NCBI GenBank assembly: GCA_036381435.1
Contig: DASVCW010000045.1
Location: 54,616-118,615 of the forward strand
Direction: 5' to 3'
Source of the DNA: Balneolaceae bacterium
Lineage (GTDB): Bacteria; Bacteroidota; Rhodothermia; Balneolales; Balneolaceae
Length of the DNA: 64,000 nt
The translations under genes and the position numbers were made by a program. Positions 1-64,000 of this stretch are shown piece after piece; positions within the stretch are counted from its first letter, which is position 1; the number at the start of each line of letters is the position of its first letter. A model generated the notes under the pieces. That model searched no databases. It saw only the letters and a program-made list of their open reading frames with translations, and had not been told where the DNA came from.

Positions 1-1
1 C

Positions 2-820
2 TCTAATGAGGAAAAAACTTTACTCTGCCGCGGTTATGTAAAAGCGGCTGATGAAGATTCAGTTAAAGTCATAGGTACGGCGCAGGATATTACTGAGCAA
101 AAGAAACGCGAGAAAGAATTGCATGATTACAGCCAGCGGCTTCGAAACTTGTCGGGCCGAATTGAAGACGCCCGTGAGGAGGAGCGTATTTCGGTGGCTA
201 AACAAATTCATGATGAACTTGGCCAAATGCTTTCTGTGCTAAAAATGGATATTTCGCTTTTATTCGGAAGCATGTCCGGCAAAGTTAAATCGGAATTTGA
301 GGAGGTTGTAGATAAAGAAACCAGGGAAGTAATTGGGCGAATGGATAAAATTTTACAGTCCGTTCAACGCATTACCACAGAATTACGCCCCGAAGTGTTA
401 GATGATTTGGGCCTGAAAGAAGCGATCGACTGGCAGGCGAAACAGTTTGGAGAAAGAGCGGGAATTGACGTTGAAGTAAATTCTTTCGAAGGGGAAACTG
501 ATTTTCTTAATGACGGGCAGAGTTCCACTATATTTCGTATTTTTCAGGAAACGCTTACCAATATTATGCGTCATGCCGAGGCTACTTCTGTAAATGTTAA
601 TCTTAGAAAAGATAAAGATAATTTTTATCTGACTGTTAATGATAATGGGGTAGGAATTAGCCAAAAACAGTTGAAGAATTCATCATCACTCGGTATTATA
701 GGAATGCGGGAACGTTCACAATTATTGGGAGGAGACGTTGAAATTGAGGGTAATAAAGAAACGGGAACAACGGTGACTATTCGTATCCCGACGGATAAAG
801 CCGGTAACAATAAAATTTAA
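2..820 (+). CDS. PAS/PAC sensor histidine kinase, NarX/UhpB (HisKA_3) type, 5'-truncated by window edge
   Basis: Frame is open from base 2 (SNEEKTLLCRG...GTAQDITEQKKRE, a PAC-like end); H-box 'AKQIHDELGQ', N-box 'FQETLTNIMRHA', G-boxes 'DNGVG', 'LGIIGMRER', 'GTTV'. Confidence 0.92.
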   Translation, partial: SNEEKTLLCRGYVKAADEDSVKVIGTAQDITEQKKREKELHDYSQRLRNLSGRIEDAREEERISVAKQIHDELGQMLSVLKMDISLLFGSMSGKVKSEFEEVVDKETREVIGRMDKILQSVQRITTELRPEVLDDLGLKEAIDWQAKQFGERAGIDVEVNSFEGETDFLNDGQSSTIFRIFQETLTNIMRHAEATSVNVNLRKDKDNFYLTVNDNGVGISQKQLKNSSSLGIIGMRERSQLLGGDVEIEGNKETGTTVTIRIPTDKAGNNKI

Positions 821-832
821 GCGAGAGCAACC

Positions 833-1471
833 ATGATAAAAGTATTTGTAGCCGATGATCATCCATTAGTTAGGGAAGGTATGAAAAAGATGGTAAATCA
901 AAATACCATCGATATTAAGGTAATAGCAGAAGCCGAAAATGCTCACGAACTAATGGATAAACTAAGGCAGGAAGTGCCCGATATTGTAACTCTTGATATT
1001 GCTATGCCGGGTAAAAGCGGGCTTGACGTGCTTAAAGAAGTGAAAGAATTATATCCTAATCTTCCGGTTTTAATGTTGAGTATGCATCCCGAAGATCGTT
1101 TTGCTGTCCGTGCTCTAAAGGCGGGCGCTGCGGGTTACTTAACAAAGAGTAGCATTAGTGAACAACTGGTAAATGCTATTCGCAAAATTGTGGTTGAAAA
1201 GAAAAAATATATTAGTCCTGAATTGGCTGAACAGCTGGCCGAACGCGTTGATATCAATTCCAATAAACCGCCCCACGACTTGCTTTCGGATCGGGAATAT
1301 CAAATTATGTGTATGATTGCTGCCGGCGCTAAAGTAAATGATATTGCTGAAGAGCTTTCTTTAAGTACACAAACAGTTCACACCTACCGCGCCAGAATAA
1401 AGAAAAAGATGCGGTTGGAATCGAATGTAGAATTTACCCGTTATGCGTTGGAGCAGGATTTGATTGATTAA
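833..1471 (+). CDS. NarL/FixJ-family response regulator (REC + LuxR HTH)
   Basis: 'ADDHPLVREG', phosphoacceptor 'LDIAMPG', 'GYLTK', HTH 'LSDREYQ...IAEELSLSTQTVHTYRARIKKK'. Confidence 0.95.
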   Translation: MIKVFVADDHPLVREGMKKMVNQNTIDIKVIAEAENAHELMDKLRQEVPDIVTLDIAMPGKSGLDVLKEVKELYPNLPVLMLSMHPEDRFAVRALKAGAAGYLTKSSISEQLVNAIRKIVVEKKKYISPELAEQLAERVDINSNKPPHDLLSDREYQIMCMIAAGAKVNDIAEELSLSTQTVHTYRARIKKKMRLESNVEFTRYALEQDLID

Positions 1472-2513
1472 ATTGGCTGAAATTGAATTTTTAAAAGAAG
1501 AAAAACTCTGCCCCCTTGCAAAGGCTATGAAAAAATTAGAGTCAAAGTTAGTTAAGTTTTAAAAGAACAAATTCCCTGGCCCTTTATAAAGGGGAGACAT
1601 AGATTTTAGATTGGTTATAGTGAAATCTCTTGTTTTCCGTTTTAAACATAAAGAGAGTAAGAATCCTCAAAATCAGCAGGAATTCCCCTTTTCCATTCAT
1701 CGCACACAAAACCAGATGTACGAAGAGTTCTTTTATAAATGAATCTGCGAAAATTAGCTCAGTCGGCTCCATCTGTGTTCCGTTCTTATACTCCCGTCCC
1801 CGAAAATTGCTTTTCGGATAAATATCGATTTACCTATCCCTGATGATAATCAATCAAGCTAAATACTAAAGCTTGTTCAAACAAGCTTCGGAGTTAAGGC
1901 CATTGGTTTATCTGTGGACGGTAAACTGTAATCCCCTAAATAAAAATTCTGTCCATCCGGATCTAACTGCTTAATGGATGTGAGTTTCGAGATAAACTAT
2001 TCTCTCCGCTAGCGGCGGAAGATGATTATTTCATCTCGCACAGTCACCACTTTTCAAACCTTTCACAAGCTTAAGTTAATAGGTCTTAAATTCAGTAAAT
2101 ACAATTATATATACTGATTTTTTTAGTCCTTTTTATTACAATTTAGCGGGTAATTTTTACCCTACGAAATTGTAATAAATTACTGCCTTTCTTTCTGAAA
2201 AAAGTGTTACAAAATGTAGTATCAAATCTTCACAAAAAAATCCAATTTCCTTCTATGTTCCGCGGTTGTCTCCTTTTATATATTGATGATGTAATATTGA
2301 ATGCCGTCTTACCTACCGCGCTTACCGTGGTAACAGTAGTATTCAATGAAACTAAAAACATTTAAATAAGCGATACAGTTGATGGTTTTATATCCGGAAG
2401 AAGTTTCTGAAAAGCTGTATGAAGTTAATGTTTTTAAAAATAATTAGACTATCAAAGAGATGAAAGCCAGTTTTCTGGCTATTCACAAGAGAGCAGCTGA
2501 AGTTTGCTGGGGA

Positions 2514-2548
2514 AAAATAGCCCCTGTTGTTACAACAGGGGCTATTTT
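2514..2548. other. perfect 17-bp inverted repeat (1-nt centre), possible terminator or protein-binding palindrome
   Basis: aaaatagcccctgttgt-t-acaacaggggctatttt. Confidence 0.55.
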
Positions 2549-2691
2549 ATCCAAAATGACTAATCATTAAGGGAGAGACTACTTGAAACGTTTTTTATAG
2601 TCAGTGAAGCTTTGGGTATGAAATTATTTCTGGAAATGATAATAAACTTCGGTACCGCAATAGAATTGAGGGAATAAGAAGAAGTAGAACA

Positions 2692-3336
2692 ATGATTAAA
2701 ATAATACTTGCTGATGACCATCCGCTGGTACGTGAAGGAGTTGAAAAAGTGCTTAAAAATGAAGACTTACATTTTGAGTTACGTTCTGTTGCAGATTCAA
2801 AAGAACTTATGAATCAATTAGAAAACGAACTGCCGGATTTATTGATTTTAGATATTGCCATGCCTGGCAAAAGCGGTCTGGATATTTTGAAAGAAGTACA
2901 CCAGAAGTATGAAGAATTGCCGGTATTGATGCTTAGCATGCATCCCGAAGAGCGGTTTGCAGTACGGACGATCAAATCGGGTGCCTACGGTTATTTGAAT
3001 AAAAGAAGTGTAACAGAAGAACTGGTTCAGGCCGTGAAAACAATCGTAGAAAAAAAGAAACGGTACATCAGCGAATCTGTAGCCGAACAGCTTGCCCTGG
3101 ATATCAATTCCGATCATTTGGATGCTCCACACGAGAAATTGTCTGATCGGGAATTTCAGGTGATGCGAAATATAGCGGCAGGTAAAAAGGCAAAAGAAAT
3201 AGCTGAAGAACTTAATTTAAGTGTTCGCACCATTCATACATATCGGCTGAGAATGATGGAAAAAATGAATCTTAAATCGGATGTAGCCATCACCCGTTAT
3301 GCAATGGCGCATCATTTAATTGATGATGAGCCTTAA
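2692..3336 (+). CDS. second NarL/FixJ-family response regulator, paralog of 833..1471
   Basis: Same REC and LuxR motifs; shares 'DIAMPGKSGLD.LKEV' and 'LPVLMLSMHPE.RFAVR' with the first copy. Confidence 0.95.
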   Translation: MIKIILADDHPLVREGVEKVLKNEDLHFELRSVADSKELMNQLENELPDLLILDIAMPGKSGLDILKEVHQKYEELPVLMLSMHPEERFAVRTIKSGAYGYLNKRSVTEELVQAVKTIVEKKKRYISESVAEQLALDINSDHLDAPHEKLSDREFQVMRNIAAGKKAKEIAEELNLSVRTIHTYRLRMMEKMNLKSDVAITRYAMAHHLIDDEP

Positions 3337-3591
3337 AGGCAAAGAATTGATTGACAAATGAAGCGGTTAACTTCTCAATACAACAAAAATTAACATTAAA
3401 AAAACAAAGCAGGAGGTTAAAATTGAAATAATACTTTTATAACAATTCCTATTATCAAATTTGTTAAGAAACAATTTAAAGATTAATAAGTAAATAATTT
3501 TAACTGCGGCATTATCCGTTTCCCGGGAGTCAAAGAGTATTTAGTTGAAACTGATAATGAACAGGATTTAATGGAGAGGAAAGTATAAATC

Positions 3592-4626
3592 ATGGAAGAC
3601 GTGAAAAGCAGAGATTCCAAACTAAAACAATTTGATCATTCGTCGGGCGGGAGTAAAAAGCCTGTTCTTATCACTCAAAATCCCATTATGAAGGAGCTTG
3701 TCTCCAAAATAAAGCTGGTGGCGAAAACCAAAGCAACACTGCTTATCACCGGAGAGAACGGTACGGGAAAAGAAGTGCTGGCACGTTTGGTTCACTACTA
3801 CAGTTCCCGGAGTAAAAAGCCAATGGTTACTATTAATTGTGGAGCTATTCCGTCTGAATTGGTTGAGAGTGAGCTGTTTGGACATGAAAAAGGGGCTTTT
3901 ACCGGTGCTCAGGGCCAAAAGGAAGGCTGCTTTGAGTTAGCTCATAACGGTACTTTATTTTTAGATGAAGTTGGTGAAATGTCGAAAGCAATTCAGGTTA
4001 AGTTATTGCGGGCTGTAGAATTAGGATCATTTCGAAGAGTAGGCGGCAAAGAAGAAATTAACGTTGATGTAAGCCTTATCTCTGCTACAAATAAGATCTT
4101 AATTGACCAAGTAAAGTCGGGAGATTTTCGTGAAGATTTATTCTACCGGCTGAATGTTATTGAACTTTACGTGCCTCCTCTCCGCCATCGAAAGGAAGAT
4201 ATTCCTCTTCTGGTTTCCTATTTCCTCAATCATTTTACCGACTTGTATAATATAAATGAAATTGAATTTTCTGATGAATGCATGGCTATGTTTATGGCTT
4301 ACGACTGGCCGGGTAATGTACGCGAATTAAAAAATATTGTGGAACGCTGTGTAGTTTTATCGGGGGGAGAAAATATAGGTCCGAATTCTATTCCATCACG
4401 CATTCACCGGGGTGAAAATATTTACCCGGTTTGTAACGGTAACGGCCTTAATAATGTGATTCAAATTCCTATAGGTACCAGTTTAGAAGAAGTAGAACGA
4501 AGAGTTATTGACCAAACGCTTTATTCGGTTGATAATAATAAAACAGAAGCGGCCAAGATTTTAGGCTTCAGCAGAAAAACACTTCATAATAAGCTGGATA
4601 AATATGGACGAAGCAGTAATGCATGA
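3592..4626 (+). CDS. sigma-54-dependent enhancer-binding activator (AAA+ plus Fis HTH) with no N-terminal regulatory domain
   Basis: Walker A 'GENGTGKE', 'ESELFGHEKGAFTGA', Walker B 'LFLDEVGE', 'FREDLFYRLNV', 'WPGNVREL', C-terminal 'NKTEAAKILGFSRKTLHNKL'. Confidence 0.95.
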   Translation: MEDVKSRDSKLKQFDHSSGGSKKPVLITQNPIMKELVSKIKLVAKTKATLLITGENGTGKEVLARLVHYYSSRSKKPMVTINCGAIPSELVESELFGHEKGAFTGAQGQKEGCFELAHNGTLFLDEVGEMSKAIQVKLLRAVELGSFRRVGGKEEINVDVSLISATNKILIDQVKSGDFREDLFYRLNVIELYVPPLRHRKEDIPLLVSYFLNHFTDLYNINEIEFSDECMAMFMAYDWPGNVRELKNIVERCVVLSGGENIGPNSIPSRIHRGENIYPVCNGNGLNNVIQIPIGTSLEEVERRVIDQTLYSVDNNKTEAAKILGFSRKTLHNKLDKYGRSSNA

Positions 4627-4673
4627 AGTGTAGGCTGCAATTATTTTAATAAGCTTCAATTTACCAAAAAGAT

Positions 4674-4849
4674 CATCCCCCTGCGCCCCCTTCAAAGGGG
4701 GAGGAAAGTTCCGCTGATGAAATCAGCGGATAAACTTGCCATTAAAACTTAGAACTACTGAAAAACAGACTGAATTATTGCAAATAATTCAGTTTAAGTC
4801 CCCCTTTTGCCGAAGGCATTCCTACGGAAGAAGGGGGTTAGGGGGATGG
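4674..4849. repeat. family A modular palindromic element (MITE/REPIN-like)
   Basis: Ends catccccct...agggggatg; internal hairpins cccccttcaaaggggg, ccgctgatgaaatcagcgg, ctgaattattgcaaataattcag; related copies at 12470, 26141, 39876. Confidence 0.8.
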
Positions 4850-4915
4850 CCCTTACGGTTAAAAAACGTGAGTCCAGAATAAGAATCCTCACCTTAAACT
4901 GATATAGTTTTCTAT

Positions 4916-4992
4916 GTACATCGAAGCGCCTGCTTCGATCAGCATCTCTTCTAATTAAGGGTACTCTTTCCCAGGCAGGGCGCTTGGGTTAC
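4916..4992. repeat. inverted pair of short REP-like hairpins
   Basis: gtac-atcgaagc-gcct-gcttcgat and cccaggcagggcgcttggg-ttac; related single copy at 31665..31687. Confidence 0.55.
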
Positions 4993-5013
4993 ATTTCTAA
5001 TTTTCCTTAAAAT

Positions 5014-5044
5014 AGCAAAGGCCGGTTTTTCGCCGGCCTTTGCT
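5014..5044 (-). terminator. hairpin downstream of the GH5 gene, probable terminator
   Basis: agcaaaggccgg-tttttcg-ccggcctttgct, 12-bp stem, 25 bp past the stop at 5069; U-tract weak. Confidence 0.6.
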
Positions 5045-5068
5045 GTAGATGATATGTTTATTTTAAAT

Positions 5069-7195
5069 TTATTTGCTGTTACTCATGGCTTCGATGTGAG
5101 CTTTAAATGCATTGTAAAGCTCAGCATCTTGCCTTCCGCTTGGCCAGCAAATGTTGCCGCCGTATTCATAACACTTCACATGGTCAATAGTCAACTGCCA
5201 GATTAAACTACCATCGAGTTCAATTTTCTCGGCGGTTTCCCACATATCTTTATAGACCTGTAGCTGAGTGTTATCTCCCCAACCTACATATCCATATTCA
5301 CCCAGTACAAATGGTTTACCTACTTTTTCGGCAATATTTGAAAGGTCAGTAATCCAGGCTCGCTGCGCAGCTATTAGTTCAGAAGTGCTTCTGCCGGCAT
5401 AGCCCCAGTTTGAAGGATACCAGTGCGCCCCTCCGTAGTCAATTTCAGGGATGCTTGTGTTTAGCGTATAGCTCGTACCTAACTCAGCCCGAAGCGGGTA
5501 AGTATTAGCATATTGGCCTACAGAGTAATCAGCGGTTATCGCGGAACCAAATCCTTCTTCACCCGTGGTAACCATGTGATTTGGATCGATAGATTTAATA
5601 TACTGTGCCATTTCCTGGTACCAGTCTCTAAGTTGCTGGGGAGTTCCGTTAGGCATACGTCCTTCATTCATAATTTCCCAGGAGAAGATAGCGGATGAGT
5701 TTTTATACTTTACTCCGGTAACAGTATTGGTACGGTTTAACAGCATTTTGACGTAGTCTTTGAACCATCGCTGGGTATCTGGGTCGTTAATGAAATGCTT
5801 CATTCCACCGCCGGCGTTGCCATCCCATTCGTTATACTGTGGCATACCGCCTAACTCGTGCCAGTAATTAATCAAGGCAACAACAAACCGGATGCCATGT
5901 TCCTTTCCTTTAGCAATTACCTGGTCAAGGTAGCGTAAAGCCTGTTCGTTATACTGGCCCGGTTTCGGCTGTATAGTGATATCATTACCGTATTGAGGAG
6001 CTCCGTCATAAAAACCCCAGATTCGAATCACTTTTACGCCTGCTTCTTCAAAAGCCTCAAGGGTATTGGTAACAAACGTATCATTAATTTTTTGATAAGT
6101 AGGCAGGTAATAAGCATTCGTGCCGGCAAAACGGAAGACTTCACCGTTCAACATAAAATCGCCATTAGAAGCTGTAACTATTCCTTCGGCAGAGGTTGTG
6201 GGCGGTGGGGTTGATACTGCTGCTCCTTCGGTTGTAAATTCATAAATGGCAGACCAGTTTTCGTTATTTTCATCTGCAGCAACTTGAACTCTCCAATAAT
6301 AGGTTTGACTATTTTTAAGATCAGCAACTTCGTAAGAAGGGTCAGAAATCATTTCATCAACTATGGGAGAAGCAAAAGCTTTATCGGTTGCTAATTGAAC
6401 CTGATAAACATCGATGCTTGATTCCTCTTCCCATTTAAGGGTCACTTTGGTGGGTTGATCAGTAGCTTCATTTTCCGGTGAAGTAAGTACAACAGATCCC
6501 GCAGCTTTGGTTCCTGTTTCGAAACTAAACGTGTCAGACCATGCTGTTTCTTCATTCTCAACTACAGGCTTAACACGCCAGTAATAAGTAGTTTGAGTGG
6601 AAACTTCGGTGGTCTGGAAGGCGGCTTCCTGCACTTCTTCTTCAACAACGATGGAGCTGAAATTTTGATCGGTAGCAAGCTGCAAATTATAAGCTGATGC
6701 CGTTGCAACGGTAGTCCATTGCAGTTTAGCATTGGTAGGCACCTTGGTTGCCCCGTCTTTAGGAGATTGCAGTGATGTTGTTACCGGCTCTGAATTTTCA
6801 GCCTCAGCAGCGGTATTAAACATAGAAGTTTCTGACCAAGGACCTTCTTCATTTTGAAGCAGCGGCCTTACTTTCCAGAAAACAGTAGTATCGCCCGGAA
6901 GCGCAGTAACTTTAAAGCTGGTTGAATCAGCTGTGCCGTCAACAATCGGAGATGAAAAATCTTCGGTCGTAGATAACTGTATTTGATAAGAGGTAGCTTG
7001 GTCAACTTTACTCCATTCAAAAGTAAGTGAAGTTGACTCTTTAGAACCATTCTCGGGAGCCAGCAATTGAGGCTGACCTAAATTTTGTTCCTGGCCCAGT
7101 TCTGGTTCTAGGATTGGGGTGACTGAATCTCCGCACTGTACAAAAGCAAGAAGTATAAATATACCGGCGAAGATATTGATTAGTTTAGATTTCAT
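5069..7195 (-). CDS. GH5 glycoside hydrolase (mannanase-like) lipoprotein with three N-terminal fibronectin-III-like repeats
   Basis: Lipobox 'LAFVQC'; three repeats '...Y.LQLATD..F..PIV....YYWRV.P'; GH5 'FAGTNAYY', acid/base 'WEIMNEG', nucleophile 'VLGEYG'. Confidence 0.88.
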   Translation of the reverse strand: MKSKLINIFAGIFILLAFVQCGDSVTPILEPELGQEQNLGQPQLLAPENGSKESTSLTFEWSKVDQATSYQIQLSTTEDFSSPIVDGTADSTSFKVTALPGDTTVFWKVRPLLQNEEGPWSETSMFNTAAEAENSEPVTTSLQSPKDGATKVPTNAKLQWTTVATASAYNLQLATDQNFSSIVVEEEVQEAAFQTTEVSTQTTYYWRVKPVVENEETAWSDTFSFETGTKAAGSVVLTSPENEATDQPTKVTLKWEEESSIDVYQVQLATDKAFASPIVDEMISDPSYEVADLKNSQTYYWRVQVAADENNENWSAIYEFTTEGAAVSTPPPTTSAEGIVTASNGDFMLNGEVFRFAGTNAYYLPTYQKINDTFVTNTLEAFEEAGVKVIRIWGFYDGAPQYGNDITIQPKPGQYNEQALRYLDQVIAKGKEHGIRFVVALINYWHELGGMPQYNEWDGNAGGGMKHFINDPDTQRWFKDYVKMLLNRTNTVTGVKYKNSSAIFSWEIMNEGRMPNGTPQQLRDWYQEMAQYIKSIDPNHMVTTGEEGFGSAITADYSVGQYANTYPLRAELGTSYTLNTSIPEIDYGGAHWYPSNWGYAGRSTSELIAAQRAWITDLSNIAEKVGKPFVLGEYGYVGWGDNTQLQVYKDMWETAEKIELDGSLIWQLTIDHVKCYEYGGNICWPSGRQDAELYNAFKAHIEAMSNSK

Positions 7196-7656
7196 GTTAG
7201 GCTTTATTTTTTTGGGGTTTAGTAAGACAGAAAAAGCCGTTCTTTCCTGTCTTGCCGTTAAGTAGATGTAAATTTAAAAGAAACAGTGAGCTACAATATT
7301 GCTGACATTTCTTTGTCGAAAAATATTGCAGTTGCTTTGCACCAATTAACACAAGCATGTTGCGTTAATTATTACAAAGATCTTTCATACCCGCGCAATC
7401 AAAAAGTTGTTCCCAAACTATAGATAATATTAAGCTTAGACGTGCTGCTTCTTCTGCCTTCGTAAAAAGATGGCTTACAAAGATTTACAGTTCAGGAAGC
7501 AGGGAGAAGGGGAAGGAAGAAGAAAAAAAATCGAAAAAAAATTAAAACTTTTTAGAAAAAGGTGTGCATTTTCGTGTTCATATTGTTCGCATGCAAACGT
7601 AATAACAGTTGAAAGGGCTTGTAATAAATATTGAAGATCAGGGTAATATTTTGAAC

Positions 7657-7693
7657 AAAAAAAGCCCCTTCCGAAGAGAAATCCGGAAGGGGC
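7657..7693 (-). terminator. Rho-independent terminator after the second GH5
   Basis: Minus strand: gccccttccg-loop-cggaaggggc followed by 7 T. Confidence 0.8.
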
Positions 7694-7796
7694 CTGGGTT
7701 GTGCCGTCTGATAAAATGGAGGAGAGAAAGTCTTAAAAATTTAAGCTCCTTTCATATTCACCCGACCGCAAGACCACGCCCGGATGGTAAGACTTT

Positions 7797-9056
7797 TTAT
7801 AGCTTATTCATCTGCTCTGTATGTGTAACAAATTCATTATATAATACTTCATCACCTCTTCCGCCGGGCCAGCAGATATTGCCGCCATACTCCTTACATT
7901 TTGTTTTATCGGCTGTAAGCTGCCATAGAAGACTTCCATCAAGCTTAATTCTTTCAGCCTGATCCCAAAGATTGTAATAAAAAGTCTCAACCTGGCTGTT
8001 GCCCCAGCCCGGAAATCCATATTCGCCCAGTACAAAAGGCTTGCCGAGGTTTTCCGCAATTTGAACATGATCGTTTATCCACGCGCGTTGAGATTTCATC
8101 ATCGCCTCGTTGACCTCTTCGCCTAATCCCCACTCCGTTGGATACCAGTGAGCGGTTCCATAATCAATCTCGGGAATAGCAGTATTCATCTTATAGCTGG
8201 TGCCCCTCTTAGCGCGAAGAACATAGGTACTGCTATATTGATCGGCAGAATATTCAGGCGGAACTCCTTCATCAAATCCCTCTTCGCCGGTTGCCACCAT
8301 ATGATTGGAATCAATAGATTTTATATATCGCGCAATCTCCTGGTACCAGTCTCTTAACTCTGCGGCAGTCCCTTTAGGCAAACGACCTTCATTTATGATC
8401 TCCCAAGAGAAGATAGCGGGGGAGTTTTTATATTTCACTCCTGTTACCGTGTTAGTTCTATTCAACAGCATTTTGATATAATCCTTGTACCACCGCTGAG
8501 TATCGGGATCGTTAATGAAATGTTTCATACCCGCATTCGGATGGCCATCCCATTCGTTGTACTGGCGTATACCGCCTAACTGTTTCCAAAAATTTGTAAG
8601 GGTGATGATAAAGCGAATCCCATGCTTTTTGCCCTGGGCGATTACCTTATCAAGATAGCGCAGTGCCTGTTCGTTATACTGACCCGGTTTGGGTTGTATG
8701 GTGATGTCGTTATTGTATTGGGGAGGGCCGTCATAAAATCCCCACATGCGAACTACTTTTATTCCGGACTTTTTAAAAAGGTCGAAGGTTTTACTTACTA
8801 ATTGAGGATTTATCTTTTGGTAGTTCGGTAAGTAGTAAGCATTGGTTCCGGAAAAATGGAAGCGCTCACCGTTAAGAACAAAATTCCCATTTTTAGCGCT
8901 TACAAAAGATCCGCTTACAGGATCAGAAACTTCAGGGAGAGGAGAGGGTTTTTTAGGCGCATCAACCGCCCGGTTTGATTCTGTTCCGGTTAAAGAATCG
9001 CATTGCACAAAAGTGAGTACCATCAATAAGGTTACAAGTATGTTGATAATTCTCAT
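7797..9056 (-). CDS. GH5 glycoside hydrolase (mannanase-like) lipoprotein
   Basis: Lipobox 'LTFVQC'; 'WEIINEG' and 'VLGEYG' catalytic motifs; paralog of 5069 and 9836. Confidence 0.88.
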   Translation of the reverse strand: MRIINILVTLLMVLTFVQCDSLTGTESNRAVDAPKKPSPLPEVSDPVSGSFVSAKNGNFVLNGERFHFSGTNAYYLPNYQKINPQLVSKTFDLFKKSGIKVVRMWGFYDGPPQYNNDITIQPKPGQYNEQALRYLDKVIAQGKKHGIRFIITLTNFWKQLGGIRQYNEWDGHPNAGMKHFINDPDTQRWYKDYIKMLLNRTNTVTGVKYKNSPAIFSWEIINEGRLPKGTAAELRDWYQEIARYIKSIDSNHMVATGEEGFDEGVPPEYSADQYSSTYVLRAKRGTSYKMNTAIPEIDYGTAHWYPTEWGLGEEVNEAMMKSQRAWINDHVQIAENLGKPFVLGEYGFPGWGNSQVETFYYNLWDQAERIKLDGSLLWQLTADKTKCKEYGGNICWPGGRGDEVLYNEFVTHTEQMNKL

Positions 9057-9372
9057 ATTAATAAATTATAATTTGTTGGATAGTATTTTGTTTAGTTTTA
9101 TTACCACCATGTAACTATAATAATTACAACATATTGTGCGTAAATTCTTACATAGTAAATTTTTTTATTTTACAAAGTATGATGGAGATAAGAGACAAAA
9201 GAATAGAAGAATAAATGAGGGGATTTTTGCCATTTTTAATGGAAGCAGAAGAGGGGAGAGAATTTTGAAAAGGGAGTGGGATTCTAAAACTATGAGCGTC
9301 GGTATCTATAAACGAAAGAGTCATTTAGTAGGATGGGTTGCCAACCCGGCGAAGGAAAGAGTAACTATTAAC

Positions 9373-9657
9373 TTAACGTGAGTTCGAGATAAGATTATTT
9401 CTGCATAAAATCCCGAAGGGATTGAACGTGAATAGCCCCGAATAGGCCGAAGGCATAATTCGGGGTTAAAAAAATAACATGACAAACCCCAAAGGGGTTG
9501 AACCTGCCCGTGTATTCAACCCCTTTGGGGTTGTGGTAGCGCCTGTATTAAATCACCGGATTTTATCCGGTGCTATTCACATTAAAGCCCTTCGGGTTTG
9601 ATTTTGTGCAATAATAATTTAACCAGATCATAGTTGCTTATCTTGAACTCACGTTAA
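9373..9657. mobile_element. non-autonomous element, family B (TIR TTAACGTGAGTTCGAGATAAG) carrying a palindromic cargo
   Basis: 21-bp terminal inverted repeats with 1 mismatch; internal cccgaagggattgaac...aacccctttgggg...caccggattttatccggtg; second copy at 25821..26123. Confidence 0.75.
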
Positions 9658-9810
9658 AATAGAAGTGTAAACCATGTCCCGGAACACCTGTAAAGGATGT
9701 TCCCGGTCTATAGATGGAGAAGGGTCAGGGGGATTGAAAAACCAAGATCTCGATCTATGATGTAAAACCCTATCCCTGCTGCCCAGAACAAATAGCACAA
9801 CGCTTGTAAC

Positions 9811-9834
9811 TGTCGGGCAGGATGCCCGACCTAC
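9811..9834 (-). repeat. GTAG-type REP hairpin
   Basis: Minus strand GTAG-GTCGGGCA-TCC-TGCCCGAC directly after the GH5 stop. Confidence 0.65.
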
Positions 9835-9835
9835 A

Positions 9836-11080
9836 TCAACCCGACACCCCGTTTGTTACGTTATTAATATGAACAGTGAACTCTTGGTACAACCGCTGGT
9901 CGCGGCGAGCGCCCGGCCAGCAGATATTACCGCCGTATTCGTAACATTTTATATGGTTGGTGGTAAGTTGCCACAGCAAGCTGCCGTCGAGTTCAATCTT
10001 TTCTGCGTAAGCCCAGAGATGGTTATAAACCTCCAGGACGCTCTCATCACCCCAGCCAGAGAAGCCATATTCGCCCAGCACAAATGGTTTGCCCAGCTCA
10101 GCGGCAATTTTAGCGTGATCATAAATCCAGGCGCGTTGAGCTTTCAGTAAATCGGCATCGGCTTTATGGCCAAAGCCCCAGCCGTTCGGATACCAGTGGG
10201 CCGTTCCATAATCAATTTCCGGGATTGCGGTATTTAAAATGTAGCTGCTGCCAATACCCGACCTTAGCACATAAGTGTTGGAATATTGATCAACGGAATA
10301 GGGGGAAGCGGGGGAATTCATTTTCACTTCCTGACCTTCTTCACCGGTCGCAACCATGTGATTGGGATCGATGGATTTTATGTATTGAGCAATTTCGCGA
10401 TACCAGTCCCGCAATTCGGTAGGATCTCCATCAGGCAGGCGGCCTTCATTCATAATTTCCCAGGAAAAGATAGCCGGCTCGTTTTTATATTTCACTCCTG
10501 TTACGGTATTGGTGCGATTGAGTAACATTTTGATATAATTCTTATACCATCGCTGGGTATCCGGGTCGTTGATGAAATGCTTCATGCCTGCATCGGGATG
10601 TCCGTCCCACTCATTATACTGAGGTACGCCGCCTAATTCTTCCCAGTAATTTATCAGGGTGATGATAAAACGAATACCTCGTTTTTTGCCCATTGCGATG
10701 AGCTGATCAAGATAGCGCAGGTTTTCTTCACTGTAAGCACCGGGCCGGGGCTGCAAGGTGATGTCATTTTCGAACTGGGGAGGTCCGTCATAAAATCCCC
10801 AAGTTCTGACTACCGTAATTCCCGCTTTTTCAAAGATATCAAGTGTCTTTTCAACAAATTCAGGTTTTATTTTTTGATAGTTGGGAAGGTAATAGGCATT
10901 GGTACCTACAAAGCGAAATTTATGTCCGTTAATTACAAAATCATTGCCTTTGGCTTGTACAAAAGCGTCTGGAAATTTTTTAGTTAGCGGAACACTACTT
11001 TTAGCAGCCGGAGCTCCCTGATTAAACAACTGGATGAACAAAAGTAAAAGCGGTGCCAAATATGTCTTTAAAAAAGCCAT
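9836..11080 (-). CDS. GH5 glycoside hydrolase (mannanase-like), signal peptide without lipobox
   Basis: Hydrophobic N-terminus without Cys; 'FVGTNAYY', 'WEIMNEG', 'VLGEYG'. Confidence 0.88.
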   Translation of the reverse strand: MAFLKTYLAPLLLLFIQLFNQGAPAAKSSVPLTKKFPDAFVQAKGNDFVINGHKFRFVGTNAYYLPNYQKIKPEFVEKTLDIFEKAGITVVRTWGFYDGPPQFENDITLQPRPGAYSEENLRYLDQLIAMGKKRGIRFIITLINYWEELGGVPQYNEWDGHPDAGMKHFINDPDTQRWYKNYIKMLLNRTNTVTGVKYKNEPAIFSWEIMNEGRLPDGDPTELRDWYREIAQYIKSIDPNHMVATGEEGQEVKMNSPASPYSVDQYSNTYVLRSGIGSSYILNTAIPEIDYGTAHWYPNGWGFGHKADADLLKAQRAWIYDHAKIAAELGKPFVLGEYGFSGWGDESVLEVYNHLWAYAEKIELDGSLLWQLTTNHIKCYEYGGNICWPGARRDQRLYQEFTVHINNVTNGVSG

Positions 11081-11145
11081 AATGAATAATCGAATTTAAG
11101 GTTCAGAATAAGAAACTGATTTGTTTATATTTATTTTTTTGTCAA

Positions 11146-11315
11146 TCAACGTGAATTCGATACAAAAAATGGCTTCCAAAAGAGGTCTCAGCTTGGGGGT
11201 GTTCAGGTCGAAGTTCGCCACCCGGACACCTCGAATGGCACATTGTACGCTTTGCCATTCACTCCTGCCGGCTGACGGAAAGACCTTTCCTTCTCTGATC
11301 TCGACCTCACGTTAA
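11146..11315. mobile_element. family B-type terminal inverted repeats enclosing a different, highly structured cargo
   Basis: tcaacgtgaattcgata ... gatctcgacctcacgttaa flank a GC-rich multi-stem sequence. Confidence 0.55.
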
Positions 11316-11350
11316 CTATAAAACCGTTTCAGCTTATATCAATTTCATGT

Positions 11351-12388
11351 TTATTTAGGTGATACATTCTGGTAAATAAATTCTTTATAAAAGGATGGAG
11401 GTATTACATTATATCCTCTCTTAATTTTTTCAATTTGTGAAGGTTCTAATTCATAGCTCCATTTATCAATTTCCTGCCGGCTTATTCGCTTTGTACTATA
11501 GCCTTTCCCTTTTTTATTTAAAGCATCAATCTTATCATCAATCGTATCAGACCAGTCAAGGTTTAGCTGTTTATATAGTTTCTTGAATTTCTGTTTAGGA
11601 TGTAAACATACATCCTCGTGCTTAACCACACTCCAATCAGGATTTTCCTTTATTTGGCAGGCTAAAATATAGTAGAAGATCGCTACCTGTGCGCCGGCTT
11701 TTTCCAGGGGGTCTTTTAAGGCATAAATTTTATCAATATATGGTTGAAGATAATCATCAACCAGCGCCTTTTGAATGATGAGATTTCTGTTAATATCAGG
11801 ATTCTTGATTCTTAAATGACTGGATATGATACTTGCGGGATGCCGGAGAATGATTAAAACTTTTGTGTTAAAAACGGATCGAAGGTTTGCTAATGCAAGC
11901 AGACAATGAACCGATTTAATCAGCGGGATTTTTTTGTGCCTGTTGAACCTTACAAAAAGTTGAAGAAAGGTATAAAACATCGTTGCCAGCTTTAGGCGTA
12001 AGTTTTGGCTTGTGGTTTGTATCCGTATGCTATTTGCAGTTGCTTGCTCAGGATTGCACTTTTGGTATATTTCACGCTCGGCTGTAGCTAAATTTATATT
12101 TAACAGTTTTTTTATAGCCAGGCTTGGTTTCGAATATTCATGGATATAATGGTCGGAAATCGCTTTCCTAAAAATGGTGTATAACCCATTATTACTGTTA
12201 TCGGCTTTTAAGTAGGGAAAGCGGTGCAAATGCTGCTTGTGTATATAACCCAGAAGATTATTATGTTCATTATCCGGTTCATAGTAACCCTTAACTTTAT
12301 CGGAATAACACAAAACTTCTGCAATCCATGAAGTGCCGGATCTGGGAATACCGGTTACTAAAATCATATCCCTTTTTTCTTTTTCCAT
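11351..12388 (-). CDS. PAPS-dependent sulfotransferase
   Basis: 5'-PSB loop 'GIPRSGTSW' and 3'-PB 'IILRHPASIISS'; start placed at ATG 12388 (ORF track uses GTG 12409; ATG 12367 also possible). Confidence 0.85.
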   Translation of the reverse strand: MEKEKRDMILVTGIPRSGTSWIAEVLCYSDKVKGYYEPDNEHNNLLGYIHKQHLHRFPYLKADNSNNGLYTIFRKAISDHYIHEYSKPSLAIKKLLNINLATAEREIYQKCNPEQATANSIRIQTTSQNLRLKLATMFYTFLQLFVRFNRHKKIPLIKSVHCLLALANLRSVFNTKVLIILRHPASIISSHLRIKNPDINRNLIIQKALVDDYLQPYIDKIYALKDPLEKAGAQVAIFYYILACQIKENPDWSVVKHEDVCLHPKQKFKKLYKQLNLDWSDTIDDKIDALNKKGKGYSTKRISRQEIDKWSYELEPSQIEKIKRGYNVIPPSFYKEFIYQNVSPK

Positions 12389-12469
12389 ATGTAATATTGC
12401 TAAGTGCACCAGTTCTCTTGTTGAAGATGGTTTTACTGAATTAAGAGCGTTAAAATGAATCTAACCGAA

Positions 12470-12654
12470 GGCCATCCTCCGGACCCCCTTCGAAGGGGAT
12501 GTAGGCTCCGCTGATGATATCAGCGGATTGGCTAATAGCATTAGTCACAAAAAAATTAGAATGACCAAAATAAGAATTATTGTAAATAATTCGGTTTAGC
12601 TCTCCCTTTTTCCAAATGAATCCCTACGGGAGAAGGGGGACTAAGGGGATGGCC
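12470..12654. repeat. family A modular palindromic element
   Basis: ggccatcc...ggatggcc ends with the same three internal hairpin modules as 4674..4849. Confidence 0.8.
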
Positions 12655-12690
12655 AAATCGCAAGTTCAACAACCATTTTTTACCCCTTAC

Positions 12691-13899
12691 TTACTTAAAA
12701 GCAGATTTTTTAACGGCCTGAAGCAGGGGATCATTGACTTCACGCAAACGACTTTGAAAATAAGCGCCTCCTAATTCCCAAAGCATCACCCCGCCCAGCC
12801 TTTCTCTTTTCACGTATTCAATTTTATGTTCGATTGATCGTTCATTTTCAAAAGAAATAAAAGCCATCGGTTCTTCAAGATTTAAATAGGGAACTTTAGC
12901 ATGTTCATCCCATAAAGCCTCATCAAGGTTGAACCGGCGGCTAAGTTCGGTAAACGGGATGCCTTCGGGACGCTCGAAAATTGAGGTGTCTTGTAAGGGC
13001 CAGCTTTCCCATTTTCCCATAAAATGAACAGAATTCCATCGATAGCCATAAAAATTGATTCCGATGCCGATTTTGTTTCGCTCAATGCCCAAGTCAATGG
13101 CTTGCTCAATTATTTGACTTATACTCGGGAAAAGCTGCTGAGAGTTTTCAAAATTATATTTTTGGTTAAATAAAGCCGAATTATGCCACGCTTGCCAGCC
13201 TCTTAAGGGCTGAGCCATGTTATAAGTCATTATGTTTATCTGCTCAAAATAATCCTGAAGCGACGCATGCAGGCTAAGGGCGCTTACGTTGGCTGATGTA
13301 GCCGCCGTTATCATTAATTCTTCATCTCTTATATTTTCAAGAGCAGTAAAAGTAGCATCCAACTGGATTACAAGCTGCCGGTAATTATCATAGTCGCTTT
13401 CTTCGAGCGGATTCATGTTTAAACTGACACCGTCAAAATTATAAACAGTGATCATATTTATGATAGTGTCAATAAGCTGAGCCCGGTTAGTATCGTTAAT
13501 AGCACTGCTAAAGCCATCGTAATTATCGCGGCCGCCTACGGCAAACAGAATTTTAGTATCATTGGTATGGGCGGCAGGCACAATAGATCGTAACTTAGCC
13601 GCATTGAAAACAGCATCAGAATCAAGGCTGTCTTCCGGTGTTCCGTCAGGTGCGACAGACAGCGTAAAATATGTTAAATGCGTCATTGCGTCCCAGTCGA
13701 TATTTCCTGTGCCGATGGAACCGTTGGCCGCGTTAATACCAATATTATGTTGCCGGGCCGCGAGATAACCGTTTACCCAGATACCTTCATTTCCGGTGAT
13801 ACCCGAATTATTTTGAAAAAGACCACAAGACGTAACGATTAAAGCAGTACAGACTGCTAAAATGCTTTGCATAATCGTCTTGAGATACATTTTTTCCAT
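12691..13899 (-). CDS. GH18 chitinase-fold lipoprotein, catalytic motif degenerate
   Basis: Lipobox 'LIVTSC'; 'KILFAVGG', 'IMTYNM', 'GINFYG', 'KIEYVKRERLGGVMLWELG'; DxDxE motif reads 'FDGVSLNMN'. Confidence 0.85.
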   Translation of the reverse strand: MEKMYLKTIMQSILAVCTALIVTSCGLFQNNSGITGNEGIWVNGYLAARQHNIGINAANGSIGTGNIDWDAMTHLTYFTLSVAPDGTPEDSLDSDAVFNAAKLRSIVPAAHTNDTKILFAVGGRDNYDGFSSAINDTNRAQLIDTIINMITVYNFDGVSLNMNPLEESDYDNYRQLVIQLDATFTALENIRDEELMITAATSANVSALSLHASLQDYFEQINIMTYNMAQPLRGWQAWHNSALFNQKYNFENSQQLFPSISQIIEQAIDLGIERNKIGIGINFYGYRWNSVHFMGKWESWPLQDTSIFERPEGIPFTELSRRFNLDEALWDEHAKVPYLNLEEPMAFISFENERSIEHKIEYVKRERLGGVMLWELGGAYFQSRLREVNDPLLQAVKKSAFK

Positions 13900-13926
13900 C
13901 TTTATTTATGTTCTTCCTAACCATGA

Positions 13927-15864
13927 TTAAAAGTACGAGATGGTAGGTTCGTTCAAATGTTTTGAAATTTTATTTTTAGCTTCGGTACCGTTTAAAATAC
14001 TTTTTAAGCGTATGTGCAGACGTTTTATCGTTATCCCTTTGGCTTCTGCCAGCTTTTTCATACGGTTAAAGTTTTCGGCTTTAATATCCTCATCGCATAT
14101 AAAAATGCAGTCCACTTCCATATTTCGCAGCGTCTTCGAGAGTTTCCAGTAGCCGCCCAAAACCGGGTAGCCGTAGATTAACTTTCCTTCCATATCGCAG
14201 TCGTCATCCAGAAAACCAAGCACTTTAAATTTACTGTTCGATGAATTATTGATTTTATGCAAAATCATCGTTCCATTTTCATTAGCGCCGTAAATGAGTA
14301 CGTTTTCCCCCGTTTTTTTATAACGGTTAAACCAGTAGCTTAAAGCCTGGTAGGCAATGCGAATTCCTAAGGTGAAGGTCAGCAGGAGGTAAAAATCGAG
14401 GACCAAAAACTGGAGTGCCGAGATAAAGGGAAATCCATCCATCACAAGAAGGGCACAAGCGGTTCCGAAAACGGCATAAACGACCGAAGAGGTAATTTTT
14501 AACACATTGCCAATACCCATTTGTTTAATTTTTTCACGGTAGAGGCCTGTTATCCAGAAGGTAAAGAGCTGGACGGAAATCACCATAATCATGACCTGTT
14601 CAAAATTCAGAAACTGTACTGAAGACGGGTTGATGCTGTATAAAAGCTTATAGCTTAGCATATAAGAAGCGGCAACAAAAATGAGATCAATCAAACCTAA
14701 GAACATCGCGCGGTTTAAAATCCACCGCTCATAAATGGGCAGCATCATCCCGTTATTAAAAATGGCAATTTCACGATAGCGCAGTTTTTTTATACCATGG
14801 AAAAGCACAAATCCCAGCATCAGCCCGATAATCAACAGCATTTCTATATTATCAACTTGAGTGATGGCAAAAGCACCCAGCGCAAAAAAAGCGGACACAA
14901 AATAAAGCAGCAATACGGTGTTTCTGTGGGTTAGCCCCAGGGAAAGCAGCTGGTGATGAATATGGGAGCTATCGGGCGTAAACATTTCATGAAGTTTGCC
15001 GGCCAAAGATTTGGACTTCTCTTTTGACCGCTCGGGCATATATCCCCCTAAGAATCTCCGTAGCATCGAAATTAAAGTATCGGTGATGGGAAATCCAAGT
15101 ACGAGCATGGGAAAGAGCAGAGCAAAACCGGTAGAAATTTTAGTAGTGCTTTGAATAGACATTAGCGCCATCGAAAAGCCGATAAACAGGCTCCCCGAAT
15201 CACCTAAAAATATTTTGGCGGGGCTAAAATTATAGCGCAGAAAACCGACTAAAGCCCCTGCCATAACAAGCGCTAAGGCAGCGATTAAAAATTCACCTGA
15301 AAGAGCGGAAACCGTAAATATGGATATACTGGCGATGGTAGCAACACCCGAGGCAAGTCCGTCAAGGCCATCAATCAAATTAAAGGCATTGGTGATGCCT
15401 ACAATCCACAAAAGGGTGAGGGGAAAGTCGATCATTTCGACATTCAGCATTCCGCTTCCCACGGGATTTGTGATATTTGATATTTTAAAACCGGCGAAAT
15501 AAACAGCGGCTGCTATTATAAACTGGACGCCGAATTTTATGCCCGGTTTTAAAGGTTTAAGGTCATCCCAAAAGCCTAAAAGAAAAATGCCTAAGAAGCA
15601 GAACGGGATGATATATACTTGCCAATCGGCAGCTTCTAAATGACTGGCAAGCTCCGGAAAAATGATAAAAATCAAACCGACAGACACGATGGCACTGCTA
15701 AAAACAGCTAAGCCACCCAGTCGCGGTGTTACCGAGGTATGAATTTTTCGTCCACCGGGATTATCAACGGCATTAATTTGCAGGGCAAATTTAACAACCC
15801 AGGGTGTTATTATGAGAGACAGAATAACAGGTATGATGAACGATGTAATAAATTCTGCAGACAT
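13927..15864 (-). CDS. WecA/TagO (MraY-like) undecaprenyl-phosphate sugar-1-P transferase fused to extra TM helices and a Rossmann-like domain
   Basis: 'RKIHTSVTPRLGG', 'LGFWDD', 'NAFNLIDGLDGLA', 'FLGDSGS', 'HIHH'; C-terminal 'VLIYGANENG...LGFLDDD...GYPVLG'. Confidence 0.88.
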   Translation of the reverse strand: MSAEFITSFIIPVILSLIITPWVVKFALQINAVDNPGGRKIHTSVTPRLGGLAVFSSAIVSVGLIFIIFPELASHLEAADWQVYIIPFCFLGIFLLGFWDDLKPLKPGIKFGVQFIIAAAVYFAGFKISNITNPVGSGMLNVEMIDFPLTLLWIVGITNAFNLIDGLDGLASGVATIASISIFTVSALSGEFLIAALALVMAGALVGFLRYNFSPAKIFLGDSGSLFIGFSMALMSIQSTTKISTGFALLFPMLVLGFPITDTLISMLRRFLGGYMPERSKEKSKSLAGKLHEMFTPDSSHIHHQLLSLGLTHRNTVLLLYFVSAFFALGAFAITQVDNIEMLLIIGLMLGFVLFHGIKKLRYREIAIFNNGMMLPIYERWILNRAMFLGLIDLIFVAASYMLSYKLLYSINPSSVQFLNFEQVMIMVISVQLFTFWITGLYREKIKQMGIGNVLKITSSVVYAVFGTACALLVMDGFPFISALQFLVLDFYLLLTFTLGIRIAYQALSYWFNRYKKTGENVLIYGANENGTMILHKINNSSNSKFKVLGFLDDDCDMEGKLIYGYPVLGGYWKLSKTLRNMEVDCIFICDEDIKAENFNRMKKLAEAKGITIKRLHIRLKSILNGTEAKNKISKHLNEPTISYF

Positions 15865-15891
15865 AAATTTTGAATTACGCTATTTATTTTT

Positions 15892-16728
15892 TTACAGAAA
15901 TAATTTATTTCCATCAAATTCATAAGGCAGCTGCCAGCTCATTGAAAAGGGCAAGTGCTTGCATTCAATGGTTTTTCCATAAGATAAAATAGCCCCTTGC
16001 AGAATGGCATTTTTAAGCTGCCTTATGTTTCCGGGCCAACTGTATTTAAAGCATTCGCAAAGGGCCTGAGCCGATATACTAAGATTTTTCCATTCACTGT
16101 TTTTCTTTTTTATTTCATCAATAAAATGATCAATAAGAACGGGAATATCTTCTTTTCGTTCGCGCAGCGGCGGCAGCATAACCACCATGGGATCTAACAA
16201 ATCCAGTATTTTGTCCCATAGGGGGGTATCGAAAATTTTGTTAAAAGATTCCTGGTTGAATGAAATAACCAGCCGCGGAATATGCGTCGTATCATAGCGG
16301 AATAACTGCTTGCTGCCTTTCAAAAATGATTTAAGGATGTTGAGCATAAACGCCGGCGGTAATTCCGAGAATTGATCCAGATATAAAATCCCACCGCTGG
16401 CTTTCTCAATGGCATCATATTTCAGAGTGATGTGTTCTTCCTCAAACTGCAAGTGTCCCCAGAAAGCATCTTTGTAGCGCTCTTCATCTACATCTACACA
16501 GTAAAATGAATAAAAAGGGCCGTTTGCGCGGTAGCTGTTTTCATGAATGATATGTGCCAGACGCTTTTTGCCGGAGCCTATTTCACCTACTACAATGGCA
16601 TTTGAGCTCAGTTTTGCCAAGCTAAGAATTTTGTAGAAAATATCACGCATCAACACACTGCGTGATGATTTTTCAACATCGGTTAATTGAGATTCCTGGA
16701 GGTGATTATGTGAGGGAGAAGCAATCAT
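15892..16728 (-). CDS. degenerate sigma-54 activator-like AAA+ domain (pseudo-bEBP), no HTH
   Basis: Walker A 'GEIGSGKK', 'PPLRERKEDIP' and 'WPGNIRQLKN' present; GAFTGA absent, Walker B reads 'LYLDQ', no Fis HTH. Confidence 0.85.
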   Translation of the reverse strand: MIASPSHNHLQESQLTDVEKSSRSVLMRDIFYKILSLAKLSSNAIVVGEIGSGKKRLAHIIHENSYRANGPFYSFYCVDVDEERYKDAFWGHLQFEEEHITLKYDAIEKASGGILYLDQFSELPPAFMLNILKSFLKGSKQLFRYDTTHIPRLVISFNQESFNKIFDTPLWDKILDLLDPMVVMLPPLRERKEDIPVLIDHFIDEIKKKNSEWKNLSISAQALCECFKYSWPGNIRQLKNAILQGAILSYGKTIECKHLPFSMSWQLPYEFDGNKLFL

Positions 16729-17729
16729 CTTATTTGACCGAGGTGTAAAGTTAAAGTTAACTGATGAAAACGCTCATACAAATCATTATCATAAGAGATG
16801 GCGTAGTCTAATTCTATGAAATCACTGATAATACCTATTCCAAATCGCGGGGCCACAACCTCTGTTGCAGATTGAATCATAATGCCCGCCCGCAACGATA
16901 AAAAAGACCAGGGCCGGGCATCTACACCTGCTTTATACCAGATACCGTCCAGGCCAAACCTTTTCTCATTAGCCATTGAAATAACCATATAAGGATCGCG
17001 GGTGTTGACCGGAAAGCGCATAGTAGCGCCCAGTTCCAGAACCTCCCGTAAATTTTGACTTACAAGGGCTGTACGTCCTCCCGAAATAAATCGGTAAATC
17101 ACACTTCTTCCGAGTCCGCGGAATGATAAACCATAACTGACAGACTGAGACGGCGAGTATAAAAGGCCTAAAGTAACAAAGGATGTCCAGTACTGAGCCT
17201 GGCTTTCGTTATTGTTTTGGGCAAACGAAATATTATTCATAATACCCAGGCTTAAAACTCCGTCAATGGTATAAGCGTAAGCCAGGTCTAATTGATATTG
17301 AGTGATGCTTGGCTGAGGCAAGGGGCTTGTTCCCAAGAAATTAGTGGCTGTTATTCCACCGTGATGCATGCCAAATTGTGCCGCAAAAGTGTGCTGAGAT
17401 GAAGCAAAAAGTGGAAAAGTTATATTTTCCAGCATCAGGTTATTGTTCCAGTTTTGGTATATATTAAACTGTACTGCATTTAAATTTTTGACGAATGCGA
17501 GCGAAGCGGGATTCATGTTGATAGCCATCAAATCATGAATCCCTGCTACGGTGGCATTTCCCAGAGCAGTAGTTCGGGCGCTGAATTTATAAACGCGTGG
17601 CGCTCCCCTGATGCCGCTCTCTGTATTGGTAGGATCCGTAATTTGCGCTTTTGATTCTGCAGGAAAAATAAAGGCAAAGAGAATGCTGAGGCTTAAAAAA
17701 AGACAATATTTCAAAAATATTTTCATCAA
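16725..17729 (-). CDS. PorV/FadL-like outer-membrane beta-barrel protein
   Basis: Signal peptide, 'SARTTALGNATVA...MNPASLA' resembling the PorV N-terminal motif, then alternating amphipathic beta-strand pattern; 4-bp overlaps with both neighbours. Confidence 0.65.
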   Translation of the reverse strand: MMKIFLKYCLFLSLSILFAFIFPAESKAQITDPTNTESGIRGAPRVYKFSARTTALGNATVAGIHDLMAINMNPASLAFVKNLNAVQFNIYQNWNNNLMLENITFPLFASSQHTFAAQFGMHHGGITATNFLGTSPLPQPSITQYQLDLAYAYTIDGVLSLGIMNNISFAQNNNESQAQYWTSFVTLGLLYSPSQSVSYGLSFRGLGRSVIYRFISGGRTALVSQNLREVLELGATMRFPVNTRDPYMVISMANEKRFGLDGIWYKAGVDARPWSFLSLRAGIMIQSATEVVAPRFGIGIISDFIELDYAISYDNDLYERFHQLTLTLHLGQIR

Positions 17730-18442
17730 TTAACTACTCTAAAAATTCCAAATAACAGAACAATATCTCGCAGAAACTGCGAGGTTTCCCGGATTACATT
17801 TTGTTCTTCTGGCACGTAAACTACATCGCCGGGGTAAACTACTGCCGCGGGATTAGCGCGCCCTCCATCCAAATATTGGGTTAAATCGATAGTAACATTA
17901 TGTAAATCTTCCATTGACCCCGAAGGTTTTCTGTAAATTCTAACATTCCTGAGATCGGCTTGTTCTGATGGCCCGCCCGCCATAGAAAGAACTTTAAAAA
18001 GGGATGCCTTATCTACGACCGGATAATTATCGGGCCGGCTTACCATCCCAAAAACTGATACCAGCATATCATCGGTGCTGCGAACAGAAACCGTTAGATT
18101 GATGTCGCTTTTAATATAGCGCGAGAGCTCCTGTCTTAGTTTTTGTTTAAGTTCATCATTTGTCATACCGGCAACGTTAATTTCACCAATTAACGGCATA
18201 ACAATGGTGCCCATACTTGATACGGTAGTTGAGGTATTAAAATTTGGCTGCTGCCATACCAGAATTTCAACTTGATCACCCGGACTGATTTCATAGAGTG
18301 AATCTACCGGTGCTACATAAATTTGTTCTTCAGTCAGCTCCCGGGCAGTTTTTTCCTGAATATTCCGTGAAGAGATACATCCCTGTAGCAGCAGATAAAA
18401 GCTTGCAACAGCACATAGTTTTAAAATAGTTGTAGTTCTCAT
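17726..18442 (-). CDS. wza: polysaccharide export (OPX/Wza-family) lipoprotein, short form
   Basis: Lipobox 'LLLQGC'; PES motif 'YEISPGDQVEILVW...GTIVMPLIGEINVAGMT'; SLBB 'GMVSRP...AGG...ADLRNV...PGDVVYVP'. Confidence 0.9.
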   Translation of the reverse strand: MRTTTILKLCAVASFYLLLQGCISSRNIQEKTARELTEEQIYVAPVDSLYEISPGDQVEILVWQQPNFNTSTTVSSMGTIVMPLIGEINVAGMTNDELKQKLRQELSRYIKSDINLTVSVRSTDDMLVSVFGMVSRPDNYPVVDKASLFKVLSMAGGPSEQADLRNVRIYRKPSGSMEDLHNVTIDLTQYLDGGRANPAAVVYPGDVVYVPEEQNVIRETSQFLRDIVLLFGIFRVVN

Positions 18443-18500
18443 CTTGTTGATTATGTATTCGGCTTATAATTATTAAAGCTTGGCATTTTCTTAAGGAGTG

Positions 18501-18518
18501 TTACAACAAATGTGCCAA
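18501..18518 (-). promoter_or_regulatory. sigma-54 -24/-12 promoter for the wza operon
   Basis: TTGGCACATTTGTTGTAA on minus strand, about 60 bp before the wza ATG. Confidence 0.7.
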
Positions 18519-18817
18519 TCTAATTTTTATAACTTATTTACCGTTTAAAATTAGTTTAAATAGATCTTATTTCTCCTATATGTCATCCGGTGGCCTTGAA
18601 CTCCGGGGAAGATAGGCTTTCAAATATGATAAAGGCAGGTATCGAAATTAAGGTAAAAGCGGTATCAGTGTTTGAGATCGCTTACATCCGTTCCGGATGA
18701 CTTAAGGAGGAGATTTTTAAGGCGGTAGACAGGTAGTCTTATAAATAAAAGGGATTGTAGCCAGAGGGAGAAGCCATAAGAGAGGTAATTCAAGCAGAAA
18801 AGAGAAGGTGTTTATTG

Positions 18818-18834
18818 TGTGAATATATTTCACA
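18818..18834. promoter_or_regulatory. candidate activator-binding site (TGT-N11-ACA)
   Basis: TGTGAA-TATAT-TTCACA between the divergent sigma-54 promoters; weaker partner site at 18854..18870. Confidence 0.45.
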
Positions 18835-18980
18835 TAAAAGATTTAAAGCTTTGTGTAATTATGTTTCATGATATGCAAAGTTCTATTTGAATTTGAATAT
18901 CTGCTGTCACCGTTTTTTTTTAGCCATGCCATATGCAAAAATTAAGCAATCTGAATCATTTTTAAGAGATTTTAAAAGGT

Positions 18981-18998
18981 TTGGCATAGCTATTGTAC
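18981..18998 (+). promoter_or_regulatory. sigma-54 -24/-12 promoter for the wzc-wzy-wzx operon
   Basis: TTGGCATAGCTATTGTAC, 50 bp before the start at 19048. Confidence 0.7.
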
Positions 18999-19047
18999 TA
19001 CTAATCTTTCAAAAACAGACTATTAATCCTGAATCAATCCTACACAC

Positions 19048-20379
19048 GTGTTTACAATTCAAGAAGTGATCCAGAAAATAAAGGCGGTGATAAAACGTCG
19101 AAAAAAGCTGCTAATACTTATCCCAGTCTTTTTTCTGTTCCTTAGTATTGCCGCACTCCAGGTAATTGAGCCAACCTATGAATCATCAATCACTATTTTA
19201 GTAGAGCAGGATGAAATGCCCATACTTGATATATATAATGTGAATGGCGGTTACAGGCCTCCCAACAGGCTGGAACAGTTCGGCAAGATTATTTATAGCC
19301 GTTCTGCAATGGAAATGCTGATCGACAGTCTTCATTTGGGTGACAGTATTCAAACCATAGCGCAAAAACAAGGTCTTATTGCCGGTTTAAAAAACAGTAT
19401 TACTACCAGCTCCGAAGACGGAAGTTCATTTGAAATAGCATTTTCAAGTGGCGATCCGGTTCGGGCACGAGACGGCGCTGCTTTGCTGGCTCAATTTTAT
19501 ATTAATACACGGTCTCGTTTCGAGAGCAAAGAGAAAAACGAGACGGTTGAATTTCTTGAAAACAAGCTGGCCGAAATTGAAACAATTGTTGAGCAGAGGA
19601 GAGAAGAAATTGTGAGTTCTACAGCTCAGCAAATACAAGAGGTAGCGGTTAATCCGGAGGTGATGCAAAACCGCCTCGAAACAATAAGTACACGTATTCA
19701 GGAGGTTGACCTGTCAATTTATCAAACCGAGACGAAGGTTAATATTCTGGAGGAATTTCTTAATCAGCCGGAAGATAGTTTTTCCATGCTTCCGCTATAC
19801 CGGTTATCACTTGAGGAAATTCCCAATGGGGAACCTTTAACCGACTTATTAAGTAGATATGATACTTTAAGTCAACAGTACACAGAGAATTTTCCGGGCC
19901 TCCAAAATACGAGAGAGCAGATCATTGAGGTTGCCGCCCGTATTAAACCGGCCATTGAATCGAATTTGTCAATTTTAAGAAGGCAAAGGCAAGAGCTTAA
20001 TGCCGAGCGCCAGAGAATCATTCAGAATTTGGAACAATCTTATGTTGCTTCGCAGCGAAGTACCGGCGATCAATCTAGATTCAGCATCTATCAGGAGCTT
20101 TATGATGCTATAAAGAAAAAGCTTGAACAAGCACGTATAAATCGTGAGATGGGCAATAAAACATCAGATCAATTTATTGTCTTAGACCCCCCCGTTATAT
20201 CAGAAACTCCAACTTCACCCAATAAACCATTGGTGATTGGTGCCGGACTCGGGCTGGGGCTGATTATAAGTTGCCTGATGGTAGGCTTTGCTGAAGTAAT
20301 GGATACTACTATTCGTAGCGAGGAAGATCTTAAACTCAACAAACCTATAATTGCATATCTTAAAGATGGAAGAGAATAA
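19048..20379 (+). CDS. polysaccharide co-polymerase (Wzz/GumC/Wzc periplasmic part)
   Basis: N-terminal TM followed by 'PTYESSITILV', long coiled coil, 'VLDPPVISETPTSPNKPLVIGAGLGLGL' second TM. Confidence 0.9.
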   Translation: MFTIQEVIQKIKAVIKRRKKLLILIPVFFLFLSIAALQVIEPTYESSITILVEQDEMPILDIYNVNGGYRPPNRLEQFGKIIYSRSAMEMLIDSLHLGDSIQTIAQKQGLIAGLKNSITTSSEDGSSFEIAFSSGDPVRARDGAALLAQFYINTRSRFESKEKNETVEFLENKLAEIETIVEQRREEIVSSTAQQIQEVAVNPEVMQNRLETISTRIQEVDLSIYQTETKVNILEEFLNQPEDSFSMLPLYRLSLEEIPNGEPLTDLLSRYDTLSQQYTENFPGLQNTREQIIEVAARIKPAIESNLSILRRQRQELNAERQRIIQNLEQSYVASQRSTGDQSRFSIYQELYDAIKKKLEQARINREMGNKTSDQFIVLDPPVISETPTSPNKPLVIGAGLGLGLIISCLMVGFAEVMDTTIRSEEDLKLNKPIIAYLKDGRE

Positions 20380-21109
20380 TTCGAAGATTGTTTTATCGAA
20401 AAAGGAAAAAATGGAAGTTCATGAAGAGTCTCCGATTATAGAGGGTTCTTCGTTCTTTGATACATCACTGGTTCCTATGACTATTTCGGAGGATCAAACC
20501 GATTTTGTTGATCCCGATATAGTGAACCGGAAGTATTATAACAACTTCAATTTTTCTAAACTTACCACCAAATACGGCAATGTAAACTTAGCTTTGGGCA
20601 TTACCAGTGCGAATCCGAAAGAAGGAAAAACGCTGGTAGCAAGCAATATGGCCGTTTCTTTGGCCCGGGCATACCGGCAGAGAACAATACTGGTGGATCT
20701 AAATTTTCAAAATCCGCAGCTACACAAAATATTCGGCACCAGGTTAAGGCCGGGACTAATTGAAGCGATGCAAACACGTGCCTTACAGGTTTCTCCCACT
20801 TTGATTGATGATCTGTATTTGCTCGCCGCGGGTGATAATTCCCGTTATTCACCGGATATAAAAGACACTATTGCATTACGGGAAATTTTCTTCACCCTTA
20901 AAAATGAATTTGATTTCGTGGTTGTAGATATGGGTTCCATTTTTCCTATAGAAGACTTCCCCGTGCACTTTTTTAATGAAGTTGACGGTTTGATAACGGT
21001 GATAGATGCCCAGAATACCAAAGAAGAACATCTAAAAAATATGTACAAGCATATTGATGAAAAGCATTTTATCGGCTACATCTTTAATCGTTTTGAAGGT
21101 ATCGAATGA
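20351..21109 (+). CDS. CpsD/CapB-type bacterial tyrosine (BY) kinase
   Basis: Walker A 'TSANPKEGKT', A' 'ILVDLN', B 'VVVDMG'; no C-terminal Tyr cluster. Confidence 0.85.
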   Translation: MHILKMEENNSKIVLSKKEKMEVHEESPIIEGSSFFDTSLVPMTISEDQTDFVDPDIVNRKYYNNFNFSKLTTKYGNVNLALGITSANPKEGKTLVASNMAVSLARAYRQRTILVDLNFQNPQLHKIFGTRLRPGLIEAMQTRALQVSPTLIDDLYLLAAGDNSRYSPDIKDTIALREIFFTLKNEFDFVVVDMGSIFPIEDFPVHFFNEVDGLITVIDAQNTKEEHLKNMYKHIDEKHFIGYIFNRFEGIE

Positions 21110-21270
21110 TAATTCTGTTCGGCATAATCTTTTTTCACATGCTTGTAATTATCTGCAGTAGAATCAGCGGTAAAAAAGGGGTGCCGTATATTCCTACAAC
21201 GGTAATAACGGTAGTGCTGGTTCTGTTTGTGGTTTTTATGATGTATACGATGGAAAAACCACAACCCTGA
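21106..21270 (+). CDS. small two-TM membrane protein (54 aa), absent from the ORF track
   Basis: ATGA overlap with the kinase stop; MIILFGIIFFHMLVIICSRISGKKGVPYIPTTVITVVLVLFVVFMMYTMEKPQP. Confidence 0.7.
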   Translation: MIILFGIIFFHMLVIICSRISGKKGVPYIPTTVITVVLVLFVVFMMYTMEKPQP

Positions 21271-21305
21271 TCTTTCGGGTAAAATAAAACGGGTAAAAGA
21301 AAAGT

Positions 21306-22871
21306 ATGAGTACGGCTGATTCTAATATTGAAAATAAATTTTACCACAATTTGCTTTTGCGTCCCTTAGGGCTGAATTCGCAAAATTCGTCTGTTTTGTG
21401 GCTTTTGCTTCTTTTAGGCGCAATCACTTTTGGTGGATTGTGGTATTTCGACGGCAGTATTATAGCTGTTGTGGGTATTTTTTATTTTCTCGGCATTGTT
21501 GTTTTAAGTTTCGTTCGTCCCGATTACAGTTTATACATTCTGCTGTTCAGCGTTCTTATTTTTGATCAGTTTGCCATTCCCAACTTTCCCGCCTTTACCA
21601 CCCGCGTAGATTACTTCAAAAACATAAAGGAGATCTCATACATCCCCCAAATTAACGCCGGTGTGGCAAACATCATAGAAGTGCACTTGATGTTTATCAT
21701 TATGGGTACGTTCCTTTTGCTAGGGGTTAAAAAAGACTTTAAGCTGAGGCCGATAACTGTATGGCAACCTTTTCTTTTATTCGCAGCTTGTTTTTTATTC
21801 TCTGTTCTGTATGGAGTCGTAAACGGAGGTGATTTTTTAATTTCACTCTGGGAGACGAGAGCTATATTCTATCTTTTCATCATTTACCTTCTTATACCCC
21901 AGCTTGTGCAAACCAAGAAACAGATCTGGGTTCTGTTTTGGGTTTTTATCACCGCTATTTCTTTTAAGGCATTTCAGGGTATTAAGCGATTTATCAGTCT
22001 GGGATTTACTACCGGCGGACATGATACCTTAACCACGCATCCCGACCCTATTTTTATGATTACGTTGTTCATTTTAATGCTGGGTTTTTTCATTTACAAG
22101 GCCAGGGATAGTCAGTTTTTAATGCTGATCTTATTGTTTTTGCCTCTTGCACTGGGTTTTTATGTAGCGCAGCGCCGGGCTGCTTATGCTTCGGCAATGG
22201 TTTCGTTTGCCACGTTCATTGTTTTACTGCCCGTCGCTTTACGGACGAAATTTCTGAAAATGCTTATCCCGGTTTTTATAGGTCTTGTCTGCTATACAGC
22301 GCTTTTCTGGAATAGTGAAAGTGCTTTGGGCCGGCCCATTGAAATGATCAAATCAGGATTTATAGAGCCTACCAAGCAAGAGAATATCCAAAATTATTAT
22401 TCCAACTTATACCGAGATCAGGAACGCTATAATTTAGCCCGGACAATAGTAGATAAGCCTCTGTTGGGCACTGGCTTTGGAGTGAAGTATGATATGCCCA
22501 TTGAACTGCCGCAAATAAATTTTACTCTTTACGAATATATTCCCCACAACGAGATTATATGGATTATGGTGAAAATGGGAATTATAGGTTTTTTTGCCTT
22601 CTGGTTCTTTTTTAATGCATTCGTAGCAAAAGGGGTGAAGGTGTTAGATAAACTAAGCGACCCATATCTGAAAGCAGTTACTATGGTAGTAATAATTGCG
22701 GTGATCAGCCAAATGGTAGTTTCGTTTTATGACCTGCAGCTTACTTATTATCGGAATATGATTTATCTCGGGGCCCTGATGGGTTTGATGAGTACCCTTA
22801 ACCGGTTAGCAGATGAGGAAAACACGGAAAGTAAAGAGCTGGTGACCACACAGCCGGAGGGTTATTCATGA
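21306..22871 (+). CDS. wzy: O-antigen ligase/polymerase family (Wzy) membrane protein
   Basis: Multi-pass protein; 'QRRAAY', 'GTGFG', 'PHNEIIWIMVKMGIIG' Wzy_C-like motifs; lies next to the flippase. Confidence 0.8.
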   Translation: MSTADSNIENKFYHNLLLRPLGLNSQNSSVLWLLLLLGAITFGGLWYFDGSIIAVVGIFYFLGIVVLSFVRPDYSLYILLFSVLIFDQFAIPNFPAFTTRVDYFKNIKEISYIPQINAGVANIIEVHLMFIIMGTFLLLGVKKDFKLRPITVWQPFLLFAACFLFSVLYGVVNGGDFLISLWETRAIFYLFIIYLLIPQLVQTKKQIWVLFWVFITAISFKAFQGIKRFISLGFTTGGHDTLTTHPDPIFMITLFILMLGFFIYKARDSQFLMLILLFLPLALGFYVAQRRAAYASAMVSFATFIVLLPVALRTKFLKMLIPVFIGLVCYTALFWNSESALGRPIEMIKSGFIEPTKQENIQNYYSNLYRDQERYNLARTIVDKPLLGTGFGVKYDMPIELPQINFTLYEYIPHNEIIWIMVKMGIIGFFAFWFFFNAFVAKGVKVLDKLSDPYLKAVTMVVIIAVISQMVVSFYDLQLTYYRNMIYLGALMGLMSTLNRLADEENTESKELVTTQPEGYS

Positions 22872-24367
22872 AATCAGACGTAAGTGAATCAATAGCGAGA
22901 AATTTTTCTATTATGTTTGTCGCCCAGATGATAAACTGGGTGGCCAGCTTTGTTTTGCTCATGTTTTTGCCGCGCTATCTGGGGAGTGAGGATTACGGGC
23001 GCCTGTATCTGGCTTTATCCATAAAAATGATGCTGGGGCTGTTGATTGATTTCGGCGGCAGTTTTCTGATTCCCAAAGAAGTAGCCCGGTCCGAGAAAAA
23101 CGGTTCAAAGATTTTAAGCAGTTATATCATTCTTCGAATCTTTCTCTGGATTCTTTCCATCGGAGTCATCATGTTGCTTTCTAACCTTTTGGGTTATTCA
23201 GAGCATGTGTATTTGCTCATTCTGATATTGGCAATCGGTAAATTATGGGAGGGAGGATCCGGGGCCATTAAATCTTATTTTCAGGGTATAGAGCGTACCG
23301 AATATCCATCTATTGGACGTGTAGTGGAGCGATTGTTTGTTGCCGGTTTTTCGGTTTTAGCATTGCTTTTAGGCGCAGATTCGATTGAAATTGCTATCAT
23401 CATCACCGTTGGCGCTTTCATTAATTTACTGATAATCATCTGGTTCTCCCGCGATTTTGTCAGTATGAAATACCGGTTTGATTCCAAAGTATTCAAACTG
23501 CTTGGTTCGGGGCTTCCCTACTTTTTGTTTTCCCTGTTTTCAGTGATTTATTACCGGGTTGATGCGATGATGTTGGCGTCGATGACATCTACACAGGTCA
23601 CGGGTTGGTATGGGGGTGCTTATCGTTTCTTTGATGCGATAATGATTCTGCCCATCATTTATAAATCAGCTATTTTCCCCATTTTTTCAAAACTGTGGGA
23701 CGATAAAGATGGAGTTTTAGAACTCACAATTGGCAAAAGTTTAAAGCTGATGCTGATTTTGGCTGTTCCGGTGGCGATTGCTATCTTCCTGTTTTCTGAA
23801 AACATTATCAATTTTTTCATGGGACTTGAGGAGTATGGACCTTCCGTTGCTGTGCTGCAAATTTTTGCCATCAGCATCCCCGTAATCTATGTGGATTTTA
23901 TTCTGGGCAGCGCGATTATGGGAGCGGCAAACCTGCAAAAGTCATGGGCAGTAGTAGGTCTTGTCGCCATCTTTCTAAACATAGGAGCCAATTATTTTAT
24001 GATTCCCTATACCCAGGCGCTATACGCAAACGGTGGTATTGGCGCTGCCGTAGCTACTTTTATCACTGAAATATTCATCATGCTGTCTGCCGTTTTCTTG
24101 CTGCCGAAAAGTTATTTTCAGCGCTTTAAAGCTTCATACGTTTTTAAGCCTCTGAGTGCCGGCATAGCAATGGCCGCTTTTTGCTGGCTGATGTTGAGCT
24201 CCGGCTTGTATTGGATTATATCAGTGATTCTGGGAGTAGGTGTTTATCTTGCTGCTTTAGTGGCAGTTAAGGCATTTAATTCAAAAGAAATTGAAATGGT
24301 AAAAAGTTCAGTTTCATTCAGCCAAATAAAGAAAAGTATGTTTAGCAGTAACAATATCAACGCTTGA
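22868..24367 (+). CDS. wzx: Wzx flippase (MOP superfamily)
   Basis: About 14 TM; 'PRYLGSEDYG', 'YRVDAMML', 'GWYGGAYR', 'GIGAAVAT'. Confidence 0.9.
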   Translation: MKSDVSESIARNFSIMFVAQMINWVASFVLLMFLPRYLGSEDYGRLYLALSIKMMLGLLIDFGGSFLIPKEVARSEKNGSKILSSYIILRIFLWILSIGVIMLLSNLLGYSEHVYLLILILAIGKLWEGGSGAIKSYFQGIERTEYPSIGRVVERLFVAGFSVLALLLGADSIEIAIIITVGAFINLLIIIWFSRDFVSMKYRFDSKVFKLLGSGLPYFLFSLFSVIYYRVDAMMLASMTSTQVTGWYGGAYRFFDAIMILPIIYKSAIFPIFSKLWDDKDGVLELTIGKSLKLMLILAVPVAIAIFLFSENIINFFMGLEEYGPSVAVLQIFAISIPVIYVDFILGSAIMGAANLQKSWAVVGLVAIFLNIGANYFMIPYTQALYANGGIGAAVATFITEIFIMLSAVFLLPKSYFQRFKASYVFKPLSAGIAMAAFCWLMLSSGLYWIISVILGVGVYLAALVAVKAFNSKEIEMVKSSVSFSQIKKSMFSSNNINA

Positions 24368-24398
24368 AGTATTAATACTAAAAACAAAGAGAGAGTTT

Positions 24399-25742
24399 AT
24401 GAAAATTGTAAAGTTTCAAGAAAACGTTATTAATGGCAATGATGAATCTACTTTGTCATGGGTTGAAACTAAAAAGGATGTTCAATTGATGGTTGAAGTA
24501 TTTACCACAGAAGAGAATTTTCAGGCACTGGCACCACACTGGAAAGACCTGGCAAGACGAGCGGATTCAAAGGTTTATATGTCTTATGAATGGGCCTGGA
24601 ACTGGTGGAAACGATTTGGAAGAAATAAAAAGCGCTCCTTATATCTGGTTACCATTTGGGATGGCACTAAATTAGTCGCCCTTGCGCCCTTTTATAAAGG
24701 TTATTCAAAATTAGGACCGCTTGTTATGGAAAGGCGTATGCAAATAATAGGCAGTGGCGGCAGTCCCAATGAACAAATTGGCTATACGGATGATTATGGA
24801 ATCAGTGACTTTCTCGATATTCTGGTTGATCAGGAATACCACGAAGAGGTGGCTGATTTACTGCCCGATATTTTAACGGCCGAATATCTTAATGTTGATG
24901 TTCTTACTTTTCACCAGGCTGATGATGAAAGTTTTGTGATGAAGCATCTCTATCCCAAGTTTCGTCAACTGGAGATTGACATGAGGGTAGAAAAAACCGA
25001 TACGTGTCCCTATATCGATTTAAGGGGTTACGATTCTATGAAAAGCTACATCAAGGACCAGAAATCGAACGCAAGACGCCGCATCAGGCAAACGCTTCGC
25101 GCTACTGGTCCGAATGATGAGTATGAGATTAAAGGAGCAGATACCTGGGCGGAGGTTGAAAAAGCTACTGATAAGTTAATAGAGCTTCATCAAAACCGGT
25201 GGAATGAAATCGGTTTTCCCGGAGTGTTTTATGATGAGCGTTTCATCCAGTTTTTCAAAGACATCATCAAAGATGCTTTCGAGAACGATAAACTCTGGTT
25301 TAAGCAGGCGATAGATGAACGCGGTGTTTGTGCTTCACGAATGATTCTTTTCTACAACGGCCGGTATTATGACTATATCAGCGGATTTGATGATAACCGG
25401 CCGTCTTCAAAGTATCGTCCTGGCATTGGGTTACTCGTTAGTTTGGTTCAGGAGGCCATCGAAAATGGTGTTGAAAAAATAGAGCTGCTGAGGGGAGAAG
25501 AAACCTACAAATACGATTTCACCTCTAACAATTTCAACAATTGGAAATTAACTATGCCGCTGAGGGAGCCAAACGGAAAAACCTTACTGAGCGTGAACAG
25601 ATCTGCTGCATTTTTATACAAGCACATCAACCGGGAGACAGAGTTATTAAAAGTACAGCAATCGCAGGTAGGCTTAGTCCGGATGCTGCCTGAATACCTA
25701 AAGTTTCGATGGAAGAGTGTAAAGATGAAGTTTGATTTATAG
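24399..25742 (+). CDS. GNAT (CelD/BcsL, Acetyltransf_6-like) protein 1
   Basis: 'YEWAWNWW', 'CPYIDL', 'HQNRW...G.PG.F', 'ELLRGEETYK'. Confidence 0.85.
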   Translation: MKIVKFQENVINGNDESTLSWVETKKDVQLMVEVFTTEENFQALAPHWKDLARRADSKVYMSYEWAWNWWKRFGRNKKRSLYLVTIWDGTKLVALAPFYKGYSKLGPLVMERRMQIIGSGGSPNEQIGYTDDYGISDFLDILVDQEYHEEVADLLPDILTAEYLNVDVLTFHQADDESFVMKHLYPKFRQLEIDMRVEKTDTCPYIDLRGYDSMKSYIKDQKSNARRRIRQTLRATGPNDEYEIKGADTWAEVEKATDKLIELHQNRWNEIGFPGVFYDERFIQFFKDIIKDAFENDKLWFKQAIDERGVCASRMILFYNGRYYDYISGFDDNRPSSKYRPGIGLLVSLVQEAIENGVEKIELLRGEETYKYDFTSNNFNNWKLTMPLREPNGKTLLSVNRSAAFLYKHINRETELLKVQQSQVGLVRMLPEYLKFRWKSVKMKFDL

Positions 25743-25820
25743 AACACAGATTTCGATTAGAACGCAGATTAAGCGGATCAAACTGATTAGAGTGAACTCT
25801 AATTTGAAGTTTTCAATAGC

Positions 25821-26123
25821 TTAATGTGAGTTCGATATAAGGTTATTTTTTGTCTTTGCTAGAATCCCGAAGGGATTGAACATGAATAACCCCCGAATGT
25901 GCCAAAGGCATAATTCGGGATTAAAAGATAACATAACAGGCAACCCCGAATGGGGTTGAACCCCAGGTGTGTGTTCCTTATTTAATTCAACCTGCCAGCG
26001 GATTGTTATGGTATATTTTAATCACCGGGTTTCATCCGGTGCTATTCATATTAAAGCCCATTTGGGCTTGTTTTGTACAAAATAAACAGCCAAGTCATAT
26101 CTCCTTATCTCGAACTCAGGTTA
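25821..26123. mobile_element. family B element, second copy
   Basis: ttaatgtgagttcgatataag ... cttatctcgaactcaggtta ends; cargo colinear with 9373..9657. Confidence 0.75.
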
Positions 26124-26140
26124 GCTTAATGAAAAAACCT

Positions 26141-26271
26141 ATCAGCGGAGCACTCGTCCCCCTTCAAAGGGGGCACGGGGGATGACCCACTCTCAAACAA
26201 AACCCATGAACTGAATTATTGCAAATAATTCAGCAAAAAGTCCCCCTTAGCGAAGGGGGATTAGGGGGATT
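26141..26271. repeat. family A element, rearranged (left module inverted)
   Basis: atcagcggag...cccccttcaaaggggg..., ctgaattattgcaaataattcag, cccccttagcgaaggggg. Confidence 0.7.
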
Positions 26272-26458
26272 GAAAAGCATAGAATTTCTTTCGTCATGCA
26301 CTTTATTCTATTGGCAATAGGTAGGACAACTTACCGGCACCCGGTAAAGTGGGAAAGTCTGATCAATGGGGATGAAGAGAGTAAAGCAGAAAAGCGAATT
26401 ATCACAGATATAAGAATCTGTGTCAAATCTGCTAAATCCGCTTCATCCGCGTTCCATA

Positions 26459-27649
26459 CTACTTCGTGGCATTCACCTTTTCAACGATAGGCTGTTGGTT
26501 TAGCTGCTCTTTTATACTTTGAGCAATGACAGAATAACCATAAGGGGTGGGATGATCATCATAATTAGCCGGATAGATTTTGGCTTTGCCAATTTGTTCT
26601 CTTAAGGCAGGAACAGGGCTGAGATAAGAGATTTGGTGAGCATCAAAAAACGCTTTGCTTATTTCAAGCAGCTCTCTCTCATTGGACAGTAAATTCTGGA
26701 CGGCCACATAATTGTTAACTTCAGTTGCGAAGGTTAAATATTCCGCAAAAACAAGCGCTTTTGAGGGAAGGAATACTACGTTAAATTTGATGCCATTCTG
26801 TTCACAAATTTTGTTCATTTTGTTTAACAAGTGTAAACTAATGCGCATACCCTCGCGAATTCGAATGTTATCCATATCCATTTTAATACCGCGGTGAACG
26901 GGGCGGAAGCCTTCGTTGATATTTTTTTCGGGAAGAATAAGACGGGTAAACTCTTCACTTTGAGAGGCTTTAAAAATACGTTCAACTTTTCTCTTTAAAT
27001 ATCCCAGTACCGGGCCGTGGACAGTTAACCGGTATAAAATACTGTTGTGTGAAAGGTAGGCGCGAAGATGTCCTAAAAACTGCTCATCCGGCTGAACGGG
27101 ATCGGCTTGGATATAAGAGTCAATTATATTTTCGCCGGAACGGTCAATATTATTAACCAGCGTACTATCTCTCAAATGATGCCAGTATTCTCTGTAATAA
27201 GCCATCTGGTAGGCTCCCATCAGATCATTTCCTAAATAAAAACCTACAATCACTCTTTCGGGATCTAGTTTCAGCGCTTTTGTCTTCAGCAGATAATAAT
27301 ATTGAACCGGGTTGTAGCTGCCCAGGCTTAAATTATAAACCTTCTGATCGGTAATTTGGCCAAGTACTTTAGGCCAGCTGCCTTCAGTCGTAGCATTATT
27401 GCCAAAGGTTTGCGAGTCGCCAATAGTTACGACATCGGCTGTATCGGGCACATAATAATTTCTGAAGCCCCACTTATCGTATCCCTCAACCTCTGATGAT
27501 ATCTTATGATCAAGAATGGGATCGTCAACAAGCTGCACCGTTAGATAATCGGCGGGATTCAGAAACAGGCGGCACATCCATTCACCCAAAACAAAAGCCA
27601 GCAGTAAGGAAATTGAAAGAACAAGAGTGTTAATAGTTAATTTTTTCAT
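26459..27649 (-). CDS. membrane-anchored SGNH/GDSL hydrolase (AlgX/AlgJ-like)
   Basis: N-terminal TM, 'IGDSQTFG', 'FYLGND', C-terminal 'YDDHP'. Confidence 0.8.
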   Translation of the reverse strand: MKKLTINTLVLSISLLLAFVLGEWMCRLFLNPADYLTVQLVDDPILDHKISSEVEGYDKWGFRNYYVPDTADVVTIGDSQTFGNNATTEGSWPKVLGQITDQKVYNLSLGSYNPVQYYYLLKTKALKLDPERVIVGFYLGNDLMGAYQMAYYREYWHHLRDSTLVNNIDRSGENIIDSYIQADPVQPDEQFLGHLRAYLSHNSILYRLTVHGPVLGYLKRKVERIFKASQSEEFTRLILPEKNINEGFRPVHRGIKMDMDNIRIREGMRISLHLLNKMNKICEQNGIKFNVVFLPSKALVFAEYLTFATEVNNYVAVQNLLSNERELLEISKAFFDAHQISYLSPVPALREQIGKAKIYPANYDDHPTPYGYSVIAQSIKEQLNQQPIVEKVNATK

Positions 27650-28725
27650 TTTGCTACAATATTTGTTGCTTGCATTTTATTAAATACGCTTTTGGCTATT
27701 AAGTAATAGCCCTTATCGTTGGGGTGATGGTTATAAGTAGGCGGATAAAGCTTTTTAGTATCGATTTTGCGCTGCATGAGGGGCAGGGCATCAACAAAAT
27801 CGATGTTGTGTTTCATAAAATATTTGATGCTTATTTCACGAATAATGCGCTCATTATTAAGCAAGTTATTGATGGCTTTGCTGTGGCGTAACTGGCGGTT
27901 ATTGTATAAATAATGGCAAAAAACCATCTCTTTAGTAGGAATGAAAAGTACCGTAAATTCAATGCCTTCCTGCTTGCTTCGCTCACTCATTTTTTTGAAA
28001 AGCTGTAGTGTTAAGCGCAGTCCTTCCTGAACTTTTTTGTTGCTGATTTCTGTCGCAACAGCAGTAGGAACGGGACGAAAAACTTCACTTATATTTTTTC
28101 CCGGCAGTACCAAGCTGGTATACATCTTGCTTTCTGAATGGTCTTCAGGTGCAAAATCGAGTCCTGAAGTTGCAGGATTATGAAATGCTAACCGGTATAA
28201 AATACTGTTTCCGGTCATCCAGTCGTGAAATTTGTTAAGCAAAGCACCGGCAGGCGTTTTAAAAACATTTGCTGTTAAATAGGTAAGCGTGTCACTCTTT
28301 GCATCCGCCAGCCAGGATGAAAATTCGGTATTCCTTAATTTTTCCCACGCCTGATGATTGTAAACCCTATCGAAAGTATCGAGGGGATCGTTACCGACGT
28401 AATAACCAACAATTATCTGATCGGGATTAAGTTCAAGAGCTTTGGTTTTGAAAAGGTGAAAATATTGAGCCGGCCCGTAACCGCTTAAAGAAAGATTATA
28501 GACCGATTTGTTACTCATATTCTGAAGCTGGGCGGGCCAGCTGCTTCCTATAGACGCGTTGATTCCAAATGTTTGGGAATCACCGATAGCAACGATATCG
28601 GCAGAATCGGGCACAAAACCATTGTCCACAGGATTCAAAATTATTCGAGACATGGTTTCCCCCAAAAACAAAGCTAATAAAATTGAAACAGCCAATAAGC
28701 TCCCGTTGATGAATTTTGATTTCAT
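27646..28725 (-). CDS. membrane-anchored SGNH/GDSL hydrolase, paralog
   Basis: N-terminal TM, 'IGDSQTFG', 'YYVGND', C-terminal 'YNHHP'. Confidence 0.8.
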   Translation of the reverse strand: MKSKFINGSLLAVSILLALFLGETMSRIILNPVDNGFVPDSADIVAIGDSQTFGINASIGSSWPAQLQNMSNKSVYNLSLSGYGPAQYFHLFKTKALELNPDQIIVGYYVGNDPLDTFDRVYNHQAWEKLRNTEFSSWLADAKSDTLTYLTANVFKTPAGALLNKFHDWMTGNSILYRLAFHNPATSGLDFAPEDHSESKMYTSLVLPGKNISEVFRPVPTAVATEISNKKVQEGLRLTLQLFKKMSERSKQEGIEFTVLFIPTKEMVFCHYLYNNRQLRHSKAINNLLNNERIIREISIKYFMKHNIDFVDALPLMQRKIDTKKLYPPTYNHHPNDKGYYLIAKSVFNKMQATNIVAK

Positions 28726-28770
28726 AATGATCTATTAAAGGTTAGAGCCCTTGAAAAATCTTATTGTGTT

Positions 28771-28872
28771 CATGCTGTCCGAAAGCTTTAGGATCAGCAT
28801 CTTCTCCCTTTTTTATAAAGCTATTGTACATATTGCAGATCCTGATCCTCCAATTGACAAATCAGGATGACA
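28771..28872. repeat. REP-like hairpin pair (gtcatcctga type)
   Basis: catgctgtcc...ggatcagcat and gatcctga...tcaggatgac. Confidence 0.45.
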
Positions 28873-28893
28873 AAGTTTTTCGCAGGCTTTTAG

Positions 28894-30753
28894 TTAATCA
28901 AGTTGAAATTCTTGTGTCCAGTCTATTTCCTCTTGCAGCTTTTTTTGCTCTCTTTTATCAAACAGGTAATTACCCATCACCAGGTAATCCATTTCGGTGC
29001 GCATAAAACATTGAAAGGCTTCGTCCGGAGTGCAGACAATCGGTTCACCCCGTACGTTAAAACTGGTATTTACCACCATTCCGCAACCTGTTTCTTTTTT
29101 AAATTCATTGATAAGGGACCAATATCTGGCATTCGATTCCTTATTCACGCTTTGCACCCGTGCCGAATAATCGATGTGGGTGATGGCAGGGATATCAGAC
29201 CGCTGGTGATACAGCTTGTCCAGCAAATCCATTTTGTCGTAGCCTTCGGGCAGGGGACAACGATGGCGTTCGGCTACCGGTGTAACTAAAAGCATGTAGG
29301 GTGAAGGCCGGTCGATGTCAAAATATTCCGTTATGTCTTCTTCGAGTACGGAAGGGGCAAACGGACGGAAACTTTCACGATATTTAATCTTAACATTCAT
29401 TTTTTTCTGCATTTCGGGGTTACGTGCATCGCCCAAAATGCTACGATTTCCTAATGCCCGGGGACCGTATTCCATTCGTCCCTGAAACCAACCGACTACA
29501 TTGCCATCTGCCAACAATTTTGCCGTTTCGGAGGCCAAATCATTAAAATTTTTGTGATAATTAAAAGGCGCTTCGTATTTACGCGCTACTTTTTTAATGG
29601 ATGAACCGTTGAAGCGGGGGCCCAGATAAGCACTTTTCATCTTATCAGGCTTGCCGTTCAATCTCCGGTCTTTTTTCATCCAGATATGCCAGGCAGAATA
29701 AGCCGCTCCAAGAGCTCCGCCGGCATCACCCGCAGCAGGTTGAATCCAGATATCTTCGAAAAGCCCTTCTTTTAAAAGCTTTCCGTTGGCCACACAATTT
29801 AAGGCCACTCCTCCGGCCAATACCAGGTAGGGGCTGCGGGTTAACTTTTTGGCTGTGCGGGCCAGTTTTAGCACGATCTCTTCTGTCACTTGTTGAATAG
29901 CCAGGGCCATGTTCATGTATTCCTGGGAGAGTTGACTCTCTTTTTGTCGAGGTGGGATACCGAATAGCTTTTCCCATTTTTTGTCATCAGCCATCCGTAA
30001 TCCGGTAGTAAATTTGAAATAATCCATATTGAAAAGCAGAGAGCCATCATCCCGGATATCCACTAACTCATCAATAATTTTTTGCCTGAACTCTTTGGTT
30101 TGGGCAGCATGAGGATTTCCATATGGAGCTAATCCCATCAGCTTGTATTCACCGCTATTGACTCTAAAACCGGTGTAGTAGGTAAAAGCCGAGTATAAAA
30201 GTCCCACAGAGTGAGGAAAATGTAGCTCTTTGAGTACTTTTATATCATTCCCCTTTCCATAGCCGATCATCGACGTGGCCCATTCGCCTACCCCATCGAT
30301 AGTGAGAATGGCGGCCTCCTGATAAGGAGACGGGTAAAAAGCGCTGGCAGCATGAGAAAGGTGATGCTCGGGAAACAACAGCGGTACGTCGCCGTCGCCC
30401 AATTTAGAAAGTTCGTCTTTGAGCATTTTTTTCATGAACAGCTTTTCCTTAATCCAAACCGGAATGGCGGACAAAAAGCTTTTGAGCCCTGAAGGAGCGA
30501 AGGCGTGGTAGGTTTCCAGCAGACGTTCGAACTTCAGGAATGGCTTGTCGTAAAAAGCAACGGCCGTCAGATCTTTGTAGTCAATACCCGCTTCTTCCAG
30601 CACGTATTTTGCCGCATTTTGTGGAAAAGACGAATCATGCTTTTTACGGGTGAAGCGTTCTTCGTGGGCCGCCGCGATTAGCTGTCCGTCAATTAAAATG
30701 GCAGCGGCACTGTCGTGATAGTAAGCAGAAATACCGAGTATGGTATCAGGCAT
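28894..30753 (-). CDS. O-carbamoyltransferase, NodU/CmcH/SxtI family
   Basis: 'LGISAYYHDSAA', 'EERFTRKKH', 'HHLSHAAS', 'GGVALNCVANG', 'GPRALGNRS', 'NTSFNVRGEPIV'. Confidence 0.95.
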   Translation of the reverse strand: MPDTILGISAYYHDSAAAILIDGQLIAAAHEERFTRKKHDSSFPQNAAKYVLEEAGIDYKDLTAVAFYDKPFLKFERLLETYHAFAPSGLKSFLSAIPVWIKEKLFMKKMLKDELSKLGDGDVPLLFPEHHLSHAASAFYPSPYQEAAILTIDGVGEWATSMIGYGKGNDIKVLKELHFPHSVGLLYSAFTYYTGFRVNSGEYKLMGLAPYGNPHAAQTKEFRQKIIDELVDIRDDGSLLFNMDYFKFTTGLRMADDKKWEKLFGIPPRQKESQLSQEYMNMALAIQQVTEEIVLKLARTAKKLTRSPYLVLAGGVALNCVANGKLLKEGLFEDIWIQPAAGDAGGALGAAYSAWHIWMKKDRRLNGKPDKMKSAYLGPRFNGSSIKKVARKYEAPFNYHKNFNDLASETAKLLADGNVVGWFQGRMEYGPRALGNRSILGDARNPEMQKKMNVKIKYRESFRPFAPSVLEEDITEYFDIDRPSPYMLLVTPVAERHRCPLPEGYDKMDLLDKLYHQRSDIPAITHIDYSARVQSVNKESNARYWSLINEFKKETGCGMVVNTSFNVRGEPIVCTPDEAFQCFMRTEMDYLVMGNYLFDKREQKKLQEEIDWTQEFQLD

Positions 30754-30775
30754 AGTACTTTTTAATGGTTAAATT

Positions 30776-30925
30776 CTAAAATACTGAGTAAATAAAGGGC
30801 GCTATCGCTGTTCCACTGGATAGAACGATGAGCACGCCAAAAAGCAGCAGCGTCAGGATAAGAGGGAGGAGCCAGAATTTTTTTCTTACTCTCAAAAATG
30901 ACCATAAGTCGGTTAGAAAGTTCAT
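30776..30925 (-). CDS. SxtK/DUF5989-like small membrane protein (49 aa), absent from the ORF track
   Basis: MNFLTDLWSFLRVRKKFWLLPLILTLLLFGVLIVLSSGTAIAPFIYSVF; the 'RKK.WL.P...APFIY..F' signature and its position beside a carbamoyltransferase. Confidence 0.85.
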   Translation of the reverse strand: MNFLTDLWSFLRVRKKFWLLPLILTLLLFGVLIVLSSGTAIAPFIYSVF

Positions 30926-30943
30926 AGTGCTTGATGAATAATT

Positions 30944-31357
30944 TTAAAATGGATTTTCTAAATCTTGAGCGGTATAGGTGTGATTACGAATTGAAAAAAC
31001 ACTGTCGCTCGTTTCGTTAAATTTCTTTAGTTGCATAGCATCTTTTCCAATCAGCCTTCGGAATAAACCAATAGGTATAACCAGCACCGCAAAAACAACA
31101 GACAGAATAATGGCCGACATTACGGTGCCAAGCAGAGCCGATAAGCCAAGCCAAAAAACGGCTATGGGATAAAATATTTTCGGATATACCATATTTATAA
31201 GCAAAACCGGTATAGCCAGCTTGTAGAAAAGCATCTGGCCGGTAAAAAAGCCAACCAACAGCAAAATTAGCACCATAGCCATACCGGTGTCGGTATTTTG
31301 TTTTGCCGAAATATCAGTTGAAAAAAAGCCAAAGTAGGTTGATTTACCCTTCTCCAT
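30944..31357 (-). CDS. SxtJ-family membrane protein
   Basis: Hydrophobic 137 aa with 'WLGLSALLG...PIGLFRRLIGKDAMQL...F'; adjacent to the SxtK-like gene and the carbamoyltransferase. Confidence 0.8.
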   Translation of the reverse strand: MEKGKSTYFGFFSTDISAKQNTDTGMAMVLILLLVGFFTGQMLFYKLAIPVLLINMVYPKIFYPIAVFWLGLSALLGTVMSAIILSVVFAVLVIPIGLFRRLIGKDAMQLKKFNETSDSVFSIRNHTYTAQDLENPF

Positions 31358-31398
31358 ATCTATAAAGTTTTAAGAAGTTGTCTCTCGTTTTGTTTCAG

Positions 31399-31416
31399 GT
31401 GCAATTAGTATGCCAA
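31399..31416 (-). promoter_or_regulatory. sigma-54 promoter for the sxtJ-sxtK-carbamoyltransferase-SGNH operon
   Basis: TTGGCATACTAATTGCAC, consensus match, 42 bp before the ATG. Confidence 0.8.
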
Positions 31417-31487
31417 CTGAATTCTTTTACTGTCATTCACCTTTAAACAGCAGAAAAGAAGGAGAGCAGAAAACTATCTGCGGTTGA

Positions 31488-31504
31488 TGTAACTTTTTTT
31501 CACA
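31488..31504. promoter_or_regulatory. candidate activator-binding site (TGT-N11-ACA)
   Basis: TGTAAC-TTTTT-TTCACA about 70-90 bp upstream of the 31399..31416 promoter. Confidence 0.4.
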
Positions 31505-31664
31505 AAAGGAGCCGGCTTTGTGCAAAAAGTTCAACAGTGAGGGTGTACTCCTTTCAGCAATGTACCTATCGTTGCTATTGTTACAGTCGAATTTTATTCT
31601 CTTAGAAATGTTATGTCTTAAGCTCATCCCTGTATGACTCTCATGGAAACATAAGAATGCTCTT

Positions 31665-31687
31665 CCCAAGCAGGTGCTTGGGGTTAC
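31665..31687 (-). repeat. short REP-like hairpin
   Basis: cccaagc-aggt-gcttggg-gttac, related to 4970..4992. Confidence 0.5.
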
Positions 31688-32044
31688 TTTCGATGAAGGA
31701 GAGATGGTTTCTTATTAATATTAATGATCATTCGGTTGAAGGACTGCGTTTTAAAAATTATTCCGGATTCAGCTTTCAGTATCATCCCGATTCATTAGAT
31801 AGTAACTTTCCTTTTCTCTTCACTCATTTTATAAACCTGCTTAAAATTGAGGCAAAGAGAAAAGGAAAAGTTGCCATTTATCAGTAATGCTTACATCTAA
31901 ATAGTTGTTTATCAAGTAGATATATTACACATGAATTATTTTGTCGAGAATAAATTTTACATTCATCTTCATCCTAAGTTTAAGATTTCCCGTCCTGTTT
32001 AATCTATTGCCTGCCTTTGTCTCATCCTAACTTTTCACTAACCG

Positions 32045-32062
32045 TTGGCACGTTTGTTGCGA
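32045..32062 (+). promoter_or_regulatory. sigma-54 promoter for the deacetylase-GT4-GT4-GH9-GT2 operon
   Basis: TTGGCACGTTTGTTGCGA, consensus match. Confidence 0.8.
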
Positions 32063-32103
32063 CATTAGGAATAGACAATTTTTAATACAAACGCATTGAG
32101 TGG

Positions 32104-32210
32104 TTAAAATTAAAAAATTGACCTGACAGCGTTTCAGCGTTTTTCTGGTTCCTGTCAGCGTCTCTTTATCAACAACGCTGTAAGGTCCTGTGGACGCTTA
32201 CAGGTTGTTT
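32104..32210. repeat. family C two-hairpin element, copy 1
   Basis: ctgacag...ctgtcag and aacaacgctgtaag-gtcc-tgt-ggac-gcttacaggttgtt; second copy at 56762..56865. Confidence 0.75.
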
Positions 32211-32279
32211 ATAACTCAACTCTCAATGCGTTGAATACAAATCATTCATCAAGCTTTAAATTATTTCAAGAAACTATTC

Positions 32280-33116
32280 ATGAATCGCTCGCGGAAAACC
32301 CCCAATATAAAAGTGCTGATGTATCACCGGTTAAGCAAAGAAAAACCGGAGAAGCTGGGTGATTTGCATGTGGTTCATGTTGATGATTTTCGGCGCCAGT
32401 TAAGACTAATTGAAGCTCTTAATTTCATGCCCATAACTTTTGAAGATTATCTTCTTTACCGGGAAGGAAAGTTAACGCTTCCTAAGAAGCCTATCATTCT
32501 AACTTTTGATGACGGTCATTTAGATACTTTTGAACTGGCGCTGCCCATTCTTAAAGAATTTGATATGCGGGCGGTGATTTTTGTACTTGGAAACAGAAAA
32601 CAACGCTACGCTCACTGGGAGAACAAGCACGATGAAACAAACTATCCGCTGATGGAGGATCAGCATATTATAGAAGCCAGAGAAGACGGTTTTGAAATCG
32701 GAGCACACTCCATGACACATGCCGATTTATCAAAGCTGGGACAAAAAGCCATGCAGCGAGAAATAAAAGGTTCTAAAGAATCTATTGAATCGCTATTGGG
32801 AGAATCTATTGTGAGTTTTGCTTATCCCTTTGGCGGTGTGGCAAGAAATGTAATATCCATTACCCAGCAGGCCGGTTTTAAGTATGGCTGTGGCGTTTAT
32901 ACCGGTCCTCCGAATTTCGGTGATGATAACTTTGATATCCGTAGATTAGCGATTACATCAAAAACCAACACAGCGGCTTTTTTAATGCGTTTGTTAACTC
33001 CTTATGAATATGTAGAGTGGTTTTACGGCAAAATGAAGCATAAGTATGTTTCCATTGATAATGAACCGGAGTTAAACACACCGGCAGTTAATTATGAACG
33101 GACGTTACGGCGATAG
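32280..33116 (+). CDS. NodB/CE4 polysaccharide deacetylase, no signal peptide
   Basis: 'LMYHR', 'TFDDG', 'HSMTH', 'FAYPFG'. Confidence 0.92.
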   Translation: MNRSRKTPNIKVLMYHRLSKEKPEKLGDLHVVHVDDFRRQLRLIEALNFMPITFEDYLLYREGKLTLPKKPIILTFDDGHLDTFELALPILKEFDMRAVIFVLGNRKQRYAHWENKHDETNYPLMEDQHIIEAREDGFEIGAHSMTHADLSKLGQKAMQREIKGSKESIESLLGESIVSFAYPFGGVARNVISITQQAGFKYGCGVYTGPPNFGDDNFDIRRLAITSKTNTAAFLMRLLTPYEYVEWFYGKMKHKYVSIDNEPELNTPAVNYERTLRR

Positions 33117-33124
33117 ATTTAGAA

Positions 33125-34246
33125 ATGGCTAAAACATCAGGAGTGAAAACACTCTACATTATATCGAAAGGGATTGACAAATTATCGGACGAGGAAATAA
33201 AGCGCCGGGAGGAGAAAAATATGCATCCCAGGTCTTCGAAACTGGAAGAAGCGCTTTCTGCTGAGGTGCTGGATGAACGCTACCTCTCTCAAAAAGTGCC
33301 TGCTATCAGGCGTCGGATATATAAATTTTTTCCTGTTGAACTGGCTCAAGTAATTGAAACATTAATCATTCATAAAAAATACGATGCAATTTATTCCGAA
33401 TCAGAGAGGGTAGGGTTTCCCCTTGCTCTGGTGATGAAATTTTTAAGAATAAAAACGCCGCATACTATGGTCATTGCCCGAATTACTTCAATGAATGAGA
33501 AGAGAGAGAAACAAAAAAAATGGTTCCTGGAGCAGACAAAAGAAACGGTTGATCTGTTCATTTTTTGGTCTTCGGTGCAGCGAAATATTGCGGTGAACGA
33601 GTTGGGTGTTTCACCCGAAAAAGCAAAATGGATAAGAAGGGGAATCGACCAGCGGTTTTGGCATCCGGTAAATACAGAAACAGATATGATTTGTTCGGCG
33701 GGTATGGAAATGCGCGATTATCCAACACTGGTTGAAGCTTTAAGGTCTTTAGATATTCCTTGTCATTTTGCGGTGGGCACTGCGAGGGGACAAATATTCG
33801 AAACGGTTCAAAGGTTATATAATGTGGATAGAATGCCGGAAAATATTACCGTAGGAAAAAAGTCTTACCGGGAACTTCGAAAATTATACGCGCGTAGTCG
33901 TTTCGTGGTGGTAGCCCTGTTACCGACGGATTCAGATAATGGGCTGACAACCATTTTAGAAGCTATGGCTATGGGAAAAGCAGTAATTTGCAGCCGGACA
34001 GAAGGCCAAATCGATGTAATTAAAGAGGGAGAGACCGGAATATATGTACCGGCCGGAGATCCTGCTGCTTTGCGAAATGCTATTATTGAGTTATGGAATG
34101 ATCCCGCTTTGGCTGAGAGAATGGGCAAAAAAGGCCGGGAACGAATAGAAAAATATTTTAGAGTAGAAGAATTTGCCGCAGATATTAGAGATGAAGTTTC
34201 AAGAGTGGTGAATGAGTCAAGAGTATTGAAGACTGCCCGGGCTTAA
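33125..34246 (+). CDS. GT4 glycosyltransferase
   Basis: 'LTTILEAMAMGKAVICS', 'GETGIYVPAGD'. Confidence 0.9.
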   Translation: MAKTSGVKTLYIISKGIDKLSDEEIKRREEKNMHPRSSKLEEALSAEVLDERYLSQKVPAIRRRIYKFFPVELAQVIETLIIHKKYDAIYSESERVGFPLALVMKFLRIKTPHTMVIARITSMNEKREKQKKWFLEQTKETVDLFIFWSSVQRNIAVNELGVSPEKAKWIRRGIDQRFWHPVNTETDMICSAGMEMRDYPTLVEALRSLDIPCHFAVGTARGQIFETVQRLYNVDRMPENITVGKKSYRELRKLYARSRFVVVALLPTDSDNGLTTILEAMAMGKAVICSRTEGQIDVIKEGETGIYVPAGDPAALRNAIIELWNDPALAERMGKKGRERIEKYFRVEEFAADIRDEVSRVVNESRVLKTARA

Positions 34247-34330
34247 TGGTCAATTATATCAGAAAGTGCGTTTCTGAAGCGGCAAAAATCAACGTAAACA
34301 GTAAAAGATAAAACCAATGCAGGTGCTATT

Positions 34331-35437
34331 TTGAGGACACTATTTTTAATTTCGAAGGGTATGAACAAACTATCAGATGAAGAGATCAGATTTTTGGAGG
34401 AAAGGGATTTATGTCCGCGAGTTTCATTATTAGAGGAGGAATTGAATACGCAACTGTTAGATGAACGATATTTACAAACTATTCCACTTATCAGGAAAAT
34501 GATTTATAAGCTATTGCCTGTCAACTTTGCCCTGATCATGGAGGCCTGGATTATTCACCGGCAGTATGATGCCGTTCTTTCGTATTACGAACGCGTAGGT
34601 TTGCCTTTCGCCTACTTACAAAAAATATTCGGCTCCGATACTCCTCACATTTTGCTCACTACCTGGCTTAGCTCAGATGCAAAAGTGTGGTTTCTAAAGC
34701 GGGTTCATGAAAAGCTATCAAAAATTGTGACCTGGTCATCTGTGCAGCGTGATTATGCCATTAACGAGATAGGCGTTTCACCCGAAAAAATTAAACTGCT
34801 AAAGCGCGGAACAGATCAAAAATTCTGGCGCCCGATGAAAGCAGAGACAGATATGATTTGCTCCGCTGGCATGGAGATGAGGGATTACCCCACAATGATA
34901 GAAGCACTAAAATCATTAGATATTCCTTGCCACATCGCCACCGGAAAAGCCCGGGGACAATTATTCGATACGGTTAAAAGGCTATACGAAATGGACGATA
35001 TCCCAAGGCACATTACCGTGGGCAGCAAATCGTATTTGCAAATGAGAGAGATGTATGCACGCAGCCGTTTTGTGGTGGTGCCGTTGCTTGAAACCGACAC
35101 CGATAACGGTTTAACAGTCATTCTGGAAGCTATGGCCATGGGCAAAGCGGTAATTTGTTCAGAAGTAGAGGGGCAAGTTGATGTGATTGAAGACGGCGTA
35201 ACCGGTGTTTATGTGCCACAGGGTGATGCAAAAGCACTTAGAAAGGCGATTCTTGATCTTTGGAATAATCCCGAAAAGGCTGAAAAAATGGGAAAAGCTG
35301 CTCGCGAACACATAGAAAAGGTTCATAATCTCGAGCAGTTTGTTGATGGAATTAAAGCAGAAATAACGAAAAAGACCAATGGCGTGCGCGAAACAGTCGG
35401 CAGCCTTGGTATAGAAAAAGCCAGTGTTGAAGTATGA
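34331..35437 (+). CDS. GT4 glycosyltransferase, tandem paralog (TTG start)
   Basis: Shares 'DMICSAGMEMRDYPT' and 'DNGLT.ILEAMAMGKAVICS' with 33125..34246. Confidence 0.9.
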   Translation: MRTLFLISKGMNKLSDEEIRFLEERDLCPRVSLLEEELNTQLLDERYLQTIPLIRKMIYKLLPVNFALIMEAWIIHRQYDAVLSYYERVGLPFAYLQKIFGSDTPHILLTTWLSSDAKVWFLKRVHEKLSKIVTWSSVQRDYAINEIGVSPEKIKLLKRGTDQKFWRPMKAETDMICSAGMEMRDYPTMIEALKSLDIPCHIATGKARGQLFDTVKRLYEMDDIPRHITVGSKSYLQMREMYARSRFVVVPLLETDTDNGLTVILEAMAMGKAVICSEVEGQVDVIEDGVTGVYVPQGDAKALRKAILDLWNNPEKAEKMGKAAREHIEKVHNLEQFVDGIKAEITKKTNGVRETVGSLGIEKASVEV

Positions 35438-37143
35438 AGAATATTATTATCGTATTGCTGCTTTGTTCTGTTTTAACGAGCTGTGGAGAGGACTCTTTTG
35501 AACCGTTCGTTGCCATAAATTTAGTGGGTTATAACTTGGACGATCCCAAAACAGCTTTTCTGGTTAATGCCCGTTCAGATTCTTTTGAAATTGTTAATGC
35601 AAGCAGTGAGGAAGTTTATTCAGGAAAAATTGCAGATCCGCTGCCGGTCGATTCTCTTTCAGGTGATCAGGTTTCGATCATTAATTTTTCGGATTTTCGC
35701 CAAAAGGGTGAATTTGTTATCCAAACCATGGGACCGGAAAAAATAAAATCACAGCCGTTTAGTATCGGGCAAAATTTATATAAAGATGTAGCTCTCACAA
35801 CTATCCAAAGTTATTATTATGCGCGCTGCGGTACTGCTATCGACAATGGAAATCCCTGGAAGCATCCTGTTTGTCACCTTGATGACGCCGTTTTTTGGGG
35901 CAATCCTGACCGGTATAAAAAAGTAACCGGCGGCTGGCATGATGCGGGGGACTATAACAAATTTTCAATCAACACTGCGCTTAGTGCCGGATTACTGCTG
36001 TACATTTACGAGATCAATTCGCAAGTATTCATTGATAATCAGTTTAACATACCCGAAGCAGATAACGGAACGCCGGATTTGCTTGACGAAGTTCGATGGG
36101 CGCTGGAATGGCTGATGAAAATGCAGAATAATGAAGGCGGGGTTTTTCATAAGGTTTCACAAAAGCATTGGGTGGGTGAATTTTTGCCGCAAAACGATCC
36201 CGAGGTGCGGTATATTTTTAAGGTAACCACCAATTCTACGGCTGGTTTTACGGCTGTTGCGGCTCTCGGTGCTCAACTTTTTGCACCCTTTGATACTGTT
36301 TTTGCAGATCAGCTTGCAAAGGCTGCTTTCAGAGGATGGCAGTATCTTCAGGAACATCCTGATATTCAGCCTTCTGGAGGGTTTGAAAATCCCCCGGGTG
36401 TCGTGGGCGGGGAGTATGCTGATGATCATGACAAGGATGTACGGCTTTGGGCCGCAATTGAGCTTTATAAACTGACGCAGGACGAAAAGTACCTGCAATA
36501 CTTCACCCGTACACTCGCTGATTACCAAATTGATAATTTGCCGCCTCTGAGCTGGAAAAATTTCGAAGTTCTCGCCTTAAGCGCCTTTTTAAATGCTGAT
36601 CTGCCCCGGGAATACCAAGAACAACAACAGCAAATTTATGATCTGCTCAACGGGCAGGCCAAACGGTTGCTAAAGCTTCATCAAGCAAATAATTATCGTC
36701 ACCTGCTGAAGGAAAATGAATTTTACTGGGGATCGAACAGCGTTAACCTGGCTTACGCTTTTGTTTTGATTCAGCTTTATGAGCAGAACGGAAATCAGGA
36801 ATATTATAGGGTGGCCTTAGATCAGTTGCATTATACGCTGGGAAGGAATCCTATGGATATTTCTTATGTAACAGGTATCGGGAATTCTTCGGTTCAAAAT
36901 CCCTACCACCAGTTTTCAGAAAAACTAGGCGTTGAAAAACCCGTTCCGGGAATGCTTGTCGGCGGTCCTAACAATCATCTTGATTTGAGGGGACATGATA
37001 TTTCCGACTATCCCGCTAAAAGTTATGAAGACCGTTTTAAAAACTATCTGGTTAATGAACCGGCTATAAATTATACGGCAATATTTGCCTATGTAGCAGG
37101 CTATTTTGCATCACCTCAAAAAGAATTTTTTACTAAACAATGA
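35434..37143 (+). CDS. GH9 endoglucanase-family lipoprotein with N-terminal Ig-like (CelD_N-type) domain
   Basis: Lipobox 'VLTSC'; 'GGWHDAGDY', 'LLDEVRWALEW', 'NEPAINYTA' catalytic motifs. Confidence 0.9.
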   Translation: MKNIIIVLLLCSVLTSCGEDSFEPFVAINLVGYNLDDPKTAFLVNARSDSFEIVNASSEEVYSGKIADPLPVDSLSGDQVSIINFSDFRQKGEFVIQTMGPEKIKSQPFSIGQNLYKDVALTTIQSYYYARCGTAIDNGNPWKHPVCHLDDAVFWGNPDRYKKVTGGWHDAGDYNKFSINTALSAGLLLYIYEINSQVFIDNQFNIPEADNGTPDLLDEVRWALEWLMKMQNNEGGVFHKVSQKHWVGEFLPQNDPEVRYIFKVTTNSTAGFTAVAALGAQLFAPFDTVFADQLAKAAFRGWQYLQEHPDIQPSGGFENPPGVVGGEYADDHDKDVRLWAAIELYKLTQDEKYLQYFTRTLADYQIDNLPPLSWKNFEVLALSAFLNADLPREYQEQQQQIYDLLNGQAKRLLKLHQANNYRHLLKENEFYWGSNSVNLAYAFVLIQLYEQNGNQEYYRVALDQLHYTLGRNPMDISYVTGIGNSSVQNPYHQFSEKLGVEKPVPGMLVGGPNNHLDLRGHDISDYPAKSYEDRFKNYLVNEPAINYTAIFAYVAGYFASPQKEFFTKQ

Positions 37144-38336
37144 TTATTTTCGAAATTGCACAATATTGTTTTGCAGTTGTAACAGGAGTATTGCTGGGCT
37201 ACCAGATGATGCTCAGCTTTTCGGCTCTTAAAGGGCGGAAAATAGAAGATTTTAAAACCGACCGTCAGCGGAAATTTGCTATCGTTATACCGGCACATAA
37301 CGAAGAAAAAGTAATAGCAAAAACGCTGTATAGTCTTGGTGCTCTTGTCTATCCCAAAAATTTATATGATTTGATTGTGGTGGCGGACAATTGTACCGAT
37401 AACACTGCCAAAATCGCCGGTAATCTGGGAGCTACCGTTCTTGAAAGAACCAACAAAGAAAAGCGCGGTAAAGGTTATGCCTTGCGCTGGGGATTTGACC
37501 GCATTTTGCAGGGGGATAAAAAGTATGATGCCGTAATTGTTTTTGATTCCGACAGCCTTGTCTCCGGTAATTACCTGGAAGTGATGAACTATTATATCAG
37601 TCAGGGAAGCAGGGTGATCCAGAGCAGTGACTTGGTTTTGCCGCAGTCGGGAGCCTGGAGTAGCGAAGCAACACGTATAGGTTTTCTGCTCTATAATTAT
37701 GTAAAACCAATTGGACGAAAAGTTTTGGGTTATGATATGGGTCTTCGCGGAAATGGTATGTGCTTTACTACTGATATACTGAAAGAGGTGCCGTGGCAGG
37801 CTTGGTCGCTAACGGAGGATGTTGAATATGGGCTAATTCTGATGCTTGAAAATATCCGCATTGATTTTGCTCCCGAGGCTGATGTTTGGGCAGAAATGCC
37901 GGCGAAGCCTAAAAATGCCGAGTCACAGCGAAAGCGATGGGAGATGGGCCGGTATCCTATTGTTCAAAAATATGCACCCAAATTGTTAATAGCTGCCATT
38001 CGCCAAAAATCATCCCGCTATATCGATACCCTAATCGATCTGGTAACACCACCTTTGGTAAACTTACTGCTATTTGTGTTAGTGATGGGCTTTTTAAACA
38101 TCATTTTATGGCTGTTCGGATGGAGTACTATTAATTTTCTGTTAATTTGGATTGGCGTGGCTTTGCTGGGCGTGCTTCATCTTTTTGTGGGATTATATGC
38201 TGCAGGAGCAGATAAAAATATCTATAAATCAATCTTATATATTCCAATGTATGCTTTTTGGAAGCTAAAATTATATGTAAAAGCTTTTACCGGAGGCACT
38301 GAACGCCATTGGGTGAAAACAAAGCGGGAGCACTGA
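37140..38336 (+). CDS. GT2 glycosyltransferase, membrane-bound (PgaC/cellulose-synthase-like)
   Basis: 'IPAHNEE', 'ADNCTD', 'FDSD', 'TED', 'QRKRW' motif, C-terminal TMs. Confidence 0.9.
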   Translation: MIIFEIAQYCFAVVTGVLLGYQMMLSFSALKGRKIEDFKTDRQRKFAIVIPAHNEEKVIAKTLYSLGALVYPKNLYDLIVVADNCTDNTAKIAGNLGATVLERTNKEKRGKGYALRWGFDRILQGDKKYDAVIVFDSDSLVSGNYLEVMNYYISQGSRVIQSSDLVLPQSGAWSSEATRIGFLLYNYVKPIGRKVLGYDMGLRGNGMCFTTDILKEVPWQAWSLTEDVEYGLILMLENIRIDFAPEADVWAEMPAKPKNAESQRKRWEMGRYPIVQKYAPKLLIAAIRQKSSRYIDTLIDLVTPPLVNLLLFVLVMGFLNIILWLFGWSTINFLLIWIGVALLGVLHLFVGLYAAGADKNIYKSILYIPMYAFWKLKLYVKAFTGGTERHWVKTKREH

Positions 38337-38356
38337 TTAGATAAACAAGTCATTTT

Positions 38357-38455
38357 AAGCCATTAAAATGGTTTCCTTTGGTTGGAATACTGTTAACCCC
38401 GGATTAATCCGGGGGTTAATGAAAAACATCAAGGAGTGAACCGTTTCAACGGTTT
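38357..38455. repeat. family D three-hairpin element, copy 1
   Basis: aagccattaaaatggttt, gttaaccccggattaatccgggggttaat, aaccgtttcaacggttt; copy at 63677..63775. Confidence 0.7.
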
Positions 38456-38495
38456 ATCAAGAATGATTTTTTTAACTTATAAATTCTAAAAAACT

Positions 38496-39830
38496 ATGAT
38501 CACAAAAGAGATTAAGAATGTTAATGGGCATTCTAAAAAGATGGGGAACAAGGATTATGCTTATCAGATTATTTCGACTGAAGAGGAGTTTGAGGCGACA
38601 GAAGAAGAATGGACAGAATTAACTAATCATTCAGGATCAAAAATATTTCAAACATTCGACTGGCAGCGCATCTGGTGGAACTATTACGGGAAGGGGCTGG
38701 AACTAAATATAGTTCTGATACGAAAATATGAAAAGCTTATTGGCATTTTGCCAACTTTCATAGACTCTTATCAATCTTTTGGAAAGCCGGTTTATCGTTG
38801 CCTTCGTTTTATAGGATCGACTATAATGCAACCCAATGATACCAAAGTAGCCGGTTTTGTGGCCCAGGCCGGCTACTTAGATGTTATTGCCCGGTCCGGT
38901 TATGAAGATACTGTTATTAAATCGGTACAAGAATATTTGAATAATTATTGCAGTGAAATTCACCGAATTGCTTTTGATGAAGTTCCCGAGGACAGCCTGT
39001 TACACAGTGTGGTTGATAATTTAAAACAGAATCAGGCAAAATATTGGAATATATCGTTAAACAAGGCATCAGCTTGCCCTGCCATTCAGTTCCCCGAATC
39101 ATGGGATCAGTTTTTGAGCAACCTGAGCAGCAATGCAAGATATCAGATCAGGCGGGATGTAAAAAAAGTATATAACAGCAAAAAGAAGCTGTATGATTTA
39201 AAAATGATAGAGTCAGCTGAAGAAGTGATAACTGCTTATCAAACAATGGTTGATTATCATCAAAAGAGATGGAATAAAAGGGGGCTGCCGGGCAATTATG
39301 CAAACAAGAGCAGATATGATTTTAGAAAAGAGGTTTTAAAGCGGTTTTATGAGCTGGGATATTTACAGTTTCAGGTACTGACACCGAAAGATAAGCCTGA
39401 TGAATACCTGGCGCTGGACTTGCTTTTTAACTATAAGAATAAGATTTACTTAATTGAACGTGCTTTTAATGGGAGTGCCGACAAGAGTCATATGGGTTTT
39501 GGCAACATTCTTTTATACTCAGTGCTTAAGGAAGGAATGGATAACGGAGCAAAAGAATATGACTTTCTGCGTGGTACCGAAAGTTATAAGCTTCGCACAG
39601 CCAATCATATCGGCCAAAATTTACAGATCACTTTTGACCGGGCAAATAACTTTAAGTTCGGCAAAAAGTATTTGTTCGAATTAATACAGTTACGGATCGA
39701 GATAAAGCGGCGTTTTAACTGGGAAGTAGCAGCATTGCAGGCCCTGGCCCTGGAAAAAAATTATTTTAGGGCAGGAATTCAAATCGCTGTGACGCGATTT
39801 CTCCAAAAGTGGAAAAAAATTAATTCGTGA
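38496..39830 (+). CDS. GNAT (CelD/BcsL-like) protein 2
   Basis: 'FQTFDWQRIWW', 'SACPAI', 'HQKRW...GLPG', 'YDFLRGTESYK'. Confidence 0.85.
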   Translation: MITKEIKNVNGHSKKMGNKDYAYQIISTEEEFEATEEEWTELTNHSGSKIFQTFDWQRIWWNYYGKGLELNIVLIRKYEKLIGILPTFIDSYQSFGKPVYRCLRFIGSTIMQPNDTKVAGFVAQAGYLDVIARSGYEDTVIKSVQEYLNNYCSEIHRIAFDEVPEDSLLHSVVDNLKQNQAKYWNISLNKASACPAIQFPESWDQFLSNLSSNARYQIRRDVKKVYNSKKKLYDLKMIESAEEVITAYQTMVDYHQKRWNKRGLPGNYANKSRYDFRKEVLKRFYELGYLQFQVLTPKDKPDEYLALDLLFNYKNKIYLIERAFNGSADKSHMGFGNILLYSVLKEGMDNGAKEYDFLRGTESYKLRTANHIGQNLQITFDRANNFKFGKKYLFELIQLRIEIKRRFNWEVAALQALALEKNYFRAGIQIAVTRFLQKWKKINS

Positions 39831-39875
39831 AGAAGAAATTACGCATATATGAATAATGTAGAGTTACACGTCTGA

Positions 39876-40034
39876 GCCATCCCCCTGCGCCCCCTTCTAA
39901 GGGGGATGAATGCTCCGCTGATAGCATCAGCGGATTTCCTGTCCATAACGCCATTCAATTATAAAATTAGAATTAAATGGCTGAATTATTGAAAACAATT
40001 CAGCTTAATTCCCCTTTGAAGGGGGCGCAGGGGC
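39876..40034. repeat. family A modular palindromic element
   Basis: gccatccccctgcgcccccttctaaggggg, ccgctgatagcatcagcgg, ctgaattattgaaaacaattcag, cccctttgaaggggg. Confidence 0.8.
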
Positions 40035-40067
40035 TTTGGTATTCGTTTTACATCAGGGTTCGCTTCC

Positions 40068-40084
40068 TGTAAAAATATTGCACA
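40068..40084. promoter_or_regulatory. candidate activator-binding site (TGT-N11-ACA)
   Basis: TGTAAA-AATAT-TGCACA about 85-100 bp upstream of the 40167 promoter. Confidence 0.4.
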
Positions 40085-40166
40085 TAGCTGTTTATTTCTT
40101 CATATAAGATTTACCCATTATTCAAAATTTATTCAATCATCACCCTTGTCTTAACCTGAACTAGTC

Positions 40167-40184
40167 TTGGCATAGTTGTTGTGT
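40167..40184 (+). promoter_or_regulatory. sigma-54 promoter for the GT4-ATP-grasp x3-GNAT operon
   Basis: TTGGCATAGTTGTTGTGT, 46 bp before the ATG. Confidence 0.7.
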
Positions 40185-40229
40185 TCATTATAATAAAGAA
40201 GCCTTTAAAGAGAGACATCAAACATACAC

Positions 40230-41426
40230 ATGAAAATACTTCATCTCTTTCCATACCTCCCGTCGCCACCAACCTTTGGGGGAGCTTTACGGGTGTATCA
40301 TATTTTAAAGCACCTCAGTCAAAATCATGAAGTGACAGTGGGAGGATTCTGTGATTTTGGAGATATGGAATTATTCAAAGAAGATTTCCCGGGCGTGGAT
40401 GGTCACCTGTTTGTGCAACGGAGACGGGTAAATTACCGCCGGTTAATGCAGTTTTGTTCCCTTTTTACCCCTCACAGTTATTGGTATAACTGGGGGCAAT
40501 CACCAAAGCTGGAATCAAAGGTAAGAGCTCGTATCGCCGAAGAAGATTTCGATATCATTTTGGGTGAATTTGCATCTATGGGACATTTTGACCTTGAAAC
40601 GGATGCCATTCGAATTATGGATGCTCACAATATTGAATACGATAACTTTCGGAGAATGAGCACTCTCGAATGGTCCGGAATCAGAAAATGGTTTTACGAG
40701 CGGGAATCTGAGAAATGTTATTCCGAAGAGGTAAAGGCTTTTAAACGACATGATGCCATTTTTGCTACTTCAGAACGGGATAAAGCCATTATAGAAAAAA
40801 ATGCCCCTGGTATTCCCAAATTTGTGATTCCTAACGGGGTTGACACAAACTTTTTTTCAGCCAGTGAAACAGAGATTGAGCCGTTCTCGATGGTATTTAC
40901 CGGCGCCTTAAGTTATGTGCCGAACTATGACGGTATGATTTATTTTTTAGATGAAATTTTTCCCATCATTCAAAAAGTAGTTCCACAAGCAAAAGTTTAT
41001 ATCGTAGGCAGCAAGCCACCGGCCACATTGAAAAAATATGAGTCAAATTCGGTAACCGTTACCGGTTTTGTGGATGATGTTCGTCCCTATGTAGATCAGT
41101 CAAGCGTTTTTGTAGTTCCGCTAAGAATGGGCAGCGGCACACGCCTTAAAGTAGTTGAAGCGCTGTCGATGAAGAAACCGGTCGTTTCAACAAGTATAGG
41201 CTGCGAAGGCATAGATGTAAACGACAACGAGCATTTAATGGTGCGCGATGAACCCGCCGCTTTTGCTGAAGCGGTAATAAACCTTTTTAAAGATTCAAAA
41301 ACACGAAATAAACTGGTTGAAAATGGTTATCAACTGGTTAAACAAAAGTACGATTGGCAAGTAATAGGGCGATCGATAGACAACGCCTTTCAAGAGTTAA
41401 CATCAAACAAAAATATAATGGTATAA
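40230..41426 (+). CDS. GT4 glycosyltransferase
   Basis: 'PYLPSPPTFGGALRVY', 'VIPNGVD', 'FTGALSYVPN', 'GSGTRLKVVEALSMKKPVVST'. Confidence 0.92.
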   Translation: MKILHLFPYLPSPPTFGGALRVYHILKHLSQNHEVTVGGFCDFGDMELFKEDFPGVDGHLFVQRRRVNYRRLMQFCSLFTPHSYWYNWGQSPKLESKVRARIAEEDFDIILGEFASMGHFDLETDAIRIMDAHNIEYDNFRRMSTLEWSGIRKWFYERESEKCYSEEVKAFKRHDAIFATSERDKAIIEKNAPGIPKFVIPNGVDTNFFSASETEIEPFSMVFTGALSYVPNYDGMIYFLDEIFPIIQKVVPQAKVYIVGSKPPATLKKYESNSVTVTGFVDDVRPYVDQSSVFVVPLRMGSGTRLKVVEALSMKKPVVSTSIGCEGIDVNDNEHLMVRDEPAAFAEAVINLFKDSKTRNKLVENGYQLVKQKYDWQVIGRSIDNAFQELTSNKNIMV

Positions 41427-41430
41427 AATT

Positions 41431-42717
41431 ATGGCTATTTATTCGGGGGAATTTATAGATTTAGAGAATCCGGTTCTCGTAATCGGAGAAATGGGATTAG
41501 TGAGGAGCTTGGGAGAGATGGACCTGCCGCTTTTTTTGGGCACTGAAATCGAAAAAAATATTGCGGCGCATTCACGCTATGTAAAACAGCGCTTTTTCTT
41601 CTCGCCCTACGACAGTGAAGAATTTATTGATGAGCTGTGTGAACTGGGATATTATTTTAAGAAAAAACCGGTGATTTTGAGTGATGATGACCGGGCTATT
41701 TTAAATATTTCTGAAAACCGTAATAAATTGAAAGCTTATTATCTTTTCTTATATCCTGAGAGAAAAACGGTTAATAAGATACTGAATAAGCAGTACTTCA
41801 GTGAATTAGCCGAAAGGCACGAGCTTCCGGTTCCCGTATCTTATCAAACCACTTCTTCGCGCGATTTTAGGGAGGTGGCGTCTAAAATTAACTATCCATG
41901 TATTATCAAACCCACCCAGCGCCATTTTTGGTGGGGTGATGATTTTATTGAACAAATGGGACATTATCAAAAAGCCGTTAAATGTTCGGATCTTTATCAA
42001 TTTAAAGATACTTGTCAAAAAATATCGGAGGTTAATCCAAGTGTAGTAATTCAGGAATATGTTGAAGGAGATGACAAACAGCACTATAGCGCCAACTTAT
42101 TTGTGGATGAAAGAGGGAAGCTGCAAGGGTACTATATCGCCCGCAAAAAGCGGATTTATCCCATAAAAGCAGGTACCGGAAGCTATGTGGAAACGGTGGT
42201 TAATCCTGCAGTGCTTGAAATTTCAATGAAGATAGTAGAAAAGCTGGGGCTCAGGGGGCTTGTAAACATACAGTTTAAACAAGACAGTCGAACGGCAGAA
42301 TATAAGCTGTTAGAAATTCACGCCCGTAATAGCCTCTGGAGCCTTCTTGGAGCCAAGGCAGGAGCTAACTTGGCCTATCTTTATTATAACTATTTGGTAT
42401 ATGGGCTGCATCACGATAACGTCATTAAGGCCAGGCCAAACATTAAATATTTTAATCTGTCAAAAGATGTTCGGGCCTTACTGGCCTACCGGAATGAAGG
42501 GAAACTGACGGTGGCAGAATGGTGGCAGTCGCTACGGGGGGAGCGGATATTCGCAGCTTTTTCATGGAAAGATCCGCTGCCGGCACTGTTCAAAATTTGG
42601 GACATCGTTTTGAATAGTCTAAAACGAGCTGTTAAGAAAAAGCTGCCGCAACCCAAAAGGCTAAAGCATGAAAGCTTTTTAACACGGAACGCTAGTTTTT
42701 TAACCAGAATATTTTAG
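41431..42717 (+). CDS. ATP-grasp carboxylate-amine ligase 1 (D-aspartate-ligase-like)
   Basis: 'SDDD', 'LNKQYF', 'YPCIIKP', 'VVIQEYVEG', 'NIQFKQD', 'LLEIHAR'. Confidence 0.85.
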   Translation: MAIYSGEFIDLENPVLVIGEMGLVRSLGEMDLPLFLGTEIEKNIAAHSRYVKQRFFFSPYDSEEFIDELCELGYYFKKKPVILSDDDRAILNISENRNKLKAYYLFLYPERKTVNKILNKQYFSELAERHELPVPVSYQTTSSRDFREVASKINYPCIIKPTQRHFWWGDDFIEQMGHYQKAVKCSDLYQFKDTCQKISEVNPSVVIQEYVEGDDKQHYSANLFVDERGKLQGYYIARKKRIYPIKAGTGSYVETVVNPAVLEISMKIVEKLGLRGLVNIQFKQDSRTAEYKLLEIHARNSLWSLLGAKAGANLAYLYYNYLVYGLHHDNVIKARPNIKYFNLSKDVRALLAYRNEGKLTVAEWWQSLRGERIFAAFSWKDPLPALFKIWDIVLNSLKRAVKKKLPQPKRLKHESFLTRNASFLTRIF

Positions 42718-42721
42718 TGTT

Positions 42722-43936
42722 ATGGAACAAAATCATCATCCCGCATTAATATTGGGTGAAATCGGGTTAGTGCAAAGCTTGGGTGAGGCCGGCGTTCCTG
42801 TCTATATCGGAACCGAAATCAGGGATAACCCCTCACTTTTTTCCCGTTACAATCAAAAAACCGTTTGTTTTTCTGATTATACCTCTCCCGAATTTATTGA
42901 TGAGCTTTGCAAATTTGGTGAAACCTTAGAACAAAAAGCGGTTATTTTTAGTGATGATGATCATGCTATTTTAAACATCAGTCAGCATCAAGAGCGCATT
43001 AAAAACTATTTTTTATTCACTTTTCCACAAGCCGAAAAAGTTAAAAAATTGCTCGACAAGCAATTGTTTTGTGAAATTATCGAGCAATACAATTTACCGG
43101 CTCCAAAGTCTATAACACTTTCATCCGTTCAGGAAATGGCAGTAAAAGATGTTTCAGAGCTTAACTTCCCTTGCATCATCAAGCCTTCCTTCAAACAAGC
43201 CTGGTGGGGTACTGATTTTGATAAAAAAGTGGGTGATTATCAGAAAGCGATAAAGTGTGAGTCTTATGATGATGCGGTGCAAAAATATGAACAAATTGCA
43301 GAAGTGAATCCACACGTGGTTATTCAGGAATTTATTGAAGGCAAAGAAGATCAGCTTTACAGTGTAAACATGTATGTGGGTAATGAAGGAGATCTTAAAG
43401 GTTATTTCATCGCTCAAAAATTGCGCACCTATCCTGTTCAGGCCGGTGAAGGTTGTTATATCGTCACGGTCCGTGATGATGAAATGATAGCTATGGCCAT
43501 GACTATCGCTGATAAAATTGGTTTAAAGGGGCTTTTAAACATCCAGTTTAAGCGGGACCGGCGCAGTGGAAAGCCGGTTTTATTAGAAATACATGCCCGA
43601 AACAGCGTTTGGAGCTATTTGGGTACAGAGGCAGGCGTTAATCTTGCTGCGCTTTATTATGAGGATTTAACGGGGGGGAAACGATTTAAAATTCCTGATT
43701 ATAAAGCGGGAGTTACATTCATTTTTTTACAAAAAGACATCAAAGCATTCATCCAAAATTTTAGAATGAAGCAAATTTCAATCGGTAAGTGGATCGCCTC
43801 GTATTTCAGGAGATTTATAGTGGCGGGTTACCGGTGGAATGATCCATTGCCACTACTTATGACGTTGTATTTTTTCATCAGAAGGAGGCTATATGTACAC
43901 AATGTAAAGCTCTTCCCTAAAAGCACAATGCCATAA
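42722..43936 (+). CDS. ATP-grasp carboxylate-amine ligase 2
   Basis: 'FPCIIKP', 'VVIQEFIEG', 'NIQFKRD', 'LLEIHAR'. Confidence 0.85.
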   Translation: MEQNHHPALILGEIGLVQSLGEAGVPVYIGTEIRDNPSLFSRYNQKTVCFSDYTSPEFIDELCKFGETLEQKAVIFSDDDHAILNISQHQERIKNYFLFTFPQAEKVKKLLDKQLFCEIIEQYNLPAPKSITLSSVQEMAVKDVSELNFPCIIKPSFKQAWWGTDFDKKVGDYQKAIKCESYDDAVQKYEQIAEVNPHVVIQEFIEGKEDQLYSVNMYVGNEGDLKGYFIAQKLRTYPVQAGEGCYIVTVRDDEMIAMAMTIADKIGLKGLLNIQFKRDRRSGKPVLLEIHARNSVWSYLGTEAGVNLAALYYEDLTGGKRFKIPDYKAGVTFIFLQKDIKAFIQNFRMKQISIGKWIASYFRRFIVAGYRWNDPLPLLMTLYFFIRRRLYVHNVKLFPKSTMP

Positions 43937-43991
43937 GTCAACATTAAAGAGAAATTTAAAAGATAATCACAATTACAAATCAGCATATATA

Positions 43992-45158
43992 ATGATTAAT
44001 CAGAAGTCTCCTGTGTTAACCTTTAGCGCATTAGGTTTAATACATTGTCTGGGAACAGCAGGAATTCCTGTTTATACTGCATCAGAAGAAAAACCAAACG
44101 TAGCATCTTATTCAAGATACTCTAAAAAACACACTATTTTTTCACCATTCGCTTCAGAAGCATTCATAGATGAGTTATGTGATTTGGGAAATTCATTCGA
44201 TGGAAAGATTGCTTTAATGTGGACTCATGATGGAGCCGGGCTCAACATTTCTAATAATAGAGAACGGCTTAAAGAAAATTTTCTGTTTCGTCTACCCCAT
44301 CCTGAAATGGTAAAAAAAATATTAAACAAATTATTGTTTTGCCGACTTTGCGAAGAATATGATTTACCGGCACCTGAATCTGTTGAGGTATCTCAATTAG
44401 ATGAACTAAAGAAAGCAAAAAAACGATTAAAGGCACCATTCATTATTAAACCGGCTCATACTTATTATTGGTATCATAAAGATTTTTCAAAGATCATAGG
44501 TAACTATCAAAAAGCATTTATTTTCCAAAATTTTGATGAAGTTGAAGCCTTTTATAAGAAAATATCAAAAATTAATCCCAATGTGGTTTTACAGGAATAT
44601 GTAGTGGGTGATGATCATCAGTTGTTTGATGTTAATTTACACATCAATCAAAAAGGAGAAATAGATAGTTATGCAATAGCCCAAAAAATGCGCGTTTATC
44701 CCCCAAAAGCAGGGTGGGGCTGTTATGTAAAAACAATATTTGATGAGGAGTTACTTGAAATATGTAAAAGAATTATAGCAAAGCTGGAACTTAAAGGAAT
44801 GATGAATATTCAGTTCAAGAGGGATGAGCGAACCAATCAGCCGAAGCTAATCGAAATGCACCCCAGAACCAGTATTTTCGATTTTCTTGGAACCGCGGCA
44901 GGTCAAAATATCCCTTTAAAGTATTACTCTAGTTTAACAGGCATACAAATTGGTGAATCGAAGCAGTATCAAACTGACATTAAATACATCAATATTGCCA
45001 GAGATTTGCGGCTGTTAATTCGGCATCGAAAAGATTATGGGCTTTCACTGATGGAGTGGATGAAAAGTTACAGCGGTGTTTCTGTTTACGACGGAATGAT
45101 GTTAAAAGATCCGCGGGTGCTTTACCATGAGCTTCGATCTGCTTTTATAAATAGTTAA
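43992..45158 (+). CDS. ATP-grasp carboxylate-amine ligase 3
   Basis: 'APFIIKP', 'VVLQEYVVG', 'NIQFKRD', 'LIEMHPR'. Confidence 0.85.
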   Translation: MINQKSPVLTFSALGLIHCLGTAGIPVYTASEEKPNVASYSRYSKKHTIFSPFASEAFIDELCDLGNSFDGKIALMWTHDGAGLNISNNRERLKENFLFRLPHPEMVKKILNKLLFCRLCEEYDLPAPESVEVSQLDELKKAKKRLKAPFIIKPAHTYYWYHKDFSKIIGNYQKAFIFQNFDEVEAFYKKISKINPNVVLQEYVVGDDHQLFDVNLHINQKGEIDSYAIAQKMRVYPPKAGWGCYVKTIFDEELLEICKRIIAKLELKGMMNIQFKRDERTNQPKLIEMHPRTSIFDFLGTAAGQNIPLKYYSSLTGIQIGESKQYQTDIKYINIARDLRLLIRHRKDYGLSLMEWMKSYSGVSVYDGMMLKDPRVLYHELRSAFINS

Positions 45159-45271
45159 CTTACTGTTAATACTTTAGTTATATTATTTTTTAAAGCGGGT
45201 ATATACGTTCAAAAATACAACATCAAGATGAGTTTTAGTTCAGGAATTCAGAAAAATAGGAAAGTCTGACA

Positions 45272-46627
45272 ATGAGTATTGAGGAACATCAAATAAAGAA
45301 AACAGAATTAATTGATTTAAAAGAGAATGGAGGGAGTGAAAATTCTTCAGATGGAACATTAAATGTTTTAGTGATTTCAGGCACTGAAATGTTTGACGGT
45401 ATTTCAGAGGAATGGCGGAACGTAGCTGAAATTTCAAGTACTTACATTTTTCAAACTTATGAATGGAACCGGATCTGGTGGAAACATTTCGGGGACGGCC
45501 AGCAGTTGAATATTCTGCTTTTTTATCAGGATGATTTACTGCTTGGCATCGCGCCATTATTTCTTGACAAGGTTACCTTTATGGGACTCAAAATGTACTC
45601 TTGTCTTCGTTTTATTGGTTCTACCGTAAGTCAGCCTGAAGGAGAGGATTTAAAGGGACTTTTACCTTATTCCGATTATCTCGACCTGATCATTCGTCCC
45701 GGTTACGAGAGGCAAGTTAACCGGAAATTTATGGAATATCTGGCAAATAATGAGCTGGATTTTAATGAAGTAGTTTTAGATGAAATACCTGAAAACAGCT
45801 CATTGAGGAACTATTTAATGCCGGATTTAGAAGAGCAGGACAAGGATTACCTGGTGCAGCAAAGTTCCGCTTGTCCCGTCATAGAATTAGGTCGTTCCTG
45901 GGATGAGCACTTGGCTGACATGAGCAAAAGCTCGCGATATAAAACACGGCGTTTTATAAAACAGGCAGAAAAACCGGGTTATAAGATTTTTGAAATAAAA
46001 GAAGCCCCCGATAAAGCCGGAATAGAAAAAGCTTATGAAAAACTGGTGAAATTACATCAAAAACGATGGAAGGATTTGGGCTATCCCGGAATCTTCGATG
46101 AGAAGCGAATGTACAATTTTCTGAAAGAGATAACACTGGAGTTTTTTGATCACGGATGGGCACAATGTAAATTAGCTCATTCGATCGAAGAAAATGGCAA
46201 GTGCATAGCCGTTGATCTGCTCTTCAAATATAAACGGCGCGAGTACCTGGTGCAGCGCGCCTTAGATTCCGATTCACCATCTGCCGAACACGGCCCGGGG
46301 AATGTATTGCTTTATGTGATGTTAAGAGATGCGGCAGAAAAGGGTATTGAGGAGTTTGACCTTTTGAGGGGCACTGAATCTTATAAGTTTCGATCTGCTA
46401 ATAGCTTATTAAAGAATGATACCGTCACCTTTAAAAACCCCGGCAAAAAGCTTGCTTTGAACTTTGGGTTCACCAAAAAATTTATCAAGTCCAGAAGAAG
46501 GTTCAGGATTGAACATGAACAGTTTAAAATTTTTCTAAACGGAGAGAAAAACCTGTTCAATAATATTCATGATTACGGTAATTTTTTATATAACCGTCTG
46601 TCACTGAAATTCAATTCGAAAGGATGA
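45272..46627 (+). CDS. GNAT (CelD/BcsL-like) protein 3
   Basis: 'FQTYEWNRIWW', 'SACPVI', 'HQKRW...GYPGIF', 'FDLLRGTESYK'. Confidence 0.85.
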   Translation: MSIEEHQIKKTELIDLKENGGSENSSDGTLNVLVISGTEMFDGISEEWRNVAEISSTYIFQTYEWNRIWWKHFGDGQQLNILLFYQDDLLLGIAPLFLDKVTFMGLKMYSCLRFIGSTVSQPEGEDLKGLLPYSDYLDLIIRPGYERQVNRKFMEYLANNELDFNEVVLDEIPENSSLRNYLMPDLEEQDKDYLVQQSSACPVIELGRSWDEHLADMSKSSRYKTRRFIKQAEKPGYKIFEIKEAPDKAGIEKAYEKLVKLHQKRWKDLGYPGIFDEKRMYNFLKEITLEFFDHGWAQCKLAHSIEENGKCIAVDLLFKYKRREYLVQRALDSDSPSAEHGPGNVLLYVMLRDAAEKGIEEFDLLRGTESYKFRSANSLLKNDTVTFKNPGKKLALNFGFTKKFIKSRRRFRIEHEQFKIFLNGEKNLFNNIHDYGNFLYNRLSLKFNSKG

Positions 46628-46633
46628 GGAGGG

Positions 46634-46672
46634 GCAGTGAACAGTGATCAGTTAACAGTAATCAGTGGACAG
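46634..46672. repeat. imperfect heptamer tandem repeat (nCAGTnA)
   Basis: gcagtga-acagtga-tcagtta-acagtaa-tcagtgg-acag. Confidence 0.65.
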
Positions 46673-46752
46673 AATTTAGCTCTCCGAAGGAGAGCCTGCT
46701 AACTGCTAAGCTAAAGAAATATCTCGCGCTGGTGATTTATCACGGTCAATGT

Positions 46753-46945
46753 CTAATTCAACGGAAGCGAGAGGGAACGTTGGAAAAACTCAATCAAACT
46801 TATTTTTGGTGAGTCTTCAACAGAAAGAACAACCACACTGTCTTTACCATGCTTAGTAACCGTTTGCGGACCTTCTTCCGTTGCTTTTCGAACTACTTCG
46901 TTAAATTTATTTTTGGCCTTGAAGCTGTCATTTTGCAAGTTTCAT
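46753..46945 (-). pseudogene. Phd/YefM antitoxin remnant
   Basis: ATG AAA CTT GCA AAA TGA CAG CTT CAA G GCC AAA AAT AAA TTT...: MKLAK*QLQ, frameshift, then AKNKFNEVVRKATEEGPQTVTKHGKDSVVVLSVED; no toxin gene beside it. Confidence 0.75.
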
Positions 46946-47064
46946 AATCACCTGTTTTTTCTGTCCGGTCTATCTATAAATTACATACTGTTTAACAAGA
47001 GTTGGAAGATTGTAGCGAAGAATGGAAAGAAAATTTGCGAAAACTAACTGACAAGCTGACTTTT

Positions 47065-47106
47065 TCCAGCATCCAGCATCCAGCATCCAGCATCCAGCAT
47101 CCAGCA
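47065..47106. repeat. perfect heptamer tandem repeat (TCCAGCA)x6
   Basis: Six exact copies directly after the WecB/TagA stop codon. Confidence 0.95.
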
Positions 47107-47107
47107 T

Positions 47108-47881
47108 CTAATACTTATTACTGACTTTAAGAATCAGCACATTTAAGGCAAAGAGCGGCAGTTTGAGCATCCGGCGCCAGCGCTGGGGTTGGTTACACAA
47201 GCGGTAAAACCATTCTAATCCACTTTTTTGCAGCCATTTTGGTGCCCTTTTAACATTACCTGCAATAAAATCAAAGGTGCCGCCAATACCGATAATCAAC
47301 TTGCAGTTTGGCAGCTTTGGCAGGTTTTCATTAATCCATTTTTCCTGAGCCGGTGCTCCGAGGGCCACGAAAACGACAGAAGCATTTTGTAGTTGTTCCC
47401 GTTTGTCGTCAGGCAACTCCTCAAGCGGGATATCCGGTTTTTCAGGTGAATATGTGCCCGAAATGTTAAAGCTTTCAATTCTACTTTGGAGAATAGTGGC
47501 AGCTTTTTCTGCTACTGTTGGCATAGCACCATAAAGAAATGCTGATTCATGATGCTTGCCGCAAAGAGCACATATATTTTCTAAAGAATCTGATCCCGTT
47601 ATTCGATCTACGTGTTTATTGTACAAAAATTCTATAGCCCAGCTAATGCCAACTCCGTCTGCGGTATTTATACTTGATGATGTAAGAATATGTTTGAATT
47701 CATTATCAATAATAGACTGAATGACAATTTCGGGATTTACGGTAATGACAAACACAGGGGGAGTGACGGGGTCATTATCCTTCAATCGGGATTCTATAAG
47801 TTCATAAAATTCATCTCTTGAATATGGAGAAATATCTACTCCAAGAACCGAATAAGGTTCTTTTTTGTCTAATACCAGCAT
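47108..47881 (-). CDS. WecB/TagA/CpsF (GT26) glycosyltransferase
   Basis: 'VITVNPEI', 'ADGVGI', 'RITGSD', 'ALGAPAQEKW', 'GIGGTFD', 'RAPKW.QK.GLEWFYRL..QP.RWRR'. Confidence 0.93.
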   Translation of the reverse strand: MLVLDKKEPYSVLGVDISPYSRDEFYELIESRLKDNDPVTPPVFVITVNPEIVIQSIIDNEFKHILTSSSINTADGVGISWAIEFLYNKHVDRITGSDSLENICALCGKHHESAFLYGAMPTVAEKAATILQSRIESFNISGTYSPEKPDIPLEELPDDKREQLQNASVVFVALGAPAQEKWINENLPKLPNCKLIIGIGGTFDFIAGNVKRAPKWLQKSGLEWFYRLCNQPQRWRRMLKLPLFALNVLILKVSNKY

Positions 47882-47920
47882 GAATAGTGCTTAATTCGTT
47901 GTTTTTACTTTCCATTAAAA

Positions 47921-47938
47921 AAGCAATAAACATGCCAT
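47921..47938 (-). promoter_or_regulatory. sigma-54 promoter for the WecB/TagA gene
   Basis: ATGGCATGTTTATTGCTT on minus strand, 40 bp before the ATG. Confidence 0.75.
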
Positions 47939-48302
47939 TCTTTAGAGTTCCAAAGAGTTTCAAATACCTGTTTATTAATGTTTTAATAAGGGTTTATGCG
48001 TGTAAAAACTATTCTTGCAAAGCGGGGGAGCGTGTAAAAGTTGGACGTGGAACTTCAGAGGCCGGAGAAGAGCTTTTGTTAACCTCAGTAATAAATTTAG
48101 CAGGAATTTTTCCATAAACGGTACCGGCGGAAACCGTAAACTTATTTGGAATACTCTAAAGGCAGAAAAATGGGCTTTAGCAGCTATGGAAAGTGAAAAT
48201 GTTTTCTCAGGGGAAAGGAAAAGTTGTAACACCAGGACTTACATTGAAGAAATTATGTTCATACATTGAAATGGTAGAGTTTTAATCTTGAAAATATGTT
48301 AA

Positions 48303-48899
48303 ATGGATTTAGCCACTTATCTTAATGCAGTTACCGGTTTCTTTGTAATCATTGATCCAATAGGAGCGGCTTTAGTTTTTCATTCGCTGGTACCCGGTGA
48401 CGAAAAACAGCATCGAAAAGTTATGGCCTTCAAAGCTATTACCATTTCCGCTTTGCTTTTAATCATTTTTGGCAATTATGGCCAGCCTTTATTGAATCAG
48501 TTAGGCATTAATATTAACTCTCTGAGAATTGCAGGTGGGCTACTTCTTTTTTATACCGCTTTTAACATGATTACTGAAGATATTGAATATGCTTCTCCAA
48601 CTGAGAAGAAAGATATTTCGGTATTTCCGATGTCAATTCCGTTGCTTGCAGGCCCCGGATCGCTAACGTTGTCAATTCTGCTCTTTTCTAATTCAAACGG
48701 TTCTGCCGAAGATCTCTCCGTACTTGCTGCTATAATTACTATCTGTTTGCTAACATTAATTCTTATGCTCATCTCAAAATATTTGAAAAAAGTAATCGGA
48801 AAGACGGGTGATGAAATTTTAAGACGCTTTTTAGGTGTGATTCTCGCCGCTCTTGCCATTCAATTTATTTATGACGGCATTATCAATATGGTTGCTTAA
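48303..48899 (+). CDS. marC: MarC family membrane protein
   Basis: 'IIDPIG', 'IAGGLLLF', 'FPMSIPLLAGPG', 'RFLGVILAALAIQF'. Confidence 0.92.
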   Translation: MDLATYLNAVTGFFVIIDPIGAALVFHSLVPGDEKQHRKVMAFKAITISALLLIIFGNYGQPLLNQLGININSLRIAGGLLLFYTAFNMITEDIEYASPTEKKDISVFPMSIPLLAGPGSLTLSILLFSNSNGSAEDLSVLAAIITICLLTLILMLISKYLKKVIGKTGDEILRRFLGVILAALAIQFIYDGIINMVA

Positions 48900-49066
48900 A
48901 TAGCACTAAACTTTTTCACCCGTTTGACTGCTTTTGTCACCCGTGAATGGAAAGGATCTACCTTATTTGCCATTGCAAAAAGCATTAAATGAGTGAAAAT
49001 TTATAAAAAGGATGTCTGTAGAAATGGATTGAATCCGTCTTAGGAAAAGGATTATATAAAAATATT

Positions 49067-49090
49067 GAGACGCATGCGATGCGTCTCTAC
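49067..49090 (-). repeat. GTAG-type REP hairpin
   Basis: Minus strand GTAG-AGACGCAT-CGC-ATGCGTCT. Confidence 0.65.
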
Positions 49091-49170
49091 AAGGAGGGCC
49101 AACGAAATTTTAAGGTAGGGGATAGTTTTCGGTAAAAGCTGTGAGGGAACTGTACTTCCGAACCTGACTA

Positions 49171-50679
49171 TTAAAAAGGAGCTTCATCACTATCCGAACC
49201 GGGGCTATGTCCCATGGGGGGAGGCCCGCTGCCATTGCTACTCGTATCATCACCCATATTATTTGCGCCCGGTCCGGGTCGTGCCGAAGTCAGGTTTTCA
49301 AAACGAGCATAATCTTGTACAAAATAGAGGGGAACAACTCCTGTAGGTCCATTACGCTGTTTACCTATTATTAATTCAGCAAGCCCCGTCGTTGATTGTC
49401 CCTCGGGTGTTGTTTTAATACCATAATATTCCGGGCGGTATAAAAAGCAGACAACATCGGCGTCCTGTTCAATCGATCCCGACTCGCGAAGATCACTGAG
49501 CTGAGGACGCTTATCACCGCCGCGCTGTTCCACAGCACGGCTTAACTGCGACAGTGCCACAACAGGAACATCAAGTTCTTTAGCCAGGGCTTTAAGCCCG
49601 CGGGAGATGGATGCAATTTCTTGCTCACGGGTACCGAAATCCTTTCCGGATGCAGTCATTAATTGCAGATAATCAACAACAATCAAACCGATATCATGCT
49701 CGCTTTTTAAGCGGCGGGCTTTAGTGCGCAATTCCATTATGCTGAGTCCCGGAGTATCATCAACAAAAATATTGGCGGTAAATAACCTCCCCGCAGCGTC
49801 AATGAGGCGTTTAAATTCTTCGTCCTTCAGTCGTCCCGAGCGCGCTGCCTGCGCATTAATGCGTCCCTCCATAGTTAGAAGACGCTGCACCAACGATTGA
49901 TTAGACATCTCGAGACTAAAAATCGCCACCTTAGTCTGCAACTTCGGTTCTTGATGAAGGGCAGCATTCCTGGCTGTGGTGAGCACATAAGCTGTCTTAC
50001 CCATAGAAGGACGCGCAGCGATGATAACCAAATCACCCCTCTGCCAACCTGCCGTCATGTTATCAACATCCGTTCCGGTAGGTACGCCGGTAATTCCCGA
50101 AGCCTTGCCTCTAATATCTTCTAAGTAGGAGAGGGTATCTTTAAGCACATCGCCAATAGGCTGTGCCTGAGCACGCTGTTTTGAGTTGGCAAGGTCAAAA
50201 ATTCGCTGTTCGGCCCGGTCCAGTACATCATAGGGATCCGAAGTACTGTCATATGCTTCTTTGATGATATCACTACAGCCTAAAATAAGATTTCGTTTGG
50301 TAGCTTTTTCGGCGATGATTTGTGCATGATAATCAATATTTGCCGCGGAACTTACCGAACGGGTAAGTTCTGAAAGATAGCCCGGACCTCCACAGCTGTC
50401 CAAAAGACCGTTATCGCGCAACTCATTCTCAACCGTTAGCAAATCGAGCGGATTGTCCCGTTCATAAAGATCATATAGAACATCAAAAATATGACGGTGG
50501 GCAGGCTTATAAAAATCATCTGACGAGAGCATCTGGAGGGCAACAGTGGCTGCTTCATGCTCAATAAGCATAGAACCTAAAACGGCTTCCTCAACTTCTA
50601 CTGCCTGGGGCGGTATACGGCCTTCCTGCTCTAAAACTTTGGAATCCGAATTTTTGTAATTGGACTGCTGTGCCGCCAT
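49171..50679 (-). CDS. dnaB: replicative DNA helicase
   Basis: 'PPQAVEVEEAVLGSML', 'AARPSMGKT', 'FSLEM', 'VVDYLQL', 'DLRESGSIEQDAD', 'KQRNGP'. Confidence 0.98.
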   Translation of the reverse strand: MAAQQSNYKNSDSKVLEQEGRIPPQAVEVEEAVLGSMLIEHEAATVALQMLSSDDFYKPAHRHIFDVLYDLYERDNPLDLLTVENELRDNGLLDSCGGPGYLSELTRSVSSAANIDYHAQIIAEKATKRNLILGCSDIIKEAYDSTSDPYDVLDRAEQRIFDLANSKQRAQAQPIGDVLKDTLSYLEDIRGKASGITGVPTGTDVDNMTAGWQRGDLVIIAARPSMGKTAYVLTTARNAALHQEPKLQTKVAIFSLEMSNQSLVQRLLTMEGRINAQAARSGRLKDEEFKRLIDAAGRLFTANIFVDDTPGLSIMELRTKARRLKSEHDIGLIVVDYLQLMTASGKDFGTREQEIASISRGLKALAKELDVPVVALSQLSRAVEQRGGDKRPQLSDLRESGSIEQDADVVCFLYRPEYYGIKTTPEGQSTTGLAELIIGKQRNGPTGVVPLYFVQDYARFENLTSARPGPGANNMGDDTSSNGSGPPPMGHSPGSDSDEAPF

Positions 50680-50851
50680 ACTGTAGATGTTTTACAATGT
50701 TTACTTCTGGGAAAATAGGGGTGCAAAAATATTAAAAAGTGATGGCTTATAAAATACTTACCTCACTTTTAATTATAATAAATGATGATGTTAACTCTAA
50801 GTGGATTTGGAGAAATTAACAAATCATAATTCATCATTCGTAAATTATAAC

Positions 50852-51631
50852 CTAAGGTTTTCCGCCCAGTTCATCATAACGTTTTCTCAACAACTGTACA
50901 TCCTCCCAGGTGGGCCGTTTCCATTTTCTTCGATAGAGCAATGCAGCGGGATGAAAAGTTGCCAACAGTTCATATTTTCCCCTGAAATTATGAAATTTTC
51001 CCCGCATCTTTGTGAGAGATGCATTTGTATCTAACAGCGTTTGTGCAGATACTTTTCCCAATGCTAAAATGAGTTTCGGATCAATCAGTTCGATTTGCTT
51101 TAATAAAAAGGGGAGGCTTCGTTTGCGTTCTTCCGGCAACGGGTCTCTGTTATTAGGCGGACGGTGTTTAAGAATATTGGAGATATATATATCATCACGC
51201 TTAAAATTGATTGCCTCCAAAATTTGATTCAACATTTTACCCGCGCTGCCAACAAATGGCTCGCCTTGTTTATCTTCTTCGGCGCCGGGAGCTTCACCGA
51301 TAAGCATTAAGTCTGCATTGGGATTTCCATCACCAAAAACCATTTTTGTGTTTTTAAGATCGGTTTTAAGCACATCTGCTTTTTCACAAAGTGCTTTGAG
51401 TTCTTCAAGGTTTTGACATTTTTCTATTTCCCTATAAATCTGATTTCCATCATAAACTTCGTCTTCCGGTTCACTTATCTTGTTTGATTCCGGTTTTTCA
51501 GCTTCCGGTTTTGATGATTTCCGGGTTAGAGAGTCTCTCATAGAAAAATCGCCATATAGTTCACGTTCCTTTTTTATGAACGAAATAACTTCTTCGATCA
51601 ATGTGGATGGATTTTGGGAGGAATTTGCCAT
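50852..51631 (-). CDS. uracil-DNA glycosylase family 4
   Basis: '[17 protein letters not shown]', '[11 protein letters not shown]', 'HPAALL'. Confidence 0.93.
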
Positions 51632-51669
51632 AGTTGATTTATTTAATTCTGTTGAATGTTGCCTTTTTT

Positions 51670-51802
51670 ACCCCTAAATCCCCTAAAGGGGACTTTTGGA
51701 AACTGCCTTTTTCAAAGACCGTCGCCCTTAATAATGTGGTTTATAAAATAAGGTTGAGTCCTTCAATTCGAGCAAGAATAAGTCCTTTAGGGATTTAGGG
51801 GT
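51670..51802. repeat. MITE-like element related to family A
   Basis: acccctaaatcccctaaaggggactt ... aagtcctttagggatttaggggt inverted ends. Confidence 0.7.
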
Positions 51803-51821
51803 GCCGGGAACAACAAAATTA

Positions 51822-51986
51822 TCAGCATTTGAGCCATCGCTCCATTCGTTTTTCGGCATCATCATGTAACACTATCCGGCCTTCAATGATCGCTTTTTCT
51901 CCTTGGGCTAATCCTTCTAAAATTTTCAACTTTTGCTGAAGTCTGTCCGTCTGATCTTTAAATACTGTAATTAATTCTGTTTTCAT
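51822..51986 (-). pseudogene. internally deleted Phd-family antitoxin remnant (54 aa ORF)
   Basis: MKTELITVFKDQTDRLQQKLKILEGLAQGEKAIIEGRIVLHDDAEKRMERWLKC resembles the N- and C-termini of Phd antitoxins with the middle missing; overlapping ATGGCTCAA could be the start of a lost toxin. Confidence 0.55.
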
Positions 51987-52019
51987 AGTGTTTTCAGCAA
52001 GTTTAACAAATATATTAAT

Positions 52020-53354
52020 CTATCCCACCAGTTCAGCAATTACGTCCTGTTCTCTCTTCACTGCGGGAGCTAATTTTCCAACCAGATAAGCCTGCTTCGA
52101 CCGTGCCCCGAGCTGAACAGGCAAAATCTTGTTTTCATACTGCGGATTGAAAGGAACTCCTACTCGAACATAATTATCGGTCCAGCCCAACATCATACCA
52201 TCTTTCTCAGCACCTTCAAACAAAACGGAACGGACTTCGCCCGAAAACTTCGTATCAAAATCGAAACGCTTCTTGTGGCTTAGTCGCCGGAGTTTATGCG
52301 TCCGCTCTTTACGAATGCTGTCCTGTATGACAGGTTTAATATTTAAAGCATGGGTATTGGGACGTTCAGAATAGGTGAAAACATGGAGGTAAGAAACAGG
52401 CAAACTGTCTATGAAATCGAAAGATTCCTGAAACAGTTCGTCCGCTTCACCAGGATGACCGGTAATTACATCAACCCCGATGGCAGCATCAGGCATTAAT
52501 TTTTTGATCAGTTCAACCCGTCTGCGATACAGGTCTGATTGATAGCGTCGACGCATCAGCCCCAGCATTTTATCACTGCCGCTTTGCAGGGGCATATGAA
52601 AGTGCGGCTGAATTTTGGCTGAATCAGCCGTAAAACGAATGATATCTTCGTGCATCAAATTAGGCTCAACGGATGAAAACCGGATACGTTCAAGTCCTTC
52701 CACTTTATCCAGCTCCTTCAAAAGCATGAAGAAACTTTCATCGGTACCGCGGCCGAAGTCACCTGCGTTAACACCTGTAATTACCACTTCTTTAAAACCT
52801 TCTTCAACCAGCAATTCTGCATTTTTTACAACCGAGGCAATAGCAGGGCTTCGACTTTTACCGCGGGCAAGTGGAATGGTACAAAACGAGCAACTGTAGC
52901 TGCACCCATCCTGTACTTTCAAAAAGGCACGGGTCCGGTCATCGGCTGAAAAAGCATTGTGAAAATCAACCGTTTCATTGACATCAGCATTGTAAACAAT
53001 TGGTTCAGCACGTTTGGTAAAATGGTCAAACAGTTCAAGCAGTTTGAACTTGTTTTTGGCTCCGAGAACAGCATCCACGCCGTCAATTTTGGCAATTTCT
53101 TCCGGTTCAAGCTGGGCATAGCAACCAATTACTGCAATAAAAGCTTTGGGATTTCTTCGAAGGGCTTGTCGTACTGTTTTTCTGCAGGTACTGTTGGCGC
53201 TTTGAGTAACCGAACAGGTGTTGATGACATAAACATCAGCCTGCTGATCAAAATCGGTAACGGCGTATCCCGCCTGATCAAAATCGCGCTGAATAGCCAT
53301 TGTTTCCGAGTAATTTAGTTTACAGCCGAGGGTTTCAAATGCAACTTTTTTCAT
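52020..53354 (-). CDS. mtaB: tRNA t6A37 methylthiotransferase
   Basis: 'TLGCKLNYSET', 'INTCSVT', radical SAM 'GCSYSCSFC', 'LQSGSD', C-terminal 'GWTDNYVRV'. Confidence 0.93.
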   Translation of the reverse strand: MKKVAFETLGCKLNYSETMAIQRDFDQAGYAVTDFDQQADVYVINTCSVTQSANSTCRKTVRQALRRNPKAFIAVIGCYAQLEPEEIAKIDGVDAVLGAKNKFKLLELFDHFTKRAEPIVYNADVNETVDFHNAFSADDRTRAFLKVQDGCSYSCSFCTIPLARGKSRSPAIASVVKNAELLVEEGFKEVVITGVNAGDFGRGTDESFFMLLKELDKVEGLERIRFSSVEPNLMHEDIIRFTADSAKIQPHFHMPLQSGSDKMLGLMRRRYQSDLYRRRVELIKKLMPDAAIGVDVITGHPGEADELFQESFDFIDSLPVSYLHVFTYSERPNTHALNIKPVIQDSIRKERTHKLRRLSHKKRFDFDTKFSGEVRSVLFEGAEKDGMMLGWTDNYVRVGVPFNPQYENKILPVQLGARSKQAYLVGKLAPAVKREQDVIAELVG

Positions 53355-53444
53355 AGTTCCTTTCGCAGATCAAAGGGGAATGATCAATTTTTCTTCAATG
53401 CTAAAAATACGAAATGAGGCTAAAAATATGAAACAACCGGTAAG

Positions 53445-53481
53445 GCCAATAGCGCGACAGATTAATTTTCGCGCTATTGGC
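53445..53481. other. 13-bp-stem hairpin between the MltB-like gene and mtaB
   Basis: gccaatagcgcga-N11-tcgcgctattggc; no U-tract. Confidence 0.5.
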
Positions 53482-53568
53482 GATGGGACAAATCCTTTAA
53501 TTACATTTCACTTCGAAACCTGAGCAAACTCTCTGCAGTAGGTTAAGAACCAACAAATCTGGAAAGGG

Positions 53569-54423
53569 TTAAATCGAGGCCAGGTAATTCTTTTTGCCTG
53601 CTTCGGCGAGATCTAAGACTGCATCCCTATACAAATCGCTGGGGTTATACCTTAAAACAGCCGTCTCAATATCTCCGGTCCGTTCTTTAAAATAGGCGAG
53701 GTAATTGGCGACCGACAGAATGTTATTGTCCATGTTGTAAAGCTCATTACCCACAAACCATTTATTTAAGGAATAGGGGATGAATTGTGCATACGACATC
53801 GCGCCCGCATAACTGGATTTCAATGACAAAACATCAAGGTTGTTTTTGCGGGTAAAAATCATAAGATGTTTAAGTTGGGCTTTTGCGAAATCACTTCTGT
53901 AATCTACAGCATACATCGAAACATAAGCGTTAAAAGGATTGTATTTGCCAATATATTGTCCAAAAGCTGTTTCAACCCCGATAATGGCCGAAATTACAAA
54001 TTTTGAAATACCGTAGGTTTTCTCCGCCTTTTCAAGCTGTTCATAATGGGTATTAATAAAATCAACAATTTTAGCTGATTTATGCTCAAAACCCAGAATT
54101 TGCTTGTACTCATCAAGTCCGCGTGATTTCCGTTCGGCAGATTTAATAAAACGATCATCAATCCCCTCATAAATTTCAAAGCGAGGATCTTGCATCAGGT
54201 TATCAATATCAAAACCCATTTCTTTAAACTCGTTGATGAGTGAAGTGAGATTGTCCTCATATTTTACAAACTGAGAAAGACTGTCAGGTGAAGCATGATA
54301 AACACCGGAAGATGGTTTCTCGGCAGCTTCCGTATTAACATATTCAACTCCGCAAAATGCCGAAATTATAACAAACAGTGAAGAAAAAAGCGCAATAGTC
54401 AGTATCCTGTAAATCATATCCAC
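53569..54423 (-). CDS. lytic murein transglycosylase, MltB/SLT_2 family
   Basis: 'AIIGVETAFG', 'SSYAGAMSYAQFIP', 'SVANYL', 'RYNPS'. Confidence 0.88.
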   Translation of the reverse strand: MDMIYRILTIALFSSLFVIISAFCGVEYVNTEAAEKPSSGVYHASPDSLSQFVKYEDNLTSLINEFKEMGFDIDNLMQDPRFEIYEGIDDRFIKSAERKSRGLDEYKQILGFEHKSAKIVDFINTHYEQLEKAEKTYGISKFVISAIIGVETAFGQYIGKYNPFNAYVSMYAVDYRSDFAKAQLKHLMIFTRKNNLDVLSLKSSYAGAMSYAQFIPYSLNKWFVGNELYNMDNNILSVANYLAYFKERTGDIETAVLRYNPSDLYRDAVLDLAEAGKKNYLASI

Positions 54424-54970
54424 CTGTAATATAAACTGTTGATTTTTGTAATATTTAGTGTCTATTGATTATAATAAATTTAGTCTTTAATTGAAGGTAT
54501 TTTTTTTCGTTATTTTTATCGCTAAGTTTTTTTAATAACCCAGCGGAACAGGAGAAATAATCTCTTTGGGAGGGAAGGAATTAGGCCGGCTTTTAGTGGC
54601 AACTTGAAACTTTAATGCTTTAGCTTAAGAGAGGGCTGGTAGTAAATTTCTATTTTTCTTGAGTAAGAATTATTCAATTTCGTGCATAATTTTGTACATT
54701 TTCTTCATGCAAGTAACAGCTGACTATTTTTAACCAATTTAAAGTGTACTTTTTCAAAACCCAGAGCAGGATGCTTCATCCGGGGATTTTTGAACCATAA
54801 TTTCATCATAAAAACAATTTTTTCGGGATTTTTCTTCTCACACAAATAATCTGAATAGTAATGATTTTCGTAATTAGTAATTTTTAACTTGTTTTACTGA
54901 TTTTAAGGCTTATTATTGAACAGTTAACAGATTTCATGCCTTTGCAGCAATAAAAGGCTAAATTTTATTC

Positions 54971-56743
54971 ATGGGTAAAGTAAATACGCGCAGACATATC
55001 GGGGATCTCCTTGTAAACAAGGGCGTTATCACTCAGGAGCAAAACCATGAGGCGTTAGCGATACTTGGTGAAGAACCGGAATCATCCAATCGCAGACTGG
55101 GCCAAATTCTTTATCAGGATTTAGGGCTTGACCGGCACAGGGTGATGAAAGAAATCGCCGCTATTTATGCCTTTGATGAAATTTTCAGCGACCGTGAATC
55201 GGTGAACGGGGATGTGATTGAAAAAATTAAATCAAACATCAACGAAATGCCCGCCGAGGTAGTTGATGAACTGGTTCACCAAAAAGCCGTACCCCTAAAA
55301 AAGCATCGCAATTCGCTCACCATTGCTGCGGCAGACCCTTCCGACCCCGTGTTGACGAATGTCGTTTCTAAACTGAATTTTAAACATCACGAAATTCTTT
55401 ATTGTCGGTATGAACTGGTAGAGCAGATCCTGACCCAGGTTTACGAACAGAAAAATGAGTTTCTGGACCTGCTCGAAGATATTGAGTACGAAGAGCCTGA
55501 CCTGGAGGAAGAAAGTGAGGAGATTAATGAAGAAGAGATTGATGCTGAAATTAACCAGAGCATGCTCAATTCTTTGGTTGAGGGCTTTCTGGTTGAGGGC
55601 GTGCGAAAAGGGGTCAGTGATATTCACATCATACCCAGCGGACCCTCAACAACCGATATACGGTTTCGTATTGACGGAAAGCTGCAGCTATGGCATCAGC
55701 AGAGTAATGTAAAACCCGAAGCTATTTCGGCGGTTGTGAAAGACAAAACCCGTAACGTAGACCGTTTTGAGCGTGATGCCTCTCAAGATGGTTTTATACA
55801 GCGTACCGTCGATAATCACAGTATTCGTTACCGGGTTTCCATTATGCCTATGGTAGGTAAAGAATTCGAGCGCAAGTTTGAATCAATTGTAATTCGTATT
55901 CTTGATGACCGGAAGGTAATTACCGACTTAAATGTGTTGGGGCTTCAGGAAAAAGCCAAAGCAGATTTCGTAAAAGCCATCGAAAAACCTTCAGGTATTG
56001 TGATTGTAACCGGACCTACCGGCAGCGGTAAATCCACAACGCTCGTTGCTGCGTTATACTATGTGATTGATCCGACGGTAAACGTACTAACAGTAGAGGA
56101 GCCGGTTGAATATTTAATTTCCGGGGCACGTCAGTTGAAGCTGAGCCACCACATGACTTTCGATCATGCCATGCGAGGAATTTTGCGTCATGATCCTGAT
56201 ATTGTACTTGTAGGTGAGATTCGCGACCTTAAAACGGCAGAAATTGCTATTAAACTGGCGAATACGGGTCACTTAACCTTTTCAACCCTGCACACCAACG
56301 ATGCGCCGAGTGCGATTTCCCGTCTGTATAAGATGGGGGTTGAAACGTTTCTTATTGCCAATGCCGTAAACCTGATTATGGCCCAGCGCCTTGTACGGCG
56401 CCTTTGCAGTGATTGCAAGGAAGTATATGAACCGCATGCTGAGGTAGCTAAAGGCATCGGTTTTACCGAACAAGAGATAGAAGAAACAACCTTCTATAAA
56501 GCAGTGGGATGCGATAAGTGTACCAACGGTTATAAAGGGCGGACAGCCATTATGGAAGCTCTTTATTTCGATAAAGAAATTCGAAAAATGATTCTTGAAT
56601 CGGGCAATGAAATTGATGAAGTTGGCATCAAAGAACACGCAATGAGTCAGGGAATGCTTAGTTTGCGGGGTTCGGGCCGAGAACGAATTAAAAACGGGGT
56701 TACCACTATCGAAGAGATAGTGGCGATTACAATTGAAGATTAG
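54971..56743 (+). CDS. pilB: type IV pilus assembly ATPase (PilB/GspE) with MshEN-like N-terminus
   Basis: 'HIGDLLVNKGVIT...RRLGQIL'; 'SDIHI', 'GPTGSGKSTT', 'TVEEPVE', 'LVGEIRD', 'STLHTN', Zn-binding 'CSDC...CDKC'. Confidence 0.92.
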   Translation: MGKVNTRRHIGDLLVNKGVITQEQNHEALAILGEEPESSNRRLGQILYQDLGLDRHRVMKEIAAIYAFDEIFSDRESVNGDVIEKIKSNINEMPAEVVDELVHQKAVPLKKHRNSLTIAAADPSDPVLTNVVSKLNFKHHEILYCRYELVEQILTQVYEQKNEFLDLLEDIEYEEPDLEEESEEINEEEIDAEINQSMLNSLVEGFLVEGVRKGVSDIHIIPSGPSTTDIRFRIDGKLQLWHQQSNVKPEAISAVVKDKTRNVDRFERDASQDGFIQRTVDNHSIRYRVSIMPMVGKEFERKFESIVIRILDDRKVITDLNVLGLQEKAKADFVKAIEKPSGIVIVTGPTGSGKSTTLVAALYYVIDPTVNVLTVEEPVEYLISGARQLKLSHHMTFDHAMRGILRHDPDIVLVGEIRDLKTAEIAIKLANTGHLTFSTLHTNDAPSAISRLYKMGVETFLIANAVNLIMAQRLVRRLCSDCKEVYEPHAEVAKGIGFTEQEIEETTFYKAVGCDKCTNGYKGRTAIMEALYFDKEIRKMILESGNEIDEVGIKEHAMSQGMLSLRGSGRERIKNGVTTIEEIVAITIED

Positions 56744-56761
56744 AACTACCGCGTTTAATGA

Positions 56762-56865
56762 TTAAAATGAAATATTGACCTGACAGCATACTAGCGGTCT
56801 TCTGGTTCCTGTCAGTGTCTTCACAAACAACGCTGTCAGGCCTTTTGGGCACTTACAGGTTGTTT
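56762..56865. repeat. family C two-hairpin element, copy 2
   Basis: Colinear with 32104..32210. Confidence 0.75.
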
Positions 56866-57066
56866 TAGAAGTTAATCGGCAAATGCGTTAGAACTATAAA
56901 AACCGGAGTGGCTATTACAAAAACTACCTGCAGCCTGCAGGTTTGTATTTTGTTTCAATCGCTTCATCGGTTCATTGAATGAATTTAAAAGTGGTTTTGG
57001 AAGTTAAACAGCGATACAAACAGTGTTTTATGGAGTTGACACAAGTTCAAAATAGGGGATAACACT

Positions 57067-57567
57067 ATGGCAATTAAAAATCGGGCCGAAAAAGAGATAC
57101 CGGGTTATATAAAGCAGTTTCTTAAAGAACCACCGGCACTGCTGAGGAATTTCCATCATGATGATATTATGGAGTTTCTTACACTTGGTAATGAAGAAAA
57201 CTTCGTCCAGGATGATGTGGTAATTAAGGAATCTGAATATGTTAACTCGGCCTATTTAATAGCATCGGGAAAAGTAGCTATTTGGAAAGATAATATTCAG
57301 CTGGCTGTTTTGTCAGACGGAAACTTTTTGGGAGAAACATTTTTATTCAGCAAAAATAACAGGATGGCAAAAGTAATTTCTGAAGCTGAAAGTGTATTAT
57401 TACGGTTTGAACGGTATGACGCACTCAATTTCTTTCGAAAAAAACCTGAAAAATTATTCAATATTTTCACAAGAAATATCATCGAAATTCAACAGAAAAA
57501 GATAAGTAACATGAATATTCAGCTGCTTCAGCTGAAAAAGCGGCTTTTAGAAGACAATAATTGGTAA
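57067..57567 (+). CDS. cyclic-nucleotide-binding domain protein, no HTH
   Basis: 'VIKESE...AYLIASGKVAI...LSDGNFLGETFLF...RMAKVIS'; C-terminal coiled coil. Confidence 0.85.
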   Translation: MAIKNRAEKEIPGYIKQFLKEPPALLRNFHHDDIMEFLTLGNEENFVQDDVVIKESEYVNSAYLIASGKVAIWKDNIQLAVLSDGNFLGETFLFSKNNRMAKVISEAESVLLRFERYDALNFFRKKPEKLFNIFTRNIIEIQQKKISNMNIQLLQLKKRLLEDNNW

Positions 57568-57790
57568 CCAAAATTAAAACATTAAAAAATTTTAATTTTA
57601 AGTAATTTAGTGTTTTATTTATTCAGGAAGGGTACCAGTGGCTGGCTTGCTGAAATAGTTTAGGGGTTGTATGTTTCATCTGTTCAATTAGCAAGAAAAC
57701 AGGTGTGTTCATTTCCTCTCTATTAGAAAATATATCAGCTGTTACCGTTCTTTTAAACGTTGAATAATAACTGCAAAAATAGATCTGTGA

Positions 57791-59041
57791 ATGGCTACAG
57801 GGGTACAAAAAGACAAGATTAAGGAAATAATTGCTTCGCTTGCCGGACAAGTGAAAAGTAGCTCAGAGGGCGTGGAACGTCATCGTGAAATTGGCGATGT
57901 TGTAGATAGCCAACCTCAGGAAGTACGTGCTGAACTTCGTTCCCTGGTTAATTCATTGCTCAAACAGATGTACAAAAATGAAGCATCTGACATTGATTTT
58001 GGCGGCCCGGGTTGTAATCACCATGTTTGGTATCGTATTCACGGAGACAAATCACCCGATAAAAATAGTCCCACTTTTAGCTTGGTTGAAACCGATTTTC
58101 TTTTGCACAATATTATCATGCCGAGTCAGCGGGAGCATCTGCTGGAGCACGGAAACCTTGATTTCTCCTATTCTATTCCCGGTGATAACGGTGTAACCGA
58201 CGGTAAAAGGTTTCGTGCCGACCTTTATTTTGATTTACAACATCTTGCGCTCAATATGCGGAAGATTGACAATACCATTCGTCCATTTAAAAACCTCCAG
58301 CTTCATGCTGAGGTTGCTAAAGCGCTGAGCCTCAAATATTATAAGTACGGATTAACGCTCGTTACCGGTATTACCGGCTCGGGAAAGTCATCCACTCTTG
58401 ATACCGTAATTGATGCTAATAATCGCACGGTCGATTCTCATATTGTTATCATTGCCTCCCCGGTTGAACTAATCCATCAGCCCATTCGCTCGGTGGTGCG
58501 TCATCGTGAGGTAGGGCGTGATGTAGCTTCATTTAAACAAGGTGCTGTCCAGGCATTGCGTCAAGATCCGGATATTATTGTGATTGGTGAGCTTCGCGAT
58601 CCTGAAACAATCATGACCGCCCTTGAAATTACTGATTCTGGTCATAAAACGTTTGGAACGCTTCACACCAGTTCGGCCATAGAAAGTATTGAACGTATTT
58701 TGGGTGAAGTTCCTGTAAACGAGCAAAACCGGGTTCGTTCGCGCCTTGCTGATGTACTTACCTGCGTGATCAGCCAAAAATTAGTACCGAGTTTGGATGG
58801 TAAAAGGGTGCTCGCCAAAGAAGTTTTGGTCATCACAAGTTCGGTGCGCGCAGCCATCAGGAATGATAATGTGGGGGAAATTTATCAGATGCTGATGGAA
58901 GGCAGTGATAAGGGTATGAACACTTTGGAACAGGATTTAAAGCGGCTTTATGACGCAGGGAAAATTTCGAAAGAAGAAGCCATGAACAACGCGAATAACA
59001 AGAAACGCTTAGCTCAGCTAATTTCCGAAACTCAATTTTAA
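57791..59041 (+). CDS. pilT: PilT/PilU-family retraction ATPase with altered Asp box
   Basis: 'GITGSGKSST', 'REVGRD', 'LRQDPDII.IGELRD', 'GTLHT', 'AIRN'; Asp box reads 'IIASPVE'. Confidence 0.9.
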   Translation: MATGVQKDKIKEIIASLAGQVKSSSEGVERHREIGDVVDSQPQEVRAELRSLVNSLLKQMYKNEASDIDFGGPGCNHHVWYRIHGDKSPDKNSPTFSLVETDFLLHNIIMPSQREHLLEHGNLDFSYSIPGDNGVTDGKRFRADLYFDLQHLALNMRKIDNTIRPFKNLQLHAEVAKALSLKYYKYGLTLVTGITGSGKSSTLDTVIDANNRTVDSHIVIIASPVELIHQPIRSVVRHREVGRDVASFKQGAVQALRQDPDIIVIGELRDPETIMTALEITDSGHKTFGTLHTSSAIESIERILGEVPVNEQNRVRSRLADVLTCVISQKLVPSLDGKRVLAKEVLVITSSVRAAIRNDNVGEIYQMLMEGSDKGMNTLEQDLKRLYDAGKISKEEAMNNANNKKRLAQLISETQF

Positions 59042-59063
59042 TCTGTCACAGATAATTTGACGA

Positions 59064-60815
59064 ATGTTTGGAAATAAAGAATTTATAGGACTTACGGTTC
59101 AGGGTGATGTCATTCGGGTGGCACGCCTTAAGGTTTCCGGTAAAAAGGTAAAACTCATCAAACTGGACCAATTTTCTTTAGTTGAAGAAATAAAAACCGA
59201 AACCCCTTCACTTCAGTTACAGGGTGACGGGGCAGGCGTTTTTGAAGAAAGTGAGGACACCGATTCTATTTTTGGACTGGGAGACGACGAGGACGGTGAC
59301 ACCGGCGGAGATTTGGGAGATCTCGATTTAAATGACCTTGACGATTTAGATGATCTGAATGATCTCGATGACCTTGACGACTTTGATGACTTTGACGAGG
59401 CTGAAAGTAATAAAAACCTATCGCTCGATATGGTTGATGAGAGTGAAGCTCCACAATCGAATGAGCTTATTCTCTTTAATATTTTTACCAGCCTTCATGT
59501 TAAAAAAATAAATTTAGGGCTTAACATCCCTGCCGGCAGTACCATTTTTCAGGTTATCAGAGATACCAATTTTAAAGAGGTTAAGAAGAAAGACCTTATC
59601 CAGGATGTGGAAGATAAGCTGCAATCGATTTATGGTGTAGCAAAATCAAAAGATAATTATTCTTACGAGATCCGCGAAGACGGCTCCCTTCTGTTAGCTT
59701 CTATAGATCATGAATCGCCTACGCTTCAGTTAACAAATGGTGGTATTGAACTATTTTCCGGAAAAGTAATCATCGATGATATTGTTCCTGATGAAGCTTT
59801 GCTGGTTGGTTTAGCCAGGACTAACTATGATCTGTTTGCGGATGAAATAACCGCTATCATTCAGTTCGGCAAAAATCAGTGCCGAATTATCTTTATGAAG
59901 GGGGAAGAAATCTGGCTTGTTTCACCTGTAATTACCGAAGGAACAGGAAAAAAGACTTTTCTAAACACGGTTTTCAGTAAAATTCTTTTCCAGCTTGATA
60001 CCGGGGAAGTTCCCAATCTTGATCGCATTTTGTTAGCGAACAATACCATTGGTGATGAAGCAGTCAAATTTTTTGAAGGAAATTTTCCCGATATTTTTGT
60101 TGAAAATTTGAGCTTCGACCCTGAATTCCTGGATGATGAAAATGTAGATCCCTCAAGCGTTCCCTCATTTACTACAGCTATTGGGGCAGCGATGGCCTCA
60201 TCAGGTGCTGTCAAAGATAAATTTCCTGATCTCAGTTTTATTCCCTCCTATGTTTCCGATCGGCAAAAAATATTTAAGCTCCAGTGGCATGGAATGCTGA
60301 TTTTATTTCTGATTTTTCTAACGCCCATCACTTTCAATTACTTTTATAATAAAAATGCCCGGCAAATTGAAAGTCTCACTACTGAATTAAATATGATGGA
60401 GTCGCAGATTAAAAGGCTTACTCCTATTGTTCAAAATGCGAATGAATTAAGCGCAGATTTAGCAATCCTTAAAGAAAAACTTACCCTCTTAGATACCCTT
60501 TCCCGCGGGACAAAAGAATGGAGCGAAAAGTTTAGGATTCTAAATGAAGGAGTTCGGGGCATAAACAATACATGGCTTACTTCTTTCGCCCAGGATGAAG
60601 GTGGAGCAATGATACGAGGCTATACGTTGTACAGAAATCGAATTCCGCGGGTAATTGATATTTTTGATGAAGCTACCCTGCTGAATGTAACGATTGAAGA
60701 AATGCGCGAAAAAGAGGTGTTCAGCTTTTCCATTTTAGTGAAACGCTTTGCAGCATCAGATTCTGTATTTTCACCCGCTACACCGGTAGAAGTTCAAAAA
60801 TTAATCGGCAAATAG
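59064..60815 (+). CDS. PilM-like/PilN-like fusion (GspL-like architecture) with acidic repeat insert
   Basis: Cytoplasmic actin-like-type N-region ('IGLTVQGDVIRVARL'), one TM near residue 410, coiled coil, PilN-like 'WL..F......IRGY' end; located between pilT and the pilO-like gene. Confidence 0.6.
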   Translation: MFGNKEFIGLTVQGDVIRVARLKVSGKKVKLIKLDQFSLVEEIKTETPSLQLQGDGAGVFEESEDTDSIFGLGDDEDGDTGGDLGDLDLNDLDDLDDLNDLDDLDDFDDFDEAESNKNLSLDMVDESEAPQSNELILFNIFTSLHVKKINLGLNIPAGSTIFQVIRDTNFKEVKKKDLIQDVEDKLQSIYGVAKSKDNYSYEIREDGSLLLASIDHESPTLQLTNGGIELFSGKVIIDDIVPDEALLVGLARTNYDLFADEITAIIQFGKNQCRIIFMKGEEIWLVSPVITEGTGKKTFLNTVFSKILFQLDTGEVPNLDRILLANNTIGDEAVKFFEGNFPDIFVENLSFDPEFLDDENVDPSSVPSFTTAIGAAMASSGAVKDKFPDLSFIPSYVSDRQKIFKLQWHGMLILFLIFLTPITFNYFYNKNARQIESLTTELNMMESQIKRLTPIVQNANELSADLAILKEKLTLLDTLSRGTKEWSEKFRILNEGVRGINNTWLTSFAQDEGGAMIRGYTLYRNRIPRVIDIFDEATLLNVTIEEMREKEVFSFSILVKRFAASDSVFSPATPVEVQKLIGK

Positions 60816-60818
60816 TTT

Positions 60819-61688
60819 ATGTCTTACGGATTACGAAATACACTTATTTTGCTGGCCGTGCTAATTCTCTTTGTAGGAGGGGCATGGAGCTACCTCTATT
60901 TTTATCAAAAACCAAAGATTGAGAAGCTGAAAGGGCAAACCGAAGAAACCCGGAAAGAGTTAAACAGTAAACAGGCGATTGCCGATCAATATCCTGCTCT
61001 TTTAAACCAGTATGAAAAGGCTTCAACCTATTTCAACAATTACGATAAATCTCTGTATAGCAGCAATAACGAAGACCTCGTGTTTGAATTTATTAACACT
61101 TTTAACCAGAGATCATCATACACTAATTTTACCTTTGCCTTTACCGATTCTACTACTAAAGGCAAGTATGGTATTATGAATATGAAAATAACGGGGATGG
61201 GTTATTACCGGAATTTTATCAATTTTGTGCGGCGTATAGAACTTAGCAAACCAATCAATAAAATCAGTGAAATACAGCTAAACCCCATCAATGAACTGGA
61301 GTCTTATGGAAAAGTAAACTTCACCTTTTCGATAGCCAGTTATTACAATCGTTCGGCAGAATTAGATAAATCGGGAATGGGTATTACGAACAGTATTTTC
61401 GGCTCGGTTTATAACCCGTTTTATCCGTTGATTAGGTCAGTAAAACCTAACGAAAATGATTTAATAAATGTAGAGCAAAGTACACTGCTGGCGCTCAGCG
61501 CAGGCAAAATATTTTTAATTGATCAAAGCGGAGTGCTGCAAAATTTAACGATTGGAGACGATGTTTATCTCGGCGAACTCACTTCTATAAATATTAACGA
61601 GGGAACAGCATCTTTTGTACTCAACAAAGGCGGCATTATCGAGCGGGTTACTTTAAAGATTAATGATGATGGAAAAAAAGATGATTAA
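60819..61688 (+). CDS. PilO-like alignment protein with PilP-like C-terminal extension
   Basis: N-terminal TM, coiled coil, 'ITGMGYYRNFINFVRRIE', 'YNPFYP' then beta-rich tail; gene order. Confidence 0.55.
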   Translation: MSYGLRNTLILLAVLILFVGGAWSYLYFYQKPKIEKLKGQTEETRKELNSKQAIADQYPALLNQYEKASTYFNNYDKSLYSSNNEDLVFEFINTFNQRSSYTNFTFAFTDSTTKGKYGIMNMKITGMGYYRNFINFVRRIELSKPINKISEIQLNPINELESYGKVNFTFSIASYYNRSAELDKSGMGITNSIFGSVYNPFYPLIRSVKPNENDLINVEQSTLLALSAGKIFLIDQSGVLQNLTIGDDVYLGELTSININEGTASFVLNKGGIIERVTLKINDDGKKDD

Positions 61689-63540
61689 TATGAAATCTAT
61701 CAGATACCAAATTTTTGTACCCTTATTATTTGCATTCCTGTTTGTAAATATTTCAAATATTCAGGCTCAGGGAAGGGATTTTCCCGTCAGGGAGTATACC
61801 AATCCCGCAGAGCTCGTCACTTTCGACCGAACCACATCTTTTACCCGTGCTCTTGATGTAATCAATCAGTTTTCTCAAAAGTATAACAGCAAAATCATTA
61901 TTGACCGGACCGGCACCCAGGGTAGCATTGGTATTGGTATTCCCCCCATGCACTGGATGGATGCCCTGGAGTTAATTCTTCGGGTAAAGCAGCTTCAGTT
62001 ACTCGAACTGGCTGAATTTTATGAGATTGTACTGCCCCAACTCCCCACTCAACAAAATGGCACTGCTGCCACGGGATCATCAGCAACCACCACCGCCGAA
62101 GGAGAAGTAATTCCTACCCTCGATACCCGGGCTGTTCGGATTAACGCTATTTTCTTTGAAGGCAACCGTCGCGCCCTGCAAGAAATTGGGGTTGACTGGT
62201 CCACGTTAACAGAGAATGTTCCCGAAAGCATTCTGGGCGGGGGTGAAGGCGAGGGAGTACAACTACCATCATCGGAATTTGGGGGTCCTTTTGTACAGGT
62301 TAATTCTGAGGGTGCATCCAATGTTTCACAAAGCGTATTTGATGCCCTTGTTAATTTTGGTGAAATCGGTACCTCCGGAATTCAGGTGCAGGCTCTTTTT
62401 AGCGCTTTTGAAGCCGATAACTTGGGTGAAATTATAGCTTCACCCACTATAAAAGTGTTAGATGGGGTTGAAGGTCGTATTCAGGTGGGGCAGGATTTTT
62501 CCATTAAACAGCGGGATTTTGCCGGAAACGTAGTAGAAACATTTTTCAGCGTCGGTACCATTCTTACCGTTACGCCGCAAATTCTCGAGCAAAACGGGCA
62601 AACTTTCATTCATTTAACCGTCAATGCTGAACGCTCAACTGCTCAGCCCGATCCGGTGAGTACCATCATAAATAAAACTCAGGCAGAAACCGAGGCTCTC
62701 CTTTTAGACGGGGAAGCTACCGTAATTGCCGGTTTATATCGTACAGAACAAGTAGAAGTACGTCGCGGGGTGCCTATTCTTAAGGATCTTCCGCCCTGGT
62801 TTTTTGGTTTGAGGTACCTTTTCGGTTACACCTCACATGATCAGCTAATGCGCGAACTCGTCATCATTATTCAAGCTGATATTGTTCCTTCGCTTACTGT
62901 GCGGGCGGAACAAGAAGAACTGCCGACCGAGTACGAAGTTTTAGAGAATGAACGTGAACTTTATCGTTATAAAATTCGGAAAAGCGGCGATGTATTTACG
63001 GGGGAATCGTTTGCCGATGAATTAAAAGATATCGCGCCTAAAGATGATTTCCCGGATCCGACAGAAAAAGACTCGCCCGTTGATAAGAATAACTCTGCGG
63101 AAGAGGATTTCGCCGAAACTCCTGAAGTGAAGGAAAAGGATATTAAGGAAGATAAACCTCCCGTTATTGCCGATCCTGAGCTTGATGATCAGGTTATTGA
63201 ACTTGATTTCGGTAATGATAATTCGGAAACAACTACAGGTTCTGTTGAAAAGGATCAGCAGGATCAAAAAGCGGACGAAAGTGAACCTATAGTGCAGGAT
63301 GAAGAATCATTGCCCCGCTTTTTTATAATAGGCGGCTCTTTTAGAGTAAATCAGAATGCGATAGATTTGAGAAACAGCTTGCGGGAAAAAGGCTTTGATG
63401 CGGTTATCATAGAGAAGGAGGGAGCTACTTTGAAAATGGTAGCTTATGAAGCCTTCAGCAATTTTGAAAAGGCCCGTGATACGCTCGCTGAAATCCAGAA
63501 AACCCAAAATCCGAATGCCTGGCTGTATAGAACGGATTAA
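61663..63540 (+). CDS. pilQ: secretin (PilQ/GspD family) with C-terminal SPOR-like domain
   Basis: 'IIASPTIKVLDG..GRIQVG', 'GTILTVTPQI', 'VIAGLY...GVPILKDLP...LF'; acidic linker; 'IIGGSF...NA..L...L...GFDA...AW' tail. Confidence 0.85.
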   Translation: MMMEKKMINMKSIRYQIFVPLLFAFLFVNISNIQAQGRDFPVREYTNPAELVTFDRTTSFTRALDVINQFSQKYNSKIIIDRTGTQGSIGIGIPPMHWMDALELILRVKQLQLLELAEFYEIVLPQLPTQQNGTAATGSSATTTAEGEVIPTLDTRAVRINAIFFEGNRRALQEIGVDWSTLTENVPESILGGGEGEGVQLPSSEFGGPFVQVNSEGASNVSQSVFDALVNFGEIGTSGIQVQALFSAFEADNLGEIIASPTIKVLDGVEGRIQVGQDFSIKQRDFAGNVVETFFSVGTILTVTPQILEQNGQTFIHLTVNAERSTAQPDPVSTIINKTQAETEALLLDGEATVIAGLYRTEQVEVRRGVPILKDLPPWFFGLRYLFGYTSHDQLMRELVIIIQADIVPSLTVRAEQEELPTEYEVLENERELYRYKIRKSGDVFTGESFADELKDIAPKDDFPDPTEKDSPVDKNNSAEEDFAETPEVKEKDIKEDKPPVIADPELDDQVIELDFGNDNSETTTGSVEKDQQDQKADESEPIVQDEESLPRFFIIGGSFRVNQNAIDLRNSLREKGFDAVIIEKEGATLKMVAYEAFSNFEKARDTLAEIQKTQNPNAWLYRTD

Positions 63541-63676
63541 ATTTTAGTTGAATATGGAGTAGGTAGGCGGACAGCTTGCCGGGCAGGCTCGAGTGTGAGG
63601 GCGGAGTATATAGCCTCTCGAACATATTTGAACTTACCAGATGTTATAGTGTGAGTTGGAGATAAGATGAAACGAG

Positions 63677-63775
63677 AAACCATTGAAACGCTTTTGAATA
63701 ATAATTTTCCGTTAACCCCGAGTTAATTCGGGGGTCAACGGAATTTTCAGTATGGAAACCGTTTTTAACGGTTTT
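63677..63775. repeat. family D three-hairpin element, copy 2
   Basis: gttaaccccgagttaattcgggggtcaac and aaaccgtttttaacggtttt. Confidence 0.7.
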
Positions 63776-63857
63776 AAAAACAGTACTATTATTACTGTAA
63801 CAGCTTTTAAATTAAGCTTTTTCTCATATTCAACCTCACAATGTGTTACTATAAATT

Positions 63858-63894
63858 AAAAAAGCCCCTGCTAAAATTAGCAGGGGCTTTTTTT
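63858..63894. terminator. bidirectional Rho-independent terminator
   Basis: aaaaaagcccctgcta-aaat-tagcaggggctttttt between convergent genes. Confidence 0.9.
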
Positions 63895-63909
63895 AATGAA
63901 TAAATATTA

Positions 63910-64000
63910 TCATTTACTAACATTAGCCACAGGTAAATTTTCAGCTACTTCAATCACTTCATTCCAAACCCTGAAAACGTTGCCGGAGCAAATCTTTTTG
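63910..64000 (-). CDS. C-terminus of a probable membrane dipeptidase (peptidase M19), truncated by window edge
   Basis: KKICSGNVFRVWNEVIEVAENLPVANVSK*, matching the 'KI.GGN..RV' end of M19 enzymes. Confidence 0.55.
   Translation of the reverse strand, partial: KKICSGNVFRVWNEVIEVAENLPVANVSK

Follow-up and report, generated by a model that had tools for sequence, protein, structure and literature searches.

From the sequence of a 64-kb stretch of DNA (hereafter the window) we identify a genuine gene cluster with clear edges, predicted to specify a secreted or capsular polysaccharide. As a new finding, its core of about 30 kb is conserved in other Balneolaceae, where it keeps the same chromosomal position next to DnaB-UDG. 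Taken as a whole, the region is probably best explained as a small sigma-54 regulon through which a Balneolaceae bacterium from soil makes an exopolysaccharide or capsule by the Wzx/Wzy-dependent pathway. A search of sequencing runs located the sequence solely in DNA runs from soil metagenomes, and the literature searched held no description of the locus.

Gene content and extent of the locus

Using Pfam and NCBIfam we recovered all the gene classes that an earlier note had listed, each where it had placed them: a Wzx/Wzy-type polysaccharide locus with divergent operons under common sigma-54 promoters, in which tailoring genes outnumber backbone transferases (Table 1). The paralog pairs and triplets are likewise real, with identities of 64-65% for the three GH5 proteins, 39-45% for the three ATP-grasp proteins, 24-37% for the three Fem-like proteins, 37% for the two SGNH proteins and 57% for GT4a/b. 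Sugar-nucleotide synthesis genes are indeed missing, with 0 matches to such families among the ORFs of the window, which likewise holds no uronic-acid or other precursor genes. The six operons together comprise 27 genes, each operon being headed by a -24/-12 promoter. The claim that a 43-kb span is sigma-54-controlled fits the promoters of these operons but not the four genes in 5069-12409, which have none, and the conserved locus reaches further than the proposed start at 5069, taking in the activator gene just outside it.

Table 1. Features of the locus, in window coordinates
Feature	Position	Strand	Basis
Sigma-54 enhancer-binding protein (EBP), 344 aa	3592-4626	+	Sigma54_activat 228.6 bits, HTH_8 50.5 bits (Pfam)
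fn3/Ig-like + GH5 beta-mannanase-like lipoprotein, predicted exported, 708 aa	5069-7195	-	fn3, Ig_Rha78A_N, GH2_C (Pfam)
GH5 endo-beta-1,4-mannanase-like lipoprotein, 419 aa	7797-9056	-	Pfam Cellulase, signal peptide + Cys
Second GH5 mannanase-like paralog, predicted secreted, 414 aa	9836-11080	-	Pfam Cellulase, signal peptide
PAPS-type sulfotransferase, predicted cytoplasmic, 352 aa	11351-12409	-	Sulfotransfer_3 37.3 bits, Sulfotransfer_1 27 bits, both above cut-off
Operon 1: OPX, beta-barrel, degenerate AAA+, WecA-type fusion, GH18	12691-18442	-	Pfam/NCBIfam
GH18 lipoprotein	12691-13899	-	Pfam/NCBIfam
WecA/MraY-type initiating transferase fused to PHPT-type N-terminal module	13927-15864	-	Pfam/NCBIfam
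Degenerate EBP-like AAA+ protein	15892-16728	-	No GAFTGA, no HTH, Walker B D-Q (alignment)
OM beta-barrel	16725-17729	-	Pfam/NCBIfam
Short D1D2-type OPX lipoprotein	17726-18442	-	Pfam/NCBIfam
Operon 1 sigma-54 -24/-12 promoter TGGCACATTTGTTGT	18503-18517	-	61 nt upstream of OPX gene
Operon 2 sigma-54 promoter TGGCATAGCTATTGT	18982-18996	+	52 nt upstream of PCP gene
Operon 2: PCP, kinase-like, Wzy, Wzx, Fem1	19048-25742	+	Pfam/NCBIfam
PCP/Wzz	19048-20379	+	Pfam/NCBIfam
BY-kinase-like P-loop protein	20351-21109	+	Pfam/NCBIfam
Wzy polymerase	21306-22871	+	Pfam/NCBIfam
Wzx flippase	22868-24367	+	Pfam/NCBIfam
Fem1, FemX-like transferase	24399-25742	+	Acetyltransf_6, AF2 model
Operon 3 (accessory cassette): SxtJ-like, DUF5989/SxtK-like, carbamoyltransferase, two SGNH	26459-31357	-	Pfam, topology
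Membrane-anchored SGNH/AlgX-like proteins (two)	27646-28725, 26459-27649	-	Pfam, topology
NodU/CmcH-family carbamoyltransferase (CT)	28894-30753	-	Pfam
DUF5989/SxtK-like 1-TM peptide	30776-30925	-	Pfam, topology
SxtJ-like 3-TM protein	30944-31357	-	Pfam, topology
Operon 3 sigma-54 promoter TGGCATACTAATTGC	31401-31415	-	44 nt upstream of SxtJ
Operon 4 sigma-54 promoter TGGCACGTTTGTTGC	32046-32060	+	Pattern match
Operon 4: NodB, GT4a, GT4b, GH9, GT2, Fem2	32280-39830	+	Pfam/NCBIfam, topology
NodB-type deacetylase, predicted cytoplasmic	32280-33116	+	Pfam/NCBIfam, topology
GT4a	33125-34246	+	Pfam/NCBIfam
GT4b	34331-35437	+	Pfam/NCBIfam
GH9 lipoprotein	35434-37143	+	Pfam/NCBIfam
Membrane GT2, EpsU/PgaC-resembling	37140-38336	+	Pfam/NCBIfam, topology
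Fem2	38496-39830	+	Acetyltransf_6
Operon 5 sigma-54 promoter TGGCATAGTTGTTGT	40168-40182	+	Pattern match
Operon 5: GT4c, AG1-AG3, Fem3	40230-46627	+	Pfam/NCBIfam
GT4c, TIGR03087-like	40230-41426	+	Pfam/NCBIfam
ATP-grasp ligase AG1	41431-42717	+	Pfam/NCBIfam
ATP-grasp ligase AG2	42722-43936	+	Pfam/NCBIfam, AF2 model
ATP-grasp ligase AG3	43992-45158	+	Pfam/NCBIfam
Fem3	45272-46627	+	Acetyltransf_6
Operon 6: WecG/TagA/CpsF-family ManNAc(A) transferase	47108-47881	-	Glyco_tran_WecG 171.5 bits
WecG (operon 6) sigma-54 promoter TGGCATGTTTATTGC	47923-47937	-	42 nt upstream of gene

Sigma-54 promoters and their candidate activator

Searching both strands of the window with the pattern TGGYAY-N5-TTGY returned 8 matches, where base composition predicts about 1.0. 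Of the eight, six lie between genes in the correct orientation, with a start codon 42-220 nt downstream, and agree in number with the six promoters proposed earlier; positions so eligible make up 4.6% of strand-positions (binomial P = 2.6e-7), and none lies outside the locus. In the MAG CAZBCG01 promoters occur at 5/5 core positions, and L004, L012 and L013 have them at two to three. Locus L007 of this MAG has an identical core for operon 1 (7338+) and an orthologous site for operon 2 (7082-7096, minus strand). Orthologs of the operon 4 promoter precede NodB by 41-49 nt in L005 and L004; that of operon 5 has orthologs in L005 (7466) and L013 (7400), and that of WecG in L004 (12418-32), L005 (12128-42) and L013 (16344-58). 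These positions are kept although protein identity among the related loci is only 45-73%, and the recurrence of the five predicted core promoters at matching places in related Balneolaceae is a new observation. The operon 4 promoter is followed by a structured leader of about 205 nt (32072-32282; -55.7 kcal/mol, z = -5.06 on folding), and a TGT-N11-ACA palindrome (40068-40084) lies about 100 nt upstream of that of operon 5, as it also does in L005, at -99.

The EBP is the likely activator of all six promoters: alignment shows an intact GAFTGA loop, Walker A and Walker B, and it has a PspF-like architecture lacking an N-terminal sensor or receiver domain. Its ortholog in CAZBCG01 (73.5% identity) occupies the same locus edge; rpoN is absent from the window. 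The AAA+ paralog in operon 1, lacking the GAFTGA loop, the catalytic glutamate and the HTH, would probably exert feedback on the activator via mixed oligomers.

A conserved core with strain-specific additions

A comparison of gene order, the kind of check that the earlier note proposed, recovered the locus core in other Balneolaceae, with Fem1 relatives across Balneolales. The system is not a one-off, as that note's description of it as undescribed might suggest, but the richest variant seen of a Balneolaceae-wide locus, and it still matches no characterised one. A related locus is also carried by Fodinibius sp. AD559, a relative that can be cultivated. Next to DnaB-UDG-radical SAM, the core comprises: 1) EBP, GH5, GH18, the WecA fusion, the degenerate AAA+ protein, beta-barrel and short OPX; 2) PCP, kinase-like protein, Wzy, Wzx and a Fem-like protein; 3) NodB, GT4, GH9 and GT2; 4) GT4 and two ATP-grasp proteins; 5) WecG. 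Operon 1 has the same order in L007 and L008 (46-69% amino-acid identity, 65-91% for the AAA+ protein), and L007 also keeps the order of operon 2. L005 and L013 keep NodB-GT4-GH9-GT2, and L012 keeps NodB-GH9-GT2, all three lacking Fem2 and the second GT4; GT4c-AG1-AG2 is kept in L004, L005 and L013, AG3 and Fem3 being extra in the window. In the latter three loci WecG also adjoins DnaB; the WecG of the window scores 147 bits with TIGR00696, above cut-off. Strain-specific additions are the sulfotransferase, the CT cassette and extra members of three families: the second GT4, two of the Fem-like genes and the third ATP-grasp gene. Genes for the sulfated and carbamoylated product envisaged earlier are thus present, but as accessories; the sulfotransferase (PRSGTSW loop at its N-terminus) has no counterpart in the syntenic L007.

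The GH5 triplet of the left arm (5069-12409) is beta-mannanase-like. The two shorter proteins are 65% identical, and the C-terminal 380 residues of the fn3-GH5 protein, which has a lipobox-type N-terminus and orthologs in L001 and L007, are 64-65% identical to both. It is unlikely that this arm is a catabolic or unrelated set abutting the biosynthetic locus, even though none of its four genes has a sigma-54 promoter, gaps of 270-780 nt and a strong intrinsic terminator (7695-7662, 3' of GH5 7797-9056) set them apart, and the GH5 domains are near genuine endo-beta-mannanases (7797-9056 against PDB 8gf3, E 5.5e-62). In L007 the fn3-GH5 and GH5 orthologs lie between activator and GH18; in L001 the fn3-GH5 gene comes after the CT cassette; in L021 and L022 GH5 and GH18 adjoin an ATP-grasp gene; and a Pfam scan of the window found no SusC/SusD or transporter genes with these GH5s. 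Moreover, the WecG/TagA family forms a beta-1,4-ManNAc(A) linkage, which a mannanase-like enzyme could plausibly cleave.

Relationship to known exopolysaccharide systems

Sigma-54/EBP control of EPS loci and export by short OPX plus beta-barrel are established themes (PMC3162934, PMC4877007, PMC9601211), so neither is new here. The export parts match the described translocon of short periplasmic OPX and outer-membrane beta-barrel (PMC9601211), the barrel falling below the PorV family cut-off. The parts list resembles those of Myxococcus EPS and XrtA/PEP-CTERM loci, but in agreement with the earlier note we found no match to a characterised capsule/EPS locus, all NCBIfam equivalog models of these two systems scoring under their curated cut-offs. 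That this is an XrtA/PEP-CTERM system, with exosortase and PEP-CTERM substrates elsewhere in the genome, seems most improbable. It is true that OPX, PCP, the kinase-like protein and GT4c each find their best NCBIfam match in an XrtA-associated model (TIGR03027, TIGR03007, TIGR03018 and TIGR03087, the last at 245 bits), and XrtA-type loci likewise combine sigma-54 regulation with families of deacetylases and glycosyltransferases (PMC1569441). Yet the window has neither an exosortase domain in ORFs of at least 100 aa nor a PEP-CTERM tail in ORFs of at least 60 aa, Pfam shows no PrsR receiver domain in the activator (TIGR02915 scores 93 bits, cut-off 502, on the AAA+ paralog), and the Fem-like proteins match no NCBIfam model, the XrtA-associated FemAB model included.

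FemX-like and ATP-grasp tailoring enzymes

Some of the tailoring enzymes resemble those adding amino acids to cell-wall precursors. The AF2 model of Fem1 (pLDDT 87.7) has long C-terminal helices, and its top PDB neighbours include FemA, MprF domains, the W. viridescens FemX (E 2.6e-13, TM 0.70 on target) and Sbb17/Sba18 in complex with streptothrisamine, an amino sugar. All 11 best matches are aminoacyl-tRNA-dependent (TM 0.62-0.70 on target), as against 0.43-0.46 for acyl-CoA GNATs. By its model this 'GNAT' is a predicted double-GNAT aminoacyl-tRNA transferase of FemX type, a new reading; its helices parallel the tRNA-binding helix of Fem proteins, and Gly-tRNA-dependent aminoacylation of an amino sugar has precedent (PMC12945691).

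A rather doubtful alternative is an ordinary acylated polysaccharide, in which the Acetyltransf_6 proteins would be acyl-CoA-dependent N-/O-acyltransferases of CelD/BcsL type, the ATP-grasp enzymes would build a precursor or a single amide substituent, and the product would be a conventional acetylated/acylated heteropolysaccharide. Acetyltransf_6 is the sole Pfam family of the Fem-like proteins (FemAB_like appears once, E 0.009), JGI labels relatives CelD/BcsL acetyltransferases, the lower-ranking fold matches include the acyl-CoA-using double GNATs glucosamine N-acetyltransferase 5kf1 and VipF, and the AG2 model (pLDDT 91.3) matches only the generic ATP-grasp fold (PurK, CPS-like, L-amino-acid ligases; TM ~0.6). 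Apart from the fold ranking and the helices, two points oppose it: a locus with three to four Fem-like genes, L013 included, has more of them than simple acetylation would need, and these genes co-vary with ATP-grasp ligases that JGI names D-aspartate ligase. D-aspartate ligase is the other known route to the amino acids of peptidoglycan side chains. The ATP-grasp and Fem1 families are nearly confined to Balneolales (81 and 161 matches), and on metagenome contigs their genes adjoin one another as well as GT4c, NodB, GH18 and GH5.

By topology prediction, all five glycoside hydrolases are exported and, like OPX, have lipoprotein or signal N-termini; the NodB, Fem, ATP-grasp, sulfotransferase and carbamoyltransferase proteins lack signal peptides, and the first four of these are predicted to be cytoplasmic. 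NodB, Fem and ATP-grasp proteins would thus share the compartment of undecaprenyl-linked repeat assembly, from which the glyco-peptide-like matrix suggested in the earlier note gains, along with the FemX-like model; such chemistry is plausible but unproven.

A portable carbamoyltransferase cassette

The CT cassette is a portable four-gene module. An intact unit occurs in L001, L002, L003, L009, L010 and L012, and one without the SGNH gene in L011, with CTs 75-84% identical; L004, L005 and L013 have no such cassette between Fem1 and NodB. Its promoter core is identical in L001 and near-identical in L012, where a CPSase-large-subunit-like gene stands beside the cassette, and missing in L003 and L009-L011. 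Polysaccharide genes adjoin it in five of seven other contexts; as it is sometimes apart from any, its target need not be the Balneolaceae polymer. There is a tangible, if lesser, chance that its substrate is instead some conserved molecule of the envelope (lipid, peptidoglycan or LPS component), the cassette being merely parked in the locus: the CT keeps about 75% identity across KSB1, Latescibacterota, Bacteroidales, Desulfobacteraceae and Neomarinimicrobiota, unusually high for an enzyme whose substrates are variable polysaccharides, the cassette stands on its own in L002 and ~5 kb from LpxB/LpxK in L011, and most related Balneolaceae loci lack it. We nevertheless favor a glycan target, as the cassette in the window, L001 and L012 carries a locus-type promoter and is placed either next to the NodB operon or in the interval from Fem1 to NodB, in L003, L009 and L010 it is inside or adjoining unrelated polysaccharide clusters, and its SGNH partners, each with a single N-terminal TM, weakly resemble the polysaccharide acyltransferase AlgX.

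Proposed pathway

From the genes, which are the source of the entire product chemistry that we infer, we propose the following: 1) The WecA-type enzyme would place GlcNAc-1-P on undecaprenyl phosphate, WecG would add beta-1,4-ManNAc or ManNAcA, and GT4a/b, GT2 and GT4c would finish a penta- to hexasaccharide repeat. 2) At the cytoplasmic face, the NodB-type deacetylase would free a sugar amine, the three FemX-like enzymes would transfer amino acids from aminoacyl-tRNA onto freed amines, the three ATP-grasp carboxylate-amine ligases would form further amide bonds, on a uronic acid carboxylate or by extending an amino-acid stub, and the sulfotransferase would add sulfate from PAPS. 3) Wzx would flip the repeat unit, Wzy would polymerise it under control of PCP and the kinase-like protein, and the polymer would leave through OPX and beta-barrel. 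4) The SxtJ/DUF5989/CT/SGNH cassette, a horizontally mobile glycan-modifying module recruited to the regulon, would most likely add carbamoyl groups. 5) The exported GH18, GH9 and GH5 lipoproteins may trim or release the polymer. Across the Balneolaceae, the predicted tailoring genes differ in number and kind between strains, in the manner of a serotype locus.

Gene content and assembly machinery of the locus

We scanned all ORFs of at least 100 aa in the window against the Pfam and NCBIfam collections, and the matches agreed almost item by item with the gene list that an earlier note had read from the sequence. The locus is flanked on the left by two-component regulators and a sigma-54 activator, and on the right by genes for MarC, DnaB, UDG, a radical-SAM enzyme and a type IV pilus cluster. 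The paralog sets reported earlier hold, with the three GH5 proteins sharing 64-65% and the three ATP-grasp proteins (AG1-AG3) 39-45% identity; further sets are formed by three Fem proteins, initially read as GNATs (Fem1-3; 24-37%), two SGNH-like proteins (37%) and the glycosyltransferases GT4a and GT4b (57%). As the earlier note had also stated, genes for sugar-nucleotide synthesis are missing: no ORF in the window matched such a family in Pfam or NCBIfam. Searches with Rfam at gathering thresholds and with ARAGORN returned no match anywhere in the window.

Features of the locus and its flanks, with positions in the window
Feature	Position (nt)	Strand	Description
Two-component genes, immediately left of activator	119-3336	+	Histidine kinase fragment, two paralogous LuxR-type response regulators
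Gap between two-component genes	1472-2691		1.2 kb without convincing ORFs
Sigma-54 enhancer-binding protein (EBP)	3592-4626		Candidate activator
Genes left of GH18			Sulfotransferase, two GH5 proteins, fn3-GH5 protein
OPX operon	18442 to 12691	-	The five genes below
GH18 lipoprotein	12691 (left end)	-	
WecA/MraY-type transferase	13927-15864	-	645 aa
Sigma-54-type AAA+ protein	15892-16728	-	278 aa, degenerate
Beta-barrel		-	334 aa, putative barrel, signal peptide, weak PorV-family match
OPX lipoprotein (first gene)		-	238 aa, Poly_export and SLBB
PCP operon	from 19048	+	PCP, kinase-like P-loop protein, Wzy, Wzx, Fem1 (Acetyltransf_6)
Kinase-like protein	20351-21109	+	
Carbamoyltransferase cassette	31357-26459	-	SxtJ, DUF5989 (SxtK), 619-aa carbamoyltransferase, two SGNH-like proteins
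NodB operon	from 32280	+	NodB, GT4a, GT4b, GH9, GT2, Fem2
NodB leader	32072-32282	+	~205 nt
Inverted repeat	39882-40033		Between Fem2 and the GT4c promoter
GT4c operon	from 40230	+	GT4c, three ATP-grasp proteins, Fem3
Tandem array	46635-46672		14 nt x 2.7
Tandem array	47065-47108		TCCAGCA x 6.3
WecG/TagA	47881-47108	-	
Type IV pilus cluster	54971-63540	+	
Predicted sigma-54 promoter, OPX	18503	-	
Predicted sigma-54 promoter, PCP	18982	+	
Predicted sigma-54 promoter, SxtJ	31401	-	
Predicted sigma-54 promoter, NodB	32046	+	
Predicted sigma-54 promoter, GT4c	40168	+	
Predicted sigma-54 promoter, WecG	47923	-	
TGT-N11-ACA sites	18818-18834, 31488-31504, 40068-40084		Putative activator-binding sites

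Several other features accompany these genes. The related locus L006 likewise has a histidine kinase and LuxR-type response-regulator pair beside its EPS genes. The type IV pilus cluster, separated by 7 kb from the right end of the EPS locus, codes for PilB-like and PilT-like ATPases, a cNMP-binding protein, PilN/PilO-like proteins and a SPOR-domain secretin, and is not preceded by a sigma-54 motif. A perfect 7-nt tandem repeat abuts the WecG stop codon on the opposite strand, and a second short array lies nearby. The 29-nt inverted repeat, whose arms are 90% complementary and 94 nt apart, has a GC-rich hairpin in each arm and may be a terminator or REP-like element.

The initiating transferase matches Glycos_transf_4 (142 bits) and the WecA model TIGR02380 (120.6 bits, under the equivalog cut-off of 326). 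Residues ~1-355 make up its WecA/MraY-type part, and the module fused to them is akin to the N-terminal, non-catalytic half of large PHPTs; this module comprises TM segments and CoA_binding_3, matches positions 1-219 of the 445 of TIGR03025 and has no Bac_transf catalytic domain, and the fusion is kept in the related loci L007 and L008. Wzx (Polysacc_synt, 113.6 bits) and Wzy (Wzy_C, 48.3 bits) each display 13 hydrophobic segments, and the PCP matches Wzz (34.9 bits) and, under its 27.7-bit cut-off, GNVR (24.5 bits). The OPX protein contains only Poly_export (77.7 bits) and one SLBB domain (43 bits), i.e. it is of the periplasmic D1-D2 type without an OM-spanning helix, and its gene overlaps that for the putative beta-barrel (PorV/PorQ family, 61 bits vs a cut-off of 90); published criteria for such short OPX/beta-barrel pairs, the Class-3 OPX proteins, call for an adjacent OM barrel of 16-18 strands (PMC9601211). 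The kinase-like protein has a Walker A (ANPKEGKT) and a Walker B (FVVVD) motif, its C-terminal tyrosines are merely scattered with no obvious cluster, and it scores 83 bits against TIGR03018 (cut-off 231); like EcpK of Myxococcus, it may be a pseudokinase (PMC12004946). We consider it highly probable that these genes constitute a sigma-54-controlled Wzx/Wzy EPS/CPS locus.

A predicted sigma-54 regulon spanning the locus

The earlier note had proposed that six sigma-54 promoters tie the separately oriented operons together, and their reality is borne out by count, placement and conservation. The motif TGGYAY-N5-TTGY has eight matches on both strands of the window against ~1 expected from base composition; six of the eight are intergenic, oriented toward the next gene and 42-220 nt from its start. 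With qualifying strand-positions making up 4.6%, the placement of six sites has P = 2.6e-7. The operons under them account for 27 of the 31 genes; no sigma-54 promoter precedes the sulfotransferase gene or any of the three GH5 genes. A strong terminator lies downstream of GH5a, and matches to the sigma-70 consensus were not enriched between 4600 and 19100, where 30 were counted against 34.6 expected. In the uncultured Balneolaceae MAG CAZBCG010000002 (loci L005 and L007) a -24/-12 element precedes the orthologs of OPX, PCP, NodB, GT4c and WecG, i.e. all five core positions, despite the proteins being merely 45-73% identical to those of the window. Two to three orthologous promoters are retained in L004 (Fodinibius sp. 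AD559), L012 and L013. We regard this conservation of predicted elements as stronger evidence than the counts. The window does not contain rpoN itself. Sigma-54 control of the cell exterior, EPS included, is an established theme (PMC3162934).

The EBP has a Sigma54_activat domain (228.6 bits) with intact Walker A, Walker B and GAFTGA motifs and an HTH_8 domain, and is without a sensor or receiver domain. Its ortholog in L007 is 73.5% identical and sits at the equivalent edge of the locus; from this synteny it is the obvious candidate activator of the six promoters. Across the window and related loci, TGT-N11-ACA palindromes (e.g. TGTAAAAATATTGCACA) occur upstream of six of 19 sigma-54 promoters vs 0.84 expected, at an offset of ~90-100 nt, or 164 nt in one case. 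Beyond those in the window, they lie at ~7367 in L005 and at ~9243 and ~15971 in L001, and the palindrome of the GT4c promoter has an identical offset in the window and L005. We propose them as putative activator-binding sites for a subset of the operons only. In the sequences preceding the six promoters, 6-mers (GTGTAA/TTTTACA half-sites) were not significantly enriched once multiple testing was taken into account.

The AAA+ protein of the OPX operon is a degenerate paralog that lacks an HTH, has its GAFTGA loop deleted and carries D-Q in place of D-E in Walker B, yet its conservation in L007 and L008 is 65-91%. An exhaustive HMMER search recovered one close representative cluster and a looser set of relatives, which are short and GAFTGA-less and whose C-terminal extension aligns to the HTH region of the activator. 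Judged by its motifs, the protein cannot itself activate sigma-54; it might modulate the activator through mixed oligomers, with possible feedback.

For the leader between the NodB promoter and gene, folding gives several stems (-55.7 kcal/mol, z = -5.06), with none of 200 shuffles as stable and no Rfam match. It is strain-specific, because in relatives the promoter is merely 41-49 nt from NodB. The window sequence is present in a soil metagenome run, and a search for RNA-seq runs containing it found none.

A conserved core with a strain-variable periphery

The earlier note had named the region its best candidate for an undescribed system; the core of the locus is conserved in Balneolales, with a strain-variable tailoring set. 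Across related loci this core adjoins DnaB-UDG-radical SAM and comprises five arms: 1) EBP, fn3-GH5, GH5, GH18, WecA fusion, AAA+ protein, barrel and OPX; 2) PCP, kinase-like protein, Wzy, Wzx and Fem1; 3) NodB, GT4, GH9 and GT2; 4) GT4c and two ATP-grasp proteins; 5) WecG. Around it the window adds the sulfotransferase, a third GH5, the carbamoyl cassette with duplicated SGNH, a duplicated GT4, Fem2, AG3 and Fem3; L004 and L013 add an epimerase and a hexapeptide acyltransferase, L013 further a methyltransferase and three additional Fem genes, and L012 the carbamoyltransferase cassette with a CPSase-large-subunit-like gene beside it. Copies per locus range from one to four for Fem and one to three for ATP-grasp. 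Gene content thus compared, the pattern is that of a serotype-type polysaccharide locus rather than of a unique system.

Among 5.8 billion proteins the ATP-grasp family has 81 matches at E <= 1e-20, the named ones all Balneolaceae, and the Fem1 family has 161 matches, the named ones all Balneolales except one 'Bacteroidota bacterium' MAG. A Balneolaceae soil MAG contains a 90% relative of the WecA fusion, and a genome scan with the fusion recovered two relatives only. A metagenome scan with the ATP-grasp profile yielded mostly contigs <5 kb, sufficient for adjacency counts only.

Predicted activities of the tailoring enzymes and hydrolases

To characterize the Fem proteins we built an AlphaFold2 model of Fem1 with 37 homologs (pLDDT 87.7) and searched it against PDB folds. 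The model displays a double-GNAT fold with the C-terminal helices 394-446 as a putative tRNA-binding element, and its nearest fold is Weissella viridescens FemX (E 2.6e-13, TM 0.70 on target). The other top folds are Sbb17/Sba18 with the amino sugar streptothrisamine, Staphylococcus aureus FemA and FemX, and the MprF aminoacyl-lipid synthase domains, and double GNATs that use acyl-CoA rank lower, with worse TM-scores. Sequence identity of Fem1 to solved Fem proteins is 8-13%. Lysine K371 is invariant within an invariant E-x-Y-K-x-D-F stretch in the 37 sequences and may be the equivalent of the catalytic lysine K305 of FemX. A PDB sequence search with Fem3 gave no match, and the Fem proteins have no NCBIfam match. 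According to a review, the FemX-like Orf11 glycylates the amine of streptothrisamine from Gly-tRNA (PMC12945691).

The ATP-grasp proteins match Pfam ATPgrasp_Ter and CPSase_L_D2, and relatives are labelled D-aspartate ligase by JGI. The AlphaFold2 model of AG2 (pLDDT 91.3) adopts a generic ATP-grasp fold with PurK, CPS-like and L-amino-acid ligase neighbors (E ~1e-16, TM ~0.6); the fold search gave no clue to the substrate, and a PDB sequence search gave generic CPS matches only. A PDB sequence search with SGNH1 gave only weak SGNH thioesterase matches.

Topology, predicted from simple hydrophobicity and a check of the N-terminus, places NodB, Fem1-3, AG1-3, the sulfotransferase and the carbamoyltransferase in the cytoplasm and the SGNH proteins at the membrane as anchored proteins; OPX and all five glycoside hydrolases are predicted to be exported, mostly as lipoproteins. 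WecG-family enzymes form a beta-1,4-ManNAc(A) bond, and the closeness of the GH5 paralogs to genuine endo-beta-1,4-mannanases (PDB 8gf3, E 5.5e-62) would fit such a bond; it could equally mean mannan catabolism.

A mobile carbamoyltransferase cassette

The carbamoyltransferase matches Carbam_trans_N (313.7 bits) and Carbam_trans_C (251.2 bits); it is not NodU itself, scoring 140 against the equivalog cut-off of 1000. It is 73-77% identical to proteins from at least six phyla (KSB1, Krumholzibacteriota, Latescibacterota, Bacteroidales, Desulfobacteraceae, Neomarinimicrobiota). Examination of its gene contexts revealed that SxtJ-DUF5989-carbamoyltransferase(-SGNH) moves as a unit (26459-31415 in the window; L001, L002, L003, L009-L012), with polysaccharide clusters around it or next to it in L001, L003, L009, L010 and L012, and by itself in L002 and L011. 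Only copies related to Balneolaceae are preceded by a sigma-54 promoter, and L002 shows a weaker match. Since L003 and L009-L011 lack the promoter, it is ruled out as an intrinsic part of the cassette; it was therefore gained on recruitment into the sigma-54 regulon. The predicted topology, in which the transferase is cytoplasmic, small proteins sit in the membrane and the SGNH/AlgX-like proteins are periplasmic, recalls polysaccharide O-acylation relays, though only as an analogy. In the literature searched we found no mention of DUF5989, or of SxtJ tied to polysaccharides. This widespread, highly conserved cassette stands as a finding even if the chemistry of the polymer proves ordinary.

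Relationship to characterized systems

The locus resembles the Myxococcus xanthus eps locus in its Wzx/Wzy pathway, its short D1D2-type OPX beside a putative OM beta-barrel (EpsY/EpsX export in M. xanthus), its PCP with a separate kinase-like protein, and its EpsU-like GT2 (275 bits), WecG-type EpsA-like and GT4 EpsE-like transferases; in both cases a glycoside hydrolase and a sigma-54 EBP (EpsI/Nla24 in M. xanthus) are encoded in the locus (PMC9601211, PMC4877007, PMC12004946). Scores against the curated models are all far below cut-off (EpsU 275 vs 700; Wzy_EPS 99 vs 670; Wzx_EPS 76 vs 800; EpsA 117 vs 500; EpsY 69 vs 320). The initiator of the window is a WecA-type PNPT fusion, whereas EpsZ, the initiating enzyme of M. 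xanthus eps, is a PHPT, and the EBP of the window is without a receiver domain. We know of no Fem-like, ATP-grasp, NodB, carbamoyl or sulfo counterparts in the M. xanthus locus.

XrtA/PEP-CTERM EPS loci, which include a FemAB-family protein, share with the window the OPX, PCP, tyrosine-kinase-like, stp1/stp2-like GT4 and polysaccharide deacetylase families. Sigma-54 promoters and a dedicated EBP also occur there (Haft et al. 2006; PMC1569441), with the described sites before PEP-CTERM protein genes, unlike the window, where they precede biosynthetic operons. PrsK, PrsR and PrsT of these systems are absent from the window. The corresponding models again fall below cut-off (TIGR03027 90 vs 180; TIGR03007 109 vs 279; TIGR03018 83 vs 231; TIGR03087 245 vs 317; TIGR03006 21 vs 276), no ORF of at least 100 aa within the window matches an exosortase (EpsH/XrtA) family, and a PEP-hydrophobic-basic regular expression found no PEP-CTERM tail among ORFs of at least 60 aa. 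Because the curated models score below cut-off and neither exosortase nor PEP-CTERM proteins were found in the window, we assign the locus to neither the Myxococcus Eps nor the XrtA type.

Other parallels concern initiation and decoration. As in enterobacterial common antigen, a WecA-type GlcNAc-1-P transferase is followed by a WecG/TagA ManNAc(A) transferase and Wzx/Wzy, at a fixed chromosomal site across a whole family; unlike that system, both enzymes score below cut-off (WecA 121 vs 326; WecG 120 vs 323), and the window adds OPX/beta-barrel export and extensive tailoring. No WecF-type match was found among the locus genes scanned against Pfam and NCBIfam, and a Pfam scan of the whole window found no dTDP-Fuc4NAc-type sugar-nucleotide synthesis genes. 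The modelled Fem1 fold and the JGI label of the ATP-grasp relatives point to FemABX and the D-aspartate ligase of peptidoglycan side chains, both of which are enzyme types acting in the cytoplasm on nucleotide- or lipid-linked sugar-peptide precursors; FemABX and streptothricin Orf11/Sbb17 belong to the synthesis of cell walls or antibiotics, and the proteins of the window to an EPS locus. In Nod-factor synthesis a NodB-type de-N-acetylase frees an amine for re-acylation. The rhizobial set (NodC, NodB, NodU, NodH) has its counterparts in the membrane GT2, the NodB-type de-N-acetylase, predicted to be cytoplasmic, the carbamoyltransferase of the NodU family (140 bits) and the sulfotransferase of PAPS type, whereas NodB (45 vs 240) and NodU (140 vs 1000) score well below cut-off and the window has no NodA; the Nod product is a lipo-chitooligosaccharide, and that of the window a predicted Wzy-polymerised, OPX-exported polymer. 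The tailoring logic thus parallels Nod-factor decoration and peptidoglycan side-chain synthesis, by analogy. Our literature searches, Balneolaceae EPS and FemAB with PEP-CTERM included, found no description of this locus.

Predicted biosynthesis and its implications

Drawing on pathway type, operon layout, promoters, conservation, and predicted folds and topology, we propose the following scheme. GlcNAc-P would be laid down first, followed by ManNAc(A) and three to four more sugars. Cytoplasmic de-N-acetylation would then free an amine for Fem-type aminoacylation, with amide ligation by the ATP-grasp proteins and sulfation. The repeat unit would be flipped, polymerised and exported via OPX and the barrel; the cassette would carbamoylate, and the exported hydrolases would trim. 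As an overall explanation we favor this scheme with moderate confidence. That the decoration consists specifically of amino acids is a tentative proposal, which we hold to be somewhat less probable than its opposite. The earlier reading of a sigma-54-controlled EPS locus is thus upheld, and its interpretation is supported in part, the decoration chemistry being an attractive prediction from sequence and modelled folds.

A bolder version, which we consider unlikely as it stands, is that Balneolales make a true glycopeptide-type EPS, in which NodB would unmask amines, FemX-like enzymes load amino acids and ATP-grasp proteins extend or cross-link them, the varying Fem and ATP-grasp copies specifying peptide serotypes particular to each strain under one sigma-54 switch. 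The donor would then be aminoacyl-tRNA and the acceptor an undecaprenyl-linked repeat unit, an equally doubtful scenario in which a peptidoglycan side-chain toolkit has moved to a Wzx/Wzy polymer. Everything in the locus falls into known categories, and odd tailoring sets are often met in EPS loci that have yet to be characterised; its amide-forming toolkit is unusually rich and strain-variable.

If the proposed chemistry is true, the locus would provide a natural toolkit for adding amino acids, carbamoyl and sulfate to a secreted polysaccharide and the first tRNA-dependent Fem-type enzymes acting on an exopolysaccharide, and would bear on biofilm matrix chemistry, soil aggregation and glyco-engineering. 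Even with ordinary chemistry, it represents an EPS locus that keeps a fixed site throughout the family and varies like a serotype locus, in an order, the Balneolales, that has received little study.

Follow-up and report, generated by a model that had tools for sequence, protein, structure and literature searches.

Gene content and order of the locus

The window analysed here, a stretch of 64,000 nucleotides from contig DASVCW010000045.1 of a soil Balneolaceae bacterium, encodes on its minus strand a lipoprotein with the fold of the glycoside hydrolases of family 18 (GH18) in which the catalytic acids of the family are missing. The name GH18x is used here for this acid-less protein. The features of its gene and of the neighbouring genes are as follows.

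12691..13899, minus strand: GH18x, open reading frame of 402 aa
13825..13899, minus strand: signal peptide and lipobox V-T-S-C25 of GH18x, read from the sequence
13780..13824, minus strand: tether peptide after the lipobox Cys, GLFQNNSGITGNEGI; clade consensus after the Cys D-L-F-x-N-x-S-G-x-P-I-N-E
13399..13437, minus strand: degenerate catalytic motif F155-D-G-V-S-L-N-M-N-P-L-E-E167 (canonical DGxDxDxE), from the ChiW alignment and the clade table
13219..13230, minus strand: degenerate MxYD motif of strand 6, M224-T-Y-N227, with D227 changed to N, from the clade comparison
13201..13203, minus strand: R233, an Arg beside the +2-subsite-type Trp position, present in 36/36 acid-less proteins versus S, E or G in the intact clade
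13927..15864, minus strand: WecA-like polyprenyl-phosphate HexNAc-1-P transferase fused to a CoA_binding_3 module (PF00953, E=1.8e-41; TIGR02380, E=7.7e-35)
15892-16728, minus strand: sigma-54 AAA-like protein (Pfam, conserved order)
16725-17729, minus strand: barrel protein of 334 aa (Pfam, conserved order)
17726-18442, minus strand: short Wza (Pfam, conserved order)
11351..12409, minus strand: lineage-specific sulfotransferase (PF13469/PF00685) between the GH18x and GH5 genes
5069..11080, minus strand: three GH5 genes downstream of GH18x, a conserved component of the locus (Pfam and synteny)

Genes for Wzz, a CbiA-type kinase, Wzy and Wzx are found on the divergent strand. The remaining genes of the locus code for a WecG/TagA-family transferase and several glycosyltransferases, for a CE4 polysaccharide deacetylase and a GH9 protein, and also for a carbamoyltransferase, FemAB-like GNAT enzymes and ATP-grasp ligases. 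The WecA-like transferase, the WecG/TagA-family transferase and the CE4 deacetylase suggest that the product is a decorated polymer with amino sugars, and this gene content points to the kind of ligand that the -1 pocket of a GH18 protein would recognise.

GH18x and the upstream WecA-like gene are separated by 27 bp (13900-13926) and not by 28 bp as first reported. This spacer and the conserved gene order suggest that the two genes are co-expressed. Terminator and promoter signals that could mark the end of the operon were searched for, and none was convincing.

The gene order of the locus recurs in 25 Balneolales loci, which stem from named genomes and from metagenomes. In all 18 loci which harbour an acid-less GH18 protein the genes are arranged as Wza-barrel-AAA-WecA-GH18, with the acid-less gene directly behind the WecA-like one, so that the protein belongs to the exopolysaccharide (EPS) operon. 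Three configurations can be distinguished. In type (a) the WecA-like gene is followed by the acid-less GH18 gene and then by the GH5 genes; this type comprises the window and 13 other loci, including that of the cultured Gracilimonas tropica DSM 19535. Type (b), found in four loci (L002, L009, L013, L016), has an acid-less and an intact GH18 gene in tandem behind the WecA-like gene, while the seven loci of type (c) contain an intact GH18 gene alone. In the genome to which the window belongs (2.98 Mb, 99.97% complete) GH18x is the sole GH18 protein, and the same holds for the acid-less protein in five of eight other genomes of type (a). Since there is no other GH18 protein in its own genome, GH18x works without an active paralog.

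Fold and family of GH18x

The Pfam profile PF00704 (Glyco_hydro_18) matches residues 65-377 of GH18x with an E-value of 1.6e-48 and covers profile positions 15-315 of 317. At the sequence level there are further matches to many chitinases and chitinase-like proteins of solved structure. An AlphaFold2 model based on an alignment of 84 sequences (pLDDT 93.6, pTM 0.89) shows a signal helix at the N-terminus, a linker modelled with low confidence and a (beta/alpha)8 barrel that carries an insertion domain. When this model was compared with the PDB using Foldseek, the top matches were GH18 chitinases and the chi-lectins BRP-39, YKL-40, YKL-39 and Ym1/Ym2, with E-values of 1e-23 to 1e-25 to GH18 structures and TM scores up to 0.83. 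By profile match as well as by its barrel with insertion domain GH18x is thus a member of family GH18.

The catalytic residues are lost

The sequence 'FDGVSLNMNP' comprises residues 155-164 of GH18x (window positions 13408-13437). In a phmmer alignment with the chitinase ChiW (5gzu) 'DGVSLNMN' of GH18x is placed over 'DGIDLDWE', and consequently the catalytic Asp pair and the acid/base Glu correspond to S159, N161 and N163 (D159 to S, D161 to N, E163 to N). The only acid left in the motif is D156, the first structural Asp of DxxDxDxE. Both the HMM alignment and the model, with its high confidence, rule out a misaligned motif. The other positions by which an active GH18 enzyme is recognised are altered as well. 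The SxGG motif of strand 3 reads AVGG, the MxYD motif of strand 6 reads MTYN, and D282 of strand 7, present in every member of the intact sister clade, is an Asn. The original prediction that the GH18 motif reads S-L-N-M-N and that the catalytic acids are gone is therefore borne out by the ChiW alignment and the clade table. Its further statement that the other fold motifs remain holds only in part, given the changes in MxYD, SxGG and D282.

The same picture emerges from the relatives of GH18x described below. Across the acid-less clade the position of the catalytic Glu is occupied by T, V, I, A or a gap. The Asp of MxYD is conserved in 23/23 intact proteins versus D17/N9/E5 in the acid-less clade, where the Tyr of this motif is relaxed too (Y27/F4/H3). 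With neither the Glu and assisting Asp of DxxDxDxE nor the MxYD and SxGG motifs in place, GH18x is very probably a pseudoenzyme.

Origin of the acid-less clade

A search of 5.8 billion proteins yielded 89 relatives of GH18x, most of them from Balneolaceae. They fall into two groups, one with the intact motif DGVDLDME and one with the degenerate motif DGV[S/N]L[N/S]M[T/N/V/I/S/A]. Maximum-likelihood analysis placed the acid-less proteins in a single clade (36 rows, SH-aLRT 99) with the intact proteins as its sister (23 rows, SH-aLRT 95), and both are part of a Balneolales-specific clade with a support of 100. A second tree was built after 14 diagnostic columns had been masked and more distant representatives, found by searching 1.84 billion cluster representatives exhaustively, had been added. 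Also in this tree all 38 acid-less proteins cluster together without any intact member among them (SH-aLRT 91). Only three or four of the top 150 representatives at 50% identity belong to the acid-less clade, which therefore is compact and lineage-specific.

The only change common to all 38 acid-less proteins is the loss of the Glu. Basal members show intermediate states at the motif positions (D-N-R in P0092, N-D-D in P0036), from which we conclude that the remaining acids decayed stepwise. Pairwise dN/dS values of GH18x for unsaturated ortholog pairs are 0.08-0.17 and can not be distinguished from those of the neighbouring genes (WecA-like, AAA-like, barrel, Wza). These values and the 38 conserved members rule out a decaying pseudogene. 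The loss of the acids is old, single in origin and maintained under purifying selection; the question whether orthologs share the substitution, raised with the original prediction, can be answered with yes for one old clade. GH18x thus combines a lost Glu, a kept fold and selective maintenance, as is typical for chi-lectins.

Residues retained and gained

Within the mature domain 152 positions are conserved to at least 95% in the intact clade, and 88 of these are kept in the acid-less clade. Retention is as low as 0-3% for D159, D161, E163 and D282 and for R310/G312, which belong to a short loop deleted in most acid-less members; GH18x and its 83%-identical relative still possess this loop. 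Five residues, N43 (strand 1), T76 (strand 2), P231, R233 and P258, are specific gains of the acid-less clade, each present in 36/36 sequences. This pattern of residues looks like a refitted barrel core rather than drift. A further residue gained by the clade, R367, is conserved in 34/36 acid-less members; it precedes strand 8 at the bottom of the barrel and is thus ruled out as a cleft residue.

Statements on the cleft of GH18x are derived from the alignment and the secondary structure. Most Trp and Tyr at positions that stack against sugars in chitinases are conserved clade-wide to at least 90%, as is seen for W41, Y45, W49, W232, W235, W238, W288, W330 and W374. Exceptions are GH18x and the 83%-identical relative, in which W49 of the YxxxW motif is replaced by Arg and W232, beside R233, by Leu. 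There is no ground to presume chitin-like binding in the GH18x lineage, where two Trp of the cleft have been exchanged, and W49R and W232L could mean that binding is weakened or altered there. The canonical GGW Trp of the +1 subsite is absent from both Balneolales clades, which indicates a ligand other than classical chitin; even the intact Balneolales GH18 proteins are, judged by their residues, unlikely to be classical chitinases.

The sulfotransferase of the PAPS type which follows GH18x is also found downstream of the 83%-identical relative, and it is absent for a 59%-identical relative and from all other loci. Sulfotransferase and Trp replacements have to be counted as one evolutionary event and hence no more than hint at an adaptation of the cleft to a sulfated polymer.

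E166 of 'PLEE' is present in 26/36 acid-less proteins versus about 1/23 intact ones. In the model it is the N-cap residue of helix 4 and follows the old catalytic position by three residues. Positions 166 and 233 are charge-complementary, with the combination E/R found 27 times, R/E four times, R/R once and E/E never. This pairing suggests a salt bridge or a shared ligand contact rather than a relocated catalytic acid. The top of the barrel contains no invariant acid that is specific for the acid-less clade.

Lipobox and tether peptide

The lipobox of GH18x is embedded in the context MEKMYLKTIMQSILAVCTALI-VTSC25, and its Cys is invariant in 20/20 aligned members. Together, these two observations support the proposal that GH18x is a lipoprotein. 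All full-length acid-less members possess both lipobox and tether and are thus bacterial lipoproteins, while about 20/23 intact paralogs lack a lipobox and begin with a plain hydrophobic segment.

The GH18x version of the conserved peptide behind the Cys is CGLFQNNSGITGNEG. Among 144 predicted lipoproteins of the same genome only one, GH18x itself, carries this motif, and a general lipoprotein sorting signal is thereby ruled out. An N-glycosylation sequon (N-x-S) is ruled out as well, as the Ser is not conserved and several members read N-D-P.

The same tether peptide is found on lipoproteins with CARDB repeats. In a small and phylogenetically clustered sample these proteins fill the slot in 4/7 loci without a GH18x protein and in 0/18 loci with one. 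In the four loci concerned, all of type (c), they are encoded between the WecA-like gene and the intact GH18 gene, and mature N-termini of the CARDB proteins read CDMFTNDPG, CDLFNNNPD, CETFTNDPG, CEVFTNDSG and CEVFKNETG. No CARDB-repeat lipoprotein with the tether was found in the genome of the window. The distribution suggests that the slot encodes a lipid-anchored, non-catalytic protein with a binding or adhesive function, which would be addressed by a locus-specific peptide.

Proposed history and function

The simplest history of the acid-less proteins is a duplication, one inactivation and a repeated loss of the intact copy. The ancestral Wzx/Wzy exopolysaccharide locus of Balneolales would have contained an intact GH18 gene, which was presumably duplicated in tandem before one copy lost its acid/base Glu. 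Decay of the other acids would have followed, together with a refitting of the barrel core by N43, T76, P231, R233 and P258, and the inactivated copy would have carried the lipobox and the conserved tether peptide. Later the intact copy may have been lost repeatedly, so that in many lineages, that of GH18x included, the dead copy outlived its active paralog. Where an intact paralog is present, it is likely the counterpart of the processing hydrolases of other EPS operons, by analogy with these.

On balance we favour, with somewhat better than even confidence, that GH18x is a non-catalytic, membrane-anchored binder of the HexNAc-containing polysaccharide made by its own locus, which tethers or guides this polymer. 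We infer its ligand, its compartment and its role as tether or chaperone. Such a binder, which had been put forward with the original prediction, fits four observations: the synteny conserved behind the WecA-like gene, the lipid anchor, an aromatic core that is retained, and the replacement by CARDB proteins in some loci. GH18x would bind the polymer without cutting it and would either hold it at the envelope or guide it to the exporter formed by Wza and the barrel protein. Its place would be the periplasmic face or the cell surface.

One alternative is that GH18x is still an enzyme, using E166/E167, E375 (after the Trp of strand 8) or another chemistry, for example as an Arg-assisted lyase acting on an uronate-containing EPS. 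The enrichment of E166 and the invariance of R233 in the acid-less clade would be explained in this way, and in the related family GH85 an Asn stands in for the assisting Asp. [quoted passage not shown] However, the barrel top has no invariant acid beyond those common to the intact clade, the replacements at the Glu position are diverse, and Tyr and Asp of MxYD are relaxed. The 'PLEE' Glu, which had been named beforehand as a possible substitute, probably does not take this part: E166 is absent in 10/36 members, among them the Gracilimonas subclade with its cultured representative, and its charge pairing with R233 speaks for a salt bridge. A lyase would furthermore be without parallel, as we know of no polysaccharide lyase with a TIM barrel, and overall we regard remaining enzymatic activity as quite improbable. 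Somewhat less improbable, though still unlikely, is that GH18x serves the export apparatus as a structural or docking subunit, or acts as an anchor that binds peptidoglycan. It would then be kept for contacts with Wza, the barrel protein, WecA or Wzc and would bind little or no EPS. Such a subunit could account for the strictly conserved gene order, for a locus-specific tether peptide shared with the unrelated CARDB lipoproteins of the same slot and for the tolerated loss of two cleft Trp in the GH18x lineage; with AlgG and AlgX of the alginate system, scaffold roles independent of catalysis are known. Against this role speak the clade-wide conservation of most of the cleft-type aromatic and polar core, and the fact that the acids were not replaced randomly but by amide and hydroxyl residues still able to form hydrogen bonds with sugars.

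Two further roles involve other glycosidases of the locus. Plant XIP-type inhibitors are catalytically dead GH18 folds which inhibit other glycosidases, and since GH5 genes are always located downstream, GH18x could in principle act as an inhibitor or regulator of the GH5 (or GH9) hydrolases and protect the nascent polymer. Yet loci without GH18x retain the same GH5 genes, and XIP proteins are not characterised by a lipid anchor or a tether, which makes this role very improbable. Least probable, with hardly any chance of being correct, is that the acid-less proteins are accessory partners of an intact GH18 paralog, as heterodimer or substrate presenter. Tandem pairs in the four independent loci of type (b) would agree with it, but the genome of the window and five others have no further GH18 protein, and for the window's genome a partnership with an active paralog is thus ruled out.

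The favoured polymer binder can be extended to a more speculative model, to which we give a modest chance. The slot behind the initiating transferase would hold an interchangeable lipoprotein for retaining the polymer, either a dead GH18 or a CARDB-repeat protein, and both would be addressed by the motif C-[DE]-x-F-x-N-x-x-G through docking to a Wza/PorV-like exporter or through a dedicated sorting step. With W49R, W232L and the invariant R233, the cleft of the GH18x lineage would have adapted to an anionic polymer, sulfated or of another kind, in line with the adjacent sulfotransferase. If true, this would be an undescribed modular way to anchor or hand over a secreted polysaccharide.

Comparison with known systems

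Dead glycosidases serving as lectins are well known from animals and plants. The chi-lectins (YKL-40/CHI3L1, BRP-39, Ym1, YKL-39) are the best structural matches to GH18x, with TM scores of 0.79-0.83. Like GH18x they have a (beta/alpha)8 GH18 fold with an insertion domain in which the catalytic Glu and the assisting Asp are missing. An aromatic cleft, largely kept in chi-lectins, is predicted from the alignment for the acid-less clade, with W49 and W232 replaced in GH18x itself. In fold and type of loss GH18x is therefore chi-lectin-like, a bacterial counterpart of the chi-lectins. However, chi-lectins are eukaryotic, secreted and soluble, whereas GH18x is a bacterial protein with a lipid anchor, and its gene is part of an operon for EPS biosynthesis. 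The loss of the acids is an event independent of that in chi-lectins, the canonical GGW Trp is missing, and the ligand of GH18x is probably a heteropolysaccharide of the cell itself.

From bacteria, to our knowledge, lectins derived from dead glycosidases have been described only sporadically and in catabolic loci. By its setting the closest documented case is BACOVA_03431 of Bacteroides ovatus, an inactive GH10 surface lipoprotein that binds xylan and belongs to a catabolic locus (PMC4491172). It shares with GH18x the lipid anchor, the bacterial superphylum and a glycosidase fold with lost catalytic residues. The two differ in family, and BACOVA_03431 is part of a polysaccharide-utilisation locus for the capture of food glycans and not of a biosynthesis and export operon; moreover, it has been shown to bind its glycan, while binding by GH18x is predicted.

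A location in the biosynthesis or export operon of the polymer itself is known for PslG, BcsZ, PelA and the C-terminal GH153 domain of PgaB, which are located in the envelope and act on or bind the nascent polymer. In contrast to GH18x these proteins are active, and the PgaB domain keeps a catalytic Asp where GH18x has no clade-conserved candidate acid. As a functional analogue we propose Wzi, an outer-membrane lectin which anchors group 1 capsule and is encoded beside wza in Wzy-dependent loci. Both would be lectins that hold a polymer on the cell, although Wzi, an integral beta-barrel, has no homology to the lipoprotein TIM barrel of GH18x.

In the literature we found nothing specific on GH18 pseudoenzymes in EPS loci or in Balneolaceae, and no description of a Wzx/Wzy biosynthesis operon in which a dead GH18 protein, or another dead glycosidase of any family, is conserved. 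Here a pseudo-GH18 protein has been conserved under selection in an operon for the biosynthesis and export of a polysaccharide, and many genomes have it in place of the active enzyme from which it originated. The different locus types (dead protein only, dead plus active, and active only with or without CARDB lipoproteins) represent a natural comparative experiment which could separate binding from cutting by operon-encoded glycosidases, a question that stands for PslG, BcsZ, PelA, AlgL and PgaB alike. As Gracilimonas tropica DSM 19535 is a cultured relative with the same arrangement, this is accessible to testing.

Lipoproteins sharing the position behind the WecA-like gene

The acid-less GH18 lipoproteins have in common with unrelated CARDB-repeat lipoproteins a peptide C-[DE]-x-F-x-N-x-[SP]-G after the lipobox cysteine, and in other Balneolales loci these CARDB-repeat proteins occupy the same position behind the WecA-like transferase gene. 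Among the 144 predicted lipoproteins of the window genome only one carries the peptide, namely the acid-less GH18 protein itself (GH18x).

Window 13780-13824 (-), conserved post-Cys peptide of GH18x
L008:6604-9835, CARDB-repeat lipoprotein slot
L010:6130-9803, CARDB-repeat lipoprotein slot
L015:4609-9832, CARDB-repeat lipoprotein slot

Sulfotransferase insertion and wider locus

Between GH18x and the GH5 genes a sulfotransferase gene is inserted in the window lineage and its 83% relative (L085) only; no such insertion was found in about 24 other Balneolales loci compared. It co-occurs with the replacements W49R and W232L in GH18x, which affect two cleft-type tryptophans otherwise conserved in the clade. 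The wider locus also contains the other genes listed here. Its product is probably an amino-sugar heteropolysaccharide with heavy modification, and members of several hydrolase families (three GH5, GH9 and the dead GH18) would serve this polymer.

Window 11351-12409 (-), sulfotransferase (PF13469/PF00685)
Window 28894-30753 (-), carbamoyltransferase
Window 32280-33116 (+), CE4 polysaccharide deacetylase
Window 35434-37143 (+), GH9 with CelD_N domain
Window 47108-47881 (-), WecG/TagA-family transferase

Motif degeneration in related proteins

Basal members of the acid-less clade (L017:10007-11212; P0036, P0056, P0092) show the intermediate motifs N-M-D-M-D, N-I-Q-M-D and D-L-N-L-R. Basal forms with a Glu to Asp exchange might have kept weak activity, and these intermediate members would help to retrace the sequence in which the acids were lost. 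The distant representatives include two giant proteins, P0111 with 5937 aa and P0129 with 1932 aa, in which five or six GH18 domains follow one another in tandem; the motifs are degenerate in both, reading D-A-E in P0111 and having lost the Glu in P0129.

Sigma-54-activator-like genes near GH18 genes

The operon of the acid-less GH18 gene (window 12691-13899) also contains a sigma-54 AAA+ paralogue (window 15892-16728). Outgroup GH18 homologs from Ignavibacteriota, Bacteroidota and Verrucomicrobiota (loci L040, L047, L052, L055, L062, L063, L075, L077, L080 and L082), which often occur as tandem pairs, repeatedly have as their neighbour a gene resembling sigma-54 activators, encoded on the opposite strand. 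In Balneolales loci such a gene is likewise located at the end, past the GH5 genes. The linkage of GH18 and sigma-54-activator genes may be old.

Follow-up and report, generated by a model that had tools for sequence, protein, structure and literature searches.

Without a sensory domain, a sigma-54 activator is active constitutively and has to be restrained in trans. PspA holds PspF in check from the operon that PspF activates, which is a negative feedback. To our knowledge, the known brakes of bEBPs (PspA, HrpV, NifL, and FleN) are all unrelated proteins.

FleT of Rhodobacter (Cereibacter) sphaeroides is the only known bEBP without both R and D domains (PMC7175178, PMC7277832, PMC10084136). 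The operon of FleT is driven by the partner FleQ from a sigma-54 promoter, and FleT acts via hetero-oligomers with FleQ (PMC7277832, PMC10084136). In Pseudomonas syringae, HrpR and HrpS are receiver-less bEBPs and partly degenerated, unequal paralogues, and HrpV is a regulon-encoded inhibitor that binds the AAA+ domain; "partial paralogue degeneration" can create control (PMC3105312). For RedR1/RedR2 of Aromatoleum anaerobium, experiments have demonstrated that an inactive bEBP form inhibits the active one via central-domain hetero-oligomers (PMC10084136). Another group comprises VpsR, which controls exopolysaccharide genes (PMC6158489), NtrX, and TyrR; the AAA+ fold of all three is of the bEBP type, but the motif for contact with sigma-54 is missing. 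A literature search for sigma-54 and EPS regulation in Balneolaceae found no description.

Here, we describe gene X of a soil-dwelling Balneolaceae bacterium, located in a window of 64,000 nucleotides (the whole stretch of DNA that was analysed), together with its operon and a presumed partner:

17726..18442, minus strand: wza, first gene of the operon, a short Wza/OPX polysaccharide export protein (Poly_export plus SLBB)
16725..17729, minus strand: second gene of the operon, a PorV/PorQ-like outer-membrane beta-barrel (NF033709, 61 bits, below the cut-off)
15892..16728, minus strand: gene X ("pseudo-bEBP"), a 278-aa degenerate bEBP-type AAA+ domain plus lid, without receiver and without HTH (ORF, Pfam, PDB matches, AF2/Foldseek)
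13927..15864, minus strand: downstream of X, a WecA/MraY-type GT4 fused to a CoA_binding_3 region (domain matches)
3592..4626, plus strand: presumed partner, a 344-aa receiver-less bEBP with GENGTGKE, GAFTGA, FLDE, Arg fingers, sensor II, and a Fis-type HTH

The initial annotation, made from the sequence alone, had given the position of X correctly and left the strand unstated, which is added here. It had also described an intact frame that overlaps the upstream gene by 4 bp, and this overlap is real: the ORF, translated from an ATG start codon, shares the ATGA at 16725-16728 with the PorV/PorQ-like gene. The AAA+ domain of the protein is preceded by 23 N-terminal residues and followed by the lid and a tail of 18 residues. 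Pfam recognized a partial Sigma54_activat domain (PF00158, profile 5-116 of 168, 54.7 bits) and AAA_lid_14 (PF25601, 74 bits). Neither an HTH_8 match at E up to 0.01 nor a PspA-type match was found by Pfam in X, whose chain stops 18 residues past the lid. The closest solved relatives in a phmmer search of PDB sequences are NifA, ZraR, NtrX, NtrC1, and PspF, with E values of 1e-29 to 1e-20 for NifA, ZraR, and NtrC1. The AF2 model has a pLDDT of 79.6 and matches bEBP AAA+ domains in Foldseek with a TM of about 0.6, the structural matches including FleQ and VpsR, both of which are exopolysaccharide regulators. X is a pseudo-enzyme paralogue of the bEBP AAA+ domain, homologous to the bEBP central domain (clade-6 AAA+ fold plus lid). 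We find no support for an origin of X as a recent duplicate of the activator nearby, since X shares 27% identity with the 3592 protein and is no nearer to it than to NifA or ZraR; therefore neither a recent duplication nor a matched interface can be argued.

Motifs were called by alignment of X to the 3592 protein and to solved bEBPs, and their frequencies were counted over 120 cluster representatives. The X clade contains at least 120 such representatives, with 56-83% identity and lengths of 249-303 aa. The motif segments of X are as follows:

16564..16587, minus strand: Walker A, GEIGSGKK, residues 48-55 (sequence and alignment)
16417..16464, minus strand: L1 hairpin region, FWGHLQFEEEHITLKY, residues 89-104, in place of the GAFTGA sigma-54 contact loop
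16372..16389, minus strand: degenerate Walker B, ILYLDQ, residues 114-119, catalytic Glu replaced by Gln
16198..16218, minus strand: former Arg-finger segment, WDKILDL, residues 171-177, aligned to FREDLFYRLN of the partner
16009..16038, minus strand: sensor II region, WPGNIRQLKN, residues 231-240, retained
15922..15957, minus strand: aromatic C-terminal tail, HLPFSMSWQLPY, residues 258-269, conserved, of low pLDDT, a candidate docking motif

The GAFTGA site reads QFEEEH in X and still lies within a beta-hairpin (92-103 in the AF2 model); not one of the 120 representatives has a GAFTGA-like motif of the form GA[FY]TG[AV]. Walker B position 119 is Q in 113/120 and E in a single representative, and the switch Asn position is occupied by Tyr (Y76 in 117/120). 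Both Arg fingers are absent: where the partner has FREDLFYRLN, X has LWDKILDLLD, the two positions being W171 (118/120) and L177, and Arg does not occur among the common residues at position 177. Alignment, counts, and the Pfam search agree with the loss of GAFTGA, of the Walker B Glu, of the Arg fingers, and of the HTH reported in the initial annotation, as well as with its claim that sensor II was kept (R236 in 108/120). Its statement that Walker A was kept holds for the P-loop Lys54 (K54 in 118/120) and fails for the Glu of GKE that is typical of bEBPs, in whose place stands Lys55 (K55 in 105/120). New conservation is seen in the tail, where H258, P260, F261, W265, P268, and Y269 each occur in at least 113/120 and which occupies the position of the linker to the HTH in relatives. 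The substitutions in X are fixed family characters, not chance.

X sits in a broader, apparently Balneolaceae-centred group of degenerate bEBP-like proteins. In this superfamily at large, the Walker B pair takes various degenerate forms (DN, EH, DG, EG, NA, and others); therefore the Q is not a conserved mechanistic requirement, and the pattern gives no support to the earlier reading of the E-to-Q change as an ATP trap. The P-loop G/E/G/K, in turn, is invariant even among members with 28-43% identity, which suggests that nucleotide binding by X is retained. Across the relatives of X, the Fis-type HTH passes from clear to weak to absent: P0129 and P0156 score above the HTH_8 cut-off, while the X-clade representative P0121 gave no HTH_8 match at E up to 1. 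Relatives that fill the operon slot of X still bear a Fis-type HTH, so the ancestral protein was probably tethered to DNA; the progressive loss of the HTH within the same slot therefore points to a conserved function without need for DNA binding. These HTH-bearing relatives had been missed in the initial annotation. Automated annotation labels X-like proteins "sigma-54-dependent/interacting transcriptional regulator", a name that is probably wrong for a protein without GAFTGA, the catalytic Glu, and, in the X clade, the HTH. Profile matches of 600-1000 aa with two or three matched stretches were considered as tandem X-like proteins and rejected; they are ordinary tandem bEBP domains with GAFTGA and DE, and their totals are high because the scores of tandem domains are summed. 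The back-translated patterns RERKEDIP and YxWPGN..QL are common to ordinary bEBPs and hence not specific to X.

NtrX and VpsR, which lack the sigma-54 contact motif as X does, are among its best sequence or structure matches. However, NtrX, VpsR, and TyrR keep DNA-binding and usually receiver domains and act at sigma-70 promoters, whereas X has neither domain. The likeness to FleQ and VpsR raises the question of a small-molecule or second-messenger sensor that relays to the bEBP or to the machinery, in the manner of their AAA+ domains, which serve for c-di-GMP. Such a role would fit a P-loop that is strongly conserved though catalysis is dead, but the positions after Walker A are H59/I60 in the alignment and not the Arg/Asn that we take to be present in FleQ. 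VpsR likewise has no sigma-54 contact residues (PMC6158489). A sensor function overlaps with the other explanations instead of excluding them, and as an explanation of its own we consider it very unlikely.

With most catalytic and contact motifs gone, X might be regarded as a functionless, decaying remnant of a duplicated activator, the neutral decay that had been named as the outcome contrary to an intact, selected pseudo-activator. Comparison with an 83%-identical orthologue, chosen because dS is saturated at 52-66% identity (where dN is still 0.25-0.44), gave a dN of 0.098, a dS of 1.94, and an omega (dN/dS) of about 0.05. X is, in the same comparison, the best-conserved gene of the operon (83%, against 67% for wza, 67% for the porV-like gene, 75% for wecA, and 58% for GH18). 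To judge from these substitution rates, X is under strong purifying selection and not decaying. The at least 120 cluster representatives are intact and of constant length and carry new family-specific invariant residues, and transcript evidence exists in the form of soil metatranscriptome contigs, 90-95% identical, that span X and both gene junctions. Omega and motif counts already refute decay, to which we assign practically no probability, and the selected pseudo-activator of the initial annotation stands.

The regulatory sequences of the operon and of the divergent wzz-like gene comprise three elements:

18502..18517, minus strand: sigma-54-type -24/-12 element, TGGCACATTTGTTGTA, 60-75 nt upstream of the wza start, the presumed promoter of the wza / porV-like / X / wecA-like operon
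18982..18997, plus strand: divergent sigma-54-type element, TGGCATAGCTATTGTA, upstream of the wzz-like gene (19048)
18818..18834, no strand: palindrome TGTGAA-N5-TTCACA between the divergent wza and wzz promoters, a candidate enhancer (UAS) for a receiver-less bEBP

Every operon-type locus has a -24/-12 element (TTGGCACATTTGTTGT or a close variant) ahead of the operon. Where X stands alone, outside the wza operon (L081, L085, L086, L090, and L091), the element is directly upstream of X in three of the five loci (L081, L085, L086) and present as a variant in L090; in L091, the most distant pair, none was found within 400 nt of X. Its core TTGGCACATTT[G/A]TTGT is invariant in 7 loci, either before wza or before stand-alone X, with variants in more distant loci. 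The placement of X behind a sigma-54 promoter, as initially proposed, is supported by this conservation of a TGGCACATTTGTTGTA-type element across loci, though its -12 part is non-canonical, TTGT or TTGA instead of TTGC, and is TTGT at the wza promoter in the window. A metatranscriptome contig ends at 18471, near the wza-side element. On the wzz side, the element was found again in the six operon loci that include a wza-wzz intergenic region; L088 is without that side.

The palindrome was detected by a cross-locus k-mer conservation scan and is kept with 0-1 mismatch in 7 loci (the window, L082, L087, L088, L086, L081, and L094). It lies 73-125 nt further upstream of the -24 element in the other loci and about 300 nt from the wza promoter in the window, where the exact TGTGAA-N5-TTCACA occurs as a single copy within 64 kb. 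A general repeat search found no enhancer-like inverted repeat, the arms of the palindrome being only 6 nt long.

The locus contexts, collected by exact-protein look-ups, connect X with the receiver-less activator. Orthologues of the 3592 protein with 53-76% identity are found beside or near X in 9 loci. In L081, L085, L086, L087, L090, and L091, the orthologue is convergent with X at a distance of no more than 226 bp; in the window, L082, and L094, the distance is 6-11 kb. L091 keeps the adjacency in a wholly different neighbourhood. A genomic coupling of X to receiver-less bEBP orthologues in several contexts is supported. As all of this is seen inside one bacterial family, inherited synteny can account for part of the adjacency.

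If synteny accounted for the closeness of the bEBP as a whole, X might be a nucleotide-binding switch that acts post-translationally on the polysaccharide assembly or export machinery, such as the WecA-like initiating enzyme, a Wzc-like kinase, or the OPX/porin. X keeps a fixed slot between the porin-like and wecA-like genes in 8 loci, some of which belong to relatives far outside the X clade (160-240 bits against 404 in the profile search), and the wecA-like gene that closes the order wza / porV-like / X / wecA-like follows X likewise in L082, L088, L092, L093, and L094. The 4-bp overlap suggests translational coupling, and the conserved flexible aromatic tail a docking motif. Against these features stand the five loci in which X is outside the wza operon yet beside the bEBP; in four of them X is preceded by a -24/-12 element, and the palindrome is present in L081 and L086. 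An ancestry linked to transcription is also indicated by the Fis-type HTH in relatives that occupy this slot, and a role confined to the machinery seems to us unlikely.

We tentatively propose, at somewhat less than an even chance, that X is a poison or anti-activator subunit that regulates the receiver-less bEBP by direct contact. The receiver-less bEBP would bind the palindrome and drive the divergent wza and wzz sigma-54 promoters, and hence X too. X would bind nucleotide without hydrolysing it, and its AAA+ domain would associate with that of the partner. Mixed assemblies would be inactive or capped because X can neither give Arg fingers to the neighbouring ATP site nor touch sigma-54, and the outcome would be a product-dependent negative feedback on the polysaccharide regulon. 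With its aromatic C-terminal tail as a handle, X may be sequestered or released by a further component, such as the export or assembly machinery. Feedback by a poison or anti-activator subunit is the best-supported mechanism, its negative sign being taken by analogy only. Several observations count against it: in two-hybrid assays, removal of the HTH abolished the interaction of HrpS with itself and with HrpR (PMC3105312), so co-oligomerisation is not to be taken for granted in an AAA+ domain that has no HTH; the -12 part is non-canonical; L091 shows no such promoter within 400 nt; the palindrome spacing in the window is about 300 nt; and X and the partner share 27% identity.

The same genomic coupling also serves the case for a positive structural co-subunit like FleT or HrpR, which would stabilise hexamers or shift promoter choice, with the mixed ring as the active form, giving positive feedback or a switch. 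FleT is made from a FleQ-dependent sigma-54 promoter and then acts with FleQ as a hetero-oligomer (PMC7175178, PMC7277832, PMC10084136), and within HrpRS, HrpS tolerates catalytic-site mutations (PMC3105312). However, HrpRS strictly needs both GAFTGA loops (PMC3105312), and RedR1/R2 works only in all-active mixtures (PMC10084136). Since X lacks GAFTGA and both Arg fingers, each X subunit would, by the AAA+ mechanism, silence the adjacent ATP site; these motif losses argue against X as a competent activator subunit, and we regard a positive co-subunit as quite unlikely.

A literature search for GAFTGA-less, DBD-less bEBP paralogues yielded no described example of such a protein, as had been supposed at the outset, and FleT is the nearest. 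Like X, FleT is an AAA+-only member of the bEBP family without regulatory and DNA-binding domains, and the conserved -24/-12 element and palindrome upstream of X may answer to the partner bEBP as the promoter of FleT does to FleQ. Compared by description, FleT is a second sigma-54 activator, needed with FleQ for the remaining flagellar promoters, whereas X, without GAFTGA, Walker B Glu, and Arg fingers, cannot itself remodel sigma-54. FleT belongs to the flagellar hierarchy of an alphaproteobacterium and X to a polysaccharide locus of Balneolaceae. Both HrpR and HrpS, unlike X, keep GAFTGA-type loops and HTH and are required for activation, and HrpV is not an AAA+ protein, whereas with X the inhibition would come from the paralogue. 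PspA-PspF is alike in that a receiver-less activator is checked by a product of its own sigma-54 operon, according to the works that PMC3105312 and PMC10084136 cite, while PspA, a coiled-coil (ESCRT-III-like) protein, has no relation to AAA+. RedR1 and RedR2 are fully competent bEBPs of full length, almost identical to each other, whose inactivity is conditional, and that of X is hard-wired.

The anti-activator proposal can be carried further, to a form that we consider possible but doubtful. X would then be a natural "poison or cap" subunit, hard-wired, ATP-binding, non-hydrolysing, sigma-54-blind, and made from the promoter that its partner activates; it would insert into the ring of the receiver-less bEBP or cap it. 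Its relatives would record a stepwise origin, in which GAFTGA and catalysis were lost first and the HTH next, and the tail would couple the release of X to the state of the export machinery.

A recognisable module of promoter and palindrome and the existence of cultivable hosts (Fodinibius with the HTH-less form, Gracilimonas with the HTH-bearing one) make the idea directly testable. The family forms a graded evolutionary series of the HTH, from clear through weak to none, within one operon slot. If the proposal is true, bEBPs would have a control logic that is new, with a brake or modulator that arose by degeneration of a copy of the motor domain of the activator itself, and X would offer a clean natural case of a pseudo-ATPase among the subunits of a bacterial AAA+ ring. 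The polysaccharide locus of these Balneolaceae would then be governed by a self-limiting sigma-54 circuit built from a pseudo-enzyme.

X, the degenerate bEBP-type AAA+ protein, is encoded by the third gene of a co-directional row.

17726-18442, minus strand: short Wza/OPX export protein, 238 aa, Poly_export and SLBB only
16725-17729, minus strand: PorV/PorQ-like outer-membrane barrel (NF033709 at 61 bits, below the cut-off)
15892-16728, minus strand: X, intact ORF with an ATG start, 278 aa
13927-15864, minus strand: WecA/MraY-type GT4 fused to a CoA_binding_3 region, 645 aa

The 4-bp overlap with the upstream gene described in the initial annotation is the ATGA at 16725-16728, where the start codon of X lies over the upstream stop. 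The barrel has no Pfam match, and the arrangement suggests an OPX protein, the short Wza, whose outer-membrane porin is encoded separately as the barrel; this gene pair is kept in all operon-type loci. In the fusion, the GT4 domain is N-terminal; the C-terminal part has matches to CoA_binding_3 and to TIGR03025, the exopolysaccharide polyprenyl glycosylphosphotransferase model, the latter over model positions 1-219 of 445 and stopping short of the model's C-terminal half. The same fusion is conserved in the compared loci L082, L088 and L092-L094. Beyond the WecA-type gene lie GH18, sulfotransferase and GH5 genes, and Wzz-like, MinD/BY-kinase-like, Wzy and flippase genes are divergent to the operon.

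In X, Pfam matched Sigma54_activat at profile positions 5-116 of 168 only, plus the AAA+ lid. The closest solved relatives are NifA, ZraR, NtrX, NtrC1, FleQ, VpsR and PspF, and the AlphaFold2 model (mean pLDDT 79.6) aligns structurally with bEBP AAA+ domains at TM ~0.6; PspF E108Q and NtrC1, both ATP-bound Walker-B mutants, are among its matches. The losses proposed from first reading are borne out by alignment: the L1 hairpin is present with QFEEEH at its tip in place of GAFTGA, Walker B reads ILYLDQ with the E-to-Q change, and the two arginine-finger positions are Trp171 and Leu177. Pfam likewise finds no HTH_8, the chain stopping 18 residues past the lid, and the switch Asn position is Tyr. 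Sensor II is retained as proposed (WPGNIRQLKN), while the retention of Walker A holds in part: GEIGSGKK keeps the Lys but continues with a second Lys where bEBPs have Glu. The alignment thus shows the nucleotide-binding (cis) elements present and the trans-acting and output elements lost.

The pseudo-activator observation is real and conserved. More than 7,500 proteins matched X at E <= 1e-10, and motifs were counted in the best 120 cluster representatives, which are 249-303 aa long and 56-83% identical to X; those with a named source are all Balneolaceae (Fodinibius, Aliifodinibius and MAGs). Among these 120, E49, G51 and G53 of the P-loop are invariant and K54 occurs in 118, position 119 is Gln in 113 and Glu once, and Y76, W171 and R236 are found in 117, 118 and 108, respectively. 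None of the 120 has a GAFTGA-like motif, and new family-specific residues have become near-invariant, with P151-R152 and the tail H-L-P-F-[ST]-M-x-W-x-L-P-Y (258-269) standing out. Between X and an 83%-identical orthologue, dN is 0.098 and dS 1.94 (omega ~0.05); against more distant orthologues dS is saturated and dN is 0.25-0.44. Within the operon, X is the most conserved product (83% identity, against 75% for wecA, 67% for wza, 67% for porV-like and 58% for GH18). X is shown by these comparisons to be under strong purifying selection. Neutral decay, the outcome named beforehand as speaking against a functional X, is not what the orthologues show, and it is essentially excluded by the low omega, the fixed family residues and the rank of X as the best-conserved operon gene. 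Soil metatranscriptome contigs with 90-95% identity to the window (run X6, over 12600-21200) span X and both its gene junctions, including the one with the porV-like gene, and they also cover wecA, wza and the kinase-like gene. A closely related operon thus seems to be expressed in soil, with DNA carry-over in the library possible.

When 1.84 billion representatives were searched exhaustively with a profile, the X clade collapsed to one representative (404 bits) and a second tier of 307-333-aa proteins appeared at 160-240 bits, with ordinary bEBPs lower, at ~145-155. The second tier shares the P-loop, a Trp at the former arginine finger and the QLKN sensor II; the sequences examined have no GAFTGA, an 'AFTG' remnant being left in some, and their Walker B pairs are DN, EH, DG, EG, NA, DA, NG, KD, DS, EC, KN, NN and EN. 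Because the Walker B pair is degenerate, catalysis is predicted to be dead throughout the superfamily. Since the pair varies so widely, the Gln of the X clade should not be over-read as the 'ATP trap' initially seen in the E-to-Q change. Many superfamily members carry a C-terminal Fis-type HTH, one of them from Gracilimonas, also Balneolaceae. The HTH_8 score declines through the database proteins P0129 (33.6 bits), P0156 (24.2), P0135 (20.9), P0140 (17.7) and P0144 (12.3), and HTH_8 has no match in P0142, P0123, P0137 or X. The slot between wza/barrel and wecA-like also holds two HTH-bearing proteins, P0140 and P0135, as well as P0123, whose tail is degenerate. Since HTH-bearing relatives occupy the identical operon slot, the ancestor of X was probably a DNA-tethered bEBP-like protein, catalytically dead already, and the clade of the window probably lost the HTH later while retaining all else. 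The conserved function of X is independent of DNA binding.

The presumed partner of X lies at the other end of a glycoside hydrolase block.

3592-4626, plus strand: receiver-less bEBP, 344 aa, canonical motifs

This activator has a ~25-residue N-terminus, no receiver domain, and GENGTGKE, GAFTGA, FLDE, FREDLFYRLN, WPGNVRELKN and a Fis-type HTH; its orthologues (53-76% identity) have unchanged architecture and an identical recognition helix, SRKTLHNKL. X is no nearer to it in sequence than to other bEBPs. Co-occurrence of the pair, suggested earlier as a check, was found: in the nine loci where the distance could be read, the remaining contigs ending too early, an orthologous activator lies near X, convergent and 46-226 bp apart in L081, L085, L086, L087, L090 and L091, and at a distance of 6-11 kb in the window, L082 and L094. 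X has two conserved associations, with the export operon and with the activator. The former would suit a role of X as a switch on the export apparatus, a reading we consider unlikely; in L081, L085, L086 and L090, wza and the barrel are gone from upstream of X and the activator still adjoins it, so that the second association outlasts the loss of the first. In L091 the pair stands among unrelated genes (TPR, gcpE, rhomboid), and in others beside an rnc-fabF-acpP block. Directly upstream of the activator, where relatives carry rnc-fabF-acpP, the window encodes a histidine kinase (HisKA_3) together with two response regulators of NarL/GerE type (119-3336, plus strand), which could feed into activator expression from upstream. 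Two GH5, a GH2-like/fn3, a sulfotransferase and a GH18 gene (5069-13899, minus strand) separate the X operon from the activator, with comparable GH5, GH18 and sulfotransferase insertions in L082 and L094, a hint that the polysaccharide is modified, perhaps sulfated, and has trimming enzymes of its own.

The sigma-54 promoter proposed for the X operon is matched by a conserved candidate element.

18517-18502, minus strand: -24/-12 element TGGCACATTTGTTGTA, 60-75 nt upstream of wza
18982-18997, plus strand: second -24/-12 element, facing the wzz-like gene

The core TTGGCACATTT[G/A]TTGT is invariant across seven loci despite diverged flanks, lying before wza in operon loci and directly before stand-alone X in L081, L085 and L086. 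More distant loci have TGGCA[CT]-N5-TTG[TA], and in L091, the most distant, no element was found within 400 nt. The -12 part of the wza-side element is without the canonical C. A metatranscriptome contig over wza terminates at 18471, ~20 nt past the predicted start site, and lends that site weak support. A palindrome, T[GA]TGAA-N5-TTCACA, emerged from a cross-locus k-mer scan; with at most one mismatch, it occurs at 18818-18834 of the window (the single exact copy in 64 kb) and in L082, L087, L088, L086, L081 and L094. It lies between the divergent promoters, upstream of the -24 element by 73-125 nt in the loci other than the window, and near stand-alone X too (L081, L086); its geometry fits a bEBP enhancer, to which the activator would bind. 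In L082 and L087 the wza-wzz intergenic region measures ~400-420 bp, in the window (18443-19047) 605 bp; the surplus of ~200 bp sits between palindrome and wza promoter, so that the palindrome is ~300 nt from the wza and ~130 nt from the wzz promoter. Three further intergenic -24/-12 matches, each departing from TGGCAC-N5-TTGCW at one position, lie upstream of a small ORF and a carbamoyltransferase (28894-30753; element 31400-31415, minus strand), of a polysaccharide deacetylase/GT1 block (32280 onward; 32046-32061, plus strand) and, by 41 nt, of a WecG-type transferase (47108-47881; 47922-47937, minus strand). A degenerate palindrome copy, TGTAACTTTTTTTCACA (31488-31504), is 73-89 nt upstream of the 31415 element. 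From such motifs, the whole 5-48 kb polysaccharide region may be one sigma-54 regulon.

X as a poison or anti-activator is plausible and the best reading on offer, held at somewhat less than even confidence. X would bind nucleotide without hydrolysing it and touch the AAA+ domain of its partner; accepting but unable to donate arginine fingers, and blind to sigma-54, it would inactivate or cap the ring, and its production from the same sigma-54 promoter would close a negative feedback loop. The negative direction rests on analogy: inactive RedR forms block active ones through central-domain hetero-oligomers (PMC10084136), the regulon-encoded HrpV, like PspA, brakes a receiver-less bEBP in trans, and control in HrpRS arises from 'partial paralogue degeneration' (PMC3105312). 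PspA and HrpV are functional analogues of X, not homologues. As counter-precedent, HrpS without its HTH no longer oligomerises in two-hybrid assays (PMC3105312). A positive subunit resembling FleT is distinctly unlikely: FleT, stated to be the sole known bEBP without both regulatory and DNA-binding domains (PMC7175178), equals X in domain architecture and is made from its partner's sigma-54 promoter, as X would be, but it is an activator needed with FleQ (PMC7277832, PMC10084136), whereas X has no activator motifs. A role as ligand sensor, which would overlap the other readings, is quite improbable.

NtrX, VpsR and TyrR lack GAFTGA like X but retain DNA-binding domains. Databases name P0024, P0026, P0064, P0084, P0295 and other family proteins 'sigma-54-dependent' or 'sigma 54-interacting transcriptional regulator', or 'DNA-binding NtrC family response regulator'; despite those names, receiver, GAFTGA and HTH are all absent from the X clade. 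Although homologous to bEBPs, X fails four of their defining functional features, and it should therefore not be classed among the sigma-54 activators. Our literature search found no description of an X-type protein. Beyond the pseudo-activator first noticed, the analysis adds a superfamily, a series of HTH loss, and the conservation of both a promoter-plus-palindrome module and a gene pair.
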